Position numbers and translations under genes: made by a program | Notes under the pieces: model-generated | Told to the model about the DNA's origin: nothing | Database searches by the model: none | What the model saw: only the letters and a program-made list of their open reading frames with translations | Part shown: piece after piece, positions 1 to 64,000 of the stretch | How positions within the stretch are numbered: the first letter of the stretch is position 1 | Layout: every line of letters begins with the position of its first letter | DNA from: a virus | Lineage: Duplodnaviria; Caudoviricetes | IMG/VR virus record: IMGVR_UViG_3300035208_002115 | Direction: 5' to 3' (one strand) | DNA length: 64,000 nt

Positions 1-228
1 ATAATGGCAAACCCAGTGTCCACCGTGTTCTTTTCTTTTCCTTCTTAAAAAAGTTCTTCGAGCAATAAAATAATATCGCCAATCAACATCATTATAATCG
101 ATATCAATATTTTTATAATAGTTATTTAATAATAATAGTGAAGAATATGTTCTTGGATTTGAAGGTGAACCTTCAAATATTATATGCCTTATTTTCTGAC
201 ATTTAGATATTTTTTCTTCTACAATCAT
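1..228 (-). CDS. Partial ORF running off the window edge, possibly HNH endonuclease N-terminus
   Basis: Manual translation from ATG 228: MIVEEKISKC...WRYYFIARRTFLRRKRKEHGGHWVCHY; open to the edge and ends in a C-x-Y(C)-like start of a Zn/HNH motif. Confidence 0.45.
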   Translation of the reverse strand, partial: MIVEEKISKCQKIRHIIFEGSPSNPRTYSSLLLLNNYYKNIDIDYNDVDWRYYFIARRTFLRRKRKEHGGHWVCHY

Positions 229-303
229 TTAACAAAAATATTAAAATGTATTCAAATAAAAAACTTTTGGTTATAAAAAATATATAATTTAAAATATTAA
301 TTT

Positions 304-705
304 ATGAAATATATTAAAAGGTTCGATGAGCAACATGTTTTATCAGTTAAAAATCCTTGGGCATTTCTTATAGTATCGGGATTAAAAGATGTAGAAAATA
401 GAAGTTGGAAAACTAATTACCGAGGAAAATTATTAATACATTCCACACAAACACCTATTAAATTCAATAATTATAATGAATTATTTACGCCAGACCAAAT
501 AAAAGAATTACAGGATAATAATACAAATTTTAATAATTTATCAAATTCGGCTATTATAGGTGAAGTAGACCTTATAAATTGTATTCAAAATAGTGATTCC
601 ATATGGGCTGAATATGGTCAATGGCACTGGATAATATCTAATCCAAATATTTATATCAACCCCGTTTTAAATGTAAAAGGTTCTCTTTCAATCTGGAAAT
701 ATTAA
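304..705 (+). CDS. ASCH domain protein with N-terminal capsid-targeting-like leader
   Basis: LSVKNPWAFLIVSGLKDVENRSWKTNYRGKLLIH is the canonical ASCH motif; leader MKYIKRFDE. Confidence 0.9.
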   Translation: MKYIKRFDEQHVLSVKNPWAFLIVSGLKDVENRSWKTNYRGKLLIHSTQTPIKFNNYNELFTPDQIKELQDNNTNFNNLSNSAIIGEVDLINCIQNSDSIWAEYGQWHWIISNPNIYINPVLNVKGSLSIWKY

Positions 706-898
706 TATATAAAAAAACTTATTGCAATGAATAAAGGAATAAAAAAGAAGTATAAAGGCTGAATTCTATAACAAAACGGGTTAAAATAGCTAATAAATTA
801 ATTGATAAGTTAGATGAAAATGGTGAACCATTTTTTGATAAACAGTGGGTATTAAATAATATAATTCGCACATAAAAATATAAAATATATAATATATA

Positions 899-1432
899 AT
901 GAAAAAATTCACTGAAATAATAAACGAACAATTAACATACGATTATGGGTGTGTTATGATTAATTTCGATATTCCAAATTGGAATGACATAATAAAAGAG
1001 ATTGAAAAAGATGATATTTATGATGAAGATGGGTTTGGTCTCGAAAAAGAATCACATATAACACTACTTTTTGGTTACCCTAAAGAAATAGCTGTAAAAG
1101 ATATAAAAAATATCATCGGTAATTTGGATAGTTTTTATATTGAAATGCAAGAAACGTCATTATTCCAAAATGATAATTATGATGTTCTCAAATTTGATGT
1201 GAATCATGACACACTACATGCATTAAATGACTCATTAAAACAATTACCCAACACTTCCACCTTCCCAGATTATCATCCGCATATGACTATCTCATACATC
1301 AAAAAAGGTAGGGGAATTAAATATATAAAAAAATATGATAATTTGATAGTAGCAAAACCGTTAGAAATTGTGTATAGTTTACCTACTGGAACAAAGGAGA
1401 AAAAACAAGTCACCCTTCTTAAATTTAAATAA
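899..1432 (+). CDS. 2H phosphoesterase, Acb1/T4 gp57B-like
   Basis: Two HxT motifs (SHITLLFG, YHPHMTISY); TFPDYHPHMTISY resembles T4 57B DFDDYTPHITLSY; leader MKKFTEIINE. Confidence 0.75.
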   Translation: MKKFTEIINEQLTYDYGCVMINFDIPNWNDIIKEIEKDDIYDEDGFGLEKESHITLLFGYPKEIAVKDIKNIIGNLDSFYIEMQETSLFQNDNYDVLKFDVNHDTLHALNDSLKQLPNTSTFPDYHPHMTISYIKKGRGIKYIKKYDNLIVAKPLEIVYSLPTGTKEKKQVTLLKFK

Positions 1433-1437
1433 AAATA

Positions 1438-1824
1438 ATGTCTTATAAAATAAAAACATATAATCGATATGTAAATGAAGATAATTACATATATCACGGA
1501 ACTGGTAAAGGTCAGGCTTTAAATATTCAACGAGACGGTTTTATGAAACCAAATAATACTGGTGAAGAATTACCATCAATATCATTTACTAATGATTTAG
1601 ATTATGCTAAATATTACGCCAAATCAAAAGGAGGAATAGATAAAATGATAATTTTAAGAACAAAATTAAATAATGATTTTAAACTTTCTCCGAGAATAAG
1701 AAAAAATAAAGGAGATGAATATATTACATTTAATGAAATTCCATCATCTAAATTAGAAATATTGACGGGTTCTGAATGGTGTCTTTTAAATAAATGGAAT
1801 GTGATATTTGATGAACCTTTGTAA
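1438..1824 (+). CDS. ADP-ribosyltransferase-fold protein
   Basis: YIYHGT...SISFT..LDYAKYYA...DEYI pattern; leader MSYKIKTYNRYVNE. Confidence 0.6.
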   Translation: MSYKIKTYNRYVNEDNYIYHGTGKGQALNIQRDGFMKPNNTGEELPSISFTNDLDYAKYYAKSKGGIDKMIILRTKLNNDFKLSPRIRKNKGDEYITFNEIPSSKLEILTGSEWCLLNKWNVIFDEPL

Positions 1825-1836
1825 TGAAATAATTTA

Positions 1837-1844
1837 TACATTTG
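1837..1844 (+). promoter_or_regulatory. Bacteroidota-type sigma70 -7 element (TACATTTG)
   Basis: Matches TAnnTTTG; lies directly before the small-ORF cluster starting at 1849. Confidence 0.5.
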
Positions 1845-1848
1845 TGGT

Positions 1849-2016
1849 ATGCCAAATAAGAATAAAATAATAATAACATTTAATCCAGTAGATTCTTCTA
1901 TATATGATTACATGGATAGCTGGAGAAATTATATAAATGATGAAAATAAAAAACGGCTTGAAAAATTAAGAGCTGAAAGAAAAGCTAAAATAAAAGAAAT
2001 TTTTAAAAATATATAA
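1849..2016 (+). CDS. 55-aa protein with C-terminal RxxKI tag (not in ORF track)
   Basis: Manual translation MPNKNKIII...ERKAKIKEIFKNI*. Confidence 0.7.
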   Translation: MPNKNKIIITFNPVDSSIYDYMDSWRNYINDENKKRLEKLRAERKAKIKEIFKNI

Positions 2017-2037
2017 ACCTAAAAGGTTTATGTATTT

Positions 2038-2193
2038 GTGGAAGAAGAATATTTAAAAACATATAATAAAAGAACCAGTAAAATATTTTCTAATTTAAAA
2101 GAATATTATCGTTCAGATGAAAAATCCTTCAAAATAATTATTTTATTAGAACGATATTTAAAGTTAAAAAGTATTTTCAAAAATTTTGATTAA
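2038..2193 (+). CDS. 51-aa protein with C-terminal RxxKL tag (not in ORF track)
   Basis: GTG start; MEEEYLKTY...ERYLKLKSIFKNFD*. Confidence 0.6.
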   Translation: MEEEYLKTYNKRTSKIFSNLKEYYRSDEKSFKIIILLERYLKLKSIFKNFD

Positions 2194-2198
2194 TTTTT

Positions 2199-2363
2199 AT
2201 GCCAGCATTAATAAGACTTTCAGATTTACAATCTGTCCAACCATTATCAAAACCGAGTGGACATTTACATTATATAGATTTTTTTTATGAAACTATATCA
2301 GAAAAAAGGAAGAAGAAATTAAACGAAATATTTCCAGAATTTAAAAATGAAAACAAAAAGTAA
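2199..2363 (+). CDS. 54-aa protein: major-capsid-like fragment plus RxxKL tag (not in ORF track)
   Basis: MPALIRLSDLQSVQPLSKPSGHLHYIDFFYETISEKRKKKLNEIFPEFKNENKK*; SVQPLSKPSG resembles gp23 VQPMxxPTG. Confidence 0.65.
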   Translation: MPALIRLSDLQSVQPLSKPSGHLHYIDFFYETISEKRKKKLNEIFPEFKNENKK

Positions 2364-2556
2364 ATCTAAATTACAACAAATAAATAATTCAATTAATACA
2401 ACAGTGTCAATACCAACTGAACATTTTAATGTTACAGTTAGAGCAATTTATCCTTATGATTATCCAGATTTTAATTATTTTAAAAGAAAAGAAAAACGTG
2501 AACAACGATTAAAAAAATTAAGTGGATTATTCCCAGATTTTAAAGAAAATGTTTAG
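2347..2556 (+). CDS. Small protein with RxxKL tag
   Basis: Ends REQRLKKLSGLFPDFKENV. Confidence 0.7.
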   Translation: MKTKSKSKLQQINNSINTTVSIPTEHFNVTVRAIYPYDYPDFNYFKRKEKREQRLKKLSGLFPDFKENV

Positions 2557-2836
2557 TCACGAATTATATAATTCAGTTATATCACAGATTGGGGACACTC
2601 CGATTGACGGAGGTGTATATTTACCACTTGATACTTTTTCAGATGTTGATTTTAATAGTATAATTTTTCCAGTGGCGATGAAAATTGCTGCTCAAACAAT
2701 AGGTCTGAATTTAATATCAGTTCAGCCTATGGAACATGGGGTTGATTATGAAAAAATAAAACGAGAAAGAGTACGTGAACAACGAAAGAAAAAAATAGAA
2801 GAAATATTTCCTGAAATGAAAAAACATGAAAAGTAA
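2522..2836 (+). CDS. Major-capsid-like fragment plus RxxKI tag
   Basis: IFPVAMKIAAQTIGLNLISVQPM resembles the gp23 segment preceding VQPM; ends RKKKIEEIFPEMKK; start may be the Met at 2549. Confidence 0.65.
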   Translation: MDYSQILKKMFSHELYNSVISQIGDTPIDGGVYLPLDTFSDVDFNSIIFPVAMKIAAQTIGLNLISVQPMEHGVDYEKIKRERVREQRKKKIEEIFPEMKKHEK

Positions 2837-3014
2837 TTTCACTCTTAATATAATACAAAAAGCTATCCGAGATGGATTTACAACTTTAACAATTGATTGT
2901 GAATTAAATTATGACCAACTATGGTTAAAAGTAAAACGGGAAATTATTCAGGAACATAGAAAACAAAAAATAGAAGAACTATTTCCAGATATAAAAAATA
3001 ATAATAAACTATGA
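2826..3014 (+). CDS. Small protein with RxxKI tag
   Basis: Ends HRKQKIEELFPDIK. Confidence 0.7.
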   Translation: MKSNFTLNIIQKAIRDGFTTLTIDCELNYDQLWLKVKREIIQEHRKQKIEELFPDIKNNNKL

Positions 3015-3289
3015 AAACATTGAGAAAATTAATTATTAAATTCTTCGCTGGTTACTATCAAATCGGTAAAGGAACTATTCCAAGAGCATCAGCCATCATT
3101 TTTCCGTCATTAATGATACCTATAATACTCGAAATAATTTTCGCACCAACCCCAGTGTTGTGGCATTTTATTCCATTTTTCATATTTGTGTTGATAAGTT
3201 TTGGGTATCTACAATTCTATCCAGCTAAACCAGAAGAATTGGATGCAGCTCAGAAAAAACAATATGATGATTTAACAAAAAACAAATAA
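3011..3289 (+). CDS. Small membrane protein (2 TM)
   Basis: Two hydrophobic stretches. Confidence 0.7.
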   Translation: MKTLRKLIIKFFAGYYQIGKGTIPRASAIIFPSLMIPIILEIIFAPTPVLWHFIPFFIFVLISFGYLQFYPAKPEELDAAQKKQYDDLTKNK

Positions 3290-3294
3290 TTGAT

Positions 3295-3564
3295 ATGGAA
3301 GCATCGAAAGTTAATTTTATTCAATTGGATACAGAAAAATTGGTATATCTATTAGATTATTTAGGATTTGAAAATTTTCTCAGAGTAGCAGGTAGTCATA
3401 AGAAAATTATGAATGATGACTGTGTTACCGAAATTAAATATTCGGATGGTTATGATATATTAATTGTCAAACCTAATACTATTTCGTTTATTAATGACCC
3501 ATATCCAGAGAAGGTGTTTTTCACGGCTGAAAATTATGCAAAACTTTGGAAAGTTTTTAATTAA
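3295..3564 (+). CDS. Hypothetical protein
   Basis: ORF track; tight operon spacing. Confidence 0.65.
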   Translation: MEASKVNFIQLDTEKLVYLLDYLGFENFLRVAGSHKKIMNDDCVTEIKYSDGYDILIVKPNTISFINDPYPEKVFFTAENYAKLWKVFN

Positions 3565-3645
3565 TTTTTTAATTATATCAGCAATGTACATTTTTTAATT
3601 AATTTTGGACATACTTATAATTTATGTACAGTTTTAAAATAAATA

Positions 3646-3873
3646 GTGATGTTATCAAATATGACTGGTGAAAAAAAACTGGTAGATAAAATAGCCAATA
3701 TATTATCTATTAGACCATCTGAATATGAACGGGAGTTTATTGACGTTGTAATATACGGTGGAAAAAGTGACCCAAGTGAAAAGGCAAGTGTAATATGTTG
3801 TTTTTTCGAAAAGGATAATGAAGAAAATAGAAAAGCTATATATGATATATTAACCTCACACTGGGAAAAATAA
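3646..3873 (+). CDS. Hypothetical protein
   Basis: ORF track; start may be 3661. Confidence 0.6.
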   Translation: MMLSNMTGEKKLVDKIANILSIRPSEYEREFIDVVIYGGKSDPSEKASVICCFFEKDNEENRKAIYDILTSHWEK

Positions 3874-3877
3874 TATT

Positions 3878-4156
3878 ATGAAAAAATTTATCGATTTTAC
3901 AGTAAATTTAGAAGACAAAAGCAAAGACCAAGGACGATTTTTCTGGAAGAAAAGGTGGATTTCGTTTTGCAGTAGACATAAGAAGTATCAAAGATATTGT
4001 GATATTTGTAATTCTGGTAGATGGGAAAATGTGTGGGTTATGTGGTTTAGTGGAAAAGTTTATGATTACTTTCCTAAATTCTGGATATGGTGGGTTAATT
4101 TTCCAAAATATATAATAAATTTCAAAAAAATAAAAGATTTACATGAGAATTTTTAA
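3878..4156 (+). CDS. Trp-rich hypothetical protein with C/H metal-binding motif
   Basis: CSRH...CDIC. Confidence 0.65.
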   Translation: MKKFIDFTVNLEDKSKDQGRFFWKKRWISFCSRHKKYQRYCDICNSGRWENVWVMWFSGKVYDYFPKFWIWWVNFPKYIINFKKIKDLHENF

Positions 4157-4460
4157 ATGCAGACCATTCGGGGATTTTGATGTTGATTTAGACGACCCAA
4201 AGACTTACGAATATCTACCAGATACAACTAAAGAATTAAGACAAATCATGCTTAGTGAAATAGGATATAGTCATTGTTATTTAAACTACTGGCATAAAGA
4301 TGATGGTTTTGGTAATCGTAAAACTAACGGAAACCAAATAAGAAGAATTGAATCTTTAATTAAAAATTTCACTGAAAATGAACGTGATAATTACAATAAT
4401 GTGATGTGGTATAAAGAACAGATATTCTTATTCCAAGATGAAATAGAAAATATGTGTTAA
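4143..4460 (+). CDS. Hypothetical protein
   Basis: ORF track; overlapping operon. Confidence 0.65.
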   Translation: MRIFKCRPFGDFDVDLDDPKTYEYLPDTTKELRQIMLSEIGYSHCYLNYWHKDDGFGNRKTNGNQIRRIESLIKNFTENERDNYNNVMWYKEQIFLFQDEIENMC

Positions 4461-4675
4461 TCATGAGAGGTAATATGAGTTTACAAACTAAGATTGAAAA
4501 TAATAAAAACCAATTAATTAAAGAAAACATCACTGAAACTTATATCGATGATAGATATTTTTGTGGAACTTGTGGTAACATAGGCAAATGTCATCCAATA
4601 ACAGGTATGTGTTTCATATGTGGTGATGACAACTGGAAAACCGTTGAAGGTAAAGAAAATGAAATCGGATATTAA
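4454..4675 (+). CDS. Small zinc-ribbon protein
   Basis: CGTC...CHP...CFIC. Confidence 0.6.
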   Translation: MLIMRGNMSLQTKIENNKNQLIKENITETYIDDRYFCGTCGNIGKCHPITGMCFICGDDNWKTVEGKENEIGY

Positions 4676-4687
4676 AACATTATATTC

Positions 4688-4867
4688 ATGAAAGACATTT
4701 ATAAATTAGCCAAGGAAGCCCATATCGAAGAAGAATTCAAAGCATATTCTATTAGATGGGTATGTCAAAAAGGTCACACCAATCACCAAACTATATTATG
4801 GAAAGATTCCACCCAACATGATGTGTGTCTCAAATGTGGTGAGCATTACGAATATAAAGTTGAATAA
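4688..4867 (+). CDS. 59-aa zinc-ribbon protein (not in ORF track)
   Basis: Manual translation MKDIYKLAKE...WVCQKGH...VCLKCGEHYEYKVE*. Confidence 0.65.
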   Translation: MKDIYKLAKEAHIEEEFKAYSIRWVCQKGHTNHQTILWKDSTQHDVCLKCGEHYEYKVE

Positions 4868-4870
4868 TAA

Positions 4871-5015
4871 CGTTCAATAAAATAACGATGTTCAAGTTCG
4901 CTGAACATTCAAATATATTGAACAAAAAACCACAACAAGTAGCGAATTTGTTGTGGTGAGCCGAAACGATAACAGTCCTTTTATTACGGCAATATCATAA
5001 ATATAACAATTTCTT
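4871..5015 (-). ncRNA. Putative structured small RNA / multi-hairpin element
   Basis: Stems 4872-4879/4916-4923, 4888-4894/4902-4908, 4929-4938/4948-4957, 4960-4963/4987-4990; AATATATA on minus strand at 5020-5027. Confidence 0.4.
4924..4957 (-). terminator. Intrinsic terminator-like hairpin
   Basis: 10-bp stem accacaacaa/ttgttgtggt followed by a U6 tract on the minus strand. Confidence 0.6.
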
Positions 5016-5038
5016 GTATTATATATTAATTTTTTTAT

Positions 5039-5046
5039 TATTTTTG
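5039..5046 (+). promoter_or_regulatory. Bacteroidota-type -7 element (TATTTTTG)
   Basis: TAnnTTTG upstream of ATG 5070. Confidence 0.4.
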
Positions 5047-5069
5047 ATGCACATTTAAAATAAAAAAAA

Positions 5070-5531
5070 ATGAAATTCAATTTAATTAATAAAATAACAT
5101 TGGGAATTCTTATAGCATCGATAGTATTTGTGTTTATATTTTTCCCAATACAATATAAAAATTTAGTACATAAAAACTATCTGAAAATAGAAAAACATAC
5201 AGATACGATATCTATCAATCAGAATACATATGTGTGTTATAAATTAGATGATGGTAAAACCTATCTATTAAACATTGAAGATAAAGAAACTAACAGGATT
5301 CAAATACTTAAAGATGTTTTGTTTGAAACTTATCTTCAAAAAGATGAGATAGAAATAAAAAACATAACCATCAAAAGTGCTATACAAAGAGCCGAAACTA
5401 ACGAAAAGCCCGACCAATTAAATAATGATGATGAATATATTAAATTAAAATATTTAAATATATACAACGAAGCCCAAGCAGATACATTAAGAGCTTTTAT
5501 TGGGAGTCTAAAAAAAGAATTACTAAAATGA
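5070..5531 (+). CDS. Membrane-anchored hypothetical protein
   Basis: N-terminal TM segment. Confidence 0.7.
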   Translation: MKFNLINKITLGILIASIVFVFIFFPIQYKNLVHKNYLKIEKHTDTISINQNTYVCYKLDDGKTYLLNIEDKETNRIQILKDVLFETYLQKDEIEIKNITIKSAIQRAETNEKPDQLNNDDEYIKLKYLNIYNEAQADTLRAFIGSLKKELLK

Positions 5532-5725
5532 CAAAACGTTGTATAGTTTGTGGTAAGGAACTTGAAGTGTTATATCCAGATGATGGTAACAATAATCGCT
5601 TAATAAAAGATGGGTTAACTGAAATAATTAGTGCATCCTATGGTAGTAAATTTGATGGGGTGATGCTTGAAATAACTATCTGTGATGATTGTATACAAGA
5701 AAAAATAGATAACAAAATCATTTAG
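5528..5725 (+). CDS. Small zinc-finger protein
   Basis: CIVC...CDDC. Confidence 0.7.
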   Translation: MTKRCIVCGKELEVLYPDDGNNNRLIKDGLTEIISASYGSKFDGVMLEITICDDCIQEKIDNKII

Positions 5726-6218
5726 GAATTTTAAAGAAAAAATCATCGTTCTTATCACGCATTTCTTTTTTAAATATATGTTCAATCTTAGCCTTTCGAG
5801 AATACGTTTTAGATTCATGTTCGGTTAGTACTCTGAATGGTGAAGATGTTGTTTCGTGATAAATTCCGTCTATATAAATATCAATTTTTCTATCATCTAT
5901 TTTATTTAAAAAATAGAAAGGTTTAGCTTCATAAAGCGTACCAGCTTTTATTTTATCACCAACATCGACTAAAGCCAATACAGTTTTATATTTAAGTAAG
6001 TCATCACTATCAAAACGATTGAACCGATATCGATTTGGATATGTTTTATATTCTTTATTTTCTAAAGGTGAAAACCATTGCTGCTTAAAATACCCCGATT
6101 TACCAATAAATGATATTTTTTTATTTAAATTATCAATATATGCAACCGTATGTGTAGAGAAATATTCTATTTCTTTATATTTACGAACTAAACACTTGAC
6201 TTTAAATATAAATTCCAT
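5718..6218 (-). CDS. Hypothetical protein with RxxKI tag
   Basis: ...PFRVLTEHESKTYSRKAKIEHIFKK. Confidence 0.7.
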   Translation of the reverse strand: MEFIFKVKCLVRKYKEIEYFSTHTVAYIDNLNKKISFIGKSGYFKQQWFSPLENKEYKTYPNRYRFNRFDSDDLLKYKTVLALVDVGDKIKAGTLYEAKPFYFLNKIDDRKIDIYIDGIYHETTSSPFRVLTEHESKTYSRKAKIEHIFKKEMRDKNDDFFFKIPK

Positions 6219-6226
6219 AATTTTAA

Positions 6227-7027
6227 TTAAAAAGAATCTTCTAAACTCATTATAAGTTTCTGCATATTAGCTCTGTAAAACCCAGCACAATTTATACATC
6301 CACATTCAACTATTTTATATTCACCGTTCACCAGACACAAATCCATAACAAAAGCATCATTTAATTGGAAAATATTCACCATTTTCTTACAGAAATCATA
6401 AGCTGGTTGGTCAATATTTTCATTTAAACAATATCTTCCACCTAATCTATATTGACTGGCTGTAACGACTTCACCTTTCACAATCCAGAACCGTATTTCT
6501 TGCTGTATGTTTTTAATAGAAGAAATTTGTATTTCAGTATCAACATTTAATAAATTTGATATTTGAATAGTAGTACCATCGTCAAAAGTGACAGTTGAAT
6601 TATCATTATTCAAAACACTTTCTTTAAAGTTTCTCCACTGTTCCATATCAAAGATTTTACCCGTAAACACTTTAGTATCCTTGGTTGGCCTTGCAAAAAA
6701 TATTTCTTTACTGAAAAACTCATCACCAAACCGATATACTTTAGAATCCCAGTTTAATAGCTTTTCTCTATAATATTCACGGTATACTAAATAATCATGA
6801 TTGTCGTTCATCTGCGACCCAGGTCTCCATCCGAGACCCTTTGATACCCTCGCCAGTTTCATAGAGCCAAACGGAAATATATCTTTTCTTTTAGTTTTAA
6901 TCTTTATATCATCAATAAATGGTAAAACTTTAACAACTTCATAGGGTAATTTCAACCTGTCTAAAGCTATTATTAAATTATTATAATTTTCTTCTTTAAA
7001 CGTATTCTCTTGAACAATATAATACAT
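6227..7027 (-). CDS. ATP-grasp domain protein (DUF4343/R2K-like)
   Basis: FFARPTKDTKVFTG, EIRFWIVKGEVVTASQY, FVMDL...KIVECGCINCAGFY. Confidence 0.8.
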   Translation of the reverse strand: MYYIVQENTFKEENYNNLIIALDRLKLPYEVVKVLPFIDDIKIKTKRKDIFPFGSMKLARVSKGLGWRPGSQMNDNHDYLVYREYYREKLLNWDSKVYRFGDEFFSKEIFFARPTKDTKVFTGKIFDMEQWRNFKESVLNNDNSTVTFDDGTTIQISNLLNVDTEIQISSIKNIQQEIRFWIVKGEVVTASQYRLGGRYCLNENIDQPAYDFCKKMVNIFQLNDAFVMDLCLVNGEYKIVECGCINCAGFYRANMQKLIMSLEDSF

Positions 7028-7032
7028 AATAT

Positions 7033-8370
7033 TTATTTTATACCTGTTGAACCAAATCCACTTTCACCACGTTCTGTTTCATTAACATCAAAACTATCAA
7101 CTTCGTCCCATTCAAAATGGACAATATGTTTCGGTATTATTTGAACTAATTTCATCGGTAAAACTAAGTCTGGTGCAGATTCATCAATTTTAATCAATGC
7201 TACCATGATATTACCTAAATATGTTCTATCTATAATACCAATTGAATTTGCCAGCATATAACCTGTTTTACTTATTGAACTTCTTGGTACTAATTCAAAA
7301 TAATATCCAAATTTAGGTTTAACTTTTATACCAGTATCATAAAATTCTACCTTACCAACTGTTTTTATTTTTTCTAATAAAACTAAATCATACCCAGAAT
7401 CAGATGCCCGTACTTTTGATGGCGGTATTGCATCTTTTCTTGTTTTAGACCATTGACAATGTTCATTTTTATAGTATTTACTGTATGATACAGATGGTAT
7501 CCAAGTTGATATATCTAAATAAATTTCATATTTTCTAATTAATCTATATTTAGATTGACTGCTATATAATTTATTTAAAAAATCAAGAGCATTATTACCA
7601 TACCAACTTAAATCTATACCGTTTTCAGAACAGGGAATTTTACAGAAATCAATTATAGCTTTTCGCATTTCAATCGAACTGGATGTAATTTTACATTCTG
7701 GGTTACAATGTTCATCATCGATGTTATGAATTGAACCATCACCATCAAATAAACCTCTTAAAAAAACCCACTTTAATTCATCATTTTCTAAATCAGGAAA
7801 GCATACAACATGTGACTTTTTTTCTGGTTTAATATTTAAAAGTTTACATACATCATTTGAAATTGTTTTTGAATTAATTGAAAATGAAACCAAATCTTCC
7901 TTTGGATTACTTATTGGTAGTTCACAACAAATAATATCTCTTAATATTTCCAGACATTTCACATCTTTTTTATGGATAGCTATTGTTATAGTACTTGGTG
8001 TAATTGAACCATCACTTGCAATCCAACCTAACAAATAAGCTTTTTCTTCATTATTGACTTCTTTAAAAAAATTATCATCTAAATTATATTTAGAATTCGG
8101 ATTATTTCTTCCCATATACATTTTTTCTTTTATTTTATTTGAACAAATTTTTGAACATGTAATACCATATTCATTTTTAATTCTTTTTAATCTTTTAGGT
8201 TTAACATGAAAATCTTTTCCACATACATAGCATTTTGCATTATTTTCAGCCGATTTATATTTTCCTAAACATTCTTTTGAACAAGTTTTATATCTTTTTA
8301 CTCTACTAAGAAAAATAAACTCTTTTTTTCCACAAACTTCACATTGAACTTCTATTTTCATATATACCAT
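7033..8370 (-). CDS. dut: Fusion of Zn-finger repeats, LAGLIDADG homing endonuclease and dUTPase
   Basis: CEVC..CSKEC and CYVC..CSKIC; YLLGWIASDGSI and FLRGLFDGDGSI; C-terminal dUTPase motifs SGYDL, PRSS, GIIDRTYLG, QII, RGESGFGSTG. Confidence 0.9.
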   Translation of the reverse strand: MVYMKIEVQCEVCGKKEFIFLSRVKRYKTCSKECLGKYKSAENNAKCYVCGKDFHVKPKRLKRIKNEYGITCSKICSNKIKEKMYMGRNNPNSKYNLDDNFFKEVNNEEKAYLLGWIASDGSITPSTITIAIHKKDVKCLEILRDIICCELPISNPKEDLVSFSINSKTISNDVCKLLNIKPEKKSHVVCFPDLENDELKWVFLRGLFDGDGSIHNIDDEHCNPECKITSSSIEMRKAIIDFCKIPCSENGIDLSWYGNNALDFLNKLYSSQSKYRLIRKYEIYLDISTWIPSVSYSKYYKNEHCQWSKTRKDAIPPSKVRASDSGYDLVLLEKIKTVGKVEFYDTGIKVKPKFGYYFELVPRSSISKTGYMLANSIGIIDRTYLGNIMVALIKIDESAPDLVLPMKLVQIIPKHIVHFEWDEVDSFDVNETERGESGFGSTGIK

Positions 8371-8409
8371 TTTTATAGTATATATAAAAATCTATCGTTC
8401 CCGTATAAT

Positions 8410-8724
8410 TTATTTTAGAATATCTTCTATCTTTGCTTTTCTTGTTGCATTTTTATCCAAAATAAAACGTTCGGCTATGAAAATTTTATCTGGGAATTCT
8501 TTTAAACTTATGATTTGAGGTGTATCAAGATGTTTATTATTGGATAATATTCTTATTTCAAATGCTTTTAATATTTCATCATCACAAGAACAATCTCGTA
8601 ATACTGTATAATTATCACACCATGACAAACACTTATAATCATCATATATTACATAGAAACGATTTTCAGCATAACCAGCCATAGTAGAAAATGTTATTAT
8701 ATCACCAACTTTAAATTCTTGCAT
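8410..8724 (-). CDS. SH3/KOW-like small protein with RxxKI tag
   Basis: FKVGDII...AERFIL...RKAKIEDILK. Confidence 0.7.
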   Translation of the reverse strand: MQEFKVGDIITFSTMAGYAENRFYVIYDDYKCLSWCDNYTVLRDCSCDDEILKAFEIRILSNNKHLDTPQIISLKEFPDKIFIAERFILDKNATRKAKIEDILK

Positions 8725-9038
8725 TATAATATATCTAAACTATTAATTTTTTTCTTTCTTGTTTCAGTCACATTTAATACAAATCTATCAGCTTTGAATA
8801 TATGTTTTGTAAAGAATGCGTTAATATCTACAACAAGTAATTCTTCTAAAGTGATAATTTCAAAAATAGCTACATCATGTATTTGTTTATGAATTGACAA
8901 TACTGTATAATTTTCACCCAAGGTTAATAAAACATAATTATCAGGTATTGGAATTTTATATTGATGTGTTACAGGATTATAAAAACCATGTTCTTCAGCA
9001 CAATCTATACATGTTACAACATCACCAATCTGAAACAT
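8724..9038 (-). CDS. SH3/KOW-like small protein with RxxKI tag
   Basis: Likely start MFQIGDVVTCID (9038); ADRFVL..RKKKINSLDIL. Confidence 0.7.
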   Translation of the reverse strand: MFQIGDVVTCIDCAEEHGFYNPVTHQYKIPIPDNYVLLTLGENYTVLSIHKQIHDVAIFEIITLEELLVVDINAFFTKHIFKADRFVLNVTETRKKKINSLDIL

Positions 9039-9042
9039 AAAA

Positions 9043-9219
9043 TTAAATTTTAATAACAAGCCAACCAATCACATACTCAGTGATAATTTCACCATCATCA
9101 GTTCGCCAGTCATGTCCATCAAATACTGCAATAACATATCCCAGATAGCAATAATCGGGACACTGAACAATACACGGGTCAGTCACGGGTTTTTTCGGAT
9201 TTAATAATTTAAATTTCAT
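9043..9219 (-). CDS. 58-aa hypothetical protein (not in ORF track)
   Basis: Manual translation MKFKLLNPKKPVTDPC...VIGWLVIKI*; fills the gap. Confidence 0.55.
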   Translation of the reverse strand: MKFKLLNPKKPVTDPCIVQCPDYCYLGYVIAVFDGHDWRTDDGEIITEYVIGWLVIKI

Positions 9220-9223
9220 AATT

Positions 9224-9445
9224 TTAATGCTTTATAATTTCATTTGCGTAAAATTCACAAACATATCTTTGATATTTTGGACGAACATAAATATAAAAAC
9301 CGTCAATACTAATTATTCTTCCGAGTATTGGACTTGGATTATTTTTTAAATCGAATGGAATATTTCCTATAATTTCTATTATATCACCAACTCTAAATCG
9401 AGGTCGGTATGGAATTATATTGACTAAATAAGAATCAATCTCCAT
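9224..9445 (-). CDS. SH3/KOW-like small protein
   Basis: FRVGDIIEI...GRIISIDG. Confidence 0.65.
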   Translation of the reverse strand: MEIDSYLVNIIPYRPRFRVGDIIEIIGNIPFDLKNNPSPILGRIISIDGFYIYVRPKYQRYVCEFYANEIIKH

Positions 9446-9653
9446 ACAAAATTTCTTTTATTTTAAGCATTCTCTGATGTTGTAATTGTAATTTTTTAGA
9501 ATTGTTAATCAAAAAGTCTGTTTCTTTTTTCATTATATCATATAAACAATAATGACAGACGTATTCTCCACGTCTTTTGACTAAATTATATTCTGTCCCA
9601 CAATTACAGCAAGTTTTCATATCATCGTTCTGTTTTACTCCCACATCTTTCAC
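9435..9653 (-). CDS. Zinc-finger protein with RxxKI tag
   Basis: CCNC...CHYC; RMLKIKEILYGD. Confidence 0.7.
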   Translation of the reverse strand: MKDVGVKQNDDMKTCCNCGTEYNLVKRRGEYVCHYCLYDIMKKETDFLINNSKKLQLQHQRMLKIKEILYGD

Positions 9654-9763
9654 AAAAATTTATTTCAATTAAATCACCTTCCCACGTTTCTTCCAAACCC
9701 CATTCATCATCATATTCGTGATATCCTAACCAAGATAATATATTACCTATTTTTCTTTTCATA

Positions 9764-9988
9764 TTATTGATAAGTTACAGAAACATACTTTACTGATTGT
9801 CCTTTATAATCGAATTCCCAGCGATTAATTACATATTCATGTTCGGCCTTAGATTTACCATAATACATCTCATATTTCTGTTCCCAGAAACCGTCTGGTT
9901 TTTGAAACCAAAATTTAACCTCATATGATTCTGAGTAGAGAACATGTTCGTTCTTCTTTATCTCATCGTATTTAAGTATTTTTCCCAT
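9764..9988 (-). CDS. Small protein with capsid-targeting-like leader
   Basis: MGKILKYDEIKKNE; AATATATA upstream. Confidence 0.65.
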   Translation of the reverse strand: MGKILKYDEIKKNEHVLYSESYEVKFWFQKPDGFWEQKYEMYYGKSKAEHEYVINRWEFDYKGQSVKYVSVTYQ

Positions 9989-10018
9989 AGACTTGTGTTT
10001 ATATCAAAGGAATATATA

Positions 10019-10261
10019 TTATTCCAAAATACCAAGACTCTTTATCTTTTTTTTCCTAAGATTTGGTATAAGTTGTTTATGACAATCTGGACAAAAAACA
10101 CCTGATTCTATTTCAACATATTGCATGAGTTCAAAATGATTTAGTGGTGTGTCACAGTATTTACATCTCCAATTTCTATCCAATGACGATAATGTCATAT
10201 TCTTACCGTAATCTGGTAATTCATTAACTCGCCAACTATGGTCACCAAGTCTACTCATCAA
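10019..10261 (-). CDS. Zinc-ribbon protein with RxxKI tag
   Basis: CKYC...CPDC; RKKKIKSLGILE. Confidence 0.7.
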   Translation of the reverse strand: MMSRLGDHSWRVNELPDYGKNMTLSSLDRNWRCKYCDTPLNHFELMQYVEIESGVFCPDCHKQLIPNLRKKKIKSLGILE

Positions 10262-10466
10262 AAAGTTCTTTAAGTTTTAAATATCTTTCGTGTAATTTTG
10301 TGAGTGTTGCACTAAAAATTGTCCAACCATTATTATAATAAATAAACATGGTTTGTGTATGCAATTCATAATACACATCATATTCTTGTGGAAAATCTGG
10401 TTTATGATGATGCCATTTAAAGCCACCATTATCAAGAAGTGAATCAATATGATTTTTATTACCCAT
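10251..10466 (-). CDS. Small protein with RxxKL tag
   Basis: ERYLKLKELFDE. Confidence 0.7.
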   Translation of the reverse strand: MGNKNHIDSLLDNGGFKWHHHKPDFPQEYDVYYELHTQTMFIYYNNGWTIFSATLTKLHERYLKLKELFDE

Positions 10467-10752
10467 TAAATCCAGTTATCCTTGTGTATTTCTGTTGATA
10501 CCTGATAGAAATTGCCTTATATTTTATGTAGTCCGTACCACTCTCATATTCCCAATAAGCACCACCAGCATTTTTTATTTTACCAATACAAGCTTCGTAG
10601 ATTAAATGATAGCTGGTGTTAACAATCTGTTCAGCTTCAATTATAGTGTTAAACCTTATAGACTTGTCCTTAAAATGTGCTATTACAGGCACATTATATT
10701 TTCGCTGTTTTTTAACTGCGACAGTTTTTGAATTAATAACTTTACTTTTCAT
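10459..10752 (-). CDS. NUMOD1-like DNA-binding protein
   Basis: RFNTIIEAE...IYEACIGKIKNAGGAYWEY. Confidence 0.65.
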   Translation of the reverse strand: MKSKVINSKTVAVKKQRKYNVPVIAHFKDKSIRFNTIIEAEQIVNTSYHLIYEACIGKIKNAGGAYWEYESGTDYIKYKAISIRYQQKYTRITGFNG

Positions 10753-10775
10753 ATAATATTCATTTACTCTATATA

Positions 10776-11042
10776 TTACAAATCATCAAAAATGTTTAAT
10801 AATTTTTGTTTGCGAAATTTGACTAATGAAATAAAATGTTTTTTACTATGAAAATTACTGGTTTCTTCTAACATAACTATATTTTCTAACGCATTATATG
10901 TTACATCGGGATTATCTTCTTCACTAAAATCAACTCTAATTGTGTATATTTCATGTAATTTAATATATTTATTAGGTTTATCTTTGTCCCGTTCTTCTTC
11001 TTCTTTTATACAAACTACTTTATCACCAACTTTATATTTCAT
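10776..11042 (-). CDS. SH3/KOW-like paralog with RxxKL tag
   Basis: YKVGDKVVCI...KHFISL..FRKQKLLNIFDDL. Confidence 0.75.
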   Translation of the reverse strand: MKYKVGDKVVCIKEEEERDKDKPNKYIKLHEIYTIRVDFSEEDNPDVTYNALENIVMLEETSNFHSKKHFISLVKFRKQKLLNIFDDL

Positions 11043-11269
11043 TTTAGAATTTCATTTATTTTCAATTTCCTAAATTCTTCCATAGTAATAAATCGTTCTT
11101 TAGAACAAATATCATTTACACCATGAAGAAACAATCCAGTAATCTCAATATCACGAAAATTAAACAATATATTTGTATCTACTGTGTAAATTTTATACAA
11201 TTCCAACGACATTTCACCATAAAATTTTGGTTCAATACAAACTATTTTATCCCCCTCATTAAAAATCAT
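11039..11269 (-). CDS. SH3/KOW-like paralog with RxxKI tag
   Basis: FNEGDKIVCI...ERFITMEEFRKLKINEILK. Confidence 0.75.
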   Translation of the reverse strand: MIFNEGDKIVCIEPKFYGEMSLELYKIYTVDTNILFNFRDIEITGLFLHGVNDICSKERFITMEEFRKLKINEILK

Positions 11270-11534
11270 TTAATATATTCTTTATTTTCTGCATTCTGAA
11301 TTCATTAATTGAAATAAAATGTTCTTTACACCATAAACTACTTTGATATCTTATCGAATTATTATGTGTATATTTCGCTTTTATGGTTAAACATCCAGCT
11401 ATAACACCTTCAACTATATAAATCTTATTTAATTCCAATTCTATTTCTGGTATAGAATCAGATAATTTACAAGCATCAACAGAAACTACTTTATCACCTT
11501 TTTTAAAAATCATATAAACAATCTTTTCCACCAA
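11259..11534 (-). CDS. SH3/KOW-like paralog with RxxKI tag
   Basis: FKKGDKVVSV...EHFISINEFRMQKIKNILNDF; start probably 11513. Confidence 0.75.
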   Translation of the reverse strand: MVEKIVYMIFKKGDKVVSVDACKLSDSIPEIELELNKIYIVEGVIAGCLTIKAKYTHNNSIRYQSSLWCKEHFISINEFRMQKIKNILNDF

Positions 11535-11731
11535 GGTAATAAAAACTTATCACCCAGTTTATTGTTTATTCGAATGATAGAACTCCTATAATCACAGTTT
11601 ATATCTAAACAATCAAAAGAATGTTCATCCGCTATGTGTAACATACATCCCAAACTTTCTCTCATGATTCTACCCCTTGGAGTTTTAATCAAACTTTCTT
11701 TCTTACATTTCGGACATTTTTCTAAACTCAT
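11510..11731 (-). CDS. Zinc-ribbon protein
   Basis: CPKC...CLDINC. Confidence 0.65.
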   Translation of the reverse strand: MSLEKCPKCKKESLIKTPRGRIMRESLGCMLHIADEHSFDCLDINCDYRSSIIRINNKLGDKFLLPWWKRLFI

Positions 11732-11736
11732 AATTA

Positions 11737-12864
11737 TTACTTTTTAAAATCTTCTTTATCAACACTCACATGCCACACTTTAAAATACTTTTCATAAATA
11801 TCGAATATATCATCATATTTAATATTATCAATATAATTTTCAACATTCCAGTTTTCAGGCATATAACAATGTTCTACATTCTTATATCTTTCTATTTTTT
11901 CCCTTTTAAACTTAGTCATCAGAGAATCTTTAACAACATCAAAACGTTCTGTTGTTAAATATTTTTTTGGATTGTTTAATATCTCATCTAATGTTTCCGT
12001 TAATTCTTTAACATTATTATTAGAGGTTAATGTATGAATATACATGAACCCACAAGAATCCGTCATTTTTTCTATATCACTCTGAACAAAATAAACCAAT
12101 CCACGTTTCTCTCGTAATTCAGAATATAATGGAGATTGTAGTCCAAACCCAAGCATTTTTAAAATGAATGTTACTTGGTAAAAATCATCCAATAAAACAT
12201 TTGAAAAATAAATAATAGATGTTTTTTCTTTAAATGTGTTAGATTTCTGACGAATAAAACTTTTATTATTCAATATTAAATCATAATAAGTATAATACTT
12301 ATCAGCATCTTCAGCAAATTTTATATTTTTATTTTCATATTTCTTACTTTTGGAAACATTGATTATTAAACTTGGATACTTAAATTGTATTTCAAAATAA
12401 TTCTTACAATCTTCATACGTAAGTTTCTTTAAATCAGATAAATCACCAATCGGGCCATAATTATCAAAATATTTTCTGGTTAAATTATAAAAATGGGCAA
12501 CTGGTTGTTCATTGAAGGTATCTCGATATTCTTCAATAACTATTTTCTTTTCATTCTCATATTCTTCTTTAGTAATATTAAACACTGATAAACGGTCAAT
12601 TATTTTATCTCTATATTTATCAAGTTTTTCTTCGAGACCTTGGAATTCAAATGTTATAATATCATTAGTAGTAAATGCATTCCATTCGATATCATCCCTA
12701 CTAAAATCGTCAAAAAACTCATCAACACCTTTACAAACTAAATGTTCCATTAGATGACTTATACCCCGTATACCTTGTTTCTCATTTAAGGTTGAGCCAC
12801 GATGTACTATATAAAAACCTGATAAATCCGTTTCATTTGGCAAATTAATAATTTGATTTTTCAT
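11737..12864 (-). CDS. M16 family zinc peptidase
   Basis: GSTLNE..GISHLMEHL (HxxEH), NAFT, EKKIVIEE, SPLYSELREKRGLVY. Confidence 0.9.
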   Translation of the reverse strand: MKNQIINLPNETDLSGFYIVHRGSTLNEKQGIRGISHLMEHLVCKGVDEFFDDFSRDDIEWNAFTTNDIITFEFQGLEEKLDKYRDKIIDRLSVFNITKEEYENEKKIVIEEYRDTFNEQPVAHFYNLTRKYFDNYGPIGDLSDLKKLTYEDCKNYFEIQFKYPSLIINVSKSKKYENKNIKFAEDADKYYTYYDLILNNKSFIRQKSNTFKEKTSIIYFSNVLLDDFYQVTFILKMLGFGLQSPLYSELREKRGLVYFVQSDIEKMTDSCGFMYIHTLTSNNNVKELTETLDEILNNPKKYLTTERFDVVKDSLMTKFKREKIERYKNVEHCYMPENWNVENYIDNIKYDDIFDIYEKYFKVWHVSVDKEDFKK

Positions 12865-12882
12865 TAAAAATATCTTTATTTT

Positions 12883-13128
12883 TTAAACATTATTAATGTT
12901 TAGATTTTCATCAACAGTACCATTATCATTGAGCCTAATTATTTCATTGACTATTTGCATGTTTACACCATGATGACCTTTATATTCCTCTCTTAACTCA
13001 TTTATATCATCACAATAAACTGGATAATCGTCATAATCAAACGTATCACATACTGAAATTATGAATTTAGAACCGTGAGCTTTAGCGGTTTCAATCCATC
13101 TGTCCACATCTTCTCTTGTTGCTGCCAT
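12883..13128 (-). CDS. Hypothetical phage protein
   Basis: VCDTFDYDDYPVY motif. Confidence 0.7.
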   Translation of the reverse strand: MAATREDVDRWIETAKAHGSKFIISVCDTFDYDDYPVYCDDINELREEYKGHHGVNMQIVNEIIRLNDNGTVDENLNINNV

Positions 13129-13139
13129 TTTTTGTATTT

Positions 13140-13730
13140 TTATTTTAATATATCTCCGAAAATTTCTATTATTTTTTCTTTTCTGAGAATTCCTTTCATA
13201 TTCACGAAATCATTTAATGTTAAATAATGTAATATTAAATTTTTATTATTTAATATATTATTATATATTCTCTTAATTTCAATGAATTTTTTATCTTCCT
13301 TTGTTTCTAAAAAAACACATTTAACATTATTATCATATAATGGTTTAATATCATCTGGGAATTTATATTTAGAAGAAAAATTATCGAATATAAATATTGA
13401 TATCCCTAAATTTTTATATCCATATAATATTTCATTATATTTATCTGTTATATAAATGGTATTACCATTATTCCTGATAACATTTTTTCTATAAGTTACC
13501 CAGCCATACCAATCAATATATCTTTTACATAAAATTTCATCACTCTGTCTTCCATCAGGTGTGAGATATACGCCATTGGTTTTATTATCACTACAAAATT
13601 TAAGTATATAATTTATACCACAGGTAGTCATACCAACTTGTCTTGGTGTGAAGAACCAATGATTCCCATTTGTTACAACGTTTATAAAATATTGGTAAAA
13701 ATCTGTATATGATATGTTTATATCGTCCAT
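13140..13730 (-). CDS. Degenerate terminase-ATPase-like P-loop protein with RxxKI tag
   Basis: TPRQVGMTT (cf. terminase RQxGKT, Lys replaced by Met), FIFDNF (Walker B DE replaced by DN); ends RKEKIIEIFGD. Confidence 0.55.
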   Translation of the reverse strand: MDDINISYTDFYQYFINVVTNGNHWFFTPRQVGMTTCGINYILKFCSDNKTNGVYLTPDGRQSDEILCKRYIDWYGWVTYRKNVIRNNGNTIYITDKYNEILYGYKNLGISIFIFDNFSSKYKFPDDIKPLYDNNVKCVFLETKEDKKFIEIKRIYNNILNNKNLILHYLTLNDFVNMKGILRKEKIIEIFGDILK

Positions 13731-13739
13731 ATTAAAACA

Positions 13740-13770
13740 AAAAGGTTCTCTTTTTAAGGGAGAACCTTTT
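13740..13770 (-). terminator. Intrinsic terminator
   Basis: aaaaggttctc...gagaacctttt inverted repeat just after the 13775-13906 ORF. Confidence 0.75.
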
Positions 13771-13774
13771 CATA

Positions 13775-13906
13775 TTATTTCTTTTTCCCCTTTTTAGAAG
13801 CTAATTTTCCCTTTAAGTTATTAGCTTTTTTAGGATTGGTTTTTTCAAACTCTTTGATGTTGTGTTCCAACTTCTTAATCTGTTTTTCTTTTTTGTCTTT
13901 TCCCAT
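13775..13906 (-). CDS. 43-aa lysine-rich microprotein (not in ORF track)
   Basis: MGKDKKEKQIKKLEHNIKEFEKTNPKKANNLKGKLASKKGKKK*; AATATATA at 13925-13932 and its own terminator. Confidence 0.7.
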   Translation of the reverse strand: MGKDKKEKQIKKLEHNIKEFEKTNPKKANNLKGKLASKKGKKK

Positions 13907-13937
13907 TTTAATGAATTTTTATTGTATATATTTAAAA

Positions 13938-14225
13938 TTAATGATTTCCTAATACTTTCTTAATTAGTTCCTCCCTTGTGTGAAATACAAACTCGGCATC
14001 AATCTCAATTTTTCTTCCAAATTCTCCAGCAGTTTCAACAATATCATATGATGTTATAAATACACCACCGAATTGACCATGACAAGAAAATCCACTTATT
14101 TTACCATTGTGTATAGTATTATTATCCATAAAATATACTTCATCACCCCAACTATATGGTAAAGTTATTACAATAGGTTCTTTTTTTAATTCATTTACAT
14201 TTGGTGTTTTTATATCTTCTTCCAT
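13938..14225 (-). CDS. Hypothetical protein (SH3-like)
   Basis: LPYSWGDEVYF...VFHTREEL. Confidence 0.65.
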   Translation of the reverse strand: MEEDIKTPNVNELKKEPIVITLPYSWGDEVYFMDNNTIHNGKISGFSCHGQFGGVFITSYDIVETAGEFGRKIEIDAEFVFHTREELIKKVLGNH

Positions 14226-14234
14226 ATAATATAT

Positions 14235-14792
14235 TTATTTTTTATGTTCATAATTATCTATTACCTTTCTTATTGTAATGGTATACCCAAACATACTTAA
14301 AACTTCTAATAATTTATTTAAAATTATATTAGATTTACCTTGTTCTATCTTTCTTAATACAATAAATGCAATCCCTGTTTTATTTGCGAAAACTTCTTGG
14401 GTAAGACCAGTTAATTTTCTTCTTTCAGAAATAAATCGACCAATTTCAAAATATCCGTTTGAATTGTCAACCTTTATTAAATCATCTAAATCTGGTCGTA
14501 TAGTTGCAGGGAGTATTAAATTTTCATTTAAAAGAATGCACCCTTCTTCAATACATTTGCTAATCCAAAATTTTTCACGAATACCAATATCCAAGTAATC
14601 TTGAACTACTTCTAAGATTTCAATAACTGGTTTATGATTTAATATTTTTAAATCATTCACCCACTCTTTAATTTTATTAGAATGAGAATTTGATAAATGT
14701 TCCATTGGTCTTAACATCCCCCGTGTTGATTTACCAATATAATGTATTCTATTAGTGACAGGACATTTTAAGCAATATATTATTTTTTCCAT
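14235..14792 (-). CDS. GIY-YIG nuclease-like domain fused to XRE helix-turn-helix
   Basis: Likely start MEKIIYCLKCP; IHYIGKS..R...REKFWI...N; C-terminal RRKLTGLTQEVFA..GI....RKIEQG. Confidence 0.75.
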   Translation of the reverse strand: MEKIIYCLKCPVTNRIHYIGKSTRGMLRPMEHLSNSHSNKIKEWVNDLKILNHKPVIEILEVVQDYLDIGIREKFWISKCIEEGCILLNENLILPATIRPDLDDLIKVDNSNGYFEIGRFISERRKLTGLTQEVFANKTGIAFIVLRKIEQGKSNIILNKLLEVLSMFGYTITIRKVIDNYEHKK

Positions 14793-14844
14793 AAAAATAT
14801 TTAGGTCTTCTGACTCCCTGAATTTTTTGATTATGTCTAATGTA

Positions 14845-15285
14845 TCATTCAATATTTTTTTCATTGAATAATTTTTCCAATTTAAGAAGTCTTTCACCTT
14901 GAATACCGATGTCAGATATCATCTCGTCAAACGCTTGTTTTTTTAATTTTTTATACACATCCTCAGAACTATAATCAAAATGAGACCTAACTACGGCCTC
15001 TAATGCAACAGATAATACTTCTGATTTTACTATTTTAATTTCTTCACCCAACTCATTATACCAAAATATACCATTTTCTTTAATAACTAATTTCACATTA
15101 TCTTTTATACTGAAAATTATTTGATTTTTTTCACATAAAATAGGTGCGCCAATATTTATTTGGTCGTCTACATATGACTTAGTGACGGGTGATGAAAATA
15201 AAGCGTTTGATGCTAATAATCCTGAAATTCCACCCCAGTCTTCCACACATTCATTATACCAATTTTCAAATGAATTTTCACTCAT
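14845..15285 (-). CDS. Hypothetical protein with RxxKL tag
   Basis: ERLLKLEKLFNE. Confidence 0.7.
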   Translation of the reverse strand: MSENSFENWYNECVEDWGGISGLLASNALFSSPVTKSYVDDQINIGAPILCEKNQIIFSIKDNVKLVIKENGIFWYNELGEEIKIVKSEVLSVALEAVVRSHFDYSSEDVYKKLKKQAFDEMISDIGIQGERLLKLEKLFNEKNIE

Positions 15286-15356
15286 ATTTCGAAAGTAATT
15301 ATAATTACTATAATGTATAAAATTAATAAAGAAAAGTTTTAATTTTTATGAAAAAT

Positions 15357-15737
15357 TTATTCCTTTGTAATGTGATACATATTACTGACAAAAGGATTTA
15401 TTTCTCTATTCATCCAAACTGTTCGTTCAGGATATATTTTTATTATACTATTATTAAAACATTCTCTAACTACTTCTTTTATTAATGCACGGCTTTCATA
15501 TTCATTGAGATTATATTTTTTTTCTATAACATGTTGTAAGTTTTCTAAACTATACATCAAATAATTTTCTTCTTTGACATAATTGAAATAAACTTTATCA
15601 TCTATTTTAAAAATAGATATGTTTTTATCATATTTAGATTCGCTTATTTTTAATTTTTTAATAATATTCCAGATAAAAGTTCTCGGACTTCTGGCTTCCT
15701 GAATCTTATAAATAATATCAAGTATATCTTCTTCCAT
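15357..15737 (-). CDS. Hypothetical protein
   Basis: ORF track; coupled to the upstream SbcD-SbcC gene. Confidence 0.7.
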   Translation of the reverse strand: MEEDILDIIYKIQEARSPRTFIWNIIKKLKISESKYDKNISIFKIDDKVYFNYVKEENYLMYSLENLQHVIEKKYNLNEYESRALIKEVVRECFNNSIIKIYPERTVWMNREINPFVSNMYHITKE

Positions 15738-18700
15738 TACACAAGAGTCAAAGTGGATACACCTTCTTCATCCTTTGCAACTTCTATTAATGCATCATAA
15801 GGTATTGGATGATTATGTTCAATAATAATCAACTTACCTATATTCTTTGAAATATCAGTTAAAAATTCAATAAACTGGTCTACTGAATTATTTAACAGTT
15901 TACCCATGATTTCATCAAAAATAATAAAATCGCATTTGCTATTAGTATTAATTTTTCGCAGTGCAATCTTTAATGCAACGGCAATAAAAGTTCTTTCCTT
16001 ACCAGAAGATTCAATCGCATTCTGGGAAACATCCAAACGATTTTTTGTGGATAATCTAAGTTTTAATTCATCATCGAAAAATACAGTGAAATCAACATTG
16101 GTTAATAAATTATTTAAATCGGTATTTAACAATTCAATAGATTTCTTTAATAAGAACGTTGGTATACCATCACGATGAACAGCTTTTAAATATGCATTAC
16201 TTATTTCATCTTTACGAATCTGTTCTTTATATTTTTCTATATTTTTCTCAATATTACTAATATTAAGTTCAACCAAAGGTATGTCTTTTATTACATCATC
16301 TCTCTGTGTATTGAAACTTTCAATAATAACATCATCAGCAGCCATTTTTTCTTCGATAGCATCTATTAACAATTGAATAGATTCATTTTCAAGTATATTA
16401 CCTTTCTGGCTGTTATATTTATCAATTAACATCTTATCATTTTTTGTTTTTAATGATAAATTGTCATTTTCTAATGCCAGTTTTTCTTTGGTATTTACTT
16501 TATCTTTTCGGCTTTCAAAGTTTTCCTTTGTTATTTTTAATTTTTCAACTTCTTCTTTTAGTGTATTAGATTCAGTGGTCAACTTTACACCTTCTTCAGT
16601 TTTTGTATTTTTAGAGGCGGTTAATTCGGTTAATTTAGTACGATAAGTGTTTTCGTTATCTTTGATTGATTTAATTTTCTGTTGAATATCATCAAACGAC
16701 TCCAGTAAATTCTGGTTTAATAATTCGATGTCAGTATTATGTTTTTTAATTATTTCTTCATTTTTATTTATAAACAATAATGCATTATCATATTCAACTT
16801 TCAATACTTCATCATCTTCGAAGTTCTTGTTCTTTATTTTTTCTGATTTTTCAAGGATATATTTACTCTTATCACGATAAGGTTTTTTATTTGTTTCCAG
16901 AAGATTATATTGGTCTTGTAATTTAGTTAAATCTTCTTTGATTTTATTAACACGTTCCCTAATATGCTCAATATGTTCAGGTTCAAGACTATCTAATGGT
17001 CTACCACAGGTAATACAATTTTTGGAATTTTCCAAATCAGATATTTCATCTTTTAATTTGGTAGCGTTTTCTTTAAGTGAATCCTGTTTAGTAGTAAGGT
17101 TTTGAATCTCATTACCACAAGTTTGTAATTCAGCTTTCAAATCAGCCATGTTATCTTTTACTAACTGTATAACATCTTTTTTCTTATTTTCGATGTTGTT
17201 AGTAATTTTTGCAATCTCTGTATTTATTTCAGTTACCTTTTCCTTAACAATATTTGAAATTTTCTCATCAATTTGTGAAAGATTAGTTTCATATGTTTTT
17301 ATAGAAGAACCCAATTCTGTCACCTCTATTCGAAGTGTAGTTATTTTATTTTTTTTATCATCATAATCAGCCGATTTTTTATTGAAAGACTCGTGGTCAA
17401 ATGTGGACGGTAAACCAGTTATTTCAGTATCTATTTTAATTATAGAATCTTTGTTTTCCTGAATTTTGGTATTGTTGAAAACAATATTTTTATTTAATGT
17501 TTCAATATTGATGCCCTGAAGGTCTTCATCAACTTTATGAAGTTCCTTAATTTTAGATTCTTTTTCTTTATTACGCTGGTCTTTAAATCCTTTAACTTCT
17601 ATTATTTTAGAATCAATTTCATCTTTAGACTTAGTTAATTCTGCTATCTGGTTATTATATGTTTCAATCTTAGTTTCTTCTTCAAGAACATTGATAGTAA
17701 CACGTTCATCTTTTTCTTCTTTCTGAATACTCTTGTATTCACTCATTTTCGTTTCGAAAATATCATATCCAGCATCTTTTATTAAACTATCTACAAAAAT
17801 ACTTCTATCAACAGACAATAAATCATTTAAATTATCGGCAGTTGTTAAAGCCAAACGGATGAAATCTTTAAAATTACCCAGAGCATCATTTATTAACTTT
17901 TGGGTATCCTTATCTTGTTCACCATTAATTAAATTTTCGGGTTTCATTTCAGTACCTCTATAAAATTCTAATATAGAATTTATAGAACCTATACCATCTG
18001 CTTTATTTCTTTTCCACTTTCTTTCGGTTTTTCTAAACATAGTGTATTTTTCACCATTTATATTTAAAACCGAACCACCCTTACAATAATCCAAATCCCT
18101 TTTATTATTTATAAATCTATTGTCTCCAAATTTTTCCTCTTTAGTGGTAGATGTAGTTATACCATATAAAATATATGTTATTGCATCCAATATAGTTGTT
18201 TTTCCTTGTTGATTTTCACCATGAATCTGAATAATACCATTTATATAATTCCAGTCAATAATATTACCATCGCCATACGATTTGAAATTATCAAACCAAA
18301 AACTTTCAATTCTCCATTCAATTTGAACACGCTCACTATTAACATCCAGTCTCGAATTAACTAAATCGTCAATTTTTAAAACTTCTTTTATAAAATCAAC
18401 ATCATATCCATTCGCTTTAAGATATTCTTCAAATATGGCTCTTTGTACAGATAAATCGTTTACATTTATACCTTCATTTACCATCTGAATATCGGAAATG
18501 TTAGTATAAATAGGAAAACGTTCCACTACTAATTTATCCAGACCATATTTTTCCTTAATATACTTCCGAATCTTTATTTCATTATCACGATTAACATTAG
18601 CTTTTATATCTCGCCACTTAACTTTGATTTCTGGCTCAGATTTGATATATTTTGAGCTTAAATTGAGGTTGTCGTAATCCGTATTTTCACTTAATTCAAA

Positions 18701-19438
18701 ATTAATATAGGTATGTTCATTCGTTATCTCAATGAAATCGTGTGTTTTCGACACAATATCCCACATTACATAACCATGACCATAAGGATGTTCACCAAAA
18801 TTTTGTTGAATCAAAGAAGACGGATAAACTACATTATCCAATTTCCCAAACTTTTGATAAAGGTGAATATCTCCCATCATTGTAAAATCACCTTTAAAAT
18901 CACTAACACTGAAATAATTCAGGTCTTTCATAGGTTCACCATTATGCGATAAACAACCTGATATCGGGTCGTGAAATAAATCTATATATATTTGATTCTT
19001 ATCCTTAATATGTGTTTTATCTTCCCAAGGATTTCTTAATTCTCTATCCCTATGATTCCACACTGCAAATGTAATATTGTCATATTGATAAAATCCAGTC
19101 TTATTATAATAAGTTATTTTTGGATTATTAATCATTTGTGTCACTGTCTGTATGACATCAACACGAGAAAGATTCTTTTTTTGTAAATCGTGATTACCTC
19201 TGGTGATTACAACTGGTGCAATTCGAGTAAGATTATTAAGAAAACTCGCCATTAATAATTGGGCTTCTCCTGATAAATCTATATAATCATGGTATAAATC
19301 ACCAGCTATTGTAATTAAGTCTGGTTTATTTTTTCTTAAATCATCATACAACAAATTGAATTGTCTGACATACATTTCATGTAATACAGGAGATTTTCTA
19401 ATATGAATATCAGCAAGGTGAGCTATTTTACGAATCAT
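15737..19438 (-). CDS. Fused Mre11/SbcD nuclease and Rad50/SbcC ATPase (gp47-gp46 fusion)
   Basis: Metallophosphoesterase motifs DIH, GDLYH, GNHD, GDIH; Walker A GENQQGKTT; coiled coil with CITC Zn hook; signature SSGKE; Walker B IIFDE; H-loop IEHN. Confidence 0.92.
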   Translation of the reverse strand: MIRKIAHLADIHIRKSPVLHEMYVRQFNLLYDDLRKNKPDLITIAGDLYHDYIDLSGEAQLLMASFLNNLTRIAPVVITRGNHDLQKKNLSRVDVIQTVTQMINNPKITYYNKTGFYQYDNITFAVWNHRDRELRNPWEDKTHIKDKNQIYIDLFHDPISGCLSHNGEPMKDLNYFSVSDFKGDFTMMGDIHLYQKFGKLDNVVYPSSLIQQNFGEHPYGHGYVMWDIVSKTHDFIEITNEHTYINFELSENTDYDNLNLSSKYIKSEPEIKVKWRDIKANVNRDNEIKIRKYIKEKYGLDKLVVERFPIYTNISDIQMVNEGINVNDLSVQRAIFEEYLKANGYDVDFIKEVLKIDDLVNSRLDVNSERVQIEWRIESFWFDNFKSYGDGNIIDWNYINGIIQIHGENQQGKTTILDAITYILYGITTSTTKEEKFGDNRFINNKRDLDYCKGGSVLNINGEKYTMFRKTERKWKRNKADGIGSINSILEFYRGTEMKPENLINGEQDKDTQKLINDALGNFKDFIRLALTTADNLNDLLSVDRSIFVDSLIKDAGYDIFETKMSEYKSIQKEEKDERVTINVLEEETKIETYNNQIAELTKSKDEIDSKIIEVKGFKDQRNKEKESKIKELHKVDEDLQGINIETLNKNIVFNNTKIQENKDSIIKIDTEITGLPSTFDHESFNKKSADYDDKKNKITTLRIEVTELGSSIKTYETNLSQIDEKISNIVKEKVTEINTEIAKITNNIENKKKDVIQLVKDNMADLKAELQTCGNEIQNLTTKQDSLKENATKLKDEISDLENSKNCITCGRPLDSLEPEHIEHIRERVNKIKEDLTKLQDQYNLLETNKKPYRDKSKYILEKSEKIKNKNFEDDEVLKVEYDNALLFINKNEEIIKKHNTDIELLNQNLLESFDDIQQKIKSIKDNENTYRTKLTELTASKNTKTEEGVKLTTESNTLKEEVEKLKITKENFESRKDKVNTKEKLALENDNLSLKTKNDKMLIDKYNSQKGNILENESIQLLIDAIEEKMAADDVIIESFNTQRDDVIKDIPLVELNISNIEKNIEKYKEQIRKDEISNAYLKAVHRDGIPTFLLKKSIELLNTDLNNLLTNVDFTVFFDDELKLRLSTKNRLDVSQNAIESSGKERTFIAVALKIALRKINTNSKCDFIIFDEIMGKLLNNSVDQFIEFLTDISKNIGKLIIIEHNHPIPYDALIEVAKDEEGVSTLTLV

Positions 19439-19502
19439 GTTATTAAATTATTTTTAAATAATATATTCATTAAAACGATTTTTGTTTATAATAGTTAATA
19501 AA

Positions 19503-20516
19503 TTAATCACCAAAACCCAACAATCGTAATTTAATATATCGATTACCTTTTCTGACTAACTCATCACCATCACAATCCAAAAAATAATAAGTGTCAGATT
19601 TTAACTGGAACAACAATTTTTCCAAGTCCTCATCATTCTTTAGTGCAACGGCAGTCTTTCCACATTTATAACATCTTTTGAATTCTTTGATATTATTTTG
19701 TTTTAAAAGGTCTTTAATAAAAAAATCATCTTTAATTTCTTTATAATCCCAATAATCATCCTCACCTTTATTTTTTAACATGATATATTCTTCATTCATA
19801 TAAACGATGATGTAATTATATTCTTTGGTCTCCAGATAATCTTTGAATAATTTTCTGGCAGATTCTCCGAATTTATATGTAATACCTTTCAATAACATAG
19901 ATTGTTTATAGTATTCATTAACATTAAAATCCAGTTTTATTGGATTCTTTTTATCCTTATTGATGTATTTCATAACAAACATTTCCTTAGTATCTTCCTC
20001 ATTAACATGAATATCAGTATATCCAATATATTCACTTCGGTGTTCAATCTCAGGATTTTCATCTTTATATTTTTTATATGTATCCCAATTATCATCAAAA
20101 TATGGAAACATAATCAATAAAGAAGATTTTACTTTACCCATATCGGCAAAATATTTCATTTTAATGGGTTTGTCACCTTTAAATATTTTATATTGAATAA
20201 TATCAGGGTGTGTCATTATTTCACCGTATTCTTTAGTGCAACATCTTAAACTTGTAATGCTTGAACTGAATTTACTACCATTATAAACTGTTCTTATCTT
20301 TTGAAATTTATCATCAAATATATCAGTATTATTATTAAATTTCAAAACAACAGTACCGTTGTCCTTTTTATCTACAACTGTTAAAATAACATCTTTTTCC
20401 AAATATTCACCCCATTTAATATTTAAAGCAAATTTAGTTTCATAATAACTAACACTTTTGTCAACAAGGGTTATCAATTGTTGTCCGACTTGTAGTTCTT
20501 TTAATGAAAGTTTCAT
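19503..20516 (-). CDS. Hypothetical protein with RxxKL tag
   Basis: Likely start MKLSLKELQVG at 20516 (the longer track ORF overlaps the neighbour); ends RYIKLRLLGFGD. Confidence 0.7.
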   Translation of the reverse strand: MKLSLKELQVGQQLITLVDKSVSYYETKFALNIKWGEYLEKDVILTVVDKKDNGTVVLKFNNNTDIFDDKFQKIRTVYNGSKFSSSITSLRCCTKEYGEIMTHPDIIQYKIFKGDKPIKMKYFADMGKVKSSLLIMFPYFDDNWDTYKKYKDENPEIEHRSEYIGYTDIHVNEEDTKEMFVMKYINKDKKNPIKLDFNVNEYYKQSMLLKGITYKFGESARKLFKDYLETKEYNYIIVYMNEEYIMLKNKGEDDYWDYKEIKDDFFIKDLLKQNNIKEFKRCYKCGKTAVALKNDEDLEKLLFQLKSDTYYFLDCDGDELVRKGNRYIKLRLLGFGD

Positions 20517-20649
20517 AATGAATAGTTTAATGTAATAGAGTGTAAAAATAAGAAAAAAAAATATAATATATAATATATAATATATCATTAAGTTGTACCT
20601 TTCGAACATATGTTGATATTTAAAAATGTTATTTGGAAATTTACTTTTT

Positions 20650-20657
20650 AATATATA
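20650..20657 (+). promoter_or_regulatory. Putative phage late promoter AATATATA
   Basis: Motif recurs upstream of structural and leader-bearing genes. Confidence 0.55.
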
Positions 20658-20687
20658 AACAATATAGAAAAAATTAATTGTTTTTAA

Positions 20688-22145
20688 ATGACCCAAAAGA
20701 TAAAGAATAAACAAATAAATATTGCGACACCTTTTGATTTTAATAATCAAAGATTATATAATTTAGCATCACCTACTGGTTCAACTGATGCTACTAATAA
20801 AGAATATGTTGATAGTAATGCAATAAATTATTCTCTTGGTACAGGTTTATATTCAGGGGGAATCGTAACAATTGATGATAATACACATTTTTCGATAACA
20901 TCTGGTGTTGGATATATTGTTGATTCGATTACTAAATATGCAATCATTGTTAAATTTACAGCTAAAAGCGGTGTTACATTAATGGATATTGGTGAAACAG
21001 ATATCACAGTCTCAATAGCAATTGATATAAATGGTGATGTATTTCAACAAGTTCCAGTATTTACACCAATACAAAGAAGAAATTATATTGTATTAGGTGA
21101 ATTATTTGTAAACCCATTAACACAAAATTTATCAGCCGTTTGGTATAGACCTGTTTTTAGTTGGGATACATCAACAATTGTTGACTGTGAATATTTAGCA
21201 AAATGTAAATCAATAATTGGTAATTCAATATCACCTAATGGTTCAAATTTATTATTGGATGTTTCTTCTGGGGAAATGCAAGGATATTCTATTAATGCTA
21301 TAAATTCATTTACGAACCCAAATTATATGACATTTACTGGTGAAACCGCATTTAGTTTTATAACTTCATTTCATAATGGAACAGAATGGGTATTTCAAAC
21401 TGAAATTAATCAAATAGAACCCCAATATTATTCTAATGGTAGCACATCTTTACAGTCAGTTGCAAATAATAAATGGAGTATTAGATTATTAATGAGGGGT
21501 GCTATCACAGGAAAATTGTATTTATCTTATCCAACTCATCCAAGTGTATATAACGATTCCTCAACAGCCAAGGCTGATTTAATTAATTTAATTTATTTAA
21601 TACCAGATGAATTATCAACTGTTGTTGTACCATGTATGTTTTTAATTGTAAGAGGTGCTGCAATTGATTTATCAATAACTACTGATGCGGTATTTGTTCC
21701 AGTGCAAGCTATTAATTTTACGGCTGGAGCTTCGGCATCAGTGTTAGCATATGATGTTGTTTTTGATAATTCTGGTTCAACAAATTTAGTTTCAGTTGAT
21801 GCCCAAAATGTTATTAATGAAATAAATAATAAAATAGAAAATTTAAATTATTCATCTGATGTAAACATGGTTGCTAATTCTGGTGTATCTGGGATATATT
21901 TGGCTTGTAATACGGGTATTACTGCTGAACCAGCTACAAGAGTCGGGGTGTTTCTAAATTCAATTGAAGTGCCTGTTGGTAACGGGACTACATCGGAAGT
22001 ATGTTATTTTAGTTCGGATAGTGGTGTTACAGCTAAAGCATGGAATAATATAACACTTGGTGACCATTTATACTGGAATGGTAGTATTGCACCGTTTCAA
22101 TTAGAAACCACAGATGGTTTATCATTTGAATATTTAATAATATAA
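20688..22145 (+). CDS. Virion structural / fibre-like protein
   Basis: NLASPTGSTDATNKEYVD fibre motif; beta-rich and S/T/G-rich; late-promoter motif upstream. Confidence 0.7.
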   Translation: MTQKIKNKQINIATPFDFNNQRLYNLASPTGSTDATNKEYVDSNAINYSLGTGLYSGGIVTIDDNTHFSITSGVGYIVDSITKYAIIVKFTAKSGVTLMDIGETDITVSIAIDINGDVFQQVPVFTPIQRRNYIVLGELFVNPLTQNLSAVWYRPVFSWDTSTIVDCEYLAKCKSIIGNSISPNGSNLLLDVSSGEMQGYSINAINSFTNPNYMTFTGETAFSFITSFHNGTEWVFQTEINQIEPQYYSNGSTSLQSVANNKWSIRLLMRGAITGKLYLSYPTHPSVYNDSSTAKADLINLIYLIPDELSTVVVPCMFLIVRGAAIDLSITTDAVFVPVQAINFTAGASASVLAYDVVFDNSGSTNLVSVDAQNVINEINNKIENLNYSSDVNMVANSGVSGIYLACNTGITAEPATRVGVFLNSIEVPVGNGTTSEVCYFSSDSGVTAKAWNNITLGDHLYWNGSIAPFQLETTDGLSFEYLII

Positions 22146-22796
22146 TTATATAATATCTTTAGGTTCAGATGGTTCAGCAGAGTCTGGTTCACCCTCAACA
22201 TCGTTATCATCATCTAACATTTTATGACGTTCTTCGATAGACTGTGTAATCATATCTTCAAACCACTTCCAAGCTGCCTTTTTATCATCATCTGTGATTT
22301 TGATGTTTTTTCCTTCATCACCCGTTATATCTTCATCTGTATATGCTCTCCAACCCTTTTCATATTTTACCAGTTTGTTACCAGCCTCAACAGGTGGTAT
22401 AGCTATATAACATTTAGATAAACTTTTATCTTCCTGATTTAAATCCCATATATATTTGGGATTACTTTCATAATCACTTCTTACTAACCCATAATCTGAA
22501 GTAAGTTCAAATTTAATATACATGACAGGATGTTCCCAGTCACCACCAGCCATCCATAAATCAGCATTTATCTCATATTTCACAGGTTGGTCTTTTCGTA
22601 AATTTTTTGTTATATAAAAAGTTTTCTTTTGCCCTGTTGAATCATCATTCTCCAAATCAAAATGTGTTTTATAATAATTCTGACCGAATTTAACAATTTT
22701 ATGCCATGCATTACTCACAATTGTTTTATAATTAAAAATTTCATCATTCTTTTTTCTATTGATGACTGATTCGTTAAATGTGTATAAGTATTTCAT
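22146..22796 (-). CDS. Putative internal virion protein
   Basis: Leader MKYLYTFNES. Confidence 0.7.
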   Translation of the reverse strand: MKYLYTFNESVINRKKNDEIFNYKTIVSNAWHKIVKFGQNYYKTHFDLENDDSTGQKKTFYITKNLRKDQPVKYEINADLWMAGGDWEHPVMYIKFELTSDYGLVRSDYESNPKYIWDLNQEDKSLSKCYIAIPPVEAGNKLVKYEKGWRAYTDEDITGDEGKNIKITDDDKKAAWKWFEDMITQSIEERHKMLDDDNDVEGEPDSAEPSEPKDII

Positions 22797-22798
22797 TT

Positions 22799-23395
22799 TT
22801 ATTTATAGGTTTTTAATATATTAATGATTTTTCCAATAGTTTCTTTATCTAATTGAGACAATCTTACCCATTCAAATAAGTTTTTATATGTAGCTCTATC
22901 TTTCCATGCACCATAATCAAGTAATAACTCAATAACATCCAATTTACCTTTAACAACAGCAATATACAATGCGGTATAACCGAATTTATTTTTACTAAAA
23001 ATGTTTATACCTGCATCAAGAAGTATATCTATTATAGGTAATTGGTCTTCTGATGGTTTAATAAATGAGTGTCCTATTGCAATCAATAATGCATTATTTT
23101 TCTTTTTATCATTTATGTTAAGGTCAGCACCTTTTTCAACTAAATATTCAACTAATGCCTTATTGCTACTCAAAACAGCATACATTAATGGTGTATATCC
23201 TTCAGAACTGCTTCTAACATTAATATCAGCACCTCTATCCAATGCAAGTTCAATGCCCCTTATATAACCATTATCAGCACATTTTAATATCATATCATCT
23301 GGTGTTAAATCTTTTAATGAATCCAAGATTTCATCTTCCGTTTTAGGAATCATTTTATCTTTTAAAGATTCGTTGAATGATTTTAAGTGTTTCAT
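22799..23395 (-). CDS. Ankyrin-repeat protein with capsid-targeting-like leader
   Basis: GYTPLMYAV...LVEKGADLN, NNALLIA, GYTALYIAV...LLDYGA; leader MKHLKSFNES. Confidence 0.88.
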   Translation of the reverse strand: MKHLKSFNESLKDKMIPKTEDEILDSLKDLTPDDMILKCADNGYIRGIELALDRGADINVRSSSEGYTPLMYAVLSSNKALVEYLVEKGADLNINDKKKNNALLIAIGHSFIKPSEDQLPIIDILLDAGINIFSKNKFGYTALYIAVVKGKLDVIELLLDYGAWKDRATYKNLFEWVRLSQLDKETIGKIINILKTYK

Positions 23396-23883
23396 TATTT
23401 TAATTCTGAGTTTACATAATTTTTAAATTCTTCAATAATTTCATCCATATATAAAGAATAATTATAGAATTTCTTAGCTATCACTTCATTTTGATATCTT
23501 TCTTTCCCGTGTATTTCAGTCTTCTGAGCTTTTAATTCAAGGTGAACAGTATATGTTCTACCATATTCACCTTCTACTTTCACTCCAACTGGATTTATAC
23601 CAGTTTCTATCCACACCATAGCATTACCATTTATAGTATCATATTGTTCTTCATTATCAATTTTAATTTCATCCTTACTCACTCTGTAAATAGAAGTTGC
23701 TCCATATCCTAAATAGTCTTGAAATTTGTTCTTTTCGAATTCTTGTAAATGTAATAACGAACCAATTTCTGATTCAAATTTTTCAGAAAAGTCTGATATC
23801 AATCTCATATCATCTATTTTATCTTGTTTAGTGTGAATATAATTTTCGTTTAAAAAATTACTAAAGTCTTTTAATATTTTCAT
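23395..23883 (-). CDS. Putative internal virion protein
   Basis: Leader MKILKDFSNFLNEN; AATATATA at 23905-23912. Confidence 0.7.
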   Translation of the reverse strand: MKILKDFSNFLNENYIHTKQDKIDDMRLISDFSEKFESEIGSLLHLQEFEKNKFQDYLGYGATSIYRVSKDEIKIDNEEQYDTINGNAMVWIETGINPVGVKVEGEYGRTYTVHLELKAQKTEIHGKERYQNEVIAKKFYNYSLYMDEIIEEFKNYVNSELK

Positions 23884-23924
23884 TTCTATAAGTTATTTTT
23901 TGTTTATATATTAAATAATTAAAA

Positions 23925-24800
23925 TTATTTCGAAATTTTATCCAGATATCGGATAAATGAGAATACGGGTTTATGAGTTTGACTTATAATATCACCTTTT
24001 ATATAGGGTAAAATCTTAACTGTATATTTTTCTTTCAGTCTATCTATATATTTTTTAAGTATTTCATCTTGATTTCTGTATGTGTACGACTCAGGATGAT
24101 TTTCTTTAATGAAAATAAATGTATCATCTGGAATGATGAATCTATTATTTTTAATTAAAATTTCCCCCTCATTCTTAAATACTGAAGCAAATGCTAATAT
24201 GATAAATTGAAACATGATGTCCAATTCATCTCGTTTATATTTTGGTTTTTCTTTATTTAATATTTGAAGGGATTTATCTAATAATTCTTGGTAATTTTTG
24301 ATTTTTAAATCACCGATTTTATGTATATCTCTTTCATCTAATTCACGAAACAAATCATACATTTGTCCATTAATTTGTCTATATAATTTTAATAAATTAT
24401 TATCGATATTTTTTTTATAATTTTCAAAATATTCGGTCTTTCTGATGCCCTGATATAGTAAACTCCCAGTCGAATAATCATCATCAACTTGATATAACCT
24501 TCTTAAAACTTTCATATTATCCTTAGTTAAATATACTAAATCATCATAACGAACCTTTTCTATTTCATTTAATGTTTGAACAGATTCTTTTTTCATAACC
24601 AATAAAATATCCCGAATATCGAAATACCCATTAATTATATTGATATTATCAGATATACCAATAAGATTTTTTAGTTCTCCAGATAATAAATTTTTTATAG
24701 TTTCCTCATTAAATTTTAACACGAGATAATAATACTTGTCATAGTTTTCAGTAGACAAATTATATTCGTTTATCTCACTATATGTGTTTAAATATTTCAT
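23925..24800 (-). CDS. Putative internal virion protein
   Basis: Leader MKYLNTYSEINE. Confidence 0.7.
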   Translation of the reverse strand: MKYLNTYSEINEYNLSTENYDKYYYLVLKFNEETIKNLLSGELKNLIGISDNINIINGYFDIRDILLVMKKESVQTLNEIEKVRYDDLVYLTKDNMKVLRRLYQVDDDYSTGSLLYQGIRKTEYFENYKKNIDNNLLKLYRQINGQMYDLFRELDERDIHKIGDLKIKNYQELLDKSLQILNKEKPKYKRDELDIMFQFIILAFASVFKNEGEILIKNNRFIIPDDTFIFIKENHPESYTYRNQDEILKKYIDRLKEKYTVKILPYIKGDIISQTHKPVFSFIRYLDKISK

Positions 24801-24803
24801 AAT

Positions 24804-25526
24804 TTATGGTTCTATGTAATCTTTTATTGGAACATCTCCCAATATTCTAATTTCATGTGTATCCGTTCCTGTTATAACAGGTGTATTTTTATTTATGTCA
24901 TTTTTATTTATTACAAATATTATTACATTATTAATATCAACTGTTTTTAATCTTTCAATACCGCCAATTATAACGGGGTCGTTCAATCTCACATCAATAT
25001 TAGCACCCGTATAACACATCATTCTTCTGGCATTTTCAACCGATTCAATGAATGGTTCATTGTGTGATAATTTTTGTCTTGAATCAAAATCATCAAAGAA
25101 AACGAGTTTCATTTTATCAATATTCTTACCAACTCGTTTTTCTTGTATTTTTAACCATTCATCAATTAGTTTTTCTAAATCCTCTCTTGTTTTAGCTTTA
25201 GATAATAGAACAGCCAAATATATACCCCAATAATATGTATAAGCAAGTTCTATATCAGATGTGACACTTATACCCTCTATTCTTCCCCCACCAAAACCAG
25301 CACCCCATTTTTGTGCTTTTAAAAAACCGTCAGATAATATTTTATTTTTAAATATGGATACATGATATAATTTATCTGGTAAATTTTCATGTTCAATAAC
25401 TTTACTATTAACATATTCACCATTAATTTCTAATCCACCCGATTCGCCACCCCAACCTTTAAGAACTTTTATATCACTATGTTCATATTCCAATATAAGG
25501 TTTTCAAATGTTTTCAAATATTTCAT
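24804..25526 (-). CDS. ART-fold-like putative internal virion protein
   Basis: KLYHVS..ILSDGFLK...GISVTSD..LA...HEIRI; leader MKYLKTFENLILE. Confidence 0.55.
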   Translation of the reverse strand: MKYLKTFENLILEYEHSDIKVLKGWGGESGGLEINGEYVNSKVIEHENLPDKLYHVSIFKNKILSDGFLKAQKWGAGFGGGRIEGISVTSDIELAYTYYWGIYLAVLLSKAKTREDLEKLIDEWLKIQEKRVGKNIDKMKLVFFDDFDSRQKLSHNEPFIESVENARRMMCYTGANIDVRLNDPVIIGGIERLKTVDINNVIIFVINKNDINKNTPVITGTDTHEIRILGDVPIKDYIEP

Positions 25527-25535
25527 ATTTATACT

Positions 25536-26045
25536 TTAATTTATAATACTTTTTGTATCAAATAAAACATAGTTTCTTGCATCAGTAGTCCATTTATCCA
25601 TGAAGGTATTCCCGATATAACCAAGGTTTTTTAAAAACAAAGAAGCTTCTTTTTCTCCACCCAGTACATAGGCCAACCAATCATATGCTTGTTTATTAGA
25701 AACATCACCATAATCGAGAAAATCAGATTGAAATTCTTCTATCACATCTTCATCTATATCCTGTCTATTCAAAGCACTTTTTATTCTTTCACCGTCTTCA
25801 ATGACTGCATCTAAATCGAAATAATTTCCGTTTTTAATTTCATGTTCTCGAACAAAACCATGTGTAGTATAATATCTTTGGCTGACTTCTTCTTTGTCAC
25901 TAAAATATATCCCCCAACCACCCATACTTTTACCATCACCAGTACCAACTTTTGTCATATCGAATTCATCAAACTTTCTATCACTGCCATGATAAACTTG
26001 AATTCCCTCAAATATTAAACTTTCAAATGTTTTTAAATATTTCAT
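25536..26045 (-). CDS. ART-PolyVal-like ADP-ribosyltransferase-fold protein
   Basis: VYHGS..KFDEFD..KVGTG.G...GWGIYFS....S.RY...LGYIG...NYVLFD; leader MKYLKTFESLIFE. Confidence 0.7.
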   Translation of the reverse strand: MKYLKTFESLIFEGIQVYHGSDRKFDEFDMTKVGTGDGKSMGGWGIYFSDKEEVSQRYYTTHGFVREHEIKNGNYFDLDAVIEDGERIKSALNRQDIDEDVIEEFQSDFLDYGDVSNKQAYDWLAYVLGGEKEASLFLKNLGYIGNTFMDKWTTDARNYVLFDTKSIIN

Positions 26046-26053
26046 ATTAAAAA

Positions 26054-26458
26054 TTATTGTATTTCTTCTTCATCTCTTTCTATTGCTGGACTCGATGGAT
26101 TAGACTCATCATATGGGAATACATATTTCATATAAATATCATCATATTCTTTTTCAGAAACATTCTCAATTTTATAGAAAAAACGTTTTGCTATAAAATA
26201 CATATCATTAACTGGTTCGTCTGAAATAGTTGTGTTACCACCAGTTGGATGTAATGATATAGATGCTTCATTAAAATCGAAATTATCTATAATCCATTGT
26301 GGCTTTCTGTCTGGAGAACCACCCATATACGGTGTTAATGGATAAATAAAAGAACCTTTTATATCATTCATAAATTCTATAAACTTTTCTTTACTTATTA
26401 TATAAGCATCTGCGTATGTTAATACTGCTTCGTTTGTAAAAGATTTAAAGGTTTTCAT
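26054..26458 (-). CDS. Putative internal virion protein
   Basis: Leader MKTFKSFTNE; AATATATA at 26486-26493. Confidence 0.7.
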   Translation of the reverse strand: MKTFKSFTNEAVLTYADAYIISKEKFIEFMNDIKGSFIYPLTPYMGGSPDRKPQWIIDNFDFNEASISLHPTGGNTTISDEPVNDMYFIAKRFFYKIENVSEKEYDDIYMKYVFPYDESNPSSPAIERDEEEIQ

Positions 26459-26493
26459 TGTTTTGTATTATTTTTAATTATCATTTATATATT

Positions 26494-27294
26494 TTATACT
26501 AATGATTTTAACATATCAATTAATTCAGTTTGTGGGTGACAATCGCTCTTATCAGTACGATAAGATATATGACTATAAATACCAGATTTGCCAGATAAAG
26601 CATTCTTTGATACATCCCACATATCTTCATTGTATACTTTAGATATATTAAATTTATCACACCAATATACTAATAATTTTCTTACAGATTCAATCTGAGC
26701 ATCTGTATATTTTTCAAATCCATAAAATCCTCGGTAACCATTTGGATATTCTTGTACATTTATAACTTGACCAGCTCTAATATTTGCTACGAATTTTCCT
26801 GTTGTTTCATCTGTTTTTGCTGGATACCACAAACCCTTACTTTTTATTAAACCACCCCATGCATCTATTTCAATACCAATAGATTGTTCATTTAACATTT
26901 TATTTCTGGTTGCATAATCACTGAAACCTTTTGATTTCAAAAAATCTGATTTACATCCGATATGGTGACCCCAATATTTTGTTGAAAAACATTGATATAT
27001 ACCCCCTTTGAAATCGACAATAACTGCTGTTGCGATTCGGTCGGCTGTACTACGCCAATAATTAATATCACCGTTTACACCCTGACCAGATACAGTATGG
27101 TGCAACACTATTTGTTTTTTAATTGTTTCTAATTTATAATATTGGTTATCAGGAAAATCTACCTGTATTAAATCTTTTTGAAGGTCTAACGCTGCATATT
27201 GTTTTAACTCAGTGTCTTTATGTACTGCTGCTGTCGATTTGGTATCTTGTATAGTTCCAAATGTCCATTTTGATAGTGGGAATGTAAATGCCAT
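26494..27294 (-). CDS. N-acetylmuramoyl-L-alanine amidase (Amidase_2), probable endolysin
   Basis: IVLHHT, WGHH, NEQSIGIEI, YTDAQIES, YSH...KSDCHP; AATATATA at 27316-27323. Confidence 0.85.
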   Translation of the reverse strand: MAFTFPLSKWTFGTIQDTKSTAAVHKDTELKQYAALDLQKDLIQVDFPDNQYYKLETIKKQIVLHHTVSGQGVNGDINYWRSTADRIATAVIVDFKGGIYQCFSTKYWGHHIGCKSDFLKSKGFSDYATRNKMLNEQSIGIEIDAWGGLIKSKGLWYPAKTDETTGKFVANIRAGQVINVQEYPNGYRGFYGFEKYTDAQIESVRKLLVYWCDKFNISKVYNEDMWDVSKNALSGKSGIYSHISYRTDKSDCHPQTELIDMLKSLV

Positions 27295-27393
27295 AATATT
27301 TTCCTTTGTTTTTATTATATATTAAAATAAAAAAATAATATATACAGATGTAAAAAACTAATATATACAAATACAAAAAATAAAAATTGACAT

Positions 27394-27930
27394 ATGAAAT
27401 ATGTAAAGACTTTCGAAACGTATAACCAAGAAATAATCCAAGAAAAAACTGGATATAAAAAAACATATTATCAACAAGATAATATTGGAAAAGCAAAATA
27501 TACTATCAGCTATCATGATGGTGTTGATACACATAAAGACGGAAGTCCATTTTTTGGTATTAGAACTTTCAAGAATAAAGAGAAAATGAATAAATTTGTT
27601 GATGAATTAAAGAAAAAAGGATATATCGAATCTCTTAATCCTATAAAAGAAAGTAAAACTGAATATAAATCTATAAAAAAAGAAGCTGATTTTTTTAAAT
27701 TAGCTGGTGAAATAGATAAAAAATATTTCCCTGATGTGAAGTATTACAGGGATGATAAAGATGATACGGCTGTGCATTATGCAATCGAAATATTTAATAA
27801 TGGTATATCTGGTTATGACACCCTGATAAATAAATTAGCAAAACATTGTAAAGATACTAAAGAAAATATTCACAATATTGTGAAAAAACACATTGAGGAT
27901 TTTGGTGATTATGAATATGAAGTAAAATAA
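27394..27930 (+). CDS. Putative internal virion protein, two domains
   Basis: Leader MKYVKTFETYNQE; internal IKES; AATATATA at 27360-27367. Confidence 0.7.
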   Translation: MKYVKTFETYNQEIIQEKTGYKKTYYQQDNIGKAKYTISYHDGVDTHKDGSPFFGIRTFKNKEKMNKFVDELKKKGYIESLNPIKESKTEYKSIKKEADFFKLAGEIDKKYFPDVKYYRDDKDDTAVHYAIEIFNNGISGYDTLINKLAKHCKDTKENIHNIVKKHIEDFGDYEYEVK

Positions 27931-27934
27931 AATA

Positions 27935-28318
27935 TTATTTTTTCTCTATTGTTTTATTTTCTATATTATATATAATATAATGAGTATTCATTGGTGCGTG
28001 TGCAGCAGCATTAGTTACAAATTTTAAATCAACGCCTATATTTTTTGCCTTTTTCACAACTTCAGAAGATAGTGGATTTTCAATAATTCTATTAGCTTTA
28101 TTATATCTCCAACTGTCAACTACAATTATAACATCCCAATACTGTGGTTTATCATAATATTCAACTATTATTTTTTTCAATTTTTCCGATTTATCACCAA
28201 ATTTGTTTTCAACCCATCTACTTAAATCATTATATTTTTTAATTACAAATGGTATTAATTCGCTTATAATTAATTCATAATCTCTGTCTGCGTTGAATTC
28301 TTCATATAATTTAACCAT
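27935..28318 (-). CDS. Putative internal virion protein
   Basis: Leader MVKLYEEFN; AATATATA at 28344-28351. Confidence 0.7.
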   Translation of the reverse strand: MVKLYEEFNADRDYELIISELIPFVIKKYNDLSRWVENKFGDKSEKLKKIIVEYYDKPQYWDVIIVVDSWRYNKANRIIENPLSSEVVKKAKNIGVDLKFVTNAAAHAPMNTHYIIYNIENKTIEKK

Positions 28319-28392
28319 AAATAATTACGTCTATATTTTTATTTATATATTAAAAAAGTAGCTGTAATTTTTTTATCCTATTATTTTTTATT

Positions 28393-28400
28393 TATATTTG
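28393..28400 (+). promoter_or_regulatory. Bacteroidota-type -7 element (TATATTTG)
   Basis: TAnnTTTG at the head of the 28421-31371 operon. Confidence 0.55.
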
Positions 28401-28420
28401 TTCTATTATTTTTAATAAAA

Positions 28421-28687
28421 ATGGGACACGACATTACATTACAAACGACCAACGGAAAGAAATTTCTTTATTGGATAAGATTCGGATGTGATGTATATCC
28501 AGACCTTTATAAAATAATGGGTGTTGAAAGAGAATGTGGTGAAGTTGATTTTACCAGAGAACAGATAGAATCTTTCATAAACGTTTTTAAAAAGGATGAA
28601 GAAAAATACTGGCAAGAACTTGAAATGCTGTCTAAAGCTGAAGGGTTCTATAACAAAGAAGGAATAATAACAATAATATTTGAATAA
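28421..28687 (+). CDS. Hypothetical protein
   Basis: ORF track. Confidence 0.7.
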   Translation: MGHDITLQTTNGKKFLYWIRFGCDVYPDLYKIMGVERECGEVDFTREQIESFINVFKKDEEKYWQELEMLSKAEGFYNKEGIITIIFE

Positions 28688-28914
28688 TGGGAAAACTGAA
28701 AAATATAAATCATTGGATTGCTGAACTTAGGTCGATAGCTTATAAAACTGAATTGTATGACATTGATGATGACGAAGTTCACATAATACCAGATTTTAGC
28801 AAGAAAATATTGTTCTCTAAAGAACGATTTAAAGATGCTTTTGAACGTGGTCTTATACCCCAAGAAGCTTTCGATGAAGAAATGGAAGCTTGGGCTGATG
28901 CACAATTAACTTAA
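28687..28914 (+). CDS. Hypothetical protein
   Basis: ORF track; coupled start/stop. Confidence 0.7.
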   Translation: MGKLKNINHWIAELRSIAYKTELYDIDDDEVHIIPDFSKKILFSKERFKDAFERGLIPQEAFDEEMEAWADAQLT

Positions 28915-28924
28915 TAGGGTATAT

Positions 28925-29095
28925 ATGGAAACATTTATAAGAAGATTTTTTACTATATTAGTATTCATTGTAGTTTTAATTAGCCCGATTATAGCTATTG
29001 AATCGATTTTATATTTTTTTAGATTTACTTTCACTGGTGTAAGTTTTCCTAAAGACCCGTATAGTTTTGTTTTATTAAAAAGAATGTGGAAATAA
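28925..29095 (+). CDS. 56-aa membrane protein (not in ORF track)
   Basis: METFIRRFFTILVFIVVLISPIIAIESILYFF...KRMWK*. Confidence 0.6.
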   Translation: METFIRRFFTILVFIVVLISPIIAIESILYFFRFTFTGVSFPKDPYSFVLLKRMWK

Positions 29096-29134
29096 TATAT
29101 TGATGTTTGGTAACCAATAAATATAAAAAAATAT

Positions 29135-29344
29135 ATGGACAGATTTAATGAATTATTACAGAAACGCAAAAACATGACCGCCAATATTTTTGAGGAAGAA
29201 GAACTCATTGAGTTGGCTAAGTCCATGAGTGAAGAACAACTAAAAGATGTTGATAAGAAATTGTTAACGTATTCCAATGATGAACGTCTCGATTCATTGA
29301 ATGCATCGTTTGACAAATTATTGGCTGCTTTAGATAAAAAATGA
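29135..29344 (+). CDS. Hypothetical helical protein
   Basis: ORF track. Confidence 0.65.
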   Translation: MDRFNELLQKRKNMTANIFEEEELIELAKSMSEEQLKDVDKKLLTYSNDERLDSLNASFDKLLAALDKK

Positions 29345-29348
29345 TATT

Positions 29349-29561
29349 ATGAAAATAACCGAATTTTTAAGAGCAGCCCAGTACAGCAGGTTAACTGTTG
29401 GGTATAGGTGGTTATTTGCGGATGGTAAAGACACATACACTGTCTGTGAAAGATTACCAAGAAAAAGAACTACAACCATACTTATTTCAAAAGCAGCAGA
29501 AGATGATGCTGTTAAATTATTAATAGAAGGTGAAGAATTATATTCAGACCTTTTAGATTAA
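29349..29561 (+). CDS. Hypothetical protein
   Basis: ORF track. Confidence 0.65.
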   Translation: MKITEFLRAAQYSRLTVGYRWLFADGKDTYTVCERLPRKRTTTILISKAAEDDAVKLLIEGEELYSDLLD

Positions 29562-29616
29562 ACTTAATTTTAATTCAAATAAACAACATAATTTTTAAAT
29601 TTTAAACAATACAAAA

Positions 29617-31371
29617 ATGAGAACAAAAGATGTTTTTATGTTTATAGTCATGGGATTCTTTCTATGGCTTGTATTTTTCTTTGGTATGCCCATTCTAAGT
29701 TACGGGTGGGTTGGTTGGCCTATTACATTAATAATTATTGGAATCCTATTTTTAGTTTTTGATGTCCGAAATGAACAATCAGAAGGGAGTTGGAGAATGT
29801 ACGCAGGTATATTTTCACTTGTTATTGGGTTATTATTTTTTGTTATTCTTCCAATTGGTTCGATGCATATTTTTAATGCCGATAATTATCGAAATCTTAT
29901 TGGCGAAGTTGAACAAAAAACATATTCCAATGATATCAGCCCTATTGACCCGACACGTATAGTTTTAATTGACTATGATGTCGCTGCCAAACTCGGTGAT
30001 AAAAAACTTTCCGATGTTGAAAATATGGCTCTCGGTAGCCAAACATCAGTTGGAAAATATACCCATCAGAAAATAGGTACTGACCTTTACTATGCTGCAC
30101 CTTTGAATCATTCTGGTTTTTTGAAATGGCGAAAACATAAACAAGGTACATGTGGATATATTCTTGTTAATGCACATAACCAAAAAGATGTTCGTCTTGT
30201 AAAAGATGTTAATGGTAAAGAATTACATTTAAAATATCAAGAAGGTGGTTGTTTTGATGATTATCTTCCACGACATATTTATAGAGCATATAGGAAATAT
30301 GACCAAGGAGATATAGAATTCGAAATTGATGATGATTTAAATCCTTGGTATGTTGTAGCATTATATGATAAAGTAATAGGTTATGGTGGTAAGCAGGTTG
30401 TGAAATGTCTTGTTATTAATCCAGAAACTGGTAAAATTGATGAATATAAACCCGAAGATGTACCAGCATGGGTAGACAGAGTTTATCCAAAAACTCTTAT
30501 GAATAAACAATTTGATTTGTGGGGTGACCTTGTACATGGTTGGTGGAATTTTAGTAATCAGGATAAAGTTAAATTAAGTCAGGAAACCCAACTTGTTTAT
30601 GGTACAGATGGTAAATGTTATTTATTCAGTGGTGTGACTTCAGTTGGGTCTGATGATGCAAGTGTTGGATTTATAATGGTGGATGCAAGAACAAAACATA
30701 CTATATTTTATCACGCCAGTGGTGCTATTGAAACAGCAGCCCAAGCATCAGCAGAAGGTAGGGTACAGGAAAAGGAATATAAATCATCACAACCTCGTCC
30801 CTATAATATTAATGGTGTATGGACATATGTAATGGCACTTAAAGATAAAGAAGGACTTATTAAAAGTATCGCTATGGTTTCTTATGCTAATTATGAAATT
30901 GTTGGTATAGGTGAAACTATACAAGATGCTATTCGAAATTATAAAGCTGCCCTTAATAATAAAGGTGATATAATGGTCGCATCAAATGAACATTCAAAAT
31001 CAACTTTAGTAGGACAGTTAGTTCGGGTAGGTTCTGATAATAAAGATGGTCAGACATATTATTATTTGGTTTTTAAAGAGTCAGCTAATATTTTATTCGT
31101 AGGTACATCAGCACTATCAAATGAACTTCCATTGACCCAAATAGGTGATGAAATTAAAATAACATTTGAAGCTGGGGAAGAAGGTGAAGTGTTTATTGAA
31201 ACCTTTGATAATCACAACCTCAACTTTGTTAAAAGTACAGAACAAGTAAAGGCTGATTCTGTTTCTGCTACCGTAGAGAAAAGAATAAATTCTGATAACC
31301 TTGACCTGAGATTGAAATCTAAAATGGAAACAATGACTCCAGAGGAAAAGGAAAAATTATTGGAAAAATAA
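29617..31371 (+). CDS. Membrane protein with 3 N-terminal TM helices and a large extracytoplasmic domain
   Basis: Hydrophobic N-terminus, then a ~500-aa beta-rich domain (VPAWVDRVYP, GVTSVGSD). Confidence 0.8.
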   Translation: MRTKDVFMFIVMGFFLWLVFFFGMPILSYGWVGWPITLIIIGILFLVFDVRNEQSEGSWRMYAGIFSLVIGLLFFVILPIGSMHIFNADNYRNLIGEVEQKTYSNDISPIDPTRIVLIDYDVAAKLGDKKLSDVENMALGSQTSVGKYTHQKIGTDLYYAAPLNHSGFLKWRKHKQGTCGYILVNAHNQKDVRLVKDVNGKELHLKYQEGGCFDDYLPRHIYRAYRKYDQGDIEFEIDDDLNPWYVVALYDKVIGYGGKQVVKCLVINPETGKIDEYKPEDVPAWVDRVYPKTLMNKQFDLWGDLVHGWWNFSNQDKVKLSQETQLVYGTDGKCYLFSGVTSVGSDDASVGFIMVDARTKHTIFYHASGAIETAAQASAEGRVQEKEYKSSQPRPYNINGVWTYVMALKDKEGLIKSIAMVSYANYEIVGIGETIQDAIRNYKAALNNKGDIMVASNEHSKSTLVGQLVRVGSDNKDGQTYYYLVFKESANILFVGTSALSNELPLTQIGDEIKITFEAGEEGEVFIETFDNHNLNFVKSTEQVKADSVSATVEKRINSDNLDLRLKSKMETMTPEEKEKLLEK

Positions 31372-31393
31372 AAATATAAAAATTTGATATTGT

Positions 31394-31422
31394 AAAAGCC
31401 ACTCGTTTTGGGTGGCTTTTTT
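31394..31422 (+). terminator. Intrinsic terminator
   Basis: aaaagccactc gtttt gggtggctttttt hairpin plus U tract. Confidence 0.8.
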
Positions 31423-31465
31423 ATTTGTTAAAATTAATATATACTGGAAAATAAAAATATTTTTC

Positions 31466-31954
31466 ATGAAACAAATATTCAAATTCCACGAATTTCTTTA
31501 TGAGAATATGGAAGCTATTTCAAGAGATGATATCAATATATTTGATACAATCGATTATTATTACAATAATATTGATACAACTAATTTCAATGAACTTTTA
31601 CAGGATTTGCAGATTTATAAAGAAGATATGACCCAAGAAGAACTTGATGGTTATCTTGAAAAATATAAACAATTACTTGCCGATGTTGTAGGTGGTAAAA
31701 TTGAAAATAAAGTTACATTCGCTAAAGGATATGGTTATTGGGATGTTACTAAATATCCATATGGGGGCGATTTTAAAAGGTTTGTGGACAATGAATCGGG
31801 TAAAGTAATAGCTGGTACTGTAAAATACCCATACGAGACAAGAGTTGCATTAGATGATGGTAGAACTATCGTTGTTAAAAATGATGCGATTACTAATATG
31901 TATAATTTTATGATGAAAGCTCTCAATAAAAAAATAGGGGTTAAACCAGTTTAA
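31466..31954 (+). CDS. Putative internal virion protein
   Basis: Start re-called at MKQIFKFHEFLYEN; AATATATA at 31436-31443. Confidence 0.7.
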   Translation: MKQIFKFHEFLYENMEAISRDDINIFDTIDYYYNNIDTTNFNELLQDLQIYKEDMTQEELDGYLEKYKQLLADVVGGKIENKVTFAKGYGYWDVTKYPYGGDFKRFVDNESGKVIAGTVKYPYETRVALDDGRTIVVKNDAITNMYNFMMKALNKKIGVKPV

Positions 31955-32352
31955 TTCTTAAATACTTTCCCAATCGGATGCACCACACCAACGGCTGGAA
32001 CTCTTAAAAAATAAGTACCACCTTTTGGTGGGTGAACTTCAACGATTGTATAACGGGTTCTAAAAACCACAGAATAATAAGTATATAAAGCTTCTGCCCA
32101 GTATCCTTTTGGCATCGGTATCTCATCATATTCAGCTAATATAGAATCATGAACATAATTAACCATAGAATCTGATTTATTATCTTTGAATAATTCTTTA
32201 AGAAGTATTTGTCGTTCGGCTTCTAATTGATTCATTTTTTTACTTCCACGTTCGGCTCTTTCCATATTCTGTAAATCAGAAAATTCATCAAGTGCTACCA
32301 CTAACTCAGCAGTCATTTCAATAAACCGTTTTTTTATTTCTTCGATGCTCAT
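31951..32352 (-). CDS. Hypothetical protein
   Basis: ORF track. Confidence 0.7.
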   Translation of the reverse strand: MSIEEIKKRFIEMTAELVVALDEFSDLQNMERAERGSKKMNQLEAERQILLKELFKDNKSDSMVNYVHDSILAEYDEIPMPKGYWAEALYTYYSVVFRTRYTIVEVHPPKGGTYFLRVPAVGVVHPIGKVFKN

Positions 32353-32353
32353 A

Positions 32354-32533
32354 TTATTCGTTATTTTGTGCGAAGTTAAACAATTCTATCAATTTCATTT
32401 CCCTAACCACATCAATAGTTACTAAATTATTGTCGATATCTTCCATCAACCTTCTATCACTTTCTAATTTAAATTCTTCCGTTTCACCCACTAATCTATA
32501 ATATTGTACTAAGTCGGTTTTACCATTTACCAT
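32354..32533 (-). CDS. 59-aa protein with RxxKL tag (not in ORF track)
   Basis: MVNGKTDLVQYY...VVREMKLIELFNFAQNNE*. Confidence 0.65.
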   Translation of the reverse strand: MVNGKTDLVQYYRLVGETEEFKLESDRRLMEDIDNNLVTIDVVREMKLIELFNFAQNNE

Positions 32534-32620
32534 TAAACCTTTAATATTTTTCTTGTATATATTAGAAAAATATATTCCCGTCCCGATTAATATATAAATA
32601 AAAATATAAACATTAAAAAA

Positions 32621-33037
32621 ATGACTGCTGAACTCTCTAATATTCTTTCAACTGCTAAAATATATGACTTGATGTTTAATACCGAGACAAAAACTGACAA
32701 TGGCTGGAAGTTATCCATCCAAGGTAAATCATTGGATGATGTTATATTTTTATATGATAGATTAAGCGATTATTTATTTGATAATAAAATACCTTTTAAA
32801 ATAGCGACCAATAAGCGAATAATTTCCAGTAATAAAGAACAGTCACAAAAGGTGATGACTATTTATGTACCAGATTACATTGATGTTTATGAATTTGCCG
32901 AAACAATATATTCTAAAATTATAGATTACAAAGGCTGGTACAATATTAAAACACCCACTAATTATGAATTTTACGCTGGCGGTGTTTATATCCGAAATGA
33001 TAGGGATGAATATGGAGATTACATCCCTGCTAAATAA
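32621..33037 (+). CDS. Stand-alone LanKC/LanL N-terminal (phosphoSer/Thr lyase)-like domain
   Basis: GWKLSIQ...IPFKIA...QSQKVMTIYVP...YIR, cf. GWKIHVS..FK..GKFITIYP. Confidence 0.5.
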   Translation: MTAELSNILSTAKIYDLMFNTETKTDNGWKLSIQGKSLDDVIFLYDRLSDYLFDNKIPFKIATNKRIISSNKEQSQKVMTIYVPDYIDVYEFAETIYSKIIDYKGWYNIKTPTNYEFYAGGVYIRNDRDEYGDYIPAK

Positions 33038-33086
33038 ACTTTTTAATTATTTCATTATATAAACATTCAAAGATTATAGTTATAAA

Positions 33087-33446
33087 ATGTTTACATCATA
33101 TCACTTTGGGCATAAAATTTATTCTAAATCAATAAAAATAAATGAGAACACAATCAAAAATTCTCCTTGGAGATTTGTCGATACAAATGAACTTATTGTT
33201 GAAAGTAAACGAAAATGTCCTAAATGTGATAAAGAACCTACATCTGAAGGACACGACCCGTGTATTGCTAATTTACCTGATGTGAAATATGCATGTTGTG
33301 GACACGGCATTCCAAATGATGCATACATTTATTTTGAATCTGGAGAAATATACAGATTTCCGACATCGGAAGAATTTCACAATTTTATAGACAAATACGA
33401 AATAAAAAAATATGGCATACTTCGACTTCCTAATAGGGGAAAATAA
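33087..33446 (+). CDS. Cys/His-rich phage protein
   Basis: CPKC...GHDPCIANLP.VKYACCGHG. Confidence 0.7.
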   Translation: MFTSYHFGHKIYSKSIKINENTIKNSPWRFVDTNELIVESKRKCPKCDKEPTSEGHDPCIANLPDVKYACCGHGIPNDAYIYFESGEIYRFPTSEEFHNFIDKYEIKKYGILRLPNRGK

Positions 33447-33762
33447 AGGAATCCCAAAACCAGACATGGAATATATTTACATGATGGATATGGTATGGAC
33501 ACCTAATGTACTTGGTGACAAGCCAATTAAGATTGGTACTATCATGGTAGATGTTATTCAACTTGAAAATCGAAGTTACGAATTTACTTGTAAAGAAACT
33601 GGTGAACGATTAAGAAGCAATTATGCTTGGTCTTTAGCTGAGAACACTCCTGAAAATGTAAAAAGAATTAAATTTTATAACAAAGAATATATTAAATTCA
33701 AAAAACACGAAAAGAAAATAAAATATTTACGTAACGATATATTTACATTAGAACCTCATTAA
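33412..33762 (+). CDS. Hypothetical protein
   Basis: ORF track. Confidence 0.65.
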   Translation: MAYFDFLIGENKGIPKPDMEYIYMMDMVWTPNVLGDKPIKIGTIMVDVIQLENRSYEFTCKETGERLRSNYAWSLAENTPENVKRIKFYNKEYIKFKKHEKKIKYLRNDIFTLEPH

Positions 33763-34256
33763 AAATTCTGTTCTTCTTTCTTTCTTTTAAATTCTTTAAG
33801 ATATTCTTCTCTACTTAATCTTTGGTCAACAAAATATGATTTACCAGAATTTTTTTCATCATCGGCTGTCCATCGATTGGATTCTTGGGTTTTAAGTTTT
33901 TCCAATTCTTCAGCGTATTGAATTTCATGTTCTTCAATCTTTTTTAGAAGACCAGATAAATAAGATTTAAATGGTGTACCGTCATCTTTATACTCGACAT
34001 TATACTCTTTATTATTGTAATAAATAATTAACATATCATCTTTTATAACCACATCAGTATAAAACATAAGAGAGCCGATATTACCTACTTTGTGTATAAG
34101 TCTATTTTTTTGAAGATGATATCTTTTTACAAACTCATCGTGAATTTCGAGTGTAGAACTCTTTTTATTTAGAACTGAACTACCTAAATCTAATTTAAAT
34201 ATATCAATAGTTCTAATTTTCCTTAACATAGTGTTATTAGAAATAATACTAAACAT
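33759..34256 (-). CDS. Hypothetical protein
   Basis: ORF track. Confidence 0.7.
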   Translation of the reverse strand: MFSIISNNTMLRKIRTIDIFKLDLGSSVLNKKSSTLEIHDEFVKRYHLQKNRLIHKVGNIGSLMFYTDVVIKDDMLIIYYNNKEYNVEYKDDGTPFKSYLSGLLKKIEEHEIQYAEELEKLKTQESNRWTADDEKNSGKSYFVDQRLSREEYLKEFKRKKEEQNF

Positions 34257-34278
34257 AATAAATTATTTGTTTTTAATA

Positions 34279-34812
34279 TTACGCAGCAGGGGTTGTTTCT
34301 TCAGCAGGTTTTTCTTCCTCTGCTGGCGGTGTTTCTTCTGCTGGAGCTTCTTCGGCTGTTGGTTCTTCTGCAAATTCAGATGATGCAGTTTCTTCACTCG
34401 TAGCTGGTTCAGCTTTAAATTTTCCTATTTCATCAATATTTGTAATCTTATCAACTATAAAATCTTCTGTTATGTCAGTTATTGGAACTTCTTCTTCATA
34501 ATTTTCTATAAGATTATTATCGGCATCATATTTTTTTAGAGTTAATACCAATTTTGTAAGTTTATCATCTTGAAACATTCCTTGGTCGATAAAGAAAATA
34601 AGTTGAAACCTATTATCATCATCTTCGAAATCTACAATTATATCTCTTGATGTTCCCTGAGATAAATTGGATTCTTCAATTTCTAATAGATTAGTGTTTT
34701 GTGATAATGAACCTTCCGAAAACCAACTTCTAAGATTTATCAATAAATCATCAAAATATCTTCTTATTATATTGTTACGTGATTGTGCAAAATCTTCAAA
34801 AAGTTTAATCAT
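34279..34812 (-). CDS. Acidic putative internal/head protein with A/E/P/T-rich tail
   Basis: Leader MIKLFEDF; tail AEEPTAEEAPAEETPPAEEE; AATATATA at 34834-34841. Confidence 0.7.
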   Translation of the reverse strand: MIKLFEDFAQSRNNIIRRYFDDLLINLRSWFSEGSLSQNTNLLEIEESNLSQGTSRDIIVDFEDDDNRFQLIFFIDQGMFQDDKLTKLVLTLKKYDADNNLIENYEEEVPITDITEDFIVDKITNIDEIGKFKAEPATSEETASSEFAEEPTAEEAPAEETPPAEEEKPAEETTPAA

Positions 34813-34863
34813 AGAATGTTTTTAGTTTTAATCTATATATTAAATACTGTTTTTAATTTTTAA

Positions 34864-35871
34864 TTATTTGGTAGTATCAGTTTTCAGTTCGGATAATATA
34901 TCATATTTTCCTTTTTTATACAAAGCTTCCCACCCAACATTTATATTCTCAATTGAATAAATAAATGTACATTTAGAACAAAAAACATTTCTCGGATGAG
35001 ATATTTTTTTAAATGAATTATAATTTTTAGAATTTATACAAACATCTTCAAAAGAATCATTTAATAAATTCCCATAAATAACTGGGTTAACATAACAACA
35101 AGGATGAACATCACCCTTATAAGTAATAAACAAATCTTTTTCTACTGAAGGACATTGTGTCAAATTATTTACTGTTGTTGCATTAGCATCAGGTATACAA
35201 ATTCCACCCACAACATCTGGTATTACAATATACAATCCAGTATTTTCATAGAGTTTTTTAATTTTATTAACTTCTTCTAAAAAATAATCATTTATAGAAT
35301 CAAGCTCTTGATGTAATTCTGCATTGTATTTATCATCTCCTTGGGCGTAATTTAAAATCATATTCATATTATTTTCTTTAAAATATGTCGCAATTTCAAA
35401 TATTCGGTGTATATTTTTTGTTTGTAATGTGAATATGCCAGTTGGTCTTCTTTTTATACTTGATAAATCTTTTACATTATTATTTATTATTGATAAATTA
35501 GCACCTCTTATCTCTTTCATTTCTTGAAAATCTGGTGAATCTATTGAAACCCATAATTGTACATCATATTCTATGAACTTTTTTATAATCGCATTATTCA
35601 CAAATGATAAATTTGTAGCAAGCGATATTTCTAATTGTGGGTAACTGATTTTTGTATATTCTAATATTTCAACGAAATCTGGGTGTATAGTACTCTCGCC
35701 TCTTGAATTAAGTCGTATAACTTTTGTATAAGGGGCTACTTTATCTAATATAGTCGCATAATCTTCACACGAAATAAATTTGGTTTTATCGACTTTACCA
35801 CCGAAACTACATATACCACATGAAAGGTTACATGTGTTGGATAATTCTATACCAATGAATTCTTTTAACAT
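34864..35871 (-). CDS. Radical SAM/SPASM domain protein
   Basis: CNLSCGIC; RGESTIHP; SIDS; C...ITYKGDVHPCC...GNL...CSKC. Confidence 0.88.
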   Translation of the reverse strand: MLKEFIGIELSNTCNLSCGICSFGGKVDKTKFISCEDYATILDKVAPYTKVIRLNSRGESTIHPDFVEILEYTKISYPQLEISLATNLSFVNNAIIKKFIEYDVQLWVSIDSPDFQEMKEIRGANLSIINNNVKDLSSIKRRPTGIFTLQTKNIHRIFEIATYFKENNMNMILNYAQGDDKYNAELHQELDSINDYFLEEVNKIKKLYENTGLYIVIPDVVGGICIPDANATTVNNLTQCPSVEKDLFITYKGDVHPCCYVNPVIYGNLLNDSFEDVCINSKNYNSFKKISHPRNVFCSKCTFIYSIENINVGWEALYKKGKYDILSELKTDTTK

Positions 35872-35877
35872 AAAAAA

Positions 35878-36894
35878 TTATTTTAAAGTTGCGTTTTCTT
35901 TTCTAACACTATGACTTATACCACATGGTTTTGTACATAAAGACATTTCTTGTCTTAAATCATTGTTATTATTCCAGAAATCAGTTAAATCACCATATTT
36001 CCTAATATAAGTTCCTATATAGGGTATTGAAAAACAAAGCCTTGCAGCACCATGCATATCAATCATTATATTTCTATCATAAGAATTACATATAGGCATT
36101 TTCGTTTTATTATCACACCACCCTTTAGTATTATTTGATTCGTTTACACTGCTATGGTACGTTTCTACAACATTCAACCATTTCGGGTTTAAATTAAGAT
36201 TATATTTTTCGTTGCATTGCTTAATTATCATAAGAAGTTCGTTATAATTTTTAATAATGTTTTCCTTATAGAATATATCATTATCTCTAATTGAATCAGT
36301 TGGAGCGAAAGTGGGTTGTAAAAAATTTAATTTTAACTTATCTGCACCAAGTTCATTCAATACTAAATCATACATAGCATCCAACTCACGATAATTGAGT
36401 TCACAAACAACAGCCATTACATAAATAGGATTTGTTTTATCTAATTTTTTTCTGGCAGCAACTAAAAGTTTTATCGCATTAATAACTAAATCATAAGAAC
36501 CTATAAACCCTCTGGAGTAATCGTGTATTTCTGGTATATGACTATTTAATGATAATGTTATTTGTGTTGCTCCATCCAAAATCATTCTTTCGGCAGACTT
36601 TTCATCTGTAATTTTTGTTCCGTTTATAACGGAAAAACATTCAAGGCCAAGTTTTCTACATTGTATTGTAATTGGAAAATATCGTTCTGGATTTAATAAA
36701 GATTCACCGCCACAAATCACCACTGTTCCATTTGGATTGAGATTTGAAAATTCTTTTATAATTAAACTTCTCTGTTCGATAGTAATGTGTGTTGGTAATA
36801 TTGTTTCTTTTCTAACCCAATATTTACAATGTTTACATTTTAAATTACATTGATAATTAATATCTAAAAAAAGAAATTGTGGTGGTTTGTACAT
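35878..36894 (-). CDS. Radical SAM/SPASM(twitch) domain protein
   Basis: CNLKCKHC; GGESLL; HDYSRG; C...IDMHG..RLC...CTKPC. Confidence 0.88.
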   Translation of the reverse strand: MYKPPQFLFLDINYQCNLKCKHCKYWVRKETILPTHITIEQRSLIIKEFSNLNPNGTVVICGGESLLNPERYFPITIQCRKLGLECFSVINGTKITDEKSAERMILDGATQITLSLNSHIPEIHDYSRGFIGSYDLVINAIKLLVAARKKLDKTNPIYVMAVVCELNYRELDAMYDLVLNELGADKLKLNFLQPTFAPTDSIRDNDIFYKENIIKNYNELLMIIKQCNEKYNLNLNPKWLNVVETYHSSVNESNNTKGWCDNKTKMPICNSYDRNIMIDMHGAARLCFSIPYIGTYIRKYGDLTDFWNNNNDLRQEMSLCTKPCGISHSVRKENATLK

Positions 36895-37026
36895 ATTTTA
36901 ATTATTAAAATTTTATTGATATACATCTATATATTCAACAAGTTTGGTTCAATAGTTAAAATGTAATAAATTTTATAAAAAATAGTTTCAATTATTTTAT
37001 ATATATGTAAAAAGAATATTAAAAAT

Positions 37027-37821
37027 ATGTCTATTATAAGCTTTTCAGAATTCAACCTTAATGAAGGTCTTACCAAAATAAAAGTTGGTGACACAATTGT
37101 GGTAACTAAAGATGATACATCGGATGAACCAAAACGTACATTAAAAGTTGGTTCTGAATATGTTGTTAAAGCACTTGATTATTTAAGTGGGTGGTTAAGA
37201 CTTGAAGGTGAAAAATATCTTCACAATCCAGACAATTTCAAAAAAGTTAAATCAGAAAAAAAAGTGAATGAAGATTCATCAACAACAGGAACTGTTGGTT
37301 CTGGAACAGCCGTTGGTGGTGGTGCAACTGGGTCATTTACATCTGCTGCTGGTGTATCAGTAAGTGGTGGTGATTCTGGTACTGCATATGCAACTAATTC
37401 TATGAAAGGTATGGGTGCTATAAAAAGCGCACAACCATCCAAAACACCGGGCGATGTTGCTGGTTCAACCGAAGGTAGTGGTGATATTGGTTCTGTTTTA
37501 GGAACATTCACCAAACAACCTGCTGGTGGTGGATATAAAAAAAGAAAGAAAAAAGGAGAAAAAGTGGAAAATCAAATAAAAAATATGTATGTCGTTAAAT
37601 TCAGTGAATTTGATGGTGTTAAAAACATAAAAGAAAATGCTTATATTCCACCTAAAAAAGTGAAATGTCAAGAATGTGGTGAAGAAGTAGAAGATGATTT
37701 TGTTACTATGTTGGGTCATGTACAGAATAAACATTGGGCGCAACCTAATGCAAGATTCGTTGATGCTGAACCAAGAGAAATGGTGAAACAATTTTTTCAT
37801 GAAATACCCGAAAAAAAATAG
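37027..37821 (+). CDS. Multi-segment putative internal virion protein (SH3-like + G/S/T-rich + Zn finger)
   Basis: Leader MSIISFSEFNLNE; internal KKVNED and VVKFSEF..IKEN; CQEC..H....H. Confidence 0.7.
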   Translation: MSIISFSEFNLNEGLTKIKVGDTIVVTKDDTSDEPKRTLKVGSEYVVKALDYLSGWLRLEGEKYLHNPDNFKKVKSEKKVNEDSSTTGTVGSGTAVGGGATGSFTSAAGVSVSGGDSGTAYATNSMKGMGAIKSAQPSKTPGDVAGSTEGSGDIGSVLGTFTKQPAGGGYKKRKKKGEKVENQIKNMYVVKFSEFDGVKNIKENAYIPPKKVKCQECGEEVEDDFVTMLGHVQNKHWAQPNARFVDAEPREMVKQFFHEIPEKK

Positions 37822-37826
37822 ATTCT

Positions 37827-38177
37827 ATGAAATATTTAATTCTATTTAATGAATCTAACGGTATTACTCAGACAAATACTACCTCATATACAGCAAGTAA
37901 GCTTATTGACAAACTAAAACGTCTTAATTATATTAATGGTAGTTTGACCCCAGAACATGGCGATAAAGGTGGATTATATACAGGGATTAAAACAGGGTAC
38001 AATATAAGAATAATATTATCTGGTGATAAAAGTGCATTGGACAGGACATTTGATATTAATGTTTCAAATAAAGATGCTTTATCAACCAAAGGGTTTAATT
38101 CTTTCGATGAAGATAGTGATGCAGTTGATATATCTTTTAAGGATATTGGGGTGATAATTAAAGATTTAAACAAATAA
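37827..38177 (+). CDS. Putative internal virion protein
   Basis: Leader MKYLILFNES. Confidence 0.7.
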   Translation: MKYLILFNESNGITQTNTTSYTASKLIDKLKRLNYINGSLTPEHGDKGGLYTGIKTGYNIRIILSGDKSALDRTFDINVSNKDALSTKGFNSFDEDSDAVDISFKDIGVIIKDLNK

Positions 38178-38347
38178 TGAAAAATATGAAAAACTGGCAA
38201 ACCTTTATTAAAGAATTTGTAAATTATAATGAAAGAGAAACTGATTTAAGTTGGATTATAGAAATATTACCCAATTTAAAAGAAGAACAAATTTATAAAA
38301 TTCGAGAATTTATGATGAACGACCTAAATTTAGAAGGAGAAGAATAA
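38177..38347 (+). CDS. 56-aa putative internal virion protein (not in ORF track)
   Basis: MKNMKNWQTFIKEFVNYNE...LEGEE*. Confidence 0.6.
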   Translation: MKNMKNWQTFIKEFVNYNERETDLSWIIEILPNLKEEQIYKIREFMMNDLNLEGEE

Positions 38348-38363
38348 AAATAAAAATATAAAA

Positions 38364-39038
38364 ATGATAACAACTTTTAATACCTATACAAACGAGAATA
38401 AGTCGTTCTCTGATTATCCATATCAAATGTTTTATTCAAAAGATAATATAGCTTCAGCTAAAGGTGCAAAATCTGAAAGAGAATTAATTAGTATGGCTAA
38501 GAATTTAAATTTAAAAGAATTTGCTATTTATAAAACATATGCTAATGGTAGAACTTTTTATTCAACTGCTGATGAAAATTTCTTAGTATCTTGGTATGAC
38601 AAGGGTGGTCGTGATTATTGGTCAAATAGGTCTAAAAAAGAACCAGAATTATTAAAGAAGAAAATTGAAAAACTTGATGAAGGTTTAATGGATGATTTAA
38701 TAGCTGATAGTGATGCTGGTGTTAAACAGACCAATGAATACAGTGATAAACCAATTTTTGTTTTATGGGCTGAAAAAGCAACAAAAGATTTTCCCAGTAT
38801 AATTAAAAAAGCTATGTATAAAGGAAAAAGCAATAAATTGTGGAACAGAGAATATATTACAAATGCACATAATGGATATGGTACGGTTTTCTTTATTGAT
38901 GCTAACAACGTACCAGAGGCTAAATCCGAATTAATAAAAGCATTACGACACGGCTCTGCTGATAATATTTATTATTTTGGTGTAAATTCTAAAGCCATGT
39001 TAGATGGGATAGATTGGAACTATATTATAAATAAATAA
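38364..39038 (+). CDS. Putative internal virion protein
   Basis: Leader MITTFNTYTNEN; internal KLDEG and QTNEY. Confidence 0.7.
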   Translation: MITTFNTYTNENKSFSDYPYQMFYSKDNIASAKGAKSERELISMAKNLNLKEFAIYKTYANGRTFYSTADENFLVSWYDKGGRDYWSNRSKKEPELLKKKIEKLDEGLMDDLIADSDAGVKQTNEYSDKPIFVLWAEKATKDFPSIIKKAMYKGKSNKLWNREYITNAHNGYGTVFFIDANNVPEAKSELIKALRHGSADNIYYFGVNSKAMLDGIDWNYIINK

Positions 39039-39097
39039 GAAAACATTAACTTTTTATTAATTGAAGGATATAATAGATAAATTTTATATCCTTTTTT

Positions 39098-39388
39098 ATG
39101 TCGTATATAGGAAAAAATGTTTTTATTCAAACTAAAAAAACATCAGGTGTTTATCGAGTTATAAAAGAAACTAAGTCTAAGAAAACATTAACCCTTCAGG
39201 AAAATGAATTGATAGAAAAAGATGAAATTCCAGTTAAGATACATAATATTTTCTTTTCAATAAAAAATTCACATAGACTTGAATATAGAGAAAACTCAAA
39301 TGGTAATATAATAAGAATTCGCCTTAATAAGAACGATGTGTGGTACATTTTAAATCATTATGAACCCATTGATATGAAATTTATTTAG
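39098..39388 (+). CDS. Hypothetical protein
   Basis: ORF track. Confidence 0.65.
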   Translation: MSYIGKNVFIQTKKTSGVYRVIKETKSKKTLTLQENELIEKDEIPVKIHNIFFSIKNSHRLEYRENSNGNIIRIRLNKNDVWYILNHYEPIDMKFI

Positions 39389-39434
39389 GAAACGTTGATT
39401 AGGTAATATATAATAAAATAAAAAATGAAATTTA

Positions 39435-40478
39435 ATGGATTATAATAAAAACTACTATACGATTTTAGGTCTCACCAAGGATGCTGATAAGGATTTGATT
39501 AAGAAAACCTATAAAAAACTGGCCTTAAAATATCATCCTGATAAAAACAATCAAGATAAAAAATCAGAAGAAAAATTCAAAGAAATAAATGAAGCGTATC
39601 AAATCATTGGTGATGATGTTAAAAGAAATGATTATGATGTAAGAAGTCCACATGGTAAGAGTTATAATCCGAATCCATTTGGTAGTGGATTTAATCCATT
39701 TACTGGTAGAGGGGGTGGTGGTGGAGATTTTAATGATATTTTTGAAGTATTTAAAAATTTCGGACACACACAAGGTTTTAATTTTAATTATAAAGAACAA
39801 TTTCATGAAAATTTAGATATTAGTGTTTCAGTAAATGTCTCAATAGAAGATATTTATAACAATAATCCAATAAAGGTTGTATATGATAGAAATATACATT
39901 GTAGTGAATGTAATGGAACAGGTTTCAACCCACACAGCGAATCATTTGTTTGTGAAGTATGTGGCGGTTCAGGTCATGGTATGTATGGTAATAAATGTGA
40001 GAGTTGCCAAGGTTCTGGTAGAATATATTCAGCTACTTGTCCGAAATGTAAAGGGGAAAAACTTCAAAATAAAAAAGAAGAATTTAATTTCTTAAATTCT
40101 TATCAGGTTCGCAACTCTTTTAAAACCAGAAAAGGTAGATATGGACATCAATCGAAATATTATCGTGGTACAAGTGGGGATTTAATAGTAACACTTATTT
40201 TCATTAATAATACAAATTTTGTTATTCGCCCAGATAATAATTTAGATTATAAATTGAATATCCATTATGAAGATGCCATCAACGGTTTAGATTATCAAAT
40301 AAAGACCCCAGATAAAAAATCGTATAATGTTAAAATACCAGCTAATACAAAAGATGGTGATGTGTTAAAATTAAATGGAATAGGAATGTTAAATTTAGAT
40401 GGGAAGACACGTTCGGGGATATATATAGTTATAAATATTATTATAGATTATGAAAGACTTGGAAAAAATAGCATTTAA
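39435..40478 (+). CDS. dnaJ: DnaJ/Hsp40 co-chaperone (class A)
   Basis: J domain with HPD, G/F-rich linker, four CxxCxGxG-type repeats, C-terminal domain. Confidence 0.92.
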   Translation: MDYNKNYYTILGLTKDADKDLIKKTYKKLALKYHPDKNNQDKKSEEKFKEINEAYQIIGDDVKRNDYDVRSPHGKSYNPNPFGSGFNPFTGRGGGGGDFNDIFEVFKNFGHTQGFNFNYKEQFHENLDISVSVNVSIEDIYNNNPIKVVYDRNIHCSECNGTGFNPHSESFVCEVCGGSGHGMYGNKCESCQGSGRIYSATCPKCKGEKLQNKKEEFNFLNSYQVRNSFKTRKGRYGHQSKYYRGTSGDLIVTLIFINNTNFVIRPDNNLDYKLNIHYEDAINGLDYQIKTPDKKSYNVKIPANTKDGDVLKLNGIGMLNLDGKTRSGIYIVINIIIDYERLGKNSI

Positions 40479-40515
40479 TCTTTAATATATATTTATATAA
40501 AATAATTAAATTTTA

Positions 40516-41028
40516 ATGTATCAAACAATTGACCAGTCATTGGATTTCATAAATGATTTGTATAAAATACTTTCTACAAATGAAAAAGTATTATACAATG
40601 ATTCTAAAATGTCTAAGGATAAGTATTATAAGAATGTTATTGGTAAATTACTTTTAAAGTATTTAAGTTTGCCTGAAGATTATATGACTGTTTCAAAAGA
40701 AGGATTTGTTGTTGAAAAATCACATATTTTATTACATAGGGCATTGACTGATATTTTCTGTAAATTACAAAAGAAATATTATGGAAACGAAGATTTATTC
40801 GGAATAGAAAAAAAATCAAATTATATAACCTCATTTTATGAAGATACTTCATATATTTGTGAGACATATATTTATTCCAATTTTAATACTAAATTTTTAG
40901 ATTGGATAAAGGCATATAATGAAGATTTAGTTTATGTTGAAACCGAAACGTACAAATATTATGGATTTTTAAATAAAAAACTGGAATTAAATTCTGGTTC
41001 TTATGCTTCTAAAACTTTTAAATTTTAA
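40516..41028 (+). CDS. Hypothetical protein
   Basis: ORF track. Confidence 0.7.
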   Translation: MYQTIDQSLDFINDLYKILSTNEKVLYNDSKMSKDKYYKNVIGKLLLKYLSLPEDYMTVSKEGFVVEKSHILLHRALTDIFCKLQKKYYGNEDLFGIEKKSNYITSFYEDTSYICETYIYSNFNTKFLDWIKAYNEDLVYVETETYKYYGFLNKKLELNSGSYASKTFKF

Positions 41029-41040
41029 ATTTTATTTATC

Positions 41041-41334
41041 ATGAAAAAAAGTATTTTTTTGTTTGTTACAATGCTATTCTTAATGGCATGTAGTTCATCT
41101 ATTAAAACAACCACCGAAAACGAGGAAGGTTATGTTGGTAAAATTGAAAGTATAACATATCTCGGAAAAATGAATACCAAAGTAACTTATGTTGTAACTA
41201 CTAAAACTGAAGTTCAGTTAGTTGGTAAAGTTAAAAAACTAAAAAATGGTAAAAAATGTTTCATTGTTAAAAAATCAGATGGACATGATTATCTTTTAGT
41301 TGAAAAAATTGGTGAATTTGAAATAGCAAGATAA
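41041..41334 (+). CDS. Lipoprotein
   Basis: MKK + hydrophobic stretch + LMAC lipobox. Confidence 0.75.
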   Translation: MKKSIFLFVTMLFLMACSSSIKTTTENEEGYVGKIESITYLGKMNTKVTYVVTTKTEVQLVGKVKKLKNGKKCFIVKKSDGHDYLLVEKIGEFEIAR

Positions 41335-41339
41335 ATTAT

Positions 41340-41870
41340 ATGAATAAAAAATTAACTGTTGTAAACCTATTCTGTGGGCCGGGTGCTGGGAAAACCACAT
41401 CTCGTTCTCAAATATTTTCTTATCTAAAATGGCACAATATTAATTGTGAAGAAGTTGCCGAGTATGCCAAGAAATTAACTTTTCAAAAAAACTTCAAACA
41501 ATTAAAAAATCAAACATATGTTTTCGCAAAACAACACAATAATATATTCATGGTAGAAGATGATGTTGATGTTGTGATTACTGATTCACCACTATTGTTA
41601 TCTATTATTTATGATAAGAGAAATGATGAACTTTTTAAAAAGTATGTTATACAAACTCACAACGAATATAATAACATAAACATTTTTATAAATAGGGTTA
41701 AGCCATATCATAAAGTGGGGAGAAGTCAAAGTGAGGCTGAATCTAAATTAATCGATGAACAAGTTTTATCATTGTTAAATGAACTTAATGAACCATATCA
41801 AATAGTCAATGGTACATACGAAGATATGTTGGAATACTCGAAAGAGCTTGTATTGGAATTAAAAAAATAA
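41340..41870 (+). CDS. AAA_28/NadR-like P-loop kinase/ATPase
   Basis: GPGAGKTT, EYAK, VITDSPLL. Confidence 0.8.
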   Translation: MNKKLTVVNLFCGPGAGKTTSRSQIFSYLKWHNINCEEVAEYAKKLTFQKNFKQLKNQTYVFAKQHNNIFMVEDDVDVVITDSPLLLSIIYDKRNDELFKKYVIQTHNEYNNINIFINRVKPYHKVGRSQSEAESKLIDEQVLSLLNELNEPYQIVNGTYEDMLEYSKELVLELKK

Positions 41871-41922
41871 AATGTTTTTTTATATATACATTTATTAAAT
41901 ATCTAAAAAATAATTTATATAA

Positions 41923-42279
41923 ATGAAAAACATTTTTAATTTTAAAAAATTCATTTCTAATAAGTTAAATGAATATAAGAATGCAAGTAAAGTTGAAGTT
42001 TTACCCCTGAAAAGTGTAATAGACCAGTTTAAATCACTTGAAAAAGGTATAAATTCGCTTGGTTATAAAGTCGAATTCTCAGAAAAGGATATTAACCGAG
42101 TAGCTGAAAATCATTCAACTTGTAAATTTATTATTGATGGTAAACAAAAGACTTTTTTAATATTCAAAAATGGAACAGTTTATCTTTCTAAAGAAAATGA
42201 AGATGGATATATTGGAATTTTGATATACTACGATGAATTCTTAAAAGGTCTTAAAAAAATACTTAAAGAAGCGTTATAA
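41923..42279 (+). CDS. Putative internal virion protein
   Basis: Leader MKNIFNFKKFISNKLNE. Confidence 0.65.
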   Translation: MKNIFNFKKFISNKLNEYKNASKVEVLPLKSVIDQFKSLEKGINSLGYKVEFSEKDINRVAENHSTCKFIIDGKQKTFLIFKNGTVYLSKENEDGYIGILIYYDEFLKGLKKILKEAL

Positions 42280-42294
42280 AATAAATGGACGGTC

Positions 42295-42783
42295 TTGAAA
42301 AAATACACACTATTAACTCTATTATTATTTTTTGTACACCTAAATGTGGTTGTATCTCAAAGTAATTTAGTGTTTACGGATTCTGTTAAGATAACCAAGA
42401 CTAACACTAATATTCGCTCAAATATAGAACACTGGTATAGTAATGAAAATAATATACACATATCAGTTCTTCGAACTGATGGTAAAAGTTATATAGGGGT
42501 TGCCAGTTTATATTATCCAAATCACTCTAAATACATAGAAGGATATGTCAATTTTAAATTCACTATAACTATAAAAGAAAATTATTTATATATTCGGTAT
42601 TATAATCTTATACACACCTCAGACAATATATCATTTGGTTTATTATTGAAAAATCAACCCAACTTATCTAACAACTGTTATTTACATGCTGATATATGTA
42701 AAGTTTTATGGAATGACCTCATAGAATATTTAACAAATCACTTAATGATAACAACAGCCGATTTGAAATATTATTTTAAGTAA
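42295..42783 (+). CDS. Secreted protein, DUF4468-like
   Basis: Signal peptide; GYVNFKFTITIKENYLYIRYYNLIH. Confidence 0.5.
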   Translation: MKKYTLLTLLLFFVHLNVVVSQSNLVFTDSVKITKTNTNIRSNIEHWYSNENNIHISVLRTDGKSYIGVASLYYPNHSKYIEGYVNFKFTITIKENYLYIRYYNLIHTSDNISFGLLLKNQPNLSNNCYLHADICKVLWNDLIEYLTNHLMITTADLKYYFK

Positions 42784-42838
42784 TTTTTTTTATAATAAAC
42801 AAATCTATATTTTTGTTTTATAATAAAAATAAAGTGAA

Positions 42839-43159
42839 ATGCTTAAAACTAAAAATGACGAATATTATGTGTTGTGTTTCAAAAACGAATATAATGAAAC
42901 TCAATATATTAAATCGTATAATTATAAGAACATTAACAGACCCATTTCAAATCATAAGTTACAATATAAAACTTATGTATATTTGACTAAGAGTTTGGAA
43001 GAAGCAAAAATTTGGAAGAAAAAGAATGGTGCTTTTAGAATGTGTAAAAATGTAATAGCACCAACACTGAATATTCCATTTGAATCTATAAGTATAAGTA
43101 GTGTATCAAAACAAAAGATTCGAAGGGCTAAGATTCTTGAACTTGGATTATTGGATTAA
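42839..43159 (+). CDS. Hypothetical protein with RxxKI tag
   Basis: Ends IRRAKILELGLLD. Confidence 0.7.
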   Translation: MLKTKNDEYYVLCFKNEYNETQYIKSYNYKNINRPISNHKLQYKTYVYLTKSLEEAKIWKKKNGAFRMCKNVIAPTLNIPFESISISSVSKQKIRRAKILELGLLD

Positions 43160-43170
43160 ATATTAGAAAT

Positions 43171-43458
43171 ATGGCAGAGCGTAGAGGAAGTATAAGAACC
43201 GTAAAAGGCATCGAATTAGAAAATAAACACCAGCTTACTTATGAAAAATGGTGGCTTGGAAAACACATAGAAACTAATTTATTTAAAGATTATCCTATTA
43301 GTGAGGACATGATTAACGGAATAGTTGAAAATGTTAAATATGTCGGTAACTCGGTGTCTGGGGTTGTAGAATTAACGTTAGATAATGGTTTTGTTTATTT
43401 AGTTGGTTCACGAACTTCATACAGACCAACAAAGGCCGATGTTAAAATATTAAATTAA
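43171..43458 (+). CDS. Hypothetical protein
   Basis: ORF track. Confidence 0.65.
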   Translation: MAERRGSIRTVKGIELENKHQLTYEKWWLGKHIETNLFKDYPISEDMINGIVENVKYVGNSVSGVVELTLDNGFVYLVGSRTSYRPTKADVKILN

Positions 43459-43476
43459 TTACCTAATTTTTATATA

Positions 43477-43710
43477 ATGGATAACCAGCTATCTTTAAAT
43501 GAAGACGAAATGAGAGCCATAGTCTCGGTGATGAGGGGTATGAGACATTTTTCTAAACATGATACTGTTGAATCTCTATTGGATTATATTGTTAAAGAAG
43601 AAATAGCAAACAGAACCAATGGGAAAATCAAATGGGAAACCCCCATGTTAAATTTGTTTAAATCTATCGAGGAAAAATTCAAAAAGCGTCTTTCAGAACA
43701 TGGTTTATAA
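43477..43710 (+). CDS. Hypothetical protein
   Basis: ORF track. Confidence 0.65.
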   Translation: MDNQLSLNEDEMRAIVSVMRGMRHFSKHDTVESLLDYIVKEEIANRTNGKIKWETPMLNLFKSIEEKFKKRLSEHGL

Positions 43711-44062
43711 TTTAATAATAGATGACTCCAGAACCATACAAATGGTTTATAACGTAACTGGTAATTCAATTTACATTAATTTGAAATGGATTATAGTCAA
43801 ATCTTTTGATGAATTTGTAAAAACTATAATAGATAAAGGAATACCAGAAAATATCAGTTTCGACCACGATTTAGGTGATTTTATTTTAGAAGATGGTGAA
43901 TTGAAAGAACGTACTGGGTATGACTGTATTAAATGGTTAGTTGACTATTGTCAAGATAATAATCTGAAATTACCAAATTGTTTAGTTCACACTTCTAATA
44001 CGGTTGGGTCGGAAAACATTAAAAGGTATATTGGAAATAGTAAAAAACATCTGGGTATATAA
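43700..44062 (+). CDS. Cyclic-phosphate-processing receiver-like domain (cREC_REC)
   Basis: LIIDDSR, ISFDHDLG, TGYDCIKWL, HTSNTVG. Confidence 0.8.
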   Translation: MVYNLIIDDSRTIQMVYNVTGNSIYINLKWIIVKSFDEFVKTIIDKGIPENISFDHDLGDFILEDGELKERTGYDCIKWLVDYCQDNNLKLPNCLVHTSNTVGSENIKRYIGNSKKHLGI

Positions 44063-44443
44063 ATGGACGAAATTGATAAACTAAAAGAATTACGGCTCAT
44101 ACAGTATTTAGATTCATTAACCATTACATTTATTGAAGAAAGTAACGAATCTTACTTTGATAAAAAAACAATATCTACTATCAAAGATACCATATTTCAA
44201 TTGATATCAACTATTAATACATCACCTTATTTATTTTTTAAACAGTGGTCACCTTTTGGATTTGTAATTCATTATACTGTTTATTATAAATCAAAAAAGA
44301 TATTTGATATTACTGAAAAATACTTACCTAAAAATTACAATAGGGATAAAATGAATCTATTGATAATGGGGGAAATAAATTCGTCAAAACATTATCATTT
44401 TATTAATGAAAAACCTCAAAAACTGTCTGATATAGACTACTAA
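44063..44443 (+). CDS. Hypothetical protein
   Basis: ORF track. Confidence 0.6.
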   Translation: MDEIDKLKELRLIQYLDSLTITFIEESNESYFDKKTISTIKDTIFQLISTINTSPYLFFKQWSPFGFVIHYTVYYKSKKIFDITEKYLPKNYNRDKMNLLIMGEINSSKHYHFINEKPQKLSDIDY

Positions 44444-44483
44444 AATATTTCTTCTGTAATTTTTTTCTTTATTATTTTGTGAT

Positions 44484-44491
44484 TATATTTG
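44484..44491 (+). promoter_or_regulatory. Bacteroidota-type -7 element (TATATTTG)
   Basis: TAnnTTTG heading the 44511-47927 small-gene operon. Confidence 0.55.
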
Positions 44492-44510
44492 TTGTGTAAA
44501 ATTATACAAT

Positions 44511-44834
44511 ATGTTTGAACTTGATTTAACACAACCGATAGAAATATCTCACTCAGCCTCGACTGACCCATTCGATAAACACGAAGGTGAAAGAAGAACT
44601 GAATTGAAAAAATATAAACGGGTTTTACACTATCGTGGGTTTGAATATAAAGAAAATATAAATGTACCAGTTGGTGGTGATGGTCTTTGGGAAATACCTG
44701 AATTACCATGTTTTGGTATTGGTGCTAACACTAAAGGTAAATTAGTTGTTTCTCAGACACAGGCAAAAGAAGCTATTGATAATTATTACAACAACTGTGC
44801 GTTGAATGGAAATAACCCAAAAAACAAAAACTAA
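44511..44834 (+). CDS. Hypothetical protein
   Basis: ORF track. Confidence 0.65.
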   Translation: MFELDLTQPIEISHSASTDPFDKHEGERRTELKKYKRVLHYRGFEYKENINVPVGGDGLWEIPELPCFGIGANTKGKLVVSQTQAKEAIDNYYNNCALNGNNPKNKN

Positions 44835-44844
44835 AACAAAAATT

Positions 44845-45291
44845 ATGAATACAGATATCGATAATATTTTTTCACATTCTATTTTTATTTCAAAACTTAA
44901 AGATTTGGGGTTTGATATTGAAGTGAAAAGTAATAAAGATGGAGATTATACTTATGACCTTTTTGTGAATGGTATTAGAATTTCAACTACTGATTATCGA
45001 ATATTTGGTTATTACTGCGGTGGTGCTTATGCTTCATGTGCAAGAACAGATAAAGAAGAATATTCAATAGAAGACATTGAAATTGCGATAACGAAATGTT
45101 CCGAAGTATTAATGAGTGAAATTATTTCGATAAGTAAAGTTCCATCTTACTTTGATTGTAGAGATTTTCTAAATTTAAAATTTGGAAAATCAAAAGTGGA
45201 GAAAGATGCTATTAAAAGAGTCTTATCCCTTTTAAAAGAAAATTATCAAGATTTAATTAAATCGGTAGTTGGTTTTCAACGTTACCGATAA
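44845..45291 (+). CDS. Hypothetical protein
   Basis: Likely start MNTDID at 44845. Confidence 0.65.
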   Translation: MNTDIDNIFSHSIFISKLKDLGFDIEVKSNKDGDYTYDLFVNGIRISTTDYRIFGYYCGGAYASCARTDKEEYSIEDIEIAITKCSEVLMSEIISISKVPSYFDCRDFLNLKFGKSKVEKDAIKRVLSLLKENYQDLIKSVVGFQRYR

Positions 45292-45318
45292 TATGAATAT
45301 AATTTTAAATAAAAACAT

Positions 45319-45522
45319 ATGATAGAATATTTGTACACAGAAGGTAAAATTGGTGATAGGAATACACCAATACCTGTAAGATTAAATGGTCAAAGAGTTG
45401 GAACAATTAAACCAGTAGAAGGTGGGTGGCAGTATTTTCCTCTTAACCACAAACAAGGTGGTGAAATTTTTGATACTATTGATAAAGTTCAAAAATCTCT
45501 CGAATTTTGTGAAGAAGAATAA
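45319..45522 (+). CDS. Hypothetical protein
   Basis: ORF track. Confidence 0.65.
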   Translation: MIEYLYTEGKIGDRNTPIPVRLNGQRVGTIKPVEGGWQYFPLNHKQGGEIFDTIDKVQKSLEFCEEE

Positions 45523-45537
45523 AGAATAAATTATAAC

Positions 45538-45792
45538 ATGAAAACAATAAAATTCACAGTAGCATATTATCATGGCATCGGAGAAAACCCAATGGTTATC
45601 CTTTTGGATAGGGAAGTTGGTTATATGAAAAGACAATATAACACCATCGAAGAACTAAAGGCCGACATCACCGAAGATGCTATTATTTATTTTGTTGCCG
45701 ATAAATATGACAATCGATTTAGTGATTTGGATAACTGGCATGGTGGTAATTTTGATTTTGATAAATTATCCGAAGTAGTATTTAAAAACTAA
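45538..45792 (+). CDS. Hypothetical protein
   Basis: ORF track. Confidence 0.65.
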   Translation: MKTIKFTVAYYHGIGENPMVILLDREVGYMKRQYNTIEELKADITEDAIIYFVADKYDNRFSDLDNWHGGNFDFDKLSEVVFKN

Positions 45793-45796
45793 TAAT

Positions 45797-45982
45797 ATGT
45801 CAAAAATTAAAAAAGTTGATGAAGAATTCATCCCAATGTGGAAAAAAGAACTTGAAAAAGTTAAACGTTGTCCACAACGTCAGGATTCTATGACCGACCA
45901 GTTAAAAGATTTGTGGCAGATTGCTAATAAATTTGGTTTTTATGATGCAGCCGACCATATCAGAACCATTTGTAATTTTTAA
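45797..45982 (+). CDS. Hypothetical protein
   Basis: ORF track; DQLKDL..IANKFGFYDAAD. Confidence 0.65.
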   Translation: MSKIKKVDEEFIPMWKKELEKVKRCPQRQDSMTDQLKDLWQIANKFGFYDAADHIRTICNF

Positions 45983-45986
45983 TTAT

Positions 45987-46316
45987 ATGAAAGATATATT
46001 TAACAAAGAAATGGAAATTGGACATATAGTTGCAGTTAGATATGTCTGGAATAGTTATGTTGGTGTGCTTAGAACAAATGGCTTATCTATGCGAGAATTA
46101 GCACAAAAACACTGGGCAATGGCAGATTGTCACCCAATTGAATCAAAGAATACACATCAGATTTTAGGACATATTGATGTAAATCATTCAGATTTTAATA
46201 AAGATGTAAATGAGTGGGCATATTCAGAAGATGAAAATGTCAAATGTCCTGTTGATATCCATATTTACAAAACAAAAGAAGAAATCAGAAAACTTAAAAT
46301 AGAATCTCTATGGTAA
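45987..46316 (+). CDS. Hypothetical protein with RxxKI tag
   Basis: Likely start MKDIFNKEMEIG; ends EIRKLKIESLW. Confidence 0.7.
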   Translation: MKDIFNKEMEIGHIVAVRYVWNSYVGVLRTNGLSMRELAQKHWAMADCHPIESKNTHQILGHIDVNHSDFNKDVNEWAYSEDENVKCPVDIHIYKTKEEIRKLKIESLW

Positions 46317-46531
46317 AGCCGAAAATAAAACTCAAATGGAGTAAGAAAGAAAATGATTGGATTTTTGATTACCCAGATAATAAAGGTAAATCTTTAATGG
46401 GAGTTTTCTTCGATATGATGAAAACATCTGGAAATAGAACCGACTGGGAAGATGACTTAAAAACCATGCTGACTAATGCTGGATATGACTATACAACATT
46501 AAAAATAACAGTGTCTAAAAAAGAAAAATAA
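46310..46531 (+). CDS. Hypothetical protein
   Basis: ORF track. Confidence 0.65.
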   Translation: MVKPKIKLKWSKKENDWIFDYPDNKGKSLMGVFFDMMKTSGNRTDWEDDLKTMLTNAGYDYTTLKITVSKKEK

Positions 46532-46532
46532 T

Positions 46533-47687
46533 ATGACAATTCAAGAACTTAAAGATAATAACCTCATTATATTTGAAGCCCTCACAGGCTCTCATGCTTA
46601 TGGTTTAAATGAAGCTAATTCGGATATTGATTATAAAGGAGTGTTTGTACTTCCTTTAGACGATTTGTTATCAGATGATTATATTACTGAGGTATCTGAT
46701 GAAAAAAACGATATAACTTATTTTGAAATTGGTAGGTTTATTGAACTTCTCAATAAATCAAATCCAACAGCAATCGAATTATTATTTTCACCCGTAGAAA
46801 ATATTCGTATTAAACATGAATGTTTTGATTTTTTATTGGAAAATAAAGAAAAATATATTTCCAAAAAACTAAAAGAAACTTTTGGTAAATATGCCGAACA
46901 GCAAATAAAAAAAGCCAGAGGTTTAAATAAAAAAATTGTTAAACCAGTTGCCAAGGAAAAAAAGAGTCCATTGGATTTTTGTTTTGTTATTGATGGTTAT
47001 AAAACATATTCATTAAAACGTTTTTTAAGCAAGAATGGACTTAATCAAAAGTTTTGCGGTATAGTCAATGTCCCGAATGCAAGAGACGTTTTTTCGCTAT
47101 TCTATGATGAATTTTCCCATGCTTGTTTTGATGAGAGGATACCCGAAGAAAATAGGTTAGATGCTCAATCAAAATTTAAAAATTCTTTTAAAGCATACAA
47201 GGGTATTGTTAAAGAAAGTGAAAGTGGTGAATTGCTTTCAAATGAATTAAGGTACAGTTCTGTAAGAGAGACAGAGACCCCCAGATGTATATTTTCTTAT
47301 AATAAAGATGGTTATACCTCTTATTGCAAAGATTATTCCGAATATTGGTCATGGGTTGCAAAAAGGAATCCTGTTCGTTATGATACTAATATGAAGCATG
47401 GTAAGAACTATGACTCGAAAAATCTTTTACATCTAACAAGATTATTAACAATGTGTCTTGAAATTGGACAAGGAAAGGGGGTAATTGTTAAACGACCAGA
47501 CAGAGATTTATTATTAGATATAAAGCATGGTAACAGGGAATATGATGATATCATAAAAGATTCTGATGATAAAACCATAGAGATTGAGAAAGTGTATAAA
47601 GAATCTAATTTGAAAAATGATGTTGATGAAAAAAGTTCTAAAAATATCTTGAAACAAATACGCAAACAGTTTTATAATATAAAATAA
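46533..47687 (+). CDS. Pol-beta superfamily nucleotidyltransferase (YcgL/Nuc-transf-like)
   Basis: GSHAYGL...SDIDYKGVF; NPTAIELL; YDSKNLLHLTRLL; LLDIKHG. Confidence 0.85.
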   Translation: MTIQELKDNNLIIFEALTGSHAYGLNEANSDIDYKGVFVLPLDDLLSDDYITEVSDEKNDITYFEIGRFIELLNKSNPTAIELLFSPVENIRIKHECFDFLLENKEKYISKKLKETFGKYAEQQIKKARGLNKKIVKPVAKEKKSPLDFCFVIDGYKTYSLKRFLSKNGLNQKFCGIVNVPNARDVFSLFYDEFSHACFDERIPEENRLDAQSKFKNSFKAYKGIVKESESGELLSNELRYSSVRETETPRCIFSYNKDGYTSYCKDYSEYWSWVAKRNPVRYDTNMKHGKNYDSKNLLHLTRLLTMCLEIGQGKGVIVKRPDRDLLLDIKHGNREYDDIIKDSDDKTIEIEKVYKESNLKNDVDEKSSKNILKQIRKQFYNIK

Positions 47688-47693
47688 TTTAAT

Positions 47694-47927
47694 ATGAATT
47701 CAATTCAATCAGTATCAGTTCAAACACCAAAAGGTGTTTTTTATAAAGTTGGGTTAATATGCCCAAATAAAGACATACCAGTTTCACGCATTGAACAACG
47801 ACAAGTTGAAAGTCAGACTGGAGATGTTTACACCGCTTATGATATCTATGACTTTGAGGACGAAGTTATGGTTACTATTGAAAACTGTCCAGTTATTGTT
47901 ACATTTGAAACAATAACAACTTTCTGA
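47694..47927 (+). CDS. Hypothetical protein
   Basis: ORF track. Confidence 0.65.
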   Translation: MNSIQSVSVQTPKGVFYKVGLICPNKDIPVSRIEQRQVESQTGDVYTAYDIYDFEDEVMVTIENCPVIVTFETITTF

Positions 47928-48014
47928 CATGTTAAAAATATTAAAAAACAAAACTAATAAATTTTCGAAGAAGTCAAAAAGTGGATAAAAAAATATAGGA
48001 AAAAATATTCTAAC

Positions 48015-48046
48015 AAAAAACCCAGCTAAATGCTGGGTCTTTTTTT
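48015..48046. terminator. Bidirectional intrinsic terminator
   Basis: aaaaaa cccagc taaat gctggg tcttttttt between convergent genes. Confidence 0.8.
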
Positions 48047-48524
48047 ATCTCATTCTTATCTTTTTTAAATCGGTTTCGTCTTTTATCACATAACAATTTA
48101 TGGTTTTAATACCTAATTTTTTAGCTTTGTATATTCTTTTCCATCCGTCAATTAACATATGAAAATCACCATCCATTACAAAAATAACAGGGTCTTTTAA
48201 TTCTTCTTCAGTTATATTATTTGCTATTTTTCTATCAACGGATATCCCGATTTTTGTTTTATAGCTTTTACCATCTTCTCTTTCATCATTCTGAACTTGA
48301 ACACCATTTTCATCAAATGTTCTTGATACTAATTCATAAAAATCATCCACAGGTAGTTCATAATATGAACCATCTTCCTGAAGATATTTCTCAGGATTAT
48401 TTCTAATTAAATCCCAAGCCATTTCAACATCATATCCTTTTGTTAAAAAATGAAAATATTCACCTTTTGTTGTTTCTGCTGGTTTATATCTTTCAAAAAT
48501 TTCATATTTTTTTAAATATATCAT
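48045..48524 (-). CDS. ParB/Srx-like domain protein with capsid-targeting-like leader
   Basis: DPVIFV...MLIDGWKRIYKAKKLGIKTINCYV; leader MIYLKKYEIFE. Confidence 0.7.
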   Translation of the reverse strand: MIYLKKYEIFERYKPAETTKGEYFHFLTKGYDVEMAWDLIRNNPEKYLQEDGSYYELPVDDFYELVSRTFDENGVQVQNDEREDGKSYKTKIGISVDRKIANNITEEELKDPVIFVMDGDFHMLIDGWKRIYKAKKLGIKTINCYVIKDETDLKKIRMR

Positions 48525-48540
48525 GATTTAATTTTTTTGA

Positions 48541-48560
48541 TTTTTAATATATATTAAAAA
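48541..48560. promoter_or_regulatory. Perfect 20-bp palindrome carrying back-to-back AATATATA motifs
   Basis: tttttaatatatattaaaaa between divergent genes 48524(-) and 48574(+). Confidence 0.55.
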
Positions 48561-48573
48561 GAAAAAATATAAA

Positions 48574-50841
48574 ATGCCCAACCTCAATGCCGAAATTTTA
48601 TTGAAAGCTGTTGAATTTTCACCTGCAAGTATAATTATTACAGATAAAGAAGGCTTGGTAGAATTTGTGAATAATAAATTTACAGAAGTTTCAGGATATT
48701 CAAGAAAGGAAGTTTTAGGAAAAAATCCAAACATATTAAAATCTGGTGTTCAATCTGATGATTTCTATAAAGAATTATGGGAAACCATATCCAGTGGAAA
48801 AGAGTGGAGAGGTGAGTTTCACAATAAAAGAAAAAATGGTACTCTTTATTGGGAGTCTGCTTCTATATCATCATTTAAAGATGACGAGGGTAACATATTA
48901 AAATACGTAGCTGTTAAAGAAGATATAACCAATAAAAAAGAGCTTGAAAAAGTGTTGAAGATGAAAGAATTTTCAATAGAAAACACTAAAGAGGGTATGA
49001 TGTGGTTGGATTTAAAGGGTGAAGTTACTTATTGTAATAAATCTTACCATGAGATGTTAGGTTATGATGAGAATGAAATAAATAAAAAATTAGATTGGTA
49101 TGACTTAGTACCAAAAGAATATAAAAGTTTGTGGAAAGAATATTTTAATATTTTAAAAAAGAAAAAAAATATTACACTGGAACATTTTCATCTCACTAAA
49201 AATAGTGAAACATTTCCAATGGAAGCTTCTTTGAATTATTTCAAAATTGATGATGAAGAATATATTTTTATTTTTACACGAGATACAACCATTCGTAGAG
49301 AAATGGAAAATATAATAAAAATGAGTGAAGATAAATTCACTAAAATATTTATGTTCATACCTGATTCAGTTCTGGTAACCGACTTAGAAACATCAGAATA
49401 TTTAGAGGTTAATATAGCATTTGAAAAATCATCTGGTTGGAATAGGTCTGAATGTATCGGTAAAACCATATACGAATTAAATATATGGAAGTATCCAGAA
49501 AAAAGGGTGGAAATGATAGAATTATTAAAACAAAATGATGGTGAATATTATAATTATGAAGTGGAATTCATATTAAAGAATGGGGAAGAAAGAACTGGTT
49601 TAATGGCTGGAAAAATTATAAATTACGATGGAAAAAATAGGTTATTAACTATAATACGAGACATATCAGAAAGAAAATTATATGAACTGGAGTTAGAAAA
49701 AGCTAAAGAAAAAGCCGAAAAATCTGATAGATTAAAATCATCTTTTTTGGCTAACTTATCACATGAAATACGAACACCTATGAATGCCATCATTGGGTTT
49801 TCCGATTTATTAAAAGATAATAATCTTCCTTTGAATGAAAAAACGGAATATGTTAAAATAATAAATGAAAGTGGAGATGAATTATTAAAATTAATTGATG
49901 ATATAATTGATATAGCCAGAATAGAATCAGGTGAATTAAATATAGAAGAAATGAAATATCATGTTGAAAATATCATGATGGATTTATATAATACTTATAA
50001 AAATAAAATTAAATTTTATAATAAGAATTTAAATCTTGTTTGTGAATCGTGTCCATCATCACACATGACATTGGCTTATATTGACCCATACCGTGTTAAA
50101 CAAGTTCTTTCAAATCTTCTAAGTAATGCTATTAAGTTCACTGAAGACGGTATTGTTGAATTTGGTTTTGTAATTAAAAATAATTTTATTGAATTTTTTG
50201 TTAAAGATTCTGGTATTGGTATCCATGAAAAATATAAGAATTTAATATTTGAAAGATTTCGTCAGATAGATGAAAGTAAGACAAGAAAATATGGTGGTAC
50301 TGGACTTGGTTTAAATATTTGTTTAAATCTTGTTAAAATGATGGGTGGTGATATATGGTTAGAATCTAAACCAAAAGAAGGTAGTATATTTTATTTTAAT
50401 GTACCATATAAACCAGCCATTGAATATAAAAATATGGTAACTTCTACATTTAACAAAGATAATTATGATTGGACTGGTAAAAAAATATTAATTGCAGAAG
50501 ATATTCCTACAAATTTTGAGTATCTAAATGAAGTTCTTAAATGTACTGGGTGTGAAATAATTCATGCTGAGAACGGTAAATTAGCTATTGAATATTATAC
50601 CAAATATAAACCAGATATAGTGTTAATGGATATACAAATGCACATTATGAATGGTATTGAAGCTAAAGAAAAAATAAGATTGTTATATCCCGATTCTATT
50701 ATTATAGCTCAGACTGCATATGCAATGAAAAATGATAAAAAAGATTGTTTAAATATGGGGTTTAATGATTATATATCTAAACCGATTAATAAAGTAGAAC
50801 TGTTTAATATAATTAATAAGCATCTGAAAATTAATATATAA
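48574..50841 (+). CDS. Hybrid sensor histidine kinase (3 PAS + HisKA + HATPase + REC)
   Basis: Three PAS/PAC repeats; H-box FLANLSHEIRTPMN; N-box NLLSNAIKFT; G1 DSGIGI; G2 GTGLGL; receiver AED, LMDIQM, KP. Confidence 0.95.
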   Translation: MPNLNAEILLKAVEFSPASIIITDKEGLVEFVNNKFTEVSGYSRKEVLGKNPNILKSGVQSDDFYKELWETISSGKEWRGEFHNKRKNGTLYWESASISSFKDDEGNILKYVAVKEDITNKKELEKVLKMKEFSIENTKEGMMWLDLKGEVTYCNKSYHEMLGYDENEINKKLDWYDLVPKEYKSLWKEYFNILKKKKNITLEHFHLTKNSETFPMEASLNYFKIDDEEYIFIFTRDTTIRREMENIIKMSEDKFTKIFMFIPDSVLVTDLETSEYLEVNIAFEKSSGWNRSECIGKTIYELNIWKYPEKRVEMIELLKQNDGEYYNYEVEFILKNGEERTGLMAGKIINYDGKNRLLTIIRDISERKLYELELEKAKEKAEKSDRLKSSFLANLSHEIRTPMNAIIGFSDLLKDNNLPLNEKTEYVKIINESGDELLKLIDDIIDIARIESGELNIEEMKYHVENIMMDLYNTYKNKIKFYNKNLNLVCESCPSSHMTLAYIDPYRVKQVLSNLLSNAIKFTEDGIVEFGFVIKNNFIEFFVKDSGIGIHEKYKNLIFERFRQIDESKTRKYGGTGLGLNICLNLVKMMGGDIWLESKPKEGSIFYFNVPYKPAIEYKNMVTSTFNKDNYDWTGKKILIAEDIPTNFEYLNEVLKCTGCEIIHAENGKLAIEYYTKYKPDIVLMDIQMHIMNGIEAKEKIRLLYPDSIIIAQTAYAMKNDKKDCLNMGFNDYISKPINKVELFNIINKHLKINI

Positions 50842-50847
50842 ATTATT

Positions 50848-51183
50848 ATGAATTTTATGTATTTTGATAAATATCAAATGGTCTTAGAAAATGCAGATTG
50901 GAGTCTGACGTTTAATGTTGCAGATATATGGCATAAATATTCATCTGGAAACCTTTCATTAACAGACTTTTGTAAATTATACAGGGATTATATTTTAAAG
51001 AAAAAAAATGAGATAGTTAAGCTGTATGGTAATGATGCATGGGTTAAATTGGATGGTGTTATACAAAAATTAGGTAGTGTCACTGATGAAAAAGAATCAC
51101 ATAATATTTTTGATTCTATATATGATTGGGCTGATGCACATGAAGTTTTAATACAGACAAATACAGAACAAGAAGAATTTTAA
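50848..51183 (+). CDS. Putative internal virion protein
   Basis: Leader MNFMYFDKYQMVLEN; AATATATA at 50833-50840. Confidence 0.65.
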   Translation: MNFMYFDKYQMVLENADWSLTFNVADIWHKYSSGNLSLTDFCKLYRDYILKKKNEIVKLYGNDAWVKLDGVIQKLGSVTDEKESHNIFDSIYDWADAHEVLIQTNTEQEEF

Positions 51184-51199
51184 AAATAAAAATATAAAA

Positions 51200-51595
51200 A
51201 TGAGACATATACAAGATTTCAGAACATTCGAAGATAATAATCATAGTGATTACATAGAACAGGAAATAGTTTTAATCCGCTTTGAAGTAACTGAAGATAA
51301 CCCTATTATAACACCCGTTAAAATAATAAAAAAGTATTCTAATAATGCATATCTTGTTTCTCATAATATTGAAGATAGTAATATAAGAAATTTCCCAGAC
51401 CTTAAAATAAAAGGTAGTGATATAATTTCACCTTATCAACAGATGGATTCACCTATGGATAGTACTTGGGTTACAACAAATCCGAGAATTAATCCAAATG
51501 TTTCAGGTCAAATTGCAGGTGGAAATGGTGCGCCAGTTTCGGATATTACTTTACCACCAGCTAATCAACGTCCATCAAACGATATTTCTATTTAA
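51200..51595 (+). CDS. Putative internal virion protein
   Basis: Leader MRHIQDFRTFED. Confidence 0.65.
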   Translation: MRHIQDFRTFEDNNHSDYIEQEIVLIRFEVTEDNPIITPVKIIKKYSNNAYLVSHNIEDSNIRNFPDLKIKGSDIISPYQQMDSPMDSTWVTTNPRINPNVSGQIAGGNGAPVSDITLPPANQRPSNDISI

Positions 51596-51714
51596 TTTCT
51601 TTTGTTCCATATGGATGAATTCTTCTTTATTGATAGAATCATCTAAAATGATATCACGGGGAGTTAGAATTATTATTTGACTTTTTAGTTCACGTTTATT
51701 ATAAATAGTCATTT

Positions 51715-52275
51715 TTATAAGTTTGTTTCTTGTATTAAATTATCACCCTTCGCTAAATAACCACTTCCAGTATACCATGAAACATTATTAATAGTTGCTC
51801 TTGATGTCGTATTATAAGCACCATTCCAGATAACACGAGTTCTAACATCTACTGTGGCATTATAAACAAAATTACTAATAGTAAAAGAAGTATTTGTAGT
51901 TCCAGCAGTCGTTCTCGATGCTATTGTAATCCATGAACCATTATTTATTCTATAATAAACATACGCTGATGATGAACTAATGGTATACAAATATATAGTC
52001 AATGTAACACTCATTGTATTTGGGGAATCGTGGGAACTTCTAAGTATTGATGCATATCTATCCTGTTCCGTAGAATAATTAGTAATAATATATTCACCAC
52101 CATATTCAACCGCACACACATTTTTACTATAAAATTCTGATATATTATGGGGTGCGGTTAATCCGATATCTGTGCTAAGATTAGTTAGACTTGCATCCAT
52201 ATCAGATACAGAACTACGCCAATATTCTGTATTTATAGTACTAATACCAATTTGTCCTGATGCTGGTAATGTCAT
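51715..52275 (-). CDS. Tail-fibre tip / adhesin-like protein
   Basis: MTLPASGQIGISTINTE...ISEFYSK, an N-terminus typical of proteins following S74-capped fibres. Confidence 0.6.
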   Translation of the reverse strand: MTLPASGQIGISTINTEYWRSSVSDMDASLTNLSTDIGLTAPHNISEFYSKNVCAVEYGGEYIITNYSTEQDRYASILRSSHDSPNTMSVTLTIYLYTISSSSAYVYYRINNGSWITIASRTTAGTTNTSFTISNFVYNATVDVRTRVIWNGAYNTTSRATINNVSWYTGSGYLAKGDNLIQETNL

Positions 52276-52290
52276 TTTTAATTATTATTT

Positions 52291-52785
52291 TTAAATATCA
52301 GATATAGTAATTTCTGATGTTGCACAATATGGACTATGTATAGTTAGTTCTTCAAATACTTCATTACCTAGTCCGTCAAGTAATATATCACCTGTTCTAT
52401 GTTCATAAATAACATCACCGTTTTCATCTAATACTATATCACCGTTTTCATCTATTTTTAAAATATCTTGATGATAATAACTATATTTTTTTTCAGTTAA
52501 ACCACTAACAAATATAGACTGTACTTTATTGTGTATAAATGATAAGATATCAGAGCCGTCAGTTGTTCTATTATATGGTAAATCATACACTGGTCTGAAC
52601 ATAAATCCATTAATATCTAAAGAATTTTTTTCTAAATCTTCAATATACTTTGATTTTGATGCATATACAACACCTATAACTCGTATATTATCTGATTTAA
52701 GATTCATATTATATAGCAATCTAAGGTATATTTGTTCTAAAGTAATACCTTTATAATTCATTTGTTTTGTTATTATTAACCCCAT
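52291..52785 (-). CDS. Tail-fibre-associated protein
   Basis: Position; DENGD.V repeats. Confidence 0.55.
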   Translation of the reverse strand: MGLIITKQMNYKGITLEQIYLRLLYNMNLKSDNIRVIGVVYASKSKYIEDLEKNSLDINGFMFRPVYDLPYNRTTDGSDILSFIHNKVQSIFVSGLTEKKYSYYHQDILKIDENGDIVLDENGDVIYEHRTGDILLDGLGNEVFEELTIHSPYCATSEITISDI

Positions 52786-52787
52786 AT

Positions 52788-54638
52788 TTATTTTTTATTT
52801 TTTAAAATATCTATTTCTTCTTTCAATTCTTTTATACTTTTTATCAAAAATGGTATAATTTGTTCATAATTAACAGTTTTATACATTTCATCTTCAGGTT
52901 TTCCCAACAAATTATGTTCTTTAACTATTTCTGGTAAAACTTTTTCAACATCTTGTGCTATTAAACCATAAACAGTTCCTATTGATGATTTCTTAGGGTC
53001 TTTCCATGTAAAAGATACTGGATTTAATTGGTCAATAATTGATAAACCACTGTCAATATTTTTAACATTTTCTTTTAATCTATTATCTGAAGGAACAGTA
53101 CTTGAATATGCAATAATATCACTTTCAGCGTGGAATACCCCTGCACTTGTAAATCTAAAATAATCAGTACTGGATGCAAAAGTTATACCTATATATCCAG
53201 ATGCTGCAAATAAACCATATCCAGTATAACTGGCAAATGAAAAAGATGGTGCTGATGAAGAACCATTAGCCCCTATAAATTTAGTGCTATATGTATTCGA
53301 AAATAATCTTGTACTACTACCCAATGCATATGTATTTGTGCTTTCTGGTGTAATAGTACCGCCTAATGATATTGCATCTAAAGTAGATGTGCCATTTACT
53401 GTTAAGCCAGCAAATGTTGGTGAACTTGATGTTAAAACCGCTTGGTTTAAATAAGTCGCAAATTGATTACCATCCCATAAATCAGCGTCCAGACCAGAAC
53501 TGCTACCATCATTAGCTTCTGTCCATATTTTGTACCAAGAACTTGCTGATGGTGAAGCACCACCACTTATAGTTCTCGTATACAAATACCCAGCATTTGT
53601 GTAATCAGAAATTATCTGTGTACTATAATTATATGTTGATGTGTTAGAAGTATGTGCCATTGTTAAACACCAAAACCAGTTAGCATTGGGTGTCCAAGCA
53701 GCCCCATTAACTTCCCAAAACCCAGATTTATATTGAGGTAATTCTAATAAGTTTTGAGTAGCATTTGCAGTATTACTACCACTACCATTACTACCATATA
53801 TAAATTTAGATGGTGCAACTGATAAGTTATTTATAGAAGTTGATAATGAACTATCGGCTGAACTTACAGTTGAATTAGTTGTAGAAATAGCCGTTGATAA
53901 TGATGTGTCTGCACTGCTTCTTGTTGAGTTTGCAGTAGAAATAGCCGTTGATAGTGATGTATCGACAGAGCCTCTTGTTGAAATTTCACTTGATAAAGCT
54001 GTTGATAGTGAGGTTACACCAGTGACATTGATATTAGCGATAGCAGTACTTAGTGATGTATCACCAGTATCGACATAATTTCTATGAACAATATCATTAC
54101 TACCTGTTATAGCATAAGTAGAATTATATGTCATTTTACCATAAACCGTTCCACCAGATATATTTAAGTAGTAGCCATCTGCGTTCAAGGTTGTCTGATT
54201 TTTCCAAGTACCACCAGTATACACTAATATGTCACCTGCTGATAATGATGTTATCGTGACATCTGTTAATCCAGACAAATAACCACCACTATTAACATTA
54301 ATTGCAGTTGCTAAAGATGAATCTGCCGAACTTCTTGTCGAGTTTGCAGTGGAAATGGCTGTTGATAAAGATGTGTCTGCACCACTCCTTGTTGAGTTTG
54401 CAGTAGATATAGCTGTTGAGAGTGATGTATCAGAAGATGACCTTACTGATTCCTCAGTTGATATTGTAGTTGACAATGTTAATCCAACATAAGATACAAC
54501 CGCACCCTCAGTAGTTAATGCTGTACTATATGTACCAGACCCCTGTGTATCTATTTCACCTTCAAGTCTTATTAAGTCAATCGTTGGGGAAGTATATGTA
54601 TCACCTGATAATTGTATGCTATTGGTTATTAAACCCAT
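52788..54638 (-). CDS. Tail fibre with C-terminal peptidase S74 intramolecular chaperone
   Basis: 18-aa S/T repeats, GLDADLWDG motif, SDNRLKENV...GLIAQDVE...YEQIIPFLIKSIKEL. Confidence 0.88.
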   Translation of the reverse strand: MGLITNSIQLSGDTYTSPTIDLIRLEGEIDTQGSGTYSTALTTEGAVVSYVGLTLSTTISTEESVRSSSDTSLSTAISTANSTRSGADTSLSTAISTANSTRSSADSSLATAINVNSGGYLSGLTDVTITSLSAGDILVYTGGTWKNQTTLNADGYYLNISGGTVYGKMTYNSTYAITGSNDIVHRNYVDTGDTSLSTAIANINVTGVTSLSTALSSEISTRGSVDTSLSTAISTANSTRSSADTSLSTAISTTNSTVSSADSSLSTSINNLSVAPSKFIYGSNGSGSNTANATQNLLELPQYKSGFWEVNGAAWTPNANWFWCLTMAHTSNTSTYNYSTQIISDYTNAGYLYTRTISGGASPSASSWYKIWTEANDGSSSGLDADLWDGNQFATYLNQAVLTSSSPTFAGLTVNGTSTLDAISLGGTITPESTNTYALGSSTRLFSNTYSTKFIGANGSSSAPSFSFASYTGYGLFAASGYIGITFASSTDYFRFTSAGVFHAESDIIAYSSTVPSDNRLKENVKNIDSGLSIIDQLNPVSFTWKDPKKSSIGTVYGLIAQDVEKVLPEIVKEHNLLGKPEDEMYKTVNYEQIIPFLIKSIKELKEEIDILKNKK

Positions 54639-54682
54639 TTTACATTATTTAATTTTTAGTATATATTAAAATATAAATTTTG

Positions 54683-55834
54683 TTAATCTACATCTCCATC
54701 GGAATAAAGTCTAATTATACCACCACTGGAATTCCCATTATAGTGATTATATGCACCAAGAATTATTATTTTATTATCACTTTGTATCGACATACCAGTG
54801 GTTTGACCATCAAATCCACTTCCAACATTAAATGTACTATCATATGTACCATCATTATTTAGCCTTGCTATATTATTAATAGGTGTTACATCATAATATG
54901 ATAAAAATCCAGATATAATATATTTGTCGTCATTTTGTTTTACAATATTCCACGCAGTACCATCAAAACTATAACCACTATTAAAACTACTATCAATACT
55001 ACCATCACTGTTTAATCTTTTAATATAATAATTATTATAAATCACCACAATTTTATCATCATTTTGAACCACCATATCTAAAGCTCCATATGTAGAACCT
55101 GTATAAAATGAAGTATCAAAAGTACCATTTGTGTTTAGTCGGGCTAATCCATAACAAGTATATCCACTGTATGTGGAAAATGTGCCACCAACTAATATTT
55201 TACCTGTTGATTGTAGTCCGATTGAAAATACTGTACCATCAAACCCAGTTCCAATAGTAAAACCACTATCGAGACTACCGTCTGTATTTAATCTTACAAA
55301 TCTATTTCGTGTAGTACCACTATATGAGGTAAATTCTCCACCAACTAATATTTTATTATCTGTTTGTAGTTTTATTTCTTCTACTATTGGAAAAGAACCC
55401 CCTGAAAAACCACTATCAATAGTAAAACCACTATCAATACTACCATTTGAATTTAATCTAATTATTCTGTTTCGAGTAGTACCACTATATGAGGTAAATT
55501 CTCCACCAACTAATATCTTACCATCACTTTGAATTTCTAACGCATATGCTGATGGATATGTACCACCTATACCACTACCTATTACAAATGTATCATCTAT
55601 ACCACCATTTGAATTCAATCTTATAATACCATTATAGGTGACACCACTATATTGTGTAAATCCACCAGAAACTATTATTTTATTGTCAGTTTGTAACATA
55701 ACTTTATACGGTGAACCAGTAAATCCATCACCTGAGAAAAATGTGTGGTCTTTTATTTGGATGTATTTTGATAATATTCTTTTATTACTACCACTTAATA
55801 ATCTATTATTATGACTTAATAATATATTACCCAT
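54683..55834 (-). CDS. Delta-60/DUF5122-repeat beta-propeller protein
   Basis: About 7 repeats of Q.D.KI.VGG.F..Y.G....RLN.DG..D..F. Confidence 0.85.
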   Translation of the reverse strand: MGNILLSHNNRLLSGSNKRILSKYIQIKDHTFFSGDGFTGSPYKVMLQTDNKIIVSGGFTQYSGVTYNGIIRLNSNGGIDDTFVIGSGIGGTYPSAYALEIQSDGKILVGGEFTSYSGTTRNRIIRLNSNGSIDSGFTIDSGFSGGSFPIVEEIKLQTDNKILVGGEFTSYSGTTRNRFVRLNTDGSLDSGFTIGTGFDGTVFSIGLQSTGKILVGGTFSTYSGYTCYGLARLNTNGTFDTSFYTGSTYGALDMVVQNDDKIVVIYNNYYIKRLNSDGSIDSSFNSGYSFDGTAWNIVKQNDDKYIISGFLSYYDVTPINNIARLNNDGTYDSTFNVGSGFDGQTTGMSIQSDNKIIILGAYNHYNGNSSGGIIRLYSDGDVD

Positions 55835-55836
55835 TA

Positions 55837-58143
55837 TTAAACCATTTTATTTTTATAGGTATACACGCCACTATTACATCTTTGAAATTCTAACTCACCA
55901 TTTATATTTATAAACCATCTCCAAGAATTTTCAGTAAATGGTGTTCCTAAATAATAATAACTTGAAGCGTCTATGATTGTTGAACCTGTTACACTCAGAT
56001 TTGCACCATCAAATTTCAAGTTTGATTCTCCAATTATACCATTTACTGTACCATTAGATGTTAATAATCTATCATCACCATAATTAGTAATATTTGTCCC
56101 GCCAGATATATTATTTATAGCAGTACTCAACGAGGTGTCAGTAGATGTTCGGACAGAAGTTTCTGATGATATAGCTGTTGATAATGAGGTGTCGGCTGAA
56201 CTTCTTGTCGAATTCGATGTCGAAATAGCAGTAGATAATGAAGTGTCAGCAGAGCCTCTTGTTGATAATTCAGTAGAAATCCCAGTACTTAATGATGTAT
56301 CAAATGATGTTCTTGATGAAATTTCAGATGATAAAGCACTTGATATTCCAGTCACTGTTATGTAATCAATATTAGTTAAATGGTAATATTGCCCAGATGT
56401 ACCACCTTGTAATCCAGATAATGTGTTGTGGTCAGTACCAGAACCACTCCCAACAGTTGTTGTAGTAGAAATGTTTATTCTAATTGGTGTGGCAGACAAA
56501 CGACATTTACCTTTAGAACCATATGAGTTTGAAGTTTCCCATGTGAGTTGATATGCTATTATAGATTCAGCAATCGGTAAACCAGTCCAGTCAAAAGTTA
56601 ATGGATTTTCAGCTTGTGCCAGTGCTAACGATGAGAACTGGCCTCGACCTGATACTATTGAAAATCTTGCTGTTAAATTCTGGTCTGTGAATAATAAATA
56701 AGTATTATAAAAATTATTTGCTGAACCAGCCGTCATTGTACCATTATTATCATATTCAACAAAACCAATAGTCGTATATTTAAACGGAACTTCAGAAGGT
56801 TGCCATGTCCAACCAGTAGTACTGGTTCTATAATATATATTGTACGCATTTGTTGTACCATTAGGTCTTGTAAGACCAGAAAGAACTTGTATTAAATCTT
56901 CATCTGCTATTGTTGTTTCACTTACACCTAATGTATTATCTGCGTCAGTAGCTGATTGTACAGTCGGGCCAGTTAATACACCACCACTAACGAATCGTGT
57001 TCCAGATGTTTCATGTAAATACTTATGCATTCTTCTATCTATAAGAACTGAATGTCGTTCTTCAGCCATGTGGTATTTTGGAGTATTTGAATTATTCCAT
57101 CTTATAGTAGCAACTGGTAATTTCAAATCAGTTAAAGTCCACCCTGTTGTTGATTGTATTATAGTTCCATCAGTTGAATCTAATGTAATAAAATATGTAC
57201 CTGTTGCTGGCGGTGTACCTGGTAGCGTGACCGTTTTATTACCACTAATTGTATACTTTAACCCACCTCTATAATATGACCAACCACTACCCGTATCAGC
57301 TAATGTGAATGTGTATGTTGTATCATTAAATGATATTGAAGTTTCATTATTATTTAAAAATCCACAACGATTAATATCAACCCAAGGTTGTAAAGTAGCT
57401 GTTGATAATGATGTATCGGCTGAACCTCTTGTTGATATTTCAGTTGAAATTGTTGTTGTTAAAGATGTGTCGGCTGAACCTCTTGTTGATATTTCAGTTG
57501 AAATTGTTGTTGTTAAAGATGTATCAGCAGAACTTCTTGTAGAGGCTTCACCAGAAATTGCAGTTGATAATGATGTATCGGCTGAACCTCTCGTAGAAGC
57601 TTCAGTTGAAATAGCAGTTGATAACGATGTATCAGCAGTCCCCCTTGTAGAAGTCTCAGTTGAAATTGTTGTTGAAAGCGAAGTTTCAGTAGATATCCTT
57701 GATGATAATGAAGTTGATAATGATGTGTCGGCTGAACCTCTCGTAGAAGCCTCAGTTGAAACGGCTGTTGATAATGAAGTATCTGTTGATATTCTTGTTG
57801 AAATAGCAGTTGATAATGATGTATCGGCTGAACCTCTTGTTGATATTTCAGTTGAAACGGCTGTTGAAAGAGAGGTTTCAGTAGATATCCTTGATGATAA
57901 TGAAGTTGATAATGAAGTGTCGGCTAAACCTCTTGTTGATATTTCAGTTGAAACGGCTGTCGATAATGATGTGTCAGCAGTTGCTCTCGTAGAAGTCTCA
58001 GTTGAAATTGTTGTTGATAATGAAGTATCTGAACTTCCTCTTACAGAAATTTCAGATGAAATTGCTGTTGATAATGATGTGATGCCAGTTACAATCATCC
58101 CTTCAACATAAGCTGCCTCATTTATATATATTGATTTAGGCAT
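55837..58143 (-). CDS. Fibre-like virion protein with long 18-aa repeat stalk
   Basis: DTSLSTAISTEISTRGSA repeats; HNTLSGLQGG..GQYYHLT motif; AATATATA at 58166-58173. Confidence 0.8.
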   Translation of the reverse strand: MPKSIYINEAAYVEGMIVTGITSLSTAISSEISVRGSSDTSLSTTISTETSTRATADTSLSTAVSTEISTRGLADTSLSTSLSSRISTETSLSTAVSTEISTRGSADTSLSTAISTRISTDTSLSTAVSTEASTRGSADTSLSTSLSSRISTETSLSTTISTETSTRGTADTSLSTAISTEASTRGSADTSLSTAISGEASTRSSADTSLTTTISTEISTRGSADTSLTTTISTEISTRGSADTSLSTATLQPWVDINRCGFLNNNETSISFNDTTYTFTLADTGSGWSYYRGGLKYTISGNKTVTLPGTPPATGTYFITLDSTDGTIIQSTTGWTLTDLKLPVATIRWNNSNTPKYHMAEERHSVLIDRRMHKYLHETSGTRFVSGGVLTGPTVQSATDADNTLGVSETTIADEDLIQVLSGLTRPNGTTNAYNIYYRTSTTGWTWQPSEVPFKYTTIGFVEYDNNGTMTAGSANNFYNTYLLFTDQNLTARFSIVSGRGQFSSLALAQAENPLTFDWTGLPIAESIIAYQLTWETSNSYGSKGKCRLSATPIRINISTTTTVGSGSGTDHNTLSGLQGGTSGQYYHLTNIDYITVTGISSALSSEISSRTSFDTSLSTGISTELSTRGSADTSLSTAISTSNSTRSSADTSLSTAISSETSVRTSTDTSLSTAINNISGGTNITNYGDDRLLTSNGTVNGIIGESNLKFDGANLSVTGSTIIDASSYYYLGTPFTENSWRWFININGELEFQRCNSGVYTYKNKMV
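57400..58080 (-). repeat. Tandem ~54-nt (18-aa) coding repeat with 11-aa variants
   Basis: Recurrent gttgataatgatgtatcggctgaacctcttgttgatatttcagttgaa; about 13 units. Confidence 0.85.
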
Positions 58144-58193
58144 TTAAAACATATTATTTTTTATTTATATATTAATAATCTTTTTTAAATTAG

Positions 58194-60464
58194 TTAATAC
58201 GTTATAATATAATTTATGTATCTTTTAGCGTTATTAGTTGAACTAATTTTTGCATTTTCCATCCAATATATTTTCTCTTTTTGATTCCAAGGGGTATTAG
58301 ACCCAGAGCCTGTATAATCCAGACCATTTGATAAGAAATTGACCTGTGCTTCAGTTAAGTCCCACGCATTACCACCATATGTACCCAAACTACCAAGTTG
58401 TTCTGTTGTACCCGATACAGTGTCACCTATACCTGAAATATTAATAGAAAAATTAACATAAGTGAAATATTTTTTATTAACAAACAAATAATCTATAAAG
58501 GCATTAGAACCAGTCACACCAGTATTACCATTTATATAAAAATTGCTAATACCACTATATAAAGTGACACCCGACAAAGTTCCTTGTATATTACAATTAT
58601 CTACTCTAAAATCGAAAGCTCTGTTTATTAAATTAAAATCCGTATTAATATTCGATGATATTTCTGAATTTGAAGCAATTAAAGTATAAACATTATAATG
58701 TTTTAATGCACCTGATAAGCCAGTATTATCTAAAAATAAATTTGTTGTACCACTAATAATCCATGATGTAGTATCACCAGATAAATTTGGGTTGTTCCTT
58801 ATATCTAAGGATGTAGTAACCCCTGTCCCACCGTACCATGAAGAAATATCACAATTGAGAGAACAATTGCGAATTGCGAAACTCTGAATTTTATGAGCTG
58901 GAAAATTTCCCATATCACTTGATATGGGTGTATATGCTAAATCTAAAGCTTGCATATTTTTATTTATAATGAAATTATCAATATTACCCGTCATACCACT
59001 TAAATAACCTAATGTTAAATAAATTAAATTATTTGTATTGAATACACCTTCATCAAAATCTATATAAATATCATTCATACTTAAATAAAAGTATATTAGA
59101 GATGTTGGTAAAACCGTACCTGTAATATTACCATATAAATTATTATTATATAACTGCAAATTAGTTATTGCTGAATTAAAAGTTAAACCAGATATATAAC
59201 CAGTGATATTTAAATTCCCATAAAGAAATAGTGAGGTGGTAGCCGATGGTATTGTAAAGTCATGTATATTACCTGTTAATTTATTGCTTGATAAATTGAT
59301 GGAGAAACTATTTGGTAATGTTATATTATTAATGTCATCTATTAAATTACCATTATTTGTTAATGAAAAGTATGTAACACCAGTTGGAAATGTGATTCCA
59401 GTCACTGATGTTAAAGAGGTCATATTATTAATATTGAATGAATTTAGATTTGTATTTGAATAATTAAGTGGCACTCGTGTAACTTGATATAAACCTGATA
59501 TTTGGATATCTTTTAATGTATCTGGTAAGACCCAATTAGATAAATCACCACTTATTATACCATTTGATGAATTAGAATCATGTATTAATATTGATGTACA
59601 TTTTGTATCACTAAAATCCCAGTTTGTAAGGTCTCCTGTTATATAATAACCACTTATAAATGTAAAAAGAGTTAACCCAGTACTAAATATCCAGTTTGTC
59701 ACATCACCAGTTATTAGATTGGAAGTAATTGGTTTGTTATAATAGAAATAATTCAATTTTGATACATCAATTGTAGATAAATTACCTGTTACCAAACTAC
59801 TTCCATTCAAAAAAAACGATTCAAGATTTACATTATTAAATAAGTTGTTTATGTTACAGTTCAAAGTATTAACATTATTGAGTGATATTTTTCTTAAATT
59901 GCTAAATGGTATATTAGATACATTACCTGTAACTGGACAAGAATTCAGCGATAAATCTTCTAAATTTACTATATTGTTTATAGTATTTATATTCCCAGTT
60001 ATTGTACTATCATATATGTGAAAATATTTTAATCTACTTGGAAATGTTTTATAACTTATATTATTACTAAATGAACTATGTTGGAATTCTAATGTTTCCA
60101 AGTTCGGGAATTGATTCATAAAATCAAACAAATCACCAGTATCGTAATTACTATCTGATGTTGTTTTAAATGTTATTACAGAATTTAAATTACCAAATGT
60201 GTAAACTTTTTTTGAACTGCTTTCACTGGTAGGTGATATCAATTGGTCAAAGTTTGTAACATTTGATGTATAAACTATTTTCACCATCCCAGTAGGTTTT
60301 TCAAAATAAAATTTAAATGGATTAGTAGCTGTAACACCACTTAGCGTGATTGTATACCTGTAATAATATGATTGGGTTGAAGCCAAATAAGAATTTATTA
60401 CAGTTGATTTAAGTATATACCCATCCTTATTTTTTAATATAGTATCATCCTTATTCTTAATCAT
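58194..60464 (-). CDS. Leucine-rich-repeat (xITGxI-type) virion/adhesin protein
   Basis: Many ~22-25-aa repeats Lxx(F/L)xLxxxx(I/L)TGN(I/L); AATATATA at 60472-60479. Confidence 0.75.
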   Translation of the reverse strand: MIKNKDDTILKNKDGYILKSTVINSYLASTQSYYYRYTITLSGVTATNPFKFYFEKPTGMVKIVYTSNVTNFDQLISPTSESSSKKVYTFGNLNSVITFKTTSDSNYDTGDLFDFMNQFPNLETLEFQHSSFSNNISYKTFPSRLKYFHIYDSTITGNINTINNIVNLEDLSLNSCPVTGNVSNIPFSNLRKISLNNVNTLNCNINNLFNNVNLESFFLNGSSLVTGNLSTIDVSKLNYFYYNKPITSNLITGDVTNWIFSTGLTLFTFISGYYITGDLTNWDFSDTKCTSILIHDSNSSNGIISGDLSNWVLPDTLKDIQISGLYQVTRVPLNYSNTNLNSFNINNMTSLTSVTGITFPTGVTYFSLTNNGNLIDDINNITLPNSFSINLSSNKLTGNIHDFTIPSATTSLFLYGNLNITGYISGLTFNSAITNLQLYNNNLYGNITGTVLPTSLIYFYLSMNDIYIDFDEGVFNTNNLIYLTLGYLSGMTGNIDNFIINKNMQALDLAYTPISSDMGNFPAHKIQSFAIRNCSLNCDISSWYGGTGVTTSLDIRNNPNLSGDTTSWIISGTTNLFLDNTGLSGALKHYNVYTLIASNSEISSNINTDFNLINRAFDFRVDNCNIQGTLSGVTLYSGISNFYINGNTGVTGSNAFIDYLFVNKKYFTYVNFSINISGIGDTVSGTTEQLGSLGTYGGNAWDLTEAQVNFLSNGLDYTGSGSNTPWNQKEKIYWMENAKISSTNNAKRYINYIITY

Positions 60465-60480
60465 AATAATTTATATATTT

Positions 60481-63400
60481 TTAAAAGATATATCCCTCTA
60501 CTAATAAATGCGCTGATAATGGATTTACATTCGTAGATGCCGAGGACACCCTAAAATATACAACACTACCAGATGACTGTGTTACTGCATTTTGAGTTAC
60601 TTCTAACTCATATGTTTCATTCGTTAACACATCGTTAATAACCAATGAAGGTGATAAATTATTATAAGAAGAATTATTATTACCAACACTTATAGTAAAT
60701 GCTGTTGGTGAAGCGTCATTCAATATTATTAATTTAAATCTATTAAACAATACTCTTTTACCTGTTGGAATAGTTAATATAGCAGTATTACCAATAGATT
60801 TTAGATTAATATTTTGAACGAATATAAAATTTTGCAAAGTTGTAAATACATCAAAATCCGTTTTAAATACAGTATGAGTTGGGTAAGCATATTTTTGACC
60901 AATATAAGTTATTCCACTTTCGGTACTAACCCATTCATCAACTACATCTATTTCTTGTACAATGTTATTTGTCGAACCAATCCATGTTTTACCACTTGTT
61001 AATGGTCTATTGTATGATTCTTTAACCCAATAATTACCAGTTTTATTATATCTAAGAAATACATCTTCAAGACTTAAATTAACATTTATAGCAATACTTC
61101 CACTATCGTAGAAATTATCAAAAGTATAGTTAAATGTTCCATCATTTTGTGGTTCGGGTCTATACCACTGGCTATCTGCTAAACCACTTGGAACTGACGA
61201 ATTTTTAGTAATATTACCCAAAAATCCCCCACCAGCACCAGTTAACCCAGAGTTAACCCATTGCGAACCATTATAAACTAAATATTGTCCACCTGACAAA
61301 GATGATAACGTAACATCAGTTAAACTATCAAGATTAGTAGAAATAGATATACCAGAATTAACCCATTGTGAACCATTATAAGTCAATATTTGAGTTGAAG
61401 ACGGTGTTGTTATTGTAACGTCTGATAATCCATCTAAATTCAAGTTTGTTGATAAAACACCACTACCATTAATAGACAATCCAGTGCCAACCATTATAGC
61501 ACCTAATGAAACTGCACTGGCCATCGGTAAGTCACCTGGGCTGATGGTTGTTGAAGCGTTTTTATATGTGATATTAGCCCACTGAACAGTTAAATTAACA
61601 TTTGTCCACGTTGCAGAATTAATATAAATTGTTGTATTTACAGTGTTTGATAATCTCATATTTACCGTAACCGATACTGTTTCACCAGAGGTCACTGAAA
61701 TAGTTTTATATGGTGTTATTTCATTTCCAGTCACAGTTGTACCTAAATTAACTTCGGCTGTTGTAGTACCAGTATTAGTGATATATACCATACCAAGTGT
61801 CTGTCCTGATACTAATATACCTAAATCTCTGTTTGAAGTGACACCAGTGTAAGAATATAGGTTAGCTAATGTAGAATTTGTAATATAATTGTTATCAATA
61901 ATAAATTGGCCATTACCGTTTATTAAAATACCATCCGAACCCGTAATATAAGACGCAGAATTAAAAATGTGTGTGTGCGAATTAGTTGACACAGAATTTG
62001 TAGAACCAGTATTTATATCAGATGGTGTACCAAGAGTTACTGAACCAGATGATGTAATAGTTGAAAAATTCATACCATTACCTGCTGAAATAGAAGTCAC
62101 TGAACCAGTAGACGCAGTACCATATGTTATTTGACCTGTTGATGTGTTATAAAATAAAACATTTGATTGGCTCGATGATGGTAATCCAGATATGTAAGTA
62201 TTACCTGTAACAGCCAACGAACCATTCACATTTAAACGTGAATTAACAAAAGTCAAATTAGAGCTTGTGTATATTTGTTTTGTATCGTTATTCCAAAATG
62301 TGATACCACTTGAAATAGGTGAGTCTTCTCTTGTAGCAACAGCTTGTAACGAACCTATTTCACCAACCCTGAATGTATCATAAGTTTCATTGAATATAAA
62401 TTGGTAATTTGTTAATGAACCTCTTTCAACTTCGATACCAGCTATAATCGAAGTGACACCAGAGCCAGTTTCACCGCTATTTATCAAAATCAAATTATCA
62501 GAAACCTGCATATTTTGGGTGTTAATAGTAACAGTAGTACCAGAAACATATAAATTACCCAGAATATTTAGATTACCATTTAATAACATTTGACTCCCGT
62601 CAAAAGTTAAATTAGATTCAGCAACCATCCCTTTTTGTGTACCATCAGATGTTAGTAACCTATCATCACCATAATTTGAAATGACCGTTCCACCAGAAGC
62701 ACTAACTAAACTGTCAATATAATATTTATTTACAATATCATTAGTATTAGTGAATGACAACCCAGTAGCTGAATACCTCATAATATCACCGATAGATATT
62801 TTAGCACCAGAATCAACAGTTGTGTAAATATAAACTGAACCTAATTGTTTATCCTCTATGTATGTAGCACCTGGTATAGAATCCACGTATGAACCACTGT
62901 TTATTTTAACATTACCAGCTATTACCCCACCCACTCGTGATAGTCCACCTTCAAGTATTAAATCACCGCCTGAATTATCGCTCACACCACCTGATATAAT
63001 TGTAGTACCACCTGATAAAACACCATCACCAGCTCTGAATACAGCAGCACCACCAATACTATTACCGCCACCAGCAATAATATTAATCCATCCCCCATCA
63101 CCAGTTGTATTCTCAGCTCTCATCATAATACTATCACCATGATTAGCTGTCCTTGGCGTGTCATCCCCAAATAATGATATAAATGGGCCAATTAATAATG
63201 CTCCATAATTTTCAACATCAAAATTATAATATGATTGCAATGCTTGTATACTTCTACTATCTGGTGTATCATAAAATTTTATTTTACTTGAACCACTTAA
63301 ACTAACAATAGAATTATTAAATGATAACGTATTTGTAGTTGAATTAAATGTCATACCAGTGTTGGCATTTATGCCATTTGCCGTACCATCAGATGTTAAT

Positions 63401-63999
63401 ATTCTATTAAGTCCATAATTTGTTATAGGAGTACCACCGCTAACAACCGATATAGCTGTGCTTAAAGATGTATCAGCAGAACTTCTTGTAGAAATTTCAG
63501 ATGAAATAGCAGATGATAGTGAGGTGTCTGCACTTTCTCTTATTGATATCTCTGACGAAATAGCTGTCGATAGTGAAGTATTAGCAGATGTCATACCAGA
63601 AGTATACCCAGTCACAAAACCTTTATCCACTAAAGACCTATTTGTATAATTGTTTGAAAAATCAGTAATATATGTTAAACCTGAGAAACCAGTAACACCA
63701 CTTACAGTAATGTCTGATGTGTTTGACAATATAGTATTACTATTATAACCATTTATATAAATGCTTATGTTTTTTGCTGAATCAAACAAACCATTTGATA
63801 ATATTGCTGATGCTACATAGGTAGTAGGCACACCAGTTATAGACTGAACTAATACTTTATAGTTTCCATATAATGTTTCAGTGCCGACACCCAAAAATGT
63901 AGTTACATTATTTAAATAAATAACAGAAGACGGGGTGAATGTAACGTAACTATTATTTCTAATAGTGATAGCTGTTGTACAGTTATCAAAAACAACAGA
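60481..63999 (-). CDS. Large tail fibre/spike-like protein, 5'-partial
   Basis: Frame stays open from 63894 to the window edge; fibre motifs VDKGFV, DNLILIN...AGIEVERG, LDGLSDVTI repeats. Confidence 0.8.
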   Translation of the reverse strand, partial: SVVFDNCTTAITIRNNSYVTFTPSSVIYLNNVTTFLGVGTETLYGNYKVLVQSITGVPTTYVASAILSNGLFDSAKNISIYINGYNSNTILSNTSDITVSGVTGFSGLTYITDFSNNYTNRSLVDKGFVTGYTSGMTSANTSLSTAISSEISIRESADTSLSSAISSEISTRSSADTSLSTAISVVSGGTPITNYGLNRILTSDGTANGINANTGMTFNSTTNTLSFNNSIVSLSGSSKIKFYDTPDSRSIQALQSYYNFDVENYGALLIGPFISLFGDDTPRTANHGDSIMMRAENTTGDGGWINIIAGGGNSIGGAAVFRAGDGVLSGGTTIISGGVSDNSGGDLILEGGLSRVGGVIAGNVKINSGSYVDSIPGATYIEDKQLGSVYIYTTVDSGAKISIGDIMRYSATGLSFTNTNDIVNKYYIDSLVSASGGTVISNYGDDRLLTSDGTQKGMVAESNLTFDGSQMLLNGNLNILGNLYVSGTTVTINTQNMQVSDNLILINSGETGSGVTSIIAGIEVERGSLTNYQFIFNETYDTFRVGEIGSLQAVATREDSPISSGITFWNNDTKQIYTSSNLTFVNSRLNVNGSLAVTGNTYISGLPSSSQSNVLFYNTSTGQITYGTASTGSVTSISAGNGMNFSTITSSGSVTLGTPSDINTGSTNSVSTNSHTHIFNSASYITGSDGILINGNGQFIIDNNYITNSTLANLYSYTGVTSNRDLGILVSGQTLGMVYITNTGTTTAEVNLGTTVTGNEITPYKTISVTSGETVSVTVNMRLSNTVNTTIYINSATWTNVNLTVQWANITYKNASTTISPGDLPMASAVSLGAIMVGTGLSINGSGVLSTNLNLDGLSDVTITTPSSTQILTYNGSQWVNSGISISTNLDSLTDVTLSSLSGGQYLVYNGSQWVNSGLTGAGGGFLGNITKNSSVPSGLADSQWYRPEPQNDGTFNYTFDNFYDSGSIAINVNLSLEDVFLRYNKTGNYWVKESYNRPLTSGKTWIGSTNNIVQEIDVVDEWVSTESGITYIGQKYAYPTHTVFKTDFDVFTTLQNFIFVQNINLKSIGNTAILTIPTGKRVLFNRFKLIILNDASPTAFTISVGNNNSSYNNLSPSLVINDVLTNETYELEVTQNAVTQSSGSVVYFRVSSASTNVNPLSAHLLVEGYIF

Positions 64000-64000
64000 A

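Follow-up and report, generated by a model that had tools for sequence, protein, structure and literature searches.

Why do so many otherwise unrelated small proteins of one phage begin with nearly the same 10-14 residues? The question is raised by a window of 64,000 nucleotides, the whole stretch of DNA analyzed in detail here, from the 676-kb genome of an uncultivated, Mahaphage-like, Bacteroidota-type phage. A sequence-only reading of this window had listed 23 such N-termini and taken them for a capsid-targeting leader. We conclude that the common N-terminus is probably a protease-removable leader of the T4 capsid-targeting signal (CTS) type, carried by more than 100 unrelated small proteins.

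A shared leader in the window and across the genome

We used a leader HMM trained on 103 anchored N-termini from this genome only, with a cut-off of at least 8 bits. Genome-wide, 134 of 1174 ORF starts reached this cut-off, compared to about 6 expected; among the controls, 30 of 5870 shuffled N-termini and 13 of 2643 internal Met positions did so. Such a scan had been proposed in the sequence-only reading, and over the whole genome it yields about 130 tagged genes. All 23 listed N-termini are present where they had been placed. As leaders, 17 of them were supported at 8 bits or more, while three were borderline (7.0-7.7 bits) and three found no support.

The window opens with a borderline leader, MKYIKRFDEQ (304..705, + strand; PSSM 19.7, HMM 7.7), preceded by a promoter-like box at 278-286 and followed directly by the payload, an ASCH domain (PF04266) that begins at residue 13. 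The neighboring 2H phosphoesterase or Acb1-like gene (899..1432, +; PF13563, 32.2 bits; PF23474, 29.3 bits) is a doubtful member, its N-terminus MKKFTEIINE being loosely leader-like and unsupported (PSSM -6.8, HMM below 4). The gene at 1438..1824 (+), with Y-N-R-Y-V-N-E at residues 8-14, scores 18.7 bits and matches the strict regex; its payload has no Pfam or PHROG match. A borderline candidate absent from the original list, MKKFIDFTVNLE, lies at 3878..4156 (+; HMM 7.0). The two other unsupported entries are MGKILKYDE (9764..9988, -; HMM 1.8, PSSM 4.0) and MNFMYFDKY (50848..51183, +; PSSM -18.5, HMM below 4).

Seven tagged genes whose payloads show no mutual relation stand in a row at 22146..26458 (-), with boxes at 23905-23913 and 26486-26494. 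They are 22146-22796 (borderline, 7.6 bits), the ankyrin gene 22799-23395 (13.0 bits; Pfam), 23395-23883 (21.6 bits), 23925-24800 (9.5 bits), 24804-25526 (15.7 bits), the ART-PolyVal gene 25536-26045 (15.1 bits; Pfam) and 26054-26458 (14.0 bits). The unit running on into this array is headed by an untagged N-acetylmuramoyl-L-alanine amidase gene (26494..27294, -; PF01510, 1e-13), itself behind a box 21 nt upstream (27316-27324). This order, from amidase to tagged array (27294..22146), is similar to the gene order e-ipIII-ipII of T4.

Most of the remaining leaders belong to single genes. One of these, MKYVKTFETYNQE (27394..27930, +; box 27359-27367), scored 23.2 bits. Two leaders are of the short type: MVKLYEEFNAD (27935..28318, -; 10.7 bits; box 28344-28352), of T4 length, has Asp in place of the expected Glu, and MIKLFEDFAQS (34279..34812, -; 10.0 bits; box 34834-34842) has no Glu at the cleavage position. 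For MKQIFKFHEFLYE (31466..31954, +; 12.5 bits, strict regex), the real start is an internal Met of a longer ORF (31412-31954), and the box at 31435-31443 lies 22 nt upstream of position 31466. A four-gene tagged unit at 37027..39038 (+; box 36997-37005) comprises 37027-37821 (borderline, 7.0 bits), 37827-38177 (8.8 bits), 38177-38347 (20.0 bits; probable start at 38186, MKNWQTFIKE) and 38364-39038 (15.4 bits). Further supported leaders are MKNIFNFKKFIS (41923..42279, +; 13.5 bits; box 41880-41888), MIYLKKYEIFE (48045..48524, -; 15.2 bits), whose box at 48548-48556 overlaps the opposite-strand box of a kinase gene (48545-48553), and MRHIQDFRTFE (51200..51595, +; 14.0 bits, PSSM 22.2).

The leader is conserved as a peptide

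The leader occurs in a long form, M-K-[YH]-[LI]-K-x-[FY]-x-x-[FY]-[ILV]-N-E, and a short form, M-x-K-x-[FY]-x-x-[FY]-[ILV]-x-E. At the two positions of the leader alignment that are equivalent to CTS residues 4 and 7, 76 and 61 of the 77 sequences have Phe or Tyr; two aromatics spaced i, i+3 occur in 103 of 120 leaders, and P3 is I, L, V, M or F in 61 of 78. The acidic end is looser: counting from the second aromatic, 48 of 103 leaders have their first Glu at +3 and 17 of 103 have none within eight residues, and the canonical [ILV]-x-E straight after the aromatic pair is found in roughly half of the leaders only.

This conservation is at the amino-acid rather than the nucleotide level, with synonymous codons differing at conserved Leu, Ile and Phe. 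The variation (TTA, CTA, TTG and CTT for Leu; TTT and TTC for Phe) speaks against the idea that the shared element is a nucleic-acid feature, i.e., either an AT-rich, initiation-friendly 5' coding region or the boundary of a promoter-plus-leader cassette for recombinational shuffling, comparable to the PeSL cassettes of T4-type phages. Such a feature would sit well with the fixed box-to-ATG spacing of 20-23 nt for many tagged genes, with the arrays of tagged genes, and with the joint recurrence of terminator hairpin, box and leader in other phages. However, substitutions at the protein level are conservative (F/Y, I/L/V) and the same peptide pattern recurs internally in the scaffold protein described below, and we consider a purely nucleic-acid explanation highly improbable. 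A cassette role could coexist alongside targeting.

In 596 Gb of cellular genomes the motif had only 105 matches, mostly single ones, and so does not characterize hosts. In the open literature, the motif strings were not found, and the tag is unmentioned in the megaphage and jumbo-phage papers examined.

Tagged genes share a promoter-like box with virion genes

The earlier remark that many of the listed genes or their operon heads follow AATATATA held up: 12 of the 23 listed genes have [AT][AT]ATATATA at an upstream distance of 17-34 nt, and units headed by the box hold 21 of the 23. Genome-wide, box-to-gene spacing peaks at 20-23 nt. The TAATATATA box is common to tagged genes and to head, sheath-like and tail-fibre genes. 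One of the latter (52788..54638, -; phrog_5668, 6e-29) has the box 21 nt upstream, at 54660-54668, and serves as a marker in the sequence that this box would drive virion genes. At the level of transcription units, and with a classification that includes a box-distance constraint, tagged genes had the late box in 97 cases and a host-type box in 10, compared to 308 and 380 for other genes (OR 12, p 8.5e-21). Late timing of the tagged genes is nevertheless something we only infer, because a T4 gp55 query against the phage's own genome found no gp55-like late sigma factor, and because the same box also precedes non-virion genes encoding DnaJ (39435-40478) and a histidine kinase.

The leader resembles the T4 capsid-targeting signal

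When the ORFs of T4 were ranked by the megaphage HMM, the top four of 280 were gp61.1, ipIII (11.2 bits), ipII (10.8 bits) and ipI (9.9 bits), and the megaphage PSSM, shifted by 3 residues, gave the T4 CTS 11.7 bits. T4 had been said to possess only a few such proteins, and 3-4 tagged genes were indeed found there, against about 130 in this phage. Both phages place an N-terminal leader of 10-13 residues on unrelated proteins, with an aromatic pair three apart and then, in roughly half of the leaders here, I/L-x-E; in the T4 CTS, residues 4 and 7 are used for targeting and residues 8 and 10 for processing (PMC9026906). Unlike in T4, the commonest leader here (MKYLKTFE.F) has three extra N-terminal residues, P2 is Asn and not Ala, and many leaders are without the canonical cut site.

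The long-form pattern gave 0-1 matches in LR756501, PTm1, pT24, MA9V-1 and PAU. LR756501, the nearest published relative, uses the short-form leader, and in PTm1, PAU, pT24 and MA9V-1 leaders are at background or a few only; in the Chryseobacterium phage MA9V-1, three ORFs begin with MKNFFSFINEA, MKTFTCFINEA and MKTFFNFVNES. As to published virion data on cultured relatives, none were found, with SDS-PAGE only for MA9V-1. The sole cultivated megaphage, phage G, is unrelated.

A T4-type head module with a repeat-bearing scaffold

A gp20-type portal, a gp23-type capsid protein and a gp21-fold protease are shared with T4. The portal (PF07230, 7.5e-68) and capsid protein (PF07068, 3.5e-27) were readily recognized, and a rough N-terminal alignment of the latter to T4 gp23 gives SEYAE and MNE as candidate cut sites. 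The gp21-like protease postulated alongside the leader was also found (phrog_207, 1e-26); its PF20034 match, at 27.4 bits against a cut-off of 23.4, places an S80-family protease in the phage. Its catalytic residues are conserved: in the alignment to T4 gp21, His77 falls on the His of GELNHP and Ser132/133 on the Ser-Ser of VSSRG. The best PDB matches of an AF2 model were T4 gp21 (5JBL chains A-C; E 2e-7, TM 0.64-0.67), followed by herpesvirus proteases. A search of the phage's own genome with PF03420, the T4 S77 family, gave no match, as did its control search.

Protease and scaffold form a single fused protein of 801 aa (genome 545023-547428), with the protease domain at residues 1-210. The scaffold part is predicted as one long helix and has 13 copies of Y-x-x-Y-[LI]-A-E at an exact 14-residue period. 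At the level of pattern, the heptad of these repeats is that of the tag and of the T4 signal. Of the 127 matches to the heptad regex in the whole proteome, 14 lie in the protease-scaffold protein and about 44 at N-terminal positions 2-10; the regex also matches FGSFLTE, residues 59-65 of T4 gp23, which is the known maturation site (Glu65). Repeat arrays were present in all 16 of the other tag-bearing jumbo-phage contigs (IMG/VR) and in LR756501. They were absent from the cultured relatives PTm1, PAU, pT24 and MA9V-1 and from all cultured phages of the collection searched; T4 gp22 is likewise without them, so that the fusion of a protease to a scaffold of CTS-like repeats separates this phage from T4.

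How closely leader and repeat correspond was assessed with a 14-column scaffold-repeat PSSM, built from the repeats of the 16 other phages and scanned over N-termini. N-terminal enrichment was just 2-5x (Mann-Whitney p 0.52), and we stop short of calling the leader a copy of the scaffold repeat. Because this enrichment is weak and P2 differs, being Asn in the leaders and Ala in both the scaffold repeats and T4, the likeness is one of heptad pattern only.

These features also bear on whether the leader might be a handling signal for late proteins that has nothing to do with the capsid, such as a site for a DnaJ/Hsp70-type chaperone or a helix for oligomerization or localization. A complete DnaJ homologue is indeed encoded at 39435-40478, preceded by the box as noted above, and the K-[YH]-L-K-x-F core, a hydrophobic stretch flanked by basic residues, is presumably similar to generic Hsp70-binding peptides. 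Left unexplained, however, would be the conserved [ILV]-x-E, the fact that the T4 CTS has the identical pattern, the recovery of ipI-III by the HMM, and the protease-scaffold repeat array together with its co-occurrence with tag expansion across phages; we therefore judge a handling signal to be quite unlikely. The capsid-targeting reading, by comparison, is supported by the T4-type head genes, the recovery of ipI-III, the shared box and the scaffold repeats. Together, all the sequence tests run agree, in silico, with the original proposal of a portable T4-type capsid-targeting leader paired with a gp21-like protease.

Unrelated payloads suggest delivered effectors

That the leader is appended to otherwise unrelated proteins was confirmed by BLAST within this genome, in which 89 leader proteins fell into 87 payload clusters. 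The payload types named in the sequence-only reading were mostly recovered with Pfam (ASCH, 2H/Acb1, ankyrin and ART-PolyVal); the Acb1-like protein's tag is the doubtful one, and the ParB-like type dropped out, with no ParB-like match among the window's tagged proteins. ASCH and ART domains start immediately behind the leader. Ten unannotated payloads compared with PHROGs gave no matches. The median tagged protein is 151 aa long, none has more than one Pfam domain, and the payloads are acidic (median pI 5.5 vs 6.5). Only 3 of the 134 payloads have homologues within 400 kb of LR756501, and the tag is kept in all three orthologues.

The acidity of the payloads, which is as in scaffold proteins and contrasts with the basic internal proteins of T4, and the similarity of the leader to the scaffold's own repeat unit raise a further alternative. 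The leader may bind the core and be cut, with most tagged proteins being assembly-phase parts of the core, or being expelled or degraded at maturation, and not delivered effectors. However, ART-PolyVal, ankyrin and ASCH domains are typical of host-directed effectors, the lack of relation and quick turnover of the payloads (3/134 in LR756501) are more in keeping with an arms race than with structural parts, and a foreign protein fused to the T4 CTS remains in the head and is delivered. On balance, a solely assembly-phase fate appears unlikely to us, and we retain the reading of a capsid-targeting leader on delivered cargo.

Several known systems resemble this one in part. The giant phages phiKZ, 201phi2-1 and SPN3US also have many head-internal proteins (inner-body and ejection proteins), and their S80 protease (gp175, gp245), to which the PF20034 protease found here is related, cleaves after Glu (PMC5694885). 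Their propeptides, however, are mostly 20 to more than 100 residues long with the motif S/A/G-x-E or A-x-E, and processing affects just 8 of the roughly 50 head proteins of SPN3US (PMC5694885). The leaders studied here do not belong to this type of long, protein-specific propeptide: those phages have no short common leader, whereas here it is short (10-14 residues) and shared, with I/L at P3. The T-even internal-protein loci, as recounted in PMC9026906 from Repoila et al. 1994, likewise combine a conserved CTS with fast-changing payloads, and their hypervariability is read there as an arms race with host defenses; by that account the T-evens have one or two such loci, compared to dozens of units across 676 kb here. 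Polyvalent proteins, in the description of Iyer et al. 2017 given in PMC7824862, share the ART-PolyVal domain (here in 25536-26045) and the notion of enzymes that travel in with the DNA, but are described as single giant multidomain polypeptides, while here separate small proteins each have their own address tag. With a median of 151 aa and no more than one Pfam domain, the tagged proteins are not of that giant-polypeptide type.

A proposed route into the head and its implications

Taking the capsid-targeting reading as a basis, we infer from sequence that the tagged proteins would be made late, dock, be cleaved and packaged, and finally be injected. Their genes would be transcribed from the TAATATATA-box promoters that these have in common with head and tail genes. 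The amphipathic leader would then dock on the prohead core, its two aromatics corresponding to residues 4 and 7 of the T4 CTS; there it would probably bind the long helical scaffold segment of the 801-aa fusion with its 13 Y-x-x-Y-[LI]-A-E repeats. The gp21-fold protease would cut after Glu in scaffold repeats and leaders alike, freeing the cargo inside the head, and the cargo (an ADP-ribosyltransferase, ankyrin and ASCH proteins, perhaps a 2H phosphodiesterase as well, and numerous orphans) would enter the next host with the DNA.

More tentatively, and with the chances in our estimate somewhat against it, the scaffold repeats might act as a docking rail, such that the leader mimics one repeat, becomes part of the helical core and is set free in the same cleavage. 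The room for cargo would then grow with the number of repeats, and genome sequence would suffice to list the cargo of a whole uncultivated clade of jumbo and mega phages, at 7-11% of genes. To our knowledge, the place where the CTS binds within the T4 core has never been established, and the repeat scaffold offers a concrete candidate partner for a capsid-targeting signal. With the tag as a key, metagenomes could be searched for packaged anti-defense proteins, and engineered capsids might be loaded by means of it.

More than 100 distinct cargo species in one phage would be without precedent, which counts against the capsid-targeting reading. If the tag works as it does in T4, about one in nine genes of this 676-kb phage would encode a head-carried protein and, should the docking-rail reading also be true, these would form the largest delivered protein arsenal of any phage known. 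Such a cargo would give a partial reason for the size of these genomes and would name candidate first-strike proteins of phages that have not been grown.

A portable N-terminal leader

The sequence-only reading had listed 23 proteins in the window as carrying a T4-like capsid-targeting leader. All 23 N-termini were found at their positions, and the shared leader is a real feature. Iterating a position matrix from strict matches recovered 77 ORFs with a bimodal score distribution, or 89 once internal Met starts were allowed, with the logo M-K-[YH]-[LI]-K-[TL]-[FY]-E-x-[FY]. A shorter second form reads M-x-K-x-[FY]-x-x-[FY]-[ILV]-x-E, and in about half of all leaders the aromatic pair is not directly followed by [ILV]-x-E. 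We then built an HMM allowing indels from 103 N-termini of this genome, anchored on the aromatic pair, and scanned the genome with it: 134 of 1174 ORF starts reached ≥8 bits, compared to 30/5870 shuffled N-termini and 13/2643 internal Met positions. At this threshold 17 of the 23 listed leaders were upheld, those at 304, 22146 and 37027 were borderline, and those at 899, 9764 and 50848 failed; the HMM added one borderline candidate absent from the list, at 3878-4156.

The leader is a portable peptide, reflecting neither paralogy nor a DNA signal. Beyond residue 14, the 89 leader proteins fell into 87 BLAST clusters (1e-4), and several synonymous codons are in use at the conserved Leu, Ile and Phe positions. 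Domains can start right behind it, with ASCH at residue 13 and ART-PolyVal at residue 15. Among the payloads proposed earlier, ASCH, 2H/Acb1, ankyrin and ART-PolyVal were recovered with Pfam, the 2H/Acb1 gene being the one at 899 that fails the HMM, while no ParB-like payload was found in the window; the remaining window payloads had no Pfam or PHROG match. Payloads of leader proteins are acidic. Only 3 of the 134 have a counterpart in 400 kb of LR756501, and in each case the LR756501 protein bears a leader too; the cargo therefore turns over fast while the tag persists.

Comparison with T4 and the head genes

The T4 capsid-targeting signal is MKTYQEFIAE, in which residues 4 and 7 serve targeting and residues 8 and 10 processing (PMC9026906). 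This peptide scored 11.7 bits on the megaphage matrix after a three-residue shift, and on the megaphage-trained HMM the best four scores among 280 T4 ORFs went, in order, to gp61.1, ipIII, ipII and ipI. The first, a hypothetical protein (gene 61.1; L206:167-331, minus strand; NC_000866 18966-19130) with the N-terminus MKTFKEFIKE, scored 15.3 bits, exceeding ipI-III, and from its sequence may be an unrecognised T4 protein bearing the targeting signal.

The window spans bases 221370-285369 of a 675,678-bp IMG/VR virus record (27.4% G+C, 98% complete), and three head genes lie ~256 kb downstream of it: a portal (genome 548039-549826, L002:13039-14826, minus strand; PF07230, 7.5e-68), an 801-aa protease-scaffold (genome 545023-547428, L002:10023-12428, minus strand) and a Gp23-family capsid protein (3.5e-27). 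A gp21-like protease was found. The protease-scaffold N-terminus matches the head maturation protease (phrog_207, 1e-26), with Peptidase_S80 above cut-off; it retains the motifs NRN-R-Y, GE-HP and SSR-G, and alignment to T4 gp21 pairs its His77 with the His of GELNHP and its Ser132/133 with the Ser-Ser of VSSRG. In an AlphaFold model built from 13 homologues (N-domain pLDDT 60-83), the top three PDB matches of the N-domain were T4 gp21 chains (5JBL; E 2e-7 to 8e-7, TM 0.64-0.67), followed by herpesvirus proteases. Judged by homology and predicted fold, the head machinery resembles that of T4.

The portal ends in a low-complexity Gly/Ala-rich tail (GGGAAQGGG-type repeats). In the protease-scaffold, a disordered linker of ~150 residues, acidic and Gln-rich (QAQTQVQD repeats), separates helical repeats from a C-terminal helical domain.

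The capsid protein is 50-62% identical to counterparts in the 634-735-kb uncultured phages LR756501-LR756504 and LR745206; farther relatives are Tenacibaculum PTm1 and pT24, Chryseobacterium MA9V, Sphingomonas PAU and Lak phages. Gene upstream regions are A-rich and lack Shine-Dalgarno sequences, as in Bacteroidota.

Leader frequency tracks a scaffold repeat array

The heptad [FYW]xx[FYW][ILVMF]xE matched 127 times in this proteome: ~44 matches at N-terminal positions 2-10, 14 in the protease-scaffold, 13 of these at an exact 14-residue period, and the rest scattered at 0.3 per 1000 residues. It also matches FGSFLTE, residues 59-65 of T4 gp23, the known maturation site (Glu65). The scaffold repeats (consensus N-I-x-Y-S-E-Y-[LI]-A-E-N-[LV]-D) were modelled by AlphaFold as one long helix. 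Since the full repeat matrix enriched N-termini only 2-5 fold, and P2 is Asn in leaders but Ala in the repeats, the likeness of leader and repeat is a shared pattern, not a copy.

The LR756501 homologue holds 14 heptad copies, and among tag-bearing IMG/VR contigs that also have the Gp23 capsid gene, the adjoining protease-scaffold ORF had 3-13 copies spaced in multiples of 7 in 16 of 16. In contrast, T4 gp22 has no array, nor was one found in PTm1, PAU, pT24, MA9V-1 or any other cultured phage searched. Across eight phages, leader frequency (ORFs at ≥8 bits) tracked the array. With it, leaders numbered 134/1174 (11.4%) in this genome, 51/579 (8.8%) in the first 400 kb of LR756501, 27/363 (7.4%), with payloads all unrelated, in a complete 256-kb IMG/VR phage (G048) and 8/131 (6.1%) in the first 140 of 290 kb of G025; without it, 3/331 in PTm1, 2/218 in PAU (160 kb), 5/260 in pT24 (200 kb) and 3/260 in MA9V-1 (200 kb).

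A DNA pattern for the long form matched at least 120 stretches in IMG/VR. Among the matches listed, most lay in fragments of phages sized by CheckV at ~250-800 kb, and a Gp23 capsid gene was present in 22 of 48 larger contigs. In 596 Gb of cellular genomes the pattern matched only 105 times, mostly singly. An open-literature search for the motif strings found none, and the tag goes unmentioned in the megaphage and jumbo-phage papers that were checked.

Promoter boxes of tagged genes

A T-rich-[AT]ATATATA box lies 20-23 nt ahead of the ATG in ~190 genes. With genes assigned from distance-constrained boxes and simple transcription units, this box against the host-type TAnnTTTG box stood at 97:10 in tagged genes and 308:380 in others (OR 12, p 8.5e-21). 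Also behind the ATATATA box are the portal operon, the genes for protease-scaffold and capsid protein, a sheath-like gene and the tail-fibre gene of the window; this sharing with head and tail genes suggests late timing of tagged genes. A search of this genome for a gp55-like factor found none.

Other genes also carry the box. A phage-encoded hybrid histidine kinase (48574-50841, plus strand; three PAS domains, HisKA, HATPase and receiver domain) diverges from a tagged gene across a pair of overlapping TAATATATA boxes, one on each strand (48545-48556). TAATATATA precedes a full-length DnaJ homologue (39435-40478, plus strand; J domain, Zn finger, C-terminal domain), and a box-headed unit adjoining a tagged gene holds two adjacent radical-SAM genes (34864-36894, minus strand), one with a SPASM domain, which as a pair may modify peptides or nucleotides. 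In six tag-bearing IMG/VR loci (L030, L035, L051, L054, L067, L079), TTTAATATATA comes after a G+C-rich hairpin carrying a T-run and lies only 4-5 nt ahead of the tagged gene's ATG; this arrangement points to late mRNAs that are leaderless or nearly so, and to a terminator-promoter-leader cassette.

Other genes of the window

Four small adjacent genes at 2199-3014 (plus strand) share a basic C-terminal tag, ...K-x-E-[IL]-F-P-[ED]-[FMI]-K. A narrow regex matched 8 ORFs across the genome, of which 7 have this tail, including one adjoining the capsid gene; none with the K-x-E-[IL]-F-P tag bears the N-terminal leader. Small genes in a row at 8410-11534 (minus strand) have a recurring (K/E)-x-G-D-x-[IV]-x-C/S motif at their N-termini (e.g., KVGDKVVC, NEGDKIVC, QIGDVVTC) and resemble an array of small paralogues. 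An R2K-clade ATP-grasp protein adjoins an endonuclease (HNH-like)-dUTPase domain fusion at 6227-8370 (minus strand).

A putative expanded targeting system

Together, these results are best read as a putative T4-type capsid-targeting system, hugely expanded and equipped with a repeat scaffold. The cultured Chryseobacterium jumbo phage MA9V-1 (OR050627, first 200 kb, L323-L332) has three ORFs with near-perfect T4-type leaders (MKNFFSFINEA, MKTFTCFINEA and MKTFFNFVNES) despite a scaffold without the repeat array, and offers a tractable test case.

Follow-up and report, generated by a model that had tools for sequence, protein, structure and literature searches.

A C-terminal helical peptide shared by about one-sixth of the proteins of a Mahaphage behaves like an address label

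The window analyzed here, a 64,000-nucleotide stretch of DNA, is part of G000, a 676-kb Mahaphage genome (675,678 bp, 1,084 called genes) with Bacteroidota-type promoters. On its plus strand, tagged ORFs of 55 aa (1849..2016, R codon at 1978) and 51 aa (2038..2193) are followed by one of 54 aa that weakly resembles a segment of gp23 (2199..2363; E 0.036), and then by tagged ORFs of 69 aa (2347..2556), 95 aa (2549..2836) and 62 aa (2826..3014). The 95-aa ORF, which is also present and tagged in G001, contains a 27-30-residue piece of the major capsid protein encoded by this phage itself (63% identity; profile E 1e-7). The minus strand carries a 166-aa ORF with its tag 26 residues before the end (5718..6218), two 104-aa ORFs that join an SH3-like body to the tag (8410..8724 and 8724..9038), an ORF of about 61 aa whose start is uncertain (9435..9620), a 79-aa ORF with a CxxC pair that looks Zn-ribbon-like by sequence (10019..10258) and a 71-aa ORF (10251..10466). 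Further SH3-like bodies with tags follow, of 88 aa (10776..11042), 76 aa (11039..11269) and 84 aa (11259..11513); at 50% identity the family of the 76-aa protein splits into more than 110 clusters, almost every one of them tagged. Within this minus-strand array lies an untagged M16B zinc peptidase with an intact HxxEH motif (11737..12864). Also on the minus strand are a tagged 196-aa stand-alone terminase ATPase domain (13140..13730), in which Walker A (K to M) and Walker B (DE to DN) are both dead, a tagged 146-aa ORF (14845..15285) and a 59-aa ORF with a borderline tag (32354..32533; score 9.7). Two tagged ORFs of 106 aa (42839..43159) and 109 aa (45987..46316) lie on the plus strand.

All 21 ORFs to which the original prediction had assigned the peptide do carry it, in the sequence and position assigned, and 20 of them pass a genome-wide profile. 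The exception, a 337-aa ORF on the minus strand (19503..20516), matches the regular expression only, scores -0.7 and probably carries no true tag, the match being most simply due to chance. Across the genome, the profile finds the motif R-x-x-K-[IL]-x-x-[IL]-[FL] near the C-terminus of about 177 of the 1,084 genes, with about 2.6 false positives, so that about one-sixth (~16%) of the phage proteome is tagged. The comparison of C-terminal with internal frequency that had been proposed as a check gave 161 strict matches 8-20 residues from the C-terminus, where the internal rate (19 in 153,591 sites) predicts 1.7, and a Lys/Ile-rich composition therefore fails to account for the tag. In the tagged genes of G000 the R lies anywhere from 8 to 26 residues before the C-terminus, and the last residue is under no constraint; because that distance varies, a free C-terminal end is unnecessary.

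The bodies in front of the tag are indeed unrelated, falling into 169 clusters, and their description as SH3-like domains, capsid fragments and a dead P-loop was upheld. Tagged proteins are small (median 104 aa), accessory, soluble, mostly orphan and fast-evolving, and none of the large replication proteins is among them. The tagged bodies of the megaphages include an Acb3 homologue, an ankyrin-repeat protein, the dead terminase ATPase and capsid fragments, and also an ABC ATPase whose Walker motifs are intact and a riboflavin kinase (the latter in LR756502); two tagged proteins of LR756502 have membrane anchors. Most tagged bodies belong to no assignable family. Searches of Pfam, PHROGs and NCBIfam returned no family for the tag itself, ESM Atlas feature matches all fell below 0.8, and Foldseek gave weak chromo/SH3 matches only. 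The idea that tagged genes are enriched in decoy fragments was rejected, since at E<1e-4 pieces of core proteins turn up no more often in tagged small proteins (2 of 243) than in untagged ones (11 of 1068).

The tag is constrained as a peptide. All six Arg codons are used at the R position (AGA/CGA/AGG/CGT/CGG/CGC), I and L interchange, and codon use is close to the genome average. The variants K-x-x-K (7 versus 3.8) and R-x-x-R (0 versus 0.6) are not enriched among untagged genes. Between G000 and G001 orthologues the R is kept in 94% and the K in 89%, against a body identity of 58%. Because six Arg codons serve, R and K do not swap, and both are kept so much better than the body, selection acts at the protein level. 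The tag is also portable: it is retained in 46 of 53 orthologues, and several full-length orthologues, for example of the ABC ATPase, lack it.

The AlphaFold2 model of the 76-aa protein places the tag in a helix (residues 63-75, pLDDT 93) behind the SH3-like barrel. In agreement with a helix, the tag is depleted of Pro (0.3% versus 2.6%) and Gly (0.6% versus 5.1%). At helical spacing R0 and K3 share a face with the hydrophobic residues. The original prediction of a constant amphipathic helix thus holds for the constant helix, but not for amphipathicity in the membrane-binding sense, the hydrophobic moment being 0.23 against 0.33 for other C-termini.

Related megaphages spell the tag differently. 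In LR756502 the spelling is R-[DNE]-x-K, acidic at positions 1 and 5 (82 of 903 strict matches, 1.7 expected), and in LR756501 it is E-x-K-N-x-K-R-T-x-L-[IM]-D-x-M-L-N (29 of 985, 0.3 expected). The SH3-like body family in LR756502 bears that phage's own spelling, and two bodies of G000 have homologues in LR756501 with the LR756501 spelling. That each megaphage uses its own spelling, even on the same SH3-like bodies, points to one co-evolving reader. The spelling is discordant with the capsid tree. Base composition (27% versus 31-33% G+C) could partly underlie the spelling difference. The fragments G003, G007 and G008 are uninformative on the tag, as they miss the parts of the genome in which the tags of LR756501 are clustered. 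An apparently conserved "prototype" tag near the capsid gene, R-x-M-K-L-K-G-L, is the normal C-terminus of an unrelated 260-290-aa protein that G000 lacks, and was judged a coincidence.

Tagged genes also differ in their promoters from genes with an N-terminal leader, which form a separate class in G000 that resembles the capsid targeting sequence (CTS) class, i.e., proteins for capsid loading. At operon heads, the host-type element TANNTTTG is found at 39 of 102 tagged and 12 of 97 leader genes, and the late-type ATATATA at 34 of 102 tagged and 78 of 97 leader genes; the skew of the tagged genes recurs in G001 and LR756502. As proposed, the tag excludes the leader when the latter is narrowly defined (overlap 0 of 53), and a loose leader pattern shows depletion of the tag (8 of 135, OR 0.29, p=1.7e-4). 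Tagged genes form a soluble, mostly orphan accessory class that is predicted, from promoter motifs only, to be early.

What reads the tag? Probably one partner does so, using it as a docking handle. Several lines point in this direction: selection at the protein level, the lack of R/K exchange, the helix, gain and loss of the tag on orthologues, and the genome-wide changes of spelling. Because the spelling is uniform inside a genome and different between genomes, we infer one reader per phage. The helix would present one face (R0, K3, I/L4, I/L7, F/L8) to a pocket of this single partner. A constant docking helix on variable bodies, with one shared partner, is what had been predicted, and that part is well supported by indirect evidence; the accompanying comparison with ANK/F-box adaptors is treated below.

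The most likely reader, proposed tentatively, is a phage-encoded MoxR-type AAA+ ATPase with its vWA-metallopeptidase partner. In G000 an AAA+ gene with Walker A/B motifs (G000:187823-189010) adjoins a gene for a MIDAS vWA protein (184817-186520), 32-37 kb before the window. The AAA+ protein is AAA/bpMoxR-like, under the bpMoxR cut-off, and the vWA partner, whose gene is preceded by a TANNTTTG element at -50, combines DUF2201_N and DUF2201. Among the 77 genes common to G000, LR756501 and LR756502, the backbone is nearer to LR756501 (by a median of 8 points), whereas the two genes that deviate most strongly the other way, as the tag does, are the AAA+ (first, z 5.4) and the vWA-peptidase (second, z 2.8), in what is one three-genome comparison made after the lead arose. 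Of 63 genes, the AAA+ is also the one with the greatest proportion of its change on the LR756501 branch. In the tree the signal takes the form of a long branch to LR756501, and gene transfer or relaxed selection would equally yield such a branch. The AAA+ is found in all six complete tag-bearing genomes, and also in G002, tag-free over the 220 kb read, and, distantly, in the tag-free LR756500. The pair resembles the MoxR AAA+/vWA-metallopeptidase pairs of group 2.2 jumbo phages, for which a role in virion assembly has been proposed (Iyer et al. 2021, PMC7824862); that paper names no client motif, and the link to the tag is drawn here. If the AAA+/vWA pair is the reader, it would grip tagged proteins and then unfold, release or cut them. 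The purpose might be a scheduled clearance of early proteins, or an action on host proteins held by the tagged bodies, such as a CD-NTase captured by Acb3 or a sensor captured by the dead terminase domain. In its full form, the proposal has the AAA+/vWA-peptidase recognizing a helical, co-evolving tag on 30-175 early proteins, of which some (candidates being Acb3, the dead terminase domain, capsid fragments and ankyrin repeats) would serve as adaptors, binding host defence proteins and handing them over to be remodelled or destroyed; this form we regard as distinctly doubtful.

A rather unlikely alternative is that the tag is a degron or docking motif recognized by machinery of the host (ClpC/ClpX, Lon, FtsH, DnaK or a Bacteroidota hub protein), with the spelling following the host; early proteins would then be short-lived, or would ferry bound targets to a host protease. 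Solubility, the skew to host-type promoters and the departure of the spelling from the capsid tree are consistent with this. Because neither ClpP nor a Clp ATPase is encoded in G000 or G001, only the host could supply a Clp-type reader; as phage-encoded readers, ClpP, Clp ATPase and tubulin were all rejected, G000 having none of them. However, host proteases are conserved, yet the spelling shifts strongly between phages of one clade. The ssrA and Tsp degrons have fixed last residues and require a free carboxyl end, unlike the tag, which lies 8-26 residues inside and has neither feature.

It is improbable that there is no single reader and that the helices bundle together, or bind a surface (membrane, condensate or shell) in the manner of microcompartment encapsulation peptides. 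In favour are the short helix with its hydrophobic stripe at the ends of unrelated proteins and the net charge of the tag in G000, +2, but R and K are not interchangeable, the hydrophobic moment is low, the acidic positions 1 and 5 in LR756502 suit a pocket better than a membrane, and G000 has no tubulin. The high moment and interchangeable R/K of membrane-targeting helices (MinD/FtsA type) and encapsulation peptides are thus both missing.

Could the M16B peptidase in the array read or cut the tag, as the mitochondrial processing peptidase (MPP) does basic helical presequences? An HxxEH enzyme is present in G000: its catalytic motif is intact, it is kin to MPP-beta and Bacillus M16B, and it sits amid tagged genes. 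It occurs in six of six complete tag-bearing genomes; five tag-free genomes lack it, as do all other entries among 50,697 phage records. This pattern, however, is simply the clade boundary, the neighbours of the gene are untagged in most other genomes, and the protein is highly conserved while the spelling shifts, ranking only sixth in the three-genome comparison (z 1.6). As regards the Arg-2 cleavage rule of MPP, position +2 after the R of the tag is not consistently hydrophobic, and the acidic pocket residues that read Arg-2 do not seem to be kept in the M16B alignment. We consider this reader quite improbable. A conserved 59-aa gene beside a tagged array was rejected, being missing from LR756504 and belonging to no family.

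That the tag is a second capsid-loading or ejection signal for virion cargo is highly improbable. This T4-like phage already marks cargo with peptide tags, and shared tags on unrelated proteins follow the logic of the T4 CTS, a portable address peptide on unrelated small proteins that is N-terminal, late and cleaved. The tag, however, is C-terminal, tagged genes are depleted for ATATATA and shun late promoters and the CTS-like leader, and two tagged proteins of LR756502 have membrane anchors. Finally, a by-product of a DNA or RNA signal (the next gene's translation start, a recombination cassette) or a relic of shared ancestry has only a slight chance of being correct and is largely refuted: tagged genes do cluster (115 with a tagged neighbour versus 53 at random) and neighbouring tags are somewhat more alike (26% versus 19%), but the next start is about 15 to more than 150 nt away, 19 genes have no same-strand neighbour, synonymous identity is equal for neighbouring and distant tags (0.577 versus 0.579), and codon use is near average.

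Among known systems, the poxvirus ANK/F-box (PRANC) adaptors likewise combine a variable body with a constant C-terminal handle, and one tagged protein has ankyrin repeats. The tag differs in sitting on about 170 unrelated kinds of body, including enzymes, with no F-box likeness and no ubiquitin ligase seen. Acb3, the ankyrin protein, the dead terminase domain and the capsid fragments fit the role of non-catalytic target-binding bodies; the ABC ATPase and riboflavin kinase do not. Because the bodies include ordinary enzymes, an F-box-like adaptor logic may apply but is only one option. The T4 proteins gp43, gp55 and gp33 carry C-terminal clamp-binding tails (PMC2988020), again an interchangeable C-terminal peptide on unrelated phage proteins, read by one phage-encoded hub. 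Those tails, unlike the tag, are acidic-hydrophobic, at the very end, and on three core proteins, whereas the tag forms a basic helix and is carried by about 175 accessory proteins; it has an invariant R and no Q, unlike clamp tails or the PIP motif Q-x-x-[ILM]-x-x-[FY][FY], and C-terminal PIP motifs are not enriched in six relatives. The GpsB-binding helical SRxxR(R/K) motif (bioRxiv 10.1101/427823) is also a short helix with a critical Arg by which unrelated proteins dock on one adaptor in a species-specific spelling, but it is cellular, N-terminal and membrane-adjacent, with few clients, other spacing and no I/L stripe.

The motif is absent from the literature searched, which took in full texts of huge-phage papers and did not extend to subscription journals, and the tag behaves like an undescribed address label. 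Shared docking peptides are already known, but on a handful of proteins; in this case a single peptide is borne by ~16% of a viral proteome, almost all orphan genes, and is re-spelled genome-wide between relatives. An orthogonal tag-reader pair could serve as a tool, the spelling/reader pairs permitting clean swaps. If the AAA+/vWA pathway exists as outlined above, this private route of protein handling would be the equivalent, in a virus of prokaryotes, of the F-box adaptors of other viruses, and sequence alone, read through the tag, would yield a list of anti-host proteins. If there is one reader, the tag places orphan genes of the largest phages in a functional class (early, soluble and host-facing, with at least one anti-CBASS homologue), offers a direct route to mining such genes, and hints at the way in which a phage of 600-700 kb keeps hundreds of accessory proteins under control simultaneously.

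Roughly one-sixth of the proteome of G000, the whole genome that holds the window (G000:221370-285369), bears a selected, portable, helical and genome-specific tag, R-x-x-K-[IL]-x-x-[IL], near the C-terminus. Our own gene caller predicted 1,084 genes in G000, and among them the strict pattern was found 161 times at 8-20 residues from the C-terminus, against 1.7 expected from its internal rate. A profile search raised the number of tagged genes to 177, with about 2.6 expected false positives, and gave the consensus R98, K61, x, K99, I/L99, K/E69, E43, I/L96, F/L69. All 21 peptides initially listed were found where they had been placed, and 20 of their ORFs pass the profile; the ORF at 19503 does not. 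The tagged genes are grouped in arrays, and their products are short (median 104 aa), form 169 sequence clusters and include a single membrane-spanning protein, versus 33 of 649 in the comparison set. Five strong tags (scores 18-30) lie 34-244 residues inside G000 proteins (L016:6446-6958, L030:14422-15489, L022:4940-5215, L022:16016-16246 and L024:16100-16870), which suggests fusions or read-through and a tag that needs no free end.

The virus record is 675,678 bp long (27% G+C), and landfill and groundwater sequencing runs contain its DNA. Its gp23-type capsid protein is nearest to that of LR756501 (735 kb; 62%), with 50-52% for LR756502, LR745206 and LR756504; the capsid protein of the relative G001 is 94% identical. 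Al-Shayeb et al. placed their four largest genomes in the Mahaphage clade and predicted Bacteroidetes as hosts (PMC7162821). The paper on SO_2017_megaphage_1, a landfill Mahaphage of about 678 kb, does not mention the C-terminal motif (PMC12607003), and our literature search found no paper on the tag.

The signal is at the protein level. All six arginine codons are used in the tag, and I and L swap freely. Untagged genes show no enrichment of K-x-x-K or R-x-x-R variants, and so R and K are each read as such. In 53 G000-G001 orthologue pairs R is kept in 94% and K in 89%, compared with 58% for the body, while several full-length orthologues lack the tag, indicating that it comes and goes as a whole. 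Proline and glycine are nearly missing from it, and AlphaFold2 modeling of a 113-sequence family placed a tag helix at residues 63-75, after an SH3-like barrel (pLDDT 93).

The SH3-like body family occurs also in LR756502, there with the local spelling of the tag. G000 and G001 use R-K-x-K-[IL]-[KE]-[EK]-[IL]-[FL], LR756502 uses R-[DNE]-x-K-[IL]-[ND]-x-[IL]-[LGI] with position 3 relaxed (82 strict and 125 relaxed among 903 genes), and LR756501 uses E-x-K-N-x-K-R-T-x-L-[IM]-D-x-M-L-N (29 of 985 genes); the tag is also present in LR745206 and LR756504. LR756500, which was searched almost in full, showed no enrichment, and neither did samples of Lak-A2, PTm1, MA9V-2 and PAU. One reader per phage (or per host), co-evolving with the tag, would give just such a picture, with a spelling uniform within each genome that differs from one genome to the next. 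Several tag systems seem to be present side by side in the clade. A second motif, D-P-Y-G-E-E-x-W, absent from G000, is found C-terminally and internally in LR756501 (L043-L062) and the related G008, mostly on proteins with an N-terminal leader of the capsid-loading type. Further C-terminal tags, each specific to a lineage, are E-E-[DN]-I-E-W on 16 genes of the related G007 (L238-L242), N-A-D-D-F-G-F in LR756500 (L212-L231), and K-K-L-G-L-L on three leader proteins of G002, another relative.

What might read the tag? We consider it rather likely that one reader protein would bind it. The best named candidate, a tentative one drawn from sequence comparison, would be a MoxR-type AAA+ that adjoins a DUF2201 metallopeptidase-vWA protein in G000; the pair is present in all complete tag-bearing genomes. 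When 77 shared genes were ranked by whether divergence follows spelling rather than genome backbone, G000 was usually nearer LR756501; the AAA+ and vWA genes ranked first and second for being nearer LR756502, which shares the K3 spelling of G000, in a comparison of this one triplet examined after the fact, with a tree that has a long LR756501 branch and no G000-LR756502 clade. The AAA+ also leads in the share of its change that falls on the branch where the tag is altered most, and a host-type promoter element was identified for the vWA gene. G002 encodes the pair without visible tags (220 kb read). A role in virion assembly has been proposed for such pairs (Iyer et al., PMC7824862). Two further AAA ATPases, one BCS1-like, lie at G000:632267 and G000:164883.

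A host protease or hub as the reader is doubtful. The search for phage-encoded readers found no ClpP, Clp ATPase or tubulin in G000. Among the relatives, LR756502, LR745206, LR756504 and LR756500 each have two or three ClpP homologues (LR756501, like G000, has none), and most have a ClpC-like ATPase, absent from G000 and G001. A tagged 71-aa protein at LR756502:320919 resembles the UVR/M-domain helix of that phage's own ClpC-like ATPase (E 5e-5). Self-association or surface binding of the tag is unlikely; helical spacing puts R0, K3 and positions 4, 7 and 8 on one face, and this face, with the low hydrophobic moment, fits pocket binding better than a membrane anchor. The M16B peptidase of the window is intact and its distribution among complete genomes matches the tag, but any clade marker would match likewise, and we give it slightly less credence still. 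A virion loading signal is very improbable. The tag is neither a T4 capsid targeting sequence (CTS) nor an end-dependent degron, and it works like T4 clamp tails and the GpsB motif, yet belongs to neither family. Least probable is a by-product, since the broad spread of distances to the next start codon, and neighboring tags no more alike at synonymous sites than distant ones, rule out both a translation-start by-product and a recently copied DNA cassette.

Other genes of the window include an Acb1-like 2H phosphoesterase (899-1432, plus strand; PF23474, E 8e-7), possibly a packaged anti-CBASS enzyme considering its CTS-like N-terminal leader. An R2K-clade ATP-grasp protein, a possible peptide ligase (6227-7027, minus strand; PF14243), lies inside the tagged region and has a homologue in LR756501 (47%). 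A protein of 755 aa that has a receiver-like domain at its C-terminus (48574-50841, plus strand) is one of several response-regulator gene products in G000.

A homologue of the anti-CBASS protein Acb3 (G000:636116; E 2.6e-25) is among the tagged bodies, as is a terminase ATPase domain that stands alone and has dead Walker A and Walker B motifs (window 13140-13730). Others in G000 are ankyrin repeats, a receiver domain, an ABC ATPase and fragments with gp23 and PolB motifs; in LR756502 one is a riboflavin kinase. Core-protein fragments are equally frequent among untagged small genes, so that a decoy plus a tag describes a subset and not the rule. Untagged mini-genes that copy core-protein segments are common in these phages (G000:549832, 415016 and 504077; G001; LR756501), the source being the prohead protease/scaffold, the capsid protein or a conserved protein of 595 aa, probably the portal, that is encoded upstream of the head genes.

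The tag marks a soluble protein class skewed to host-type promoters. At operon heads TANNTTTG, the -7 promoter element of Bacteroidota, precedes 39 of 102 tagged versus 12 of 97 leader-bearing genes (p=4e-5), and the late-type ATATATA element 34 of 102 versus 78 of 97 (p=2e-11); the skew is repeated in G001 and LR756502. In the parts of LR756501 and LR756502 that were read, homologues were detectable for 1-4 of the 177 tagged bodies versus 38-45 of 630 untagged small proteins. Taken with the promoter skew, this points to the tagged proteins as a fast-evolving, probably early and host-facing set.

Follow-up and report, generated by a model that had tools for sequence, protein, structure and literature searches.

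Capsid, portal, polymerase and RecA-fold proteins of phages are known immune triggers (PMC9712102; bioRxiv 10.64898/2026.01.04.697583). One of the known cases closest to the locus described here is that of Gol, a 29-residue stretch of the T4 major capsid protein gp23, which binds domains II and III of EF-Tu and activates the Lit protease. Gol is the most conserved part of gp23, its binding to EF-Tu was proposed for all T4-like phages, and the free Gol peptide activates Lit in T4 rather than blocking it (PMC3014915). The N-terminus of gp23 directs fusions to GroEL (PMC3012670). Folded capsid surfaces are recognised by other systems: binding of CapRel-SJ46 was modelled on the P-domain sheet, the spine helix and the A-domain loops (PMC9712102), and binding of Avs7/8/10 on the folded A-domain (bioRxiv 10.64898/2026.01.04.697583). 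DSAD1 is an example of a phage protein that acts at the sensor, DSR2, in competition with a structural trigger (PMC11087589).

The window analysed here, a stretch of 64,000 nucleotides, corresponds to positions 221370-285369 of a 675,678-bp phage record (G000; 27% G+C). It contains a cassette of small genes on the + strand, two of which, ORF1 (54 aa; 2199..2363) and ORF2 (95 aa; 2549..2836), carry a capsid-derived piece followed by a C-terminal tag. The results below support the conclusion that both proteins are true fragments of a gp23-family capsid protein, joined to this tag, which do not fold and are under selection. The phage has its own capsid gene (568 aa; 543309-545015; Pfam Gp23 E 3e-27). 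The cassette lies approximately 320 kb from this gene and the other head genes, and thus ORF1 and ORF2 are outside the head gene module.

The best annotated matches of the capsid protein were in LR756501 (61.7%), LR756502, LR745206 and LR756504, phages of 634-735 kb belonging to the Mahaphage clade, for which Bacteroidetes hosts were predicted (PMC7162821). On the basis of these capsid matches the host is probably a member of the Bacteroidota. The record is classed as a provirus. Genes for EF-Tu, GroEL or GroES/gp31 were not detected in it, so it seems to include little or no attached host DNA. In T4, capsid folding requires gp31.

Capsid-derived pieces of ORF1 and ORF2

Both ORFs, together with the peptide that the original prediction had quoted from each, are present in the DNA, and the T4 gp23 peptide quoted beside them is genuine. 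The start of the second ORF needs correction: the frame 2522-2836 exists, but ATG 2549, where the database gene call and three homologues begin, is the likelier start. From this codon ORF2 consists of a variable N-terminal part, a capsid-derived helix and strand, a linker and the tag.

Tag-free heads of the 170 tagged proteins of the phage were compared with a profile of 61 full capsid proteins. The head of ORF2 scored 33.3 bits (E 2e-10) and that of ORF1 9.2 bits (E 0.004), whereas the best of 3,400 shuffled heads reached 8.8 bits. With Pfam Gp23 (PF07068; cut-off 24.4 bits) ORF1 gave 14.4 bits (E 0.025) and ORF2 gave no hit. The ORF2 match covers residues 103-132 of the phage's own capsid protein. 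Its core, residues 39-61 of ORF2 (2663..2731, +), corresponds to own capsid residues 109-131 and approximately to T4 gp23 95-117 in the Gol region; 16 of the 23 residues, and 71% of the DNA, are identical to the own capsid (hhalign 95.5%, E 1.5e-8).

The capsid-derived loop and strand of ORF1 (residues about 9-31; 2223..2291, +) match profile positions 107-129 and are equivalent to T4 gp23 109-132 (hhalign E 0.0024, with a probability of only 12%). Taken alone, this sequence match is only marginal; the orthologues make it clear. One orthologue scored 16.9 bits against the 61-capsid profile, and across four orthologues all 7 consensus positions of the segment were invariant, compared with 3 of the 11 other positions (p = 0.004). 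Significant local matches to gp23-family capsids thus exist, in the case of ORF1 when its orthologues are taken into account, and they agree with the proposal that the two ORFs cover overlapping parts of one capsid segment (approximately 95-117 for ORF2 and 109-132 for ORF1 in T4 gp23 numbering).

No other 25 residues of the capsid family are as conserved as the copied stretch (98% column identity). When detached copies were combined in a profile, it aligned with T4 gp23 93-134 (probability 93.7%, E 1.8e-7), which places this module at the position equivalent to Gol, whose boundaries we take to be residues 94-122. ORF1 and ORF2 together span the Gol region; neither covers all of its 29 residues, and many relatives carry the whole module.

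At 54 and 95 aa the two proteins are, as had been expected, too short to fold as capsid. AlphaFold2, run on ORF2 with a four-sequence alignment, predicted two unconnected helices (pTM 0.27), a model consistent with a motif carrier. The fold of a relative that has both the spine helix and Gol had a pLDDT of 38.5, too low to be informative. Searches of PDB sequences returned nothing relevant for ORF1, for ORF2 or for the alignments of ORF1 and ORF 2826; in the ESM Atlas there was no feature hit, and structural matches did not exceed TM 0.44.

Cassette layout, tag and pieces of other phage proteins

A TAnnTTTG box at 1837..1844 (+), 4 nt 5′ of the ATG of ORF 1849, is of the Bacteroidota sigma-A -7 type (consensus from PMC9723704) and is the probable promoter of the cassette. 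It occupies the same position in L086, L147 and G001, the last being a complete 640-kb genome. The host-type promoter of the original prediction is present as a sequence box, but it does not stand directly ahead of ORF1: it precedes ORF 1849, two genes upstream. Throughout the phage genome TAnnTTTG boxes are enriched 15-29 nt ahead of gene starts. A second, small peak 3-5 nt ahead of start codons (11 genes, this cassette included) suggests leaderless transcripts. The late-promoter motif was too AT-rich to separate early from late genes. Because tags ending in I-F-D/E/G generate TAnnTTTG by themselves, an association of the tag with the box was not relied on.

The cassette begins with two tagged mini-genes, of 55 aa (1849..2016, +; orthologues in L086 and G001) and 51 aa with a GTG start (2038..2193, +). 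Between ORF1 and ORF2 there is a third, of 69 aa (2347..2556, +), which has a conserved short aromatic motif and is absent from G001. The heads of these three matched none of the larger phage proteins of the genome. The final codons of ORF2 overlap the start of a further tagged mini-gene of 62 aa (2826..3014, +).

Upstream of the cassette, at a distance of 420 bp, an Acb1-like 2H phosphoesterase is encoded at 899-1432 (Pfam PF23474, E 8e-7). In three assemblies this gene is found shortly before the cassette, and its leader resembles the T4 capsid targeting sequence. It is followed by a 128-aa ORF (1438-1824) with a weak RNA 2′-phosphotransferase-like match (PHROG 5470, E 0.09), possibly an ADP-ribosyltransferase fold; in L147 this ORF is missing between the Acb1-like gene and the cassette.

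The RxxK[IL]-type ending described in the original prediction was found in both ORFs, as R-x-x-K-L-x-x-I-F in ORF1 (2307..2333, +) and R-x-x-K-I-x-x-I-F in ORF2 (2783..2809, +). The tag is real: R-x-x-K-[IL]-x-x-[IL] occurs within 25 residues of the end in 170 of the 1,129 called genes of the phage, as against 4.5 in shuffled tails. The last 20 residues of ORF2 are identical in three orthologues despite synonymous changes. All six Arg codons occur at the invariant Arg, which indicates that the tag is conserved as protein, and an origin as DNA repeat is unlikely.

Residues 2-28, the head of ORF 2826, resemble the helix and strand after the Walker A motif of UvsX/RecA. A profile of its orthologues matched the UvsX-like protein encoded at 461839-463071 of the phage (15.6 bits, E 2.2e-4; best reversed control 8.6), and hhalign gave 84.6% (E 6.8e-6) with an invariant Glu; against the PDB the alignment had no RecA hit. 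With this gene adjoining ORF2, the design is not specific for the capsid. The G001 counterpart of ORF 2826 is a tandem double fused in one ORF.

Elsewhere in the genome, the tag was found on pieces of DNA polymerase B (Pfam E 5e-5), the prohead protease, the scaffold and the capsid spine helix, and pieces of portal and capsid were found without it. Nine tagged mini-genes stand beside the capsid gene (L089:1000-3260; G000 541000-543260) with pieces of the capsid spine region, protease, scaffold and polymerase; five of the nine are kept in G001. An untagged 111-aa gene directly upstream of the portal gene (L089:9833-10168; G000 549832-550167) copies portal residues 276-326 with 65% identity. Further stand-alone pieces, at 200182, 162320, 368050, 504077, 415016 and 586527 of G000, derive from the capsid (the Gol helix, the N-terminus and two C-terminal parts), a scaffold repeat and polymerase B motif A.

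The portal fragment and the fragment array adjoin head genes, and the copied capsid piece is the best conserved stretch of its family. This might be taken to mean that the piece inserts itself into capsid subunits as they fold, poisoning a competing phage, or that it tunes assembly of the phage's own head or docks cargo on the prohead; some of the small proteins are indeed closer to foreign capsids than to their own. We regard such interference with, or modulation of, assembly as decidedly unlikely. Among the capsids tested, none is closer to ORF2 than that of its own phage, which it should therefore poison, the cassette stands far from the head genes behind a host-type box, and pieces of UvsX and polymerase have no place in head assembly.

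Selection and spread of the design

Both genes occur in five other assemblies, and the order of the cassette is kept in L086, L087/L088, L147, L148 and G001. An assembly artefact was rejected, since orthologous cassettes come from independent samples. The possibility of a capsid pseudogene was rejected as well: the genes are intact in six assemblies bar one tag frameshift, the pN/pS of the ORF2 piece is low, and the order of the two pieces is reversed relative to the capsid gene. The exception is an ORF1 orthologue seen in two samples (L087:171-305 and L088:150-284), in which a run of nine A shifts the tag out of frame, possibly by slippage or phase variation.

Selection was estimated as uncorrected pN/pS from few sites and from sequence pairs that are not independent. 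By this measure the capsid piece of ORF2 had a pN/pS of 0.32 (95% CI 0.16-0.62) and the N-terminal flank 0.91 (0.68-1.27; p = 5e-5 per column), with 0.34 for the tag and 0.71 for the linker; thus the sequences indicate purifying selection on the capsid piece and not on the flank. In ORF1 the overall value was 0.59, that of the tag 0.38 and that of the strand 0.67 (CI 0.30-1.20, not significant). For comparison, the small genes as a group had about 0.6, the neighbouring gene 3011 had 0.16 and the core of the true capsid 0.03. The small genes are therefore maintained, yet vary much faster than the capsid they copy.

When viral contigs were searched with ORF2, 79 of the 80 loci proved to be capsid genes, either complete or truncated at the end of a contig, hit through the near-invariant motif; the remaining one encodes a 148-aa mini-capsid. 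In a mini-capsid family (L006:3848-4294, L122 and L123), a tag-like helix is inserted into the first ~130 capsid residues and parts the two halves that are found singly in ORF2 and ORF1. No viral contig was retrieved by a pattern search with ORF1. Of 23 viral loci identified with a DNA pattern of the module, 21 were small ORFs other than capsid genes; one was a cut ORF and one encoded a capsid-like protein. Two exact-pattern scans of 185,579 prokaryote genomes did not find the module, which, the patterns being exact, is weak evidence for its absence from hosts.

A profile of the detached piece, which was built from the small proteins and hence favours them, matched 1,786 protein clusters at E up to 0.001. 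Sorting covered the best 150 of these: 147 are at most 320 aa long, and inspection by eye gave about 10 capsids, some of them cut by the contig end, and about 140 small non-capsid proteins. Among the best 150, the tag described here is present in 19; further carriers have different short tags or unrelated domains. Recurring tags of the other carriers (P0010-P0159) include an acidic DPYGEE-W, FKFLRG and MKFERG leaders and C-terminal amphipathic helices, which suggests that each phage clade may have its own address tag. Three GenBank megaphages (LR756502, LR745206 and LR756504) have such genes, a count from which the second matches of LR756501 and LR756500 were excluded.

Outside the module, an additional piece of capsid, protease, scaffold or portal was detected in 47 of 176 sequences (a set that includes 13 fragment genes of the phage studied here and a few true capsid fragments) and in 1 in the reversed control. 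Several proteins combine the spine helix, the N-terminal helix, the C-terminal strand or protease motifs, often in permuted order. Judged by these sequences, the combination of a signature fragment with a tag is a genuine design, subject to selection and widely distributed among giant phages.

Fast evolution could also have a trivial cause, if pieces of core genes were captured ahead of a tag that is the sole functional part and the heads are tolerated while they slowly decay. The pN/pS gap to the neighbouring gene, the near-neutral N-terminal part of ORF2, the variable gene content of the cassette and the loss of the ORF1 tag in one lineage would all fit such debris of gene birth. We nevertheless find this explanation very improbable, as purifying selection is specific to the piece, consensus positions are invariant, and the 1,786 clusters include many carriers without this tag as well as permuted multi-piece proteins.

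The capsid cores of G000 and G001 differ at 1 of 23 positions. The orthologous small protein of G001 matches its own capsid at 12 of 23 positions and the capsid of another clade at 17 of 23, and the same module was found in two phages whose capsid is of another type. That the module is independent of the capsid type of its phage suggests a common partner outside the phage.

Such a partner could be a conserved host protein that is no defence sensor. If the piece had retained the function of Gol, it would bind EF-Tu or GroEL as the N-terminal region of T4 gp23 does (PMC3014915, PMC3012670), and the small proteins would adjust translation or keep chaperone capacity free for folding of the capsid; the alignment with T4 gp23 93-134 and the lack of EF-Tu, GroEL and GroES genes in the phage are in line with this. 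We judge it unlikely, because pieces of UvsX, polymerase, portal, protease and scaffold built in the same way are left unexplained, the helical half of the region is missing from ORF1 and the strand half from ORF2, and only 5 of the 23 core residues are shared between T4 and this clade.

A bait proposal and its relation to known systems

ORF1 and ORF2 each encode a short non-globular protein composed of one signature piece of an essential phage protein and a shared C-terminal helix. The sequences show their ancestry, selection and modular design, whereas any function is a proposal. The reading that we favour, quite possible though still short of probable, is that ORF1 and ORF2 serve to bait host factors that sense phages, the tag being the adaptor. 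They would be members of a phage-encoded library of bait proteins. If a host sigma-A promoter reads the cassette, as the box suggests, the baits can appear early. The capsid piece would bind whichever host factor ordinarily reads this segment on freshly synthesised capsid protein; this could be the sensor of a defence system, or else EF-Tu or another host protein under the watch of such a system. The bait would occupy this factor without giving the full trigger, and the tag would take the complex to a common partner (a protease, the membrane or a sequestering site). ORF1 and ORF2 would present overlapping halves and drifting sequence variants of one epitope.

Several sequence features argue for baits: selection is focused on the copied piece, this piece has parted from the sequence of the phage's own capsid, unrelated carriers are many, multi-piece proteins are permuted, the same tag carries pieces of UvsX, DNA polymerase B, protease and scaffold, and an Acb1-like gene lies near the cassette. 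As the copied capsid, portal, polymerase and recombinase are known triggers, a bait fits better than a role limited to the capsid. On the other side, the capsid sensors characterised so far read folded surfaces; since divergence leaves only conserved motifs recognisable, part of the agreement with known immune triggers reflects ascertainment; the activation of Lit by free Gol peptide implies that a simple copy could act as a trigger; and, at the sequence level, the ORF1 strand lacks significant selection and the ORF1 tag is frameshifted off in two assemblies. We know of no reader of this linear capsid segment other than EF-Tu/Lit.

A broader version of the bait proposal, which we consider doubtful, makes the tag a universal adaptor box. 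The ~170 tagged proteins would then be interchangeable substrate receptors, much as F-box proteins are for a ubiquitin ligase. Some of them would offer signature pieces of capsid, portal, protease, scaffold, polymerase and recombinase of the phage as bait, so that giant phages would command a renewable, genome-wide library with which to capture and eliminate the immune sensors of the host.

In the published literature, with subscription journals mostly outside coverage, we found no description of a signature fragment joined to a shared tag, nor did Pfam, PHROG or the Atlas have a family for this gene design. Mimicry-based counter-defence is the likeliest explanation of the design, which could be a new kind of system. 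If the proteins are baits, their sequences amount to a phage-written map of the linear core-protein features recognised by hosts, and each is a ready pull-down probe for undiscovered Bacteroidota sensors. The old proposal that Gol is conserved by its binding to EF-Tu in all hosts of T4-like phages would become directly testable.

The sequence ancestors of the 23-33 residue pieces are the gp23-family capsid protein (PF07068) and its paralogue gp24. A full PF07068 capsid has the HK97 fold and 400-600 residues, whereas ORF1 and ORF2 have 54 and 95; the pieces make up <7% of the capsid chain, have no P-, A- or E-loop domain and no predicted fold. Work on CapRel-SJ46 and Avs7/8/10 shows that the classes of protein copied here are triggers, but these sensors bind extended folded surfaces (mainly the spine helix, the P-domain sheet or the A-domain) which ORF1 and ORF2 lack. 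They are accordingly poor candidate sensors, and CapRel, the model in the original prediction, is not supported as such, a 23-residue unfolded piece being unlikely to present the folded surfaces that it senses.

The T4 capsid targeting sequence of internal proteins is N-terminal, cleaved and present on a handful of late proteins. It is likewise a short tag shared by unrelated phage proteins; the tag described here differs in being C-terminal and basic and in its presence on ~15% of genes.

Gol, with EF-Tu and the Lit protease of e14 (PMC3014915), involves the same capsid segment and likewise a short linear piece active alone. There, however, the piece is part of the capsid protein and triggers defence, while here it is a separate tagged gene in a phage of another host phylum, identical to T4 at 5 of 23 residues. 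As baits, ORF1 and ORF2 would act most like DSAD1, a small phage protein that takes the trigger's site on DSR2 and provides a working model for a decoy (PMC11087589). In that paper DSAD1 is not presented as derived from the sequence of its trigger; it acts singly against a single sensor and carries no shared tag.
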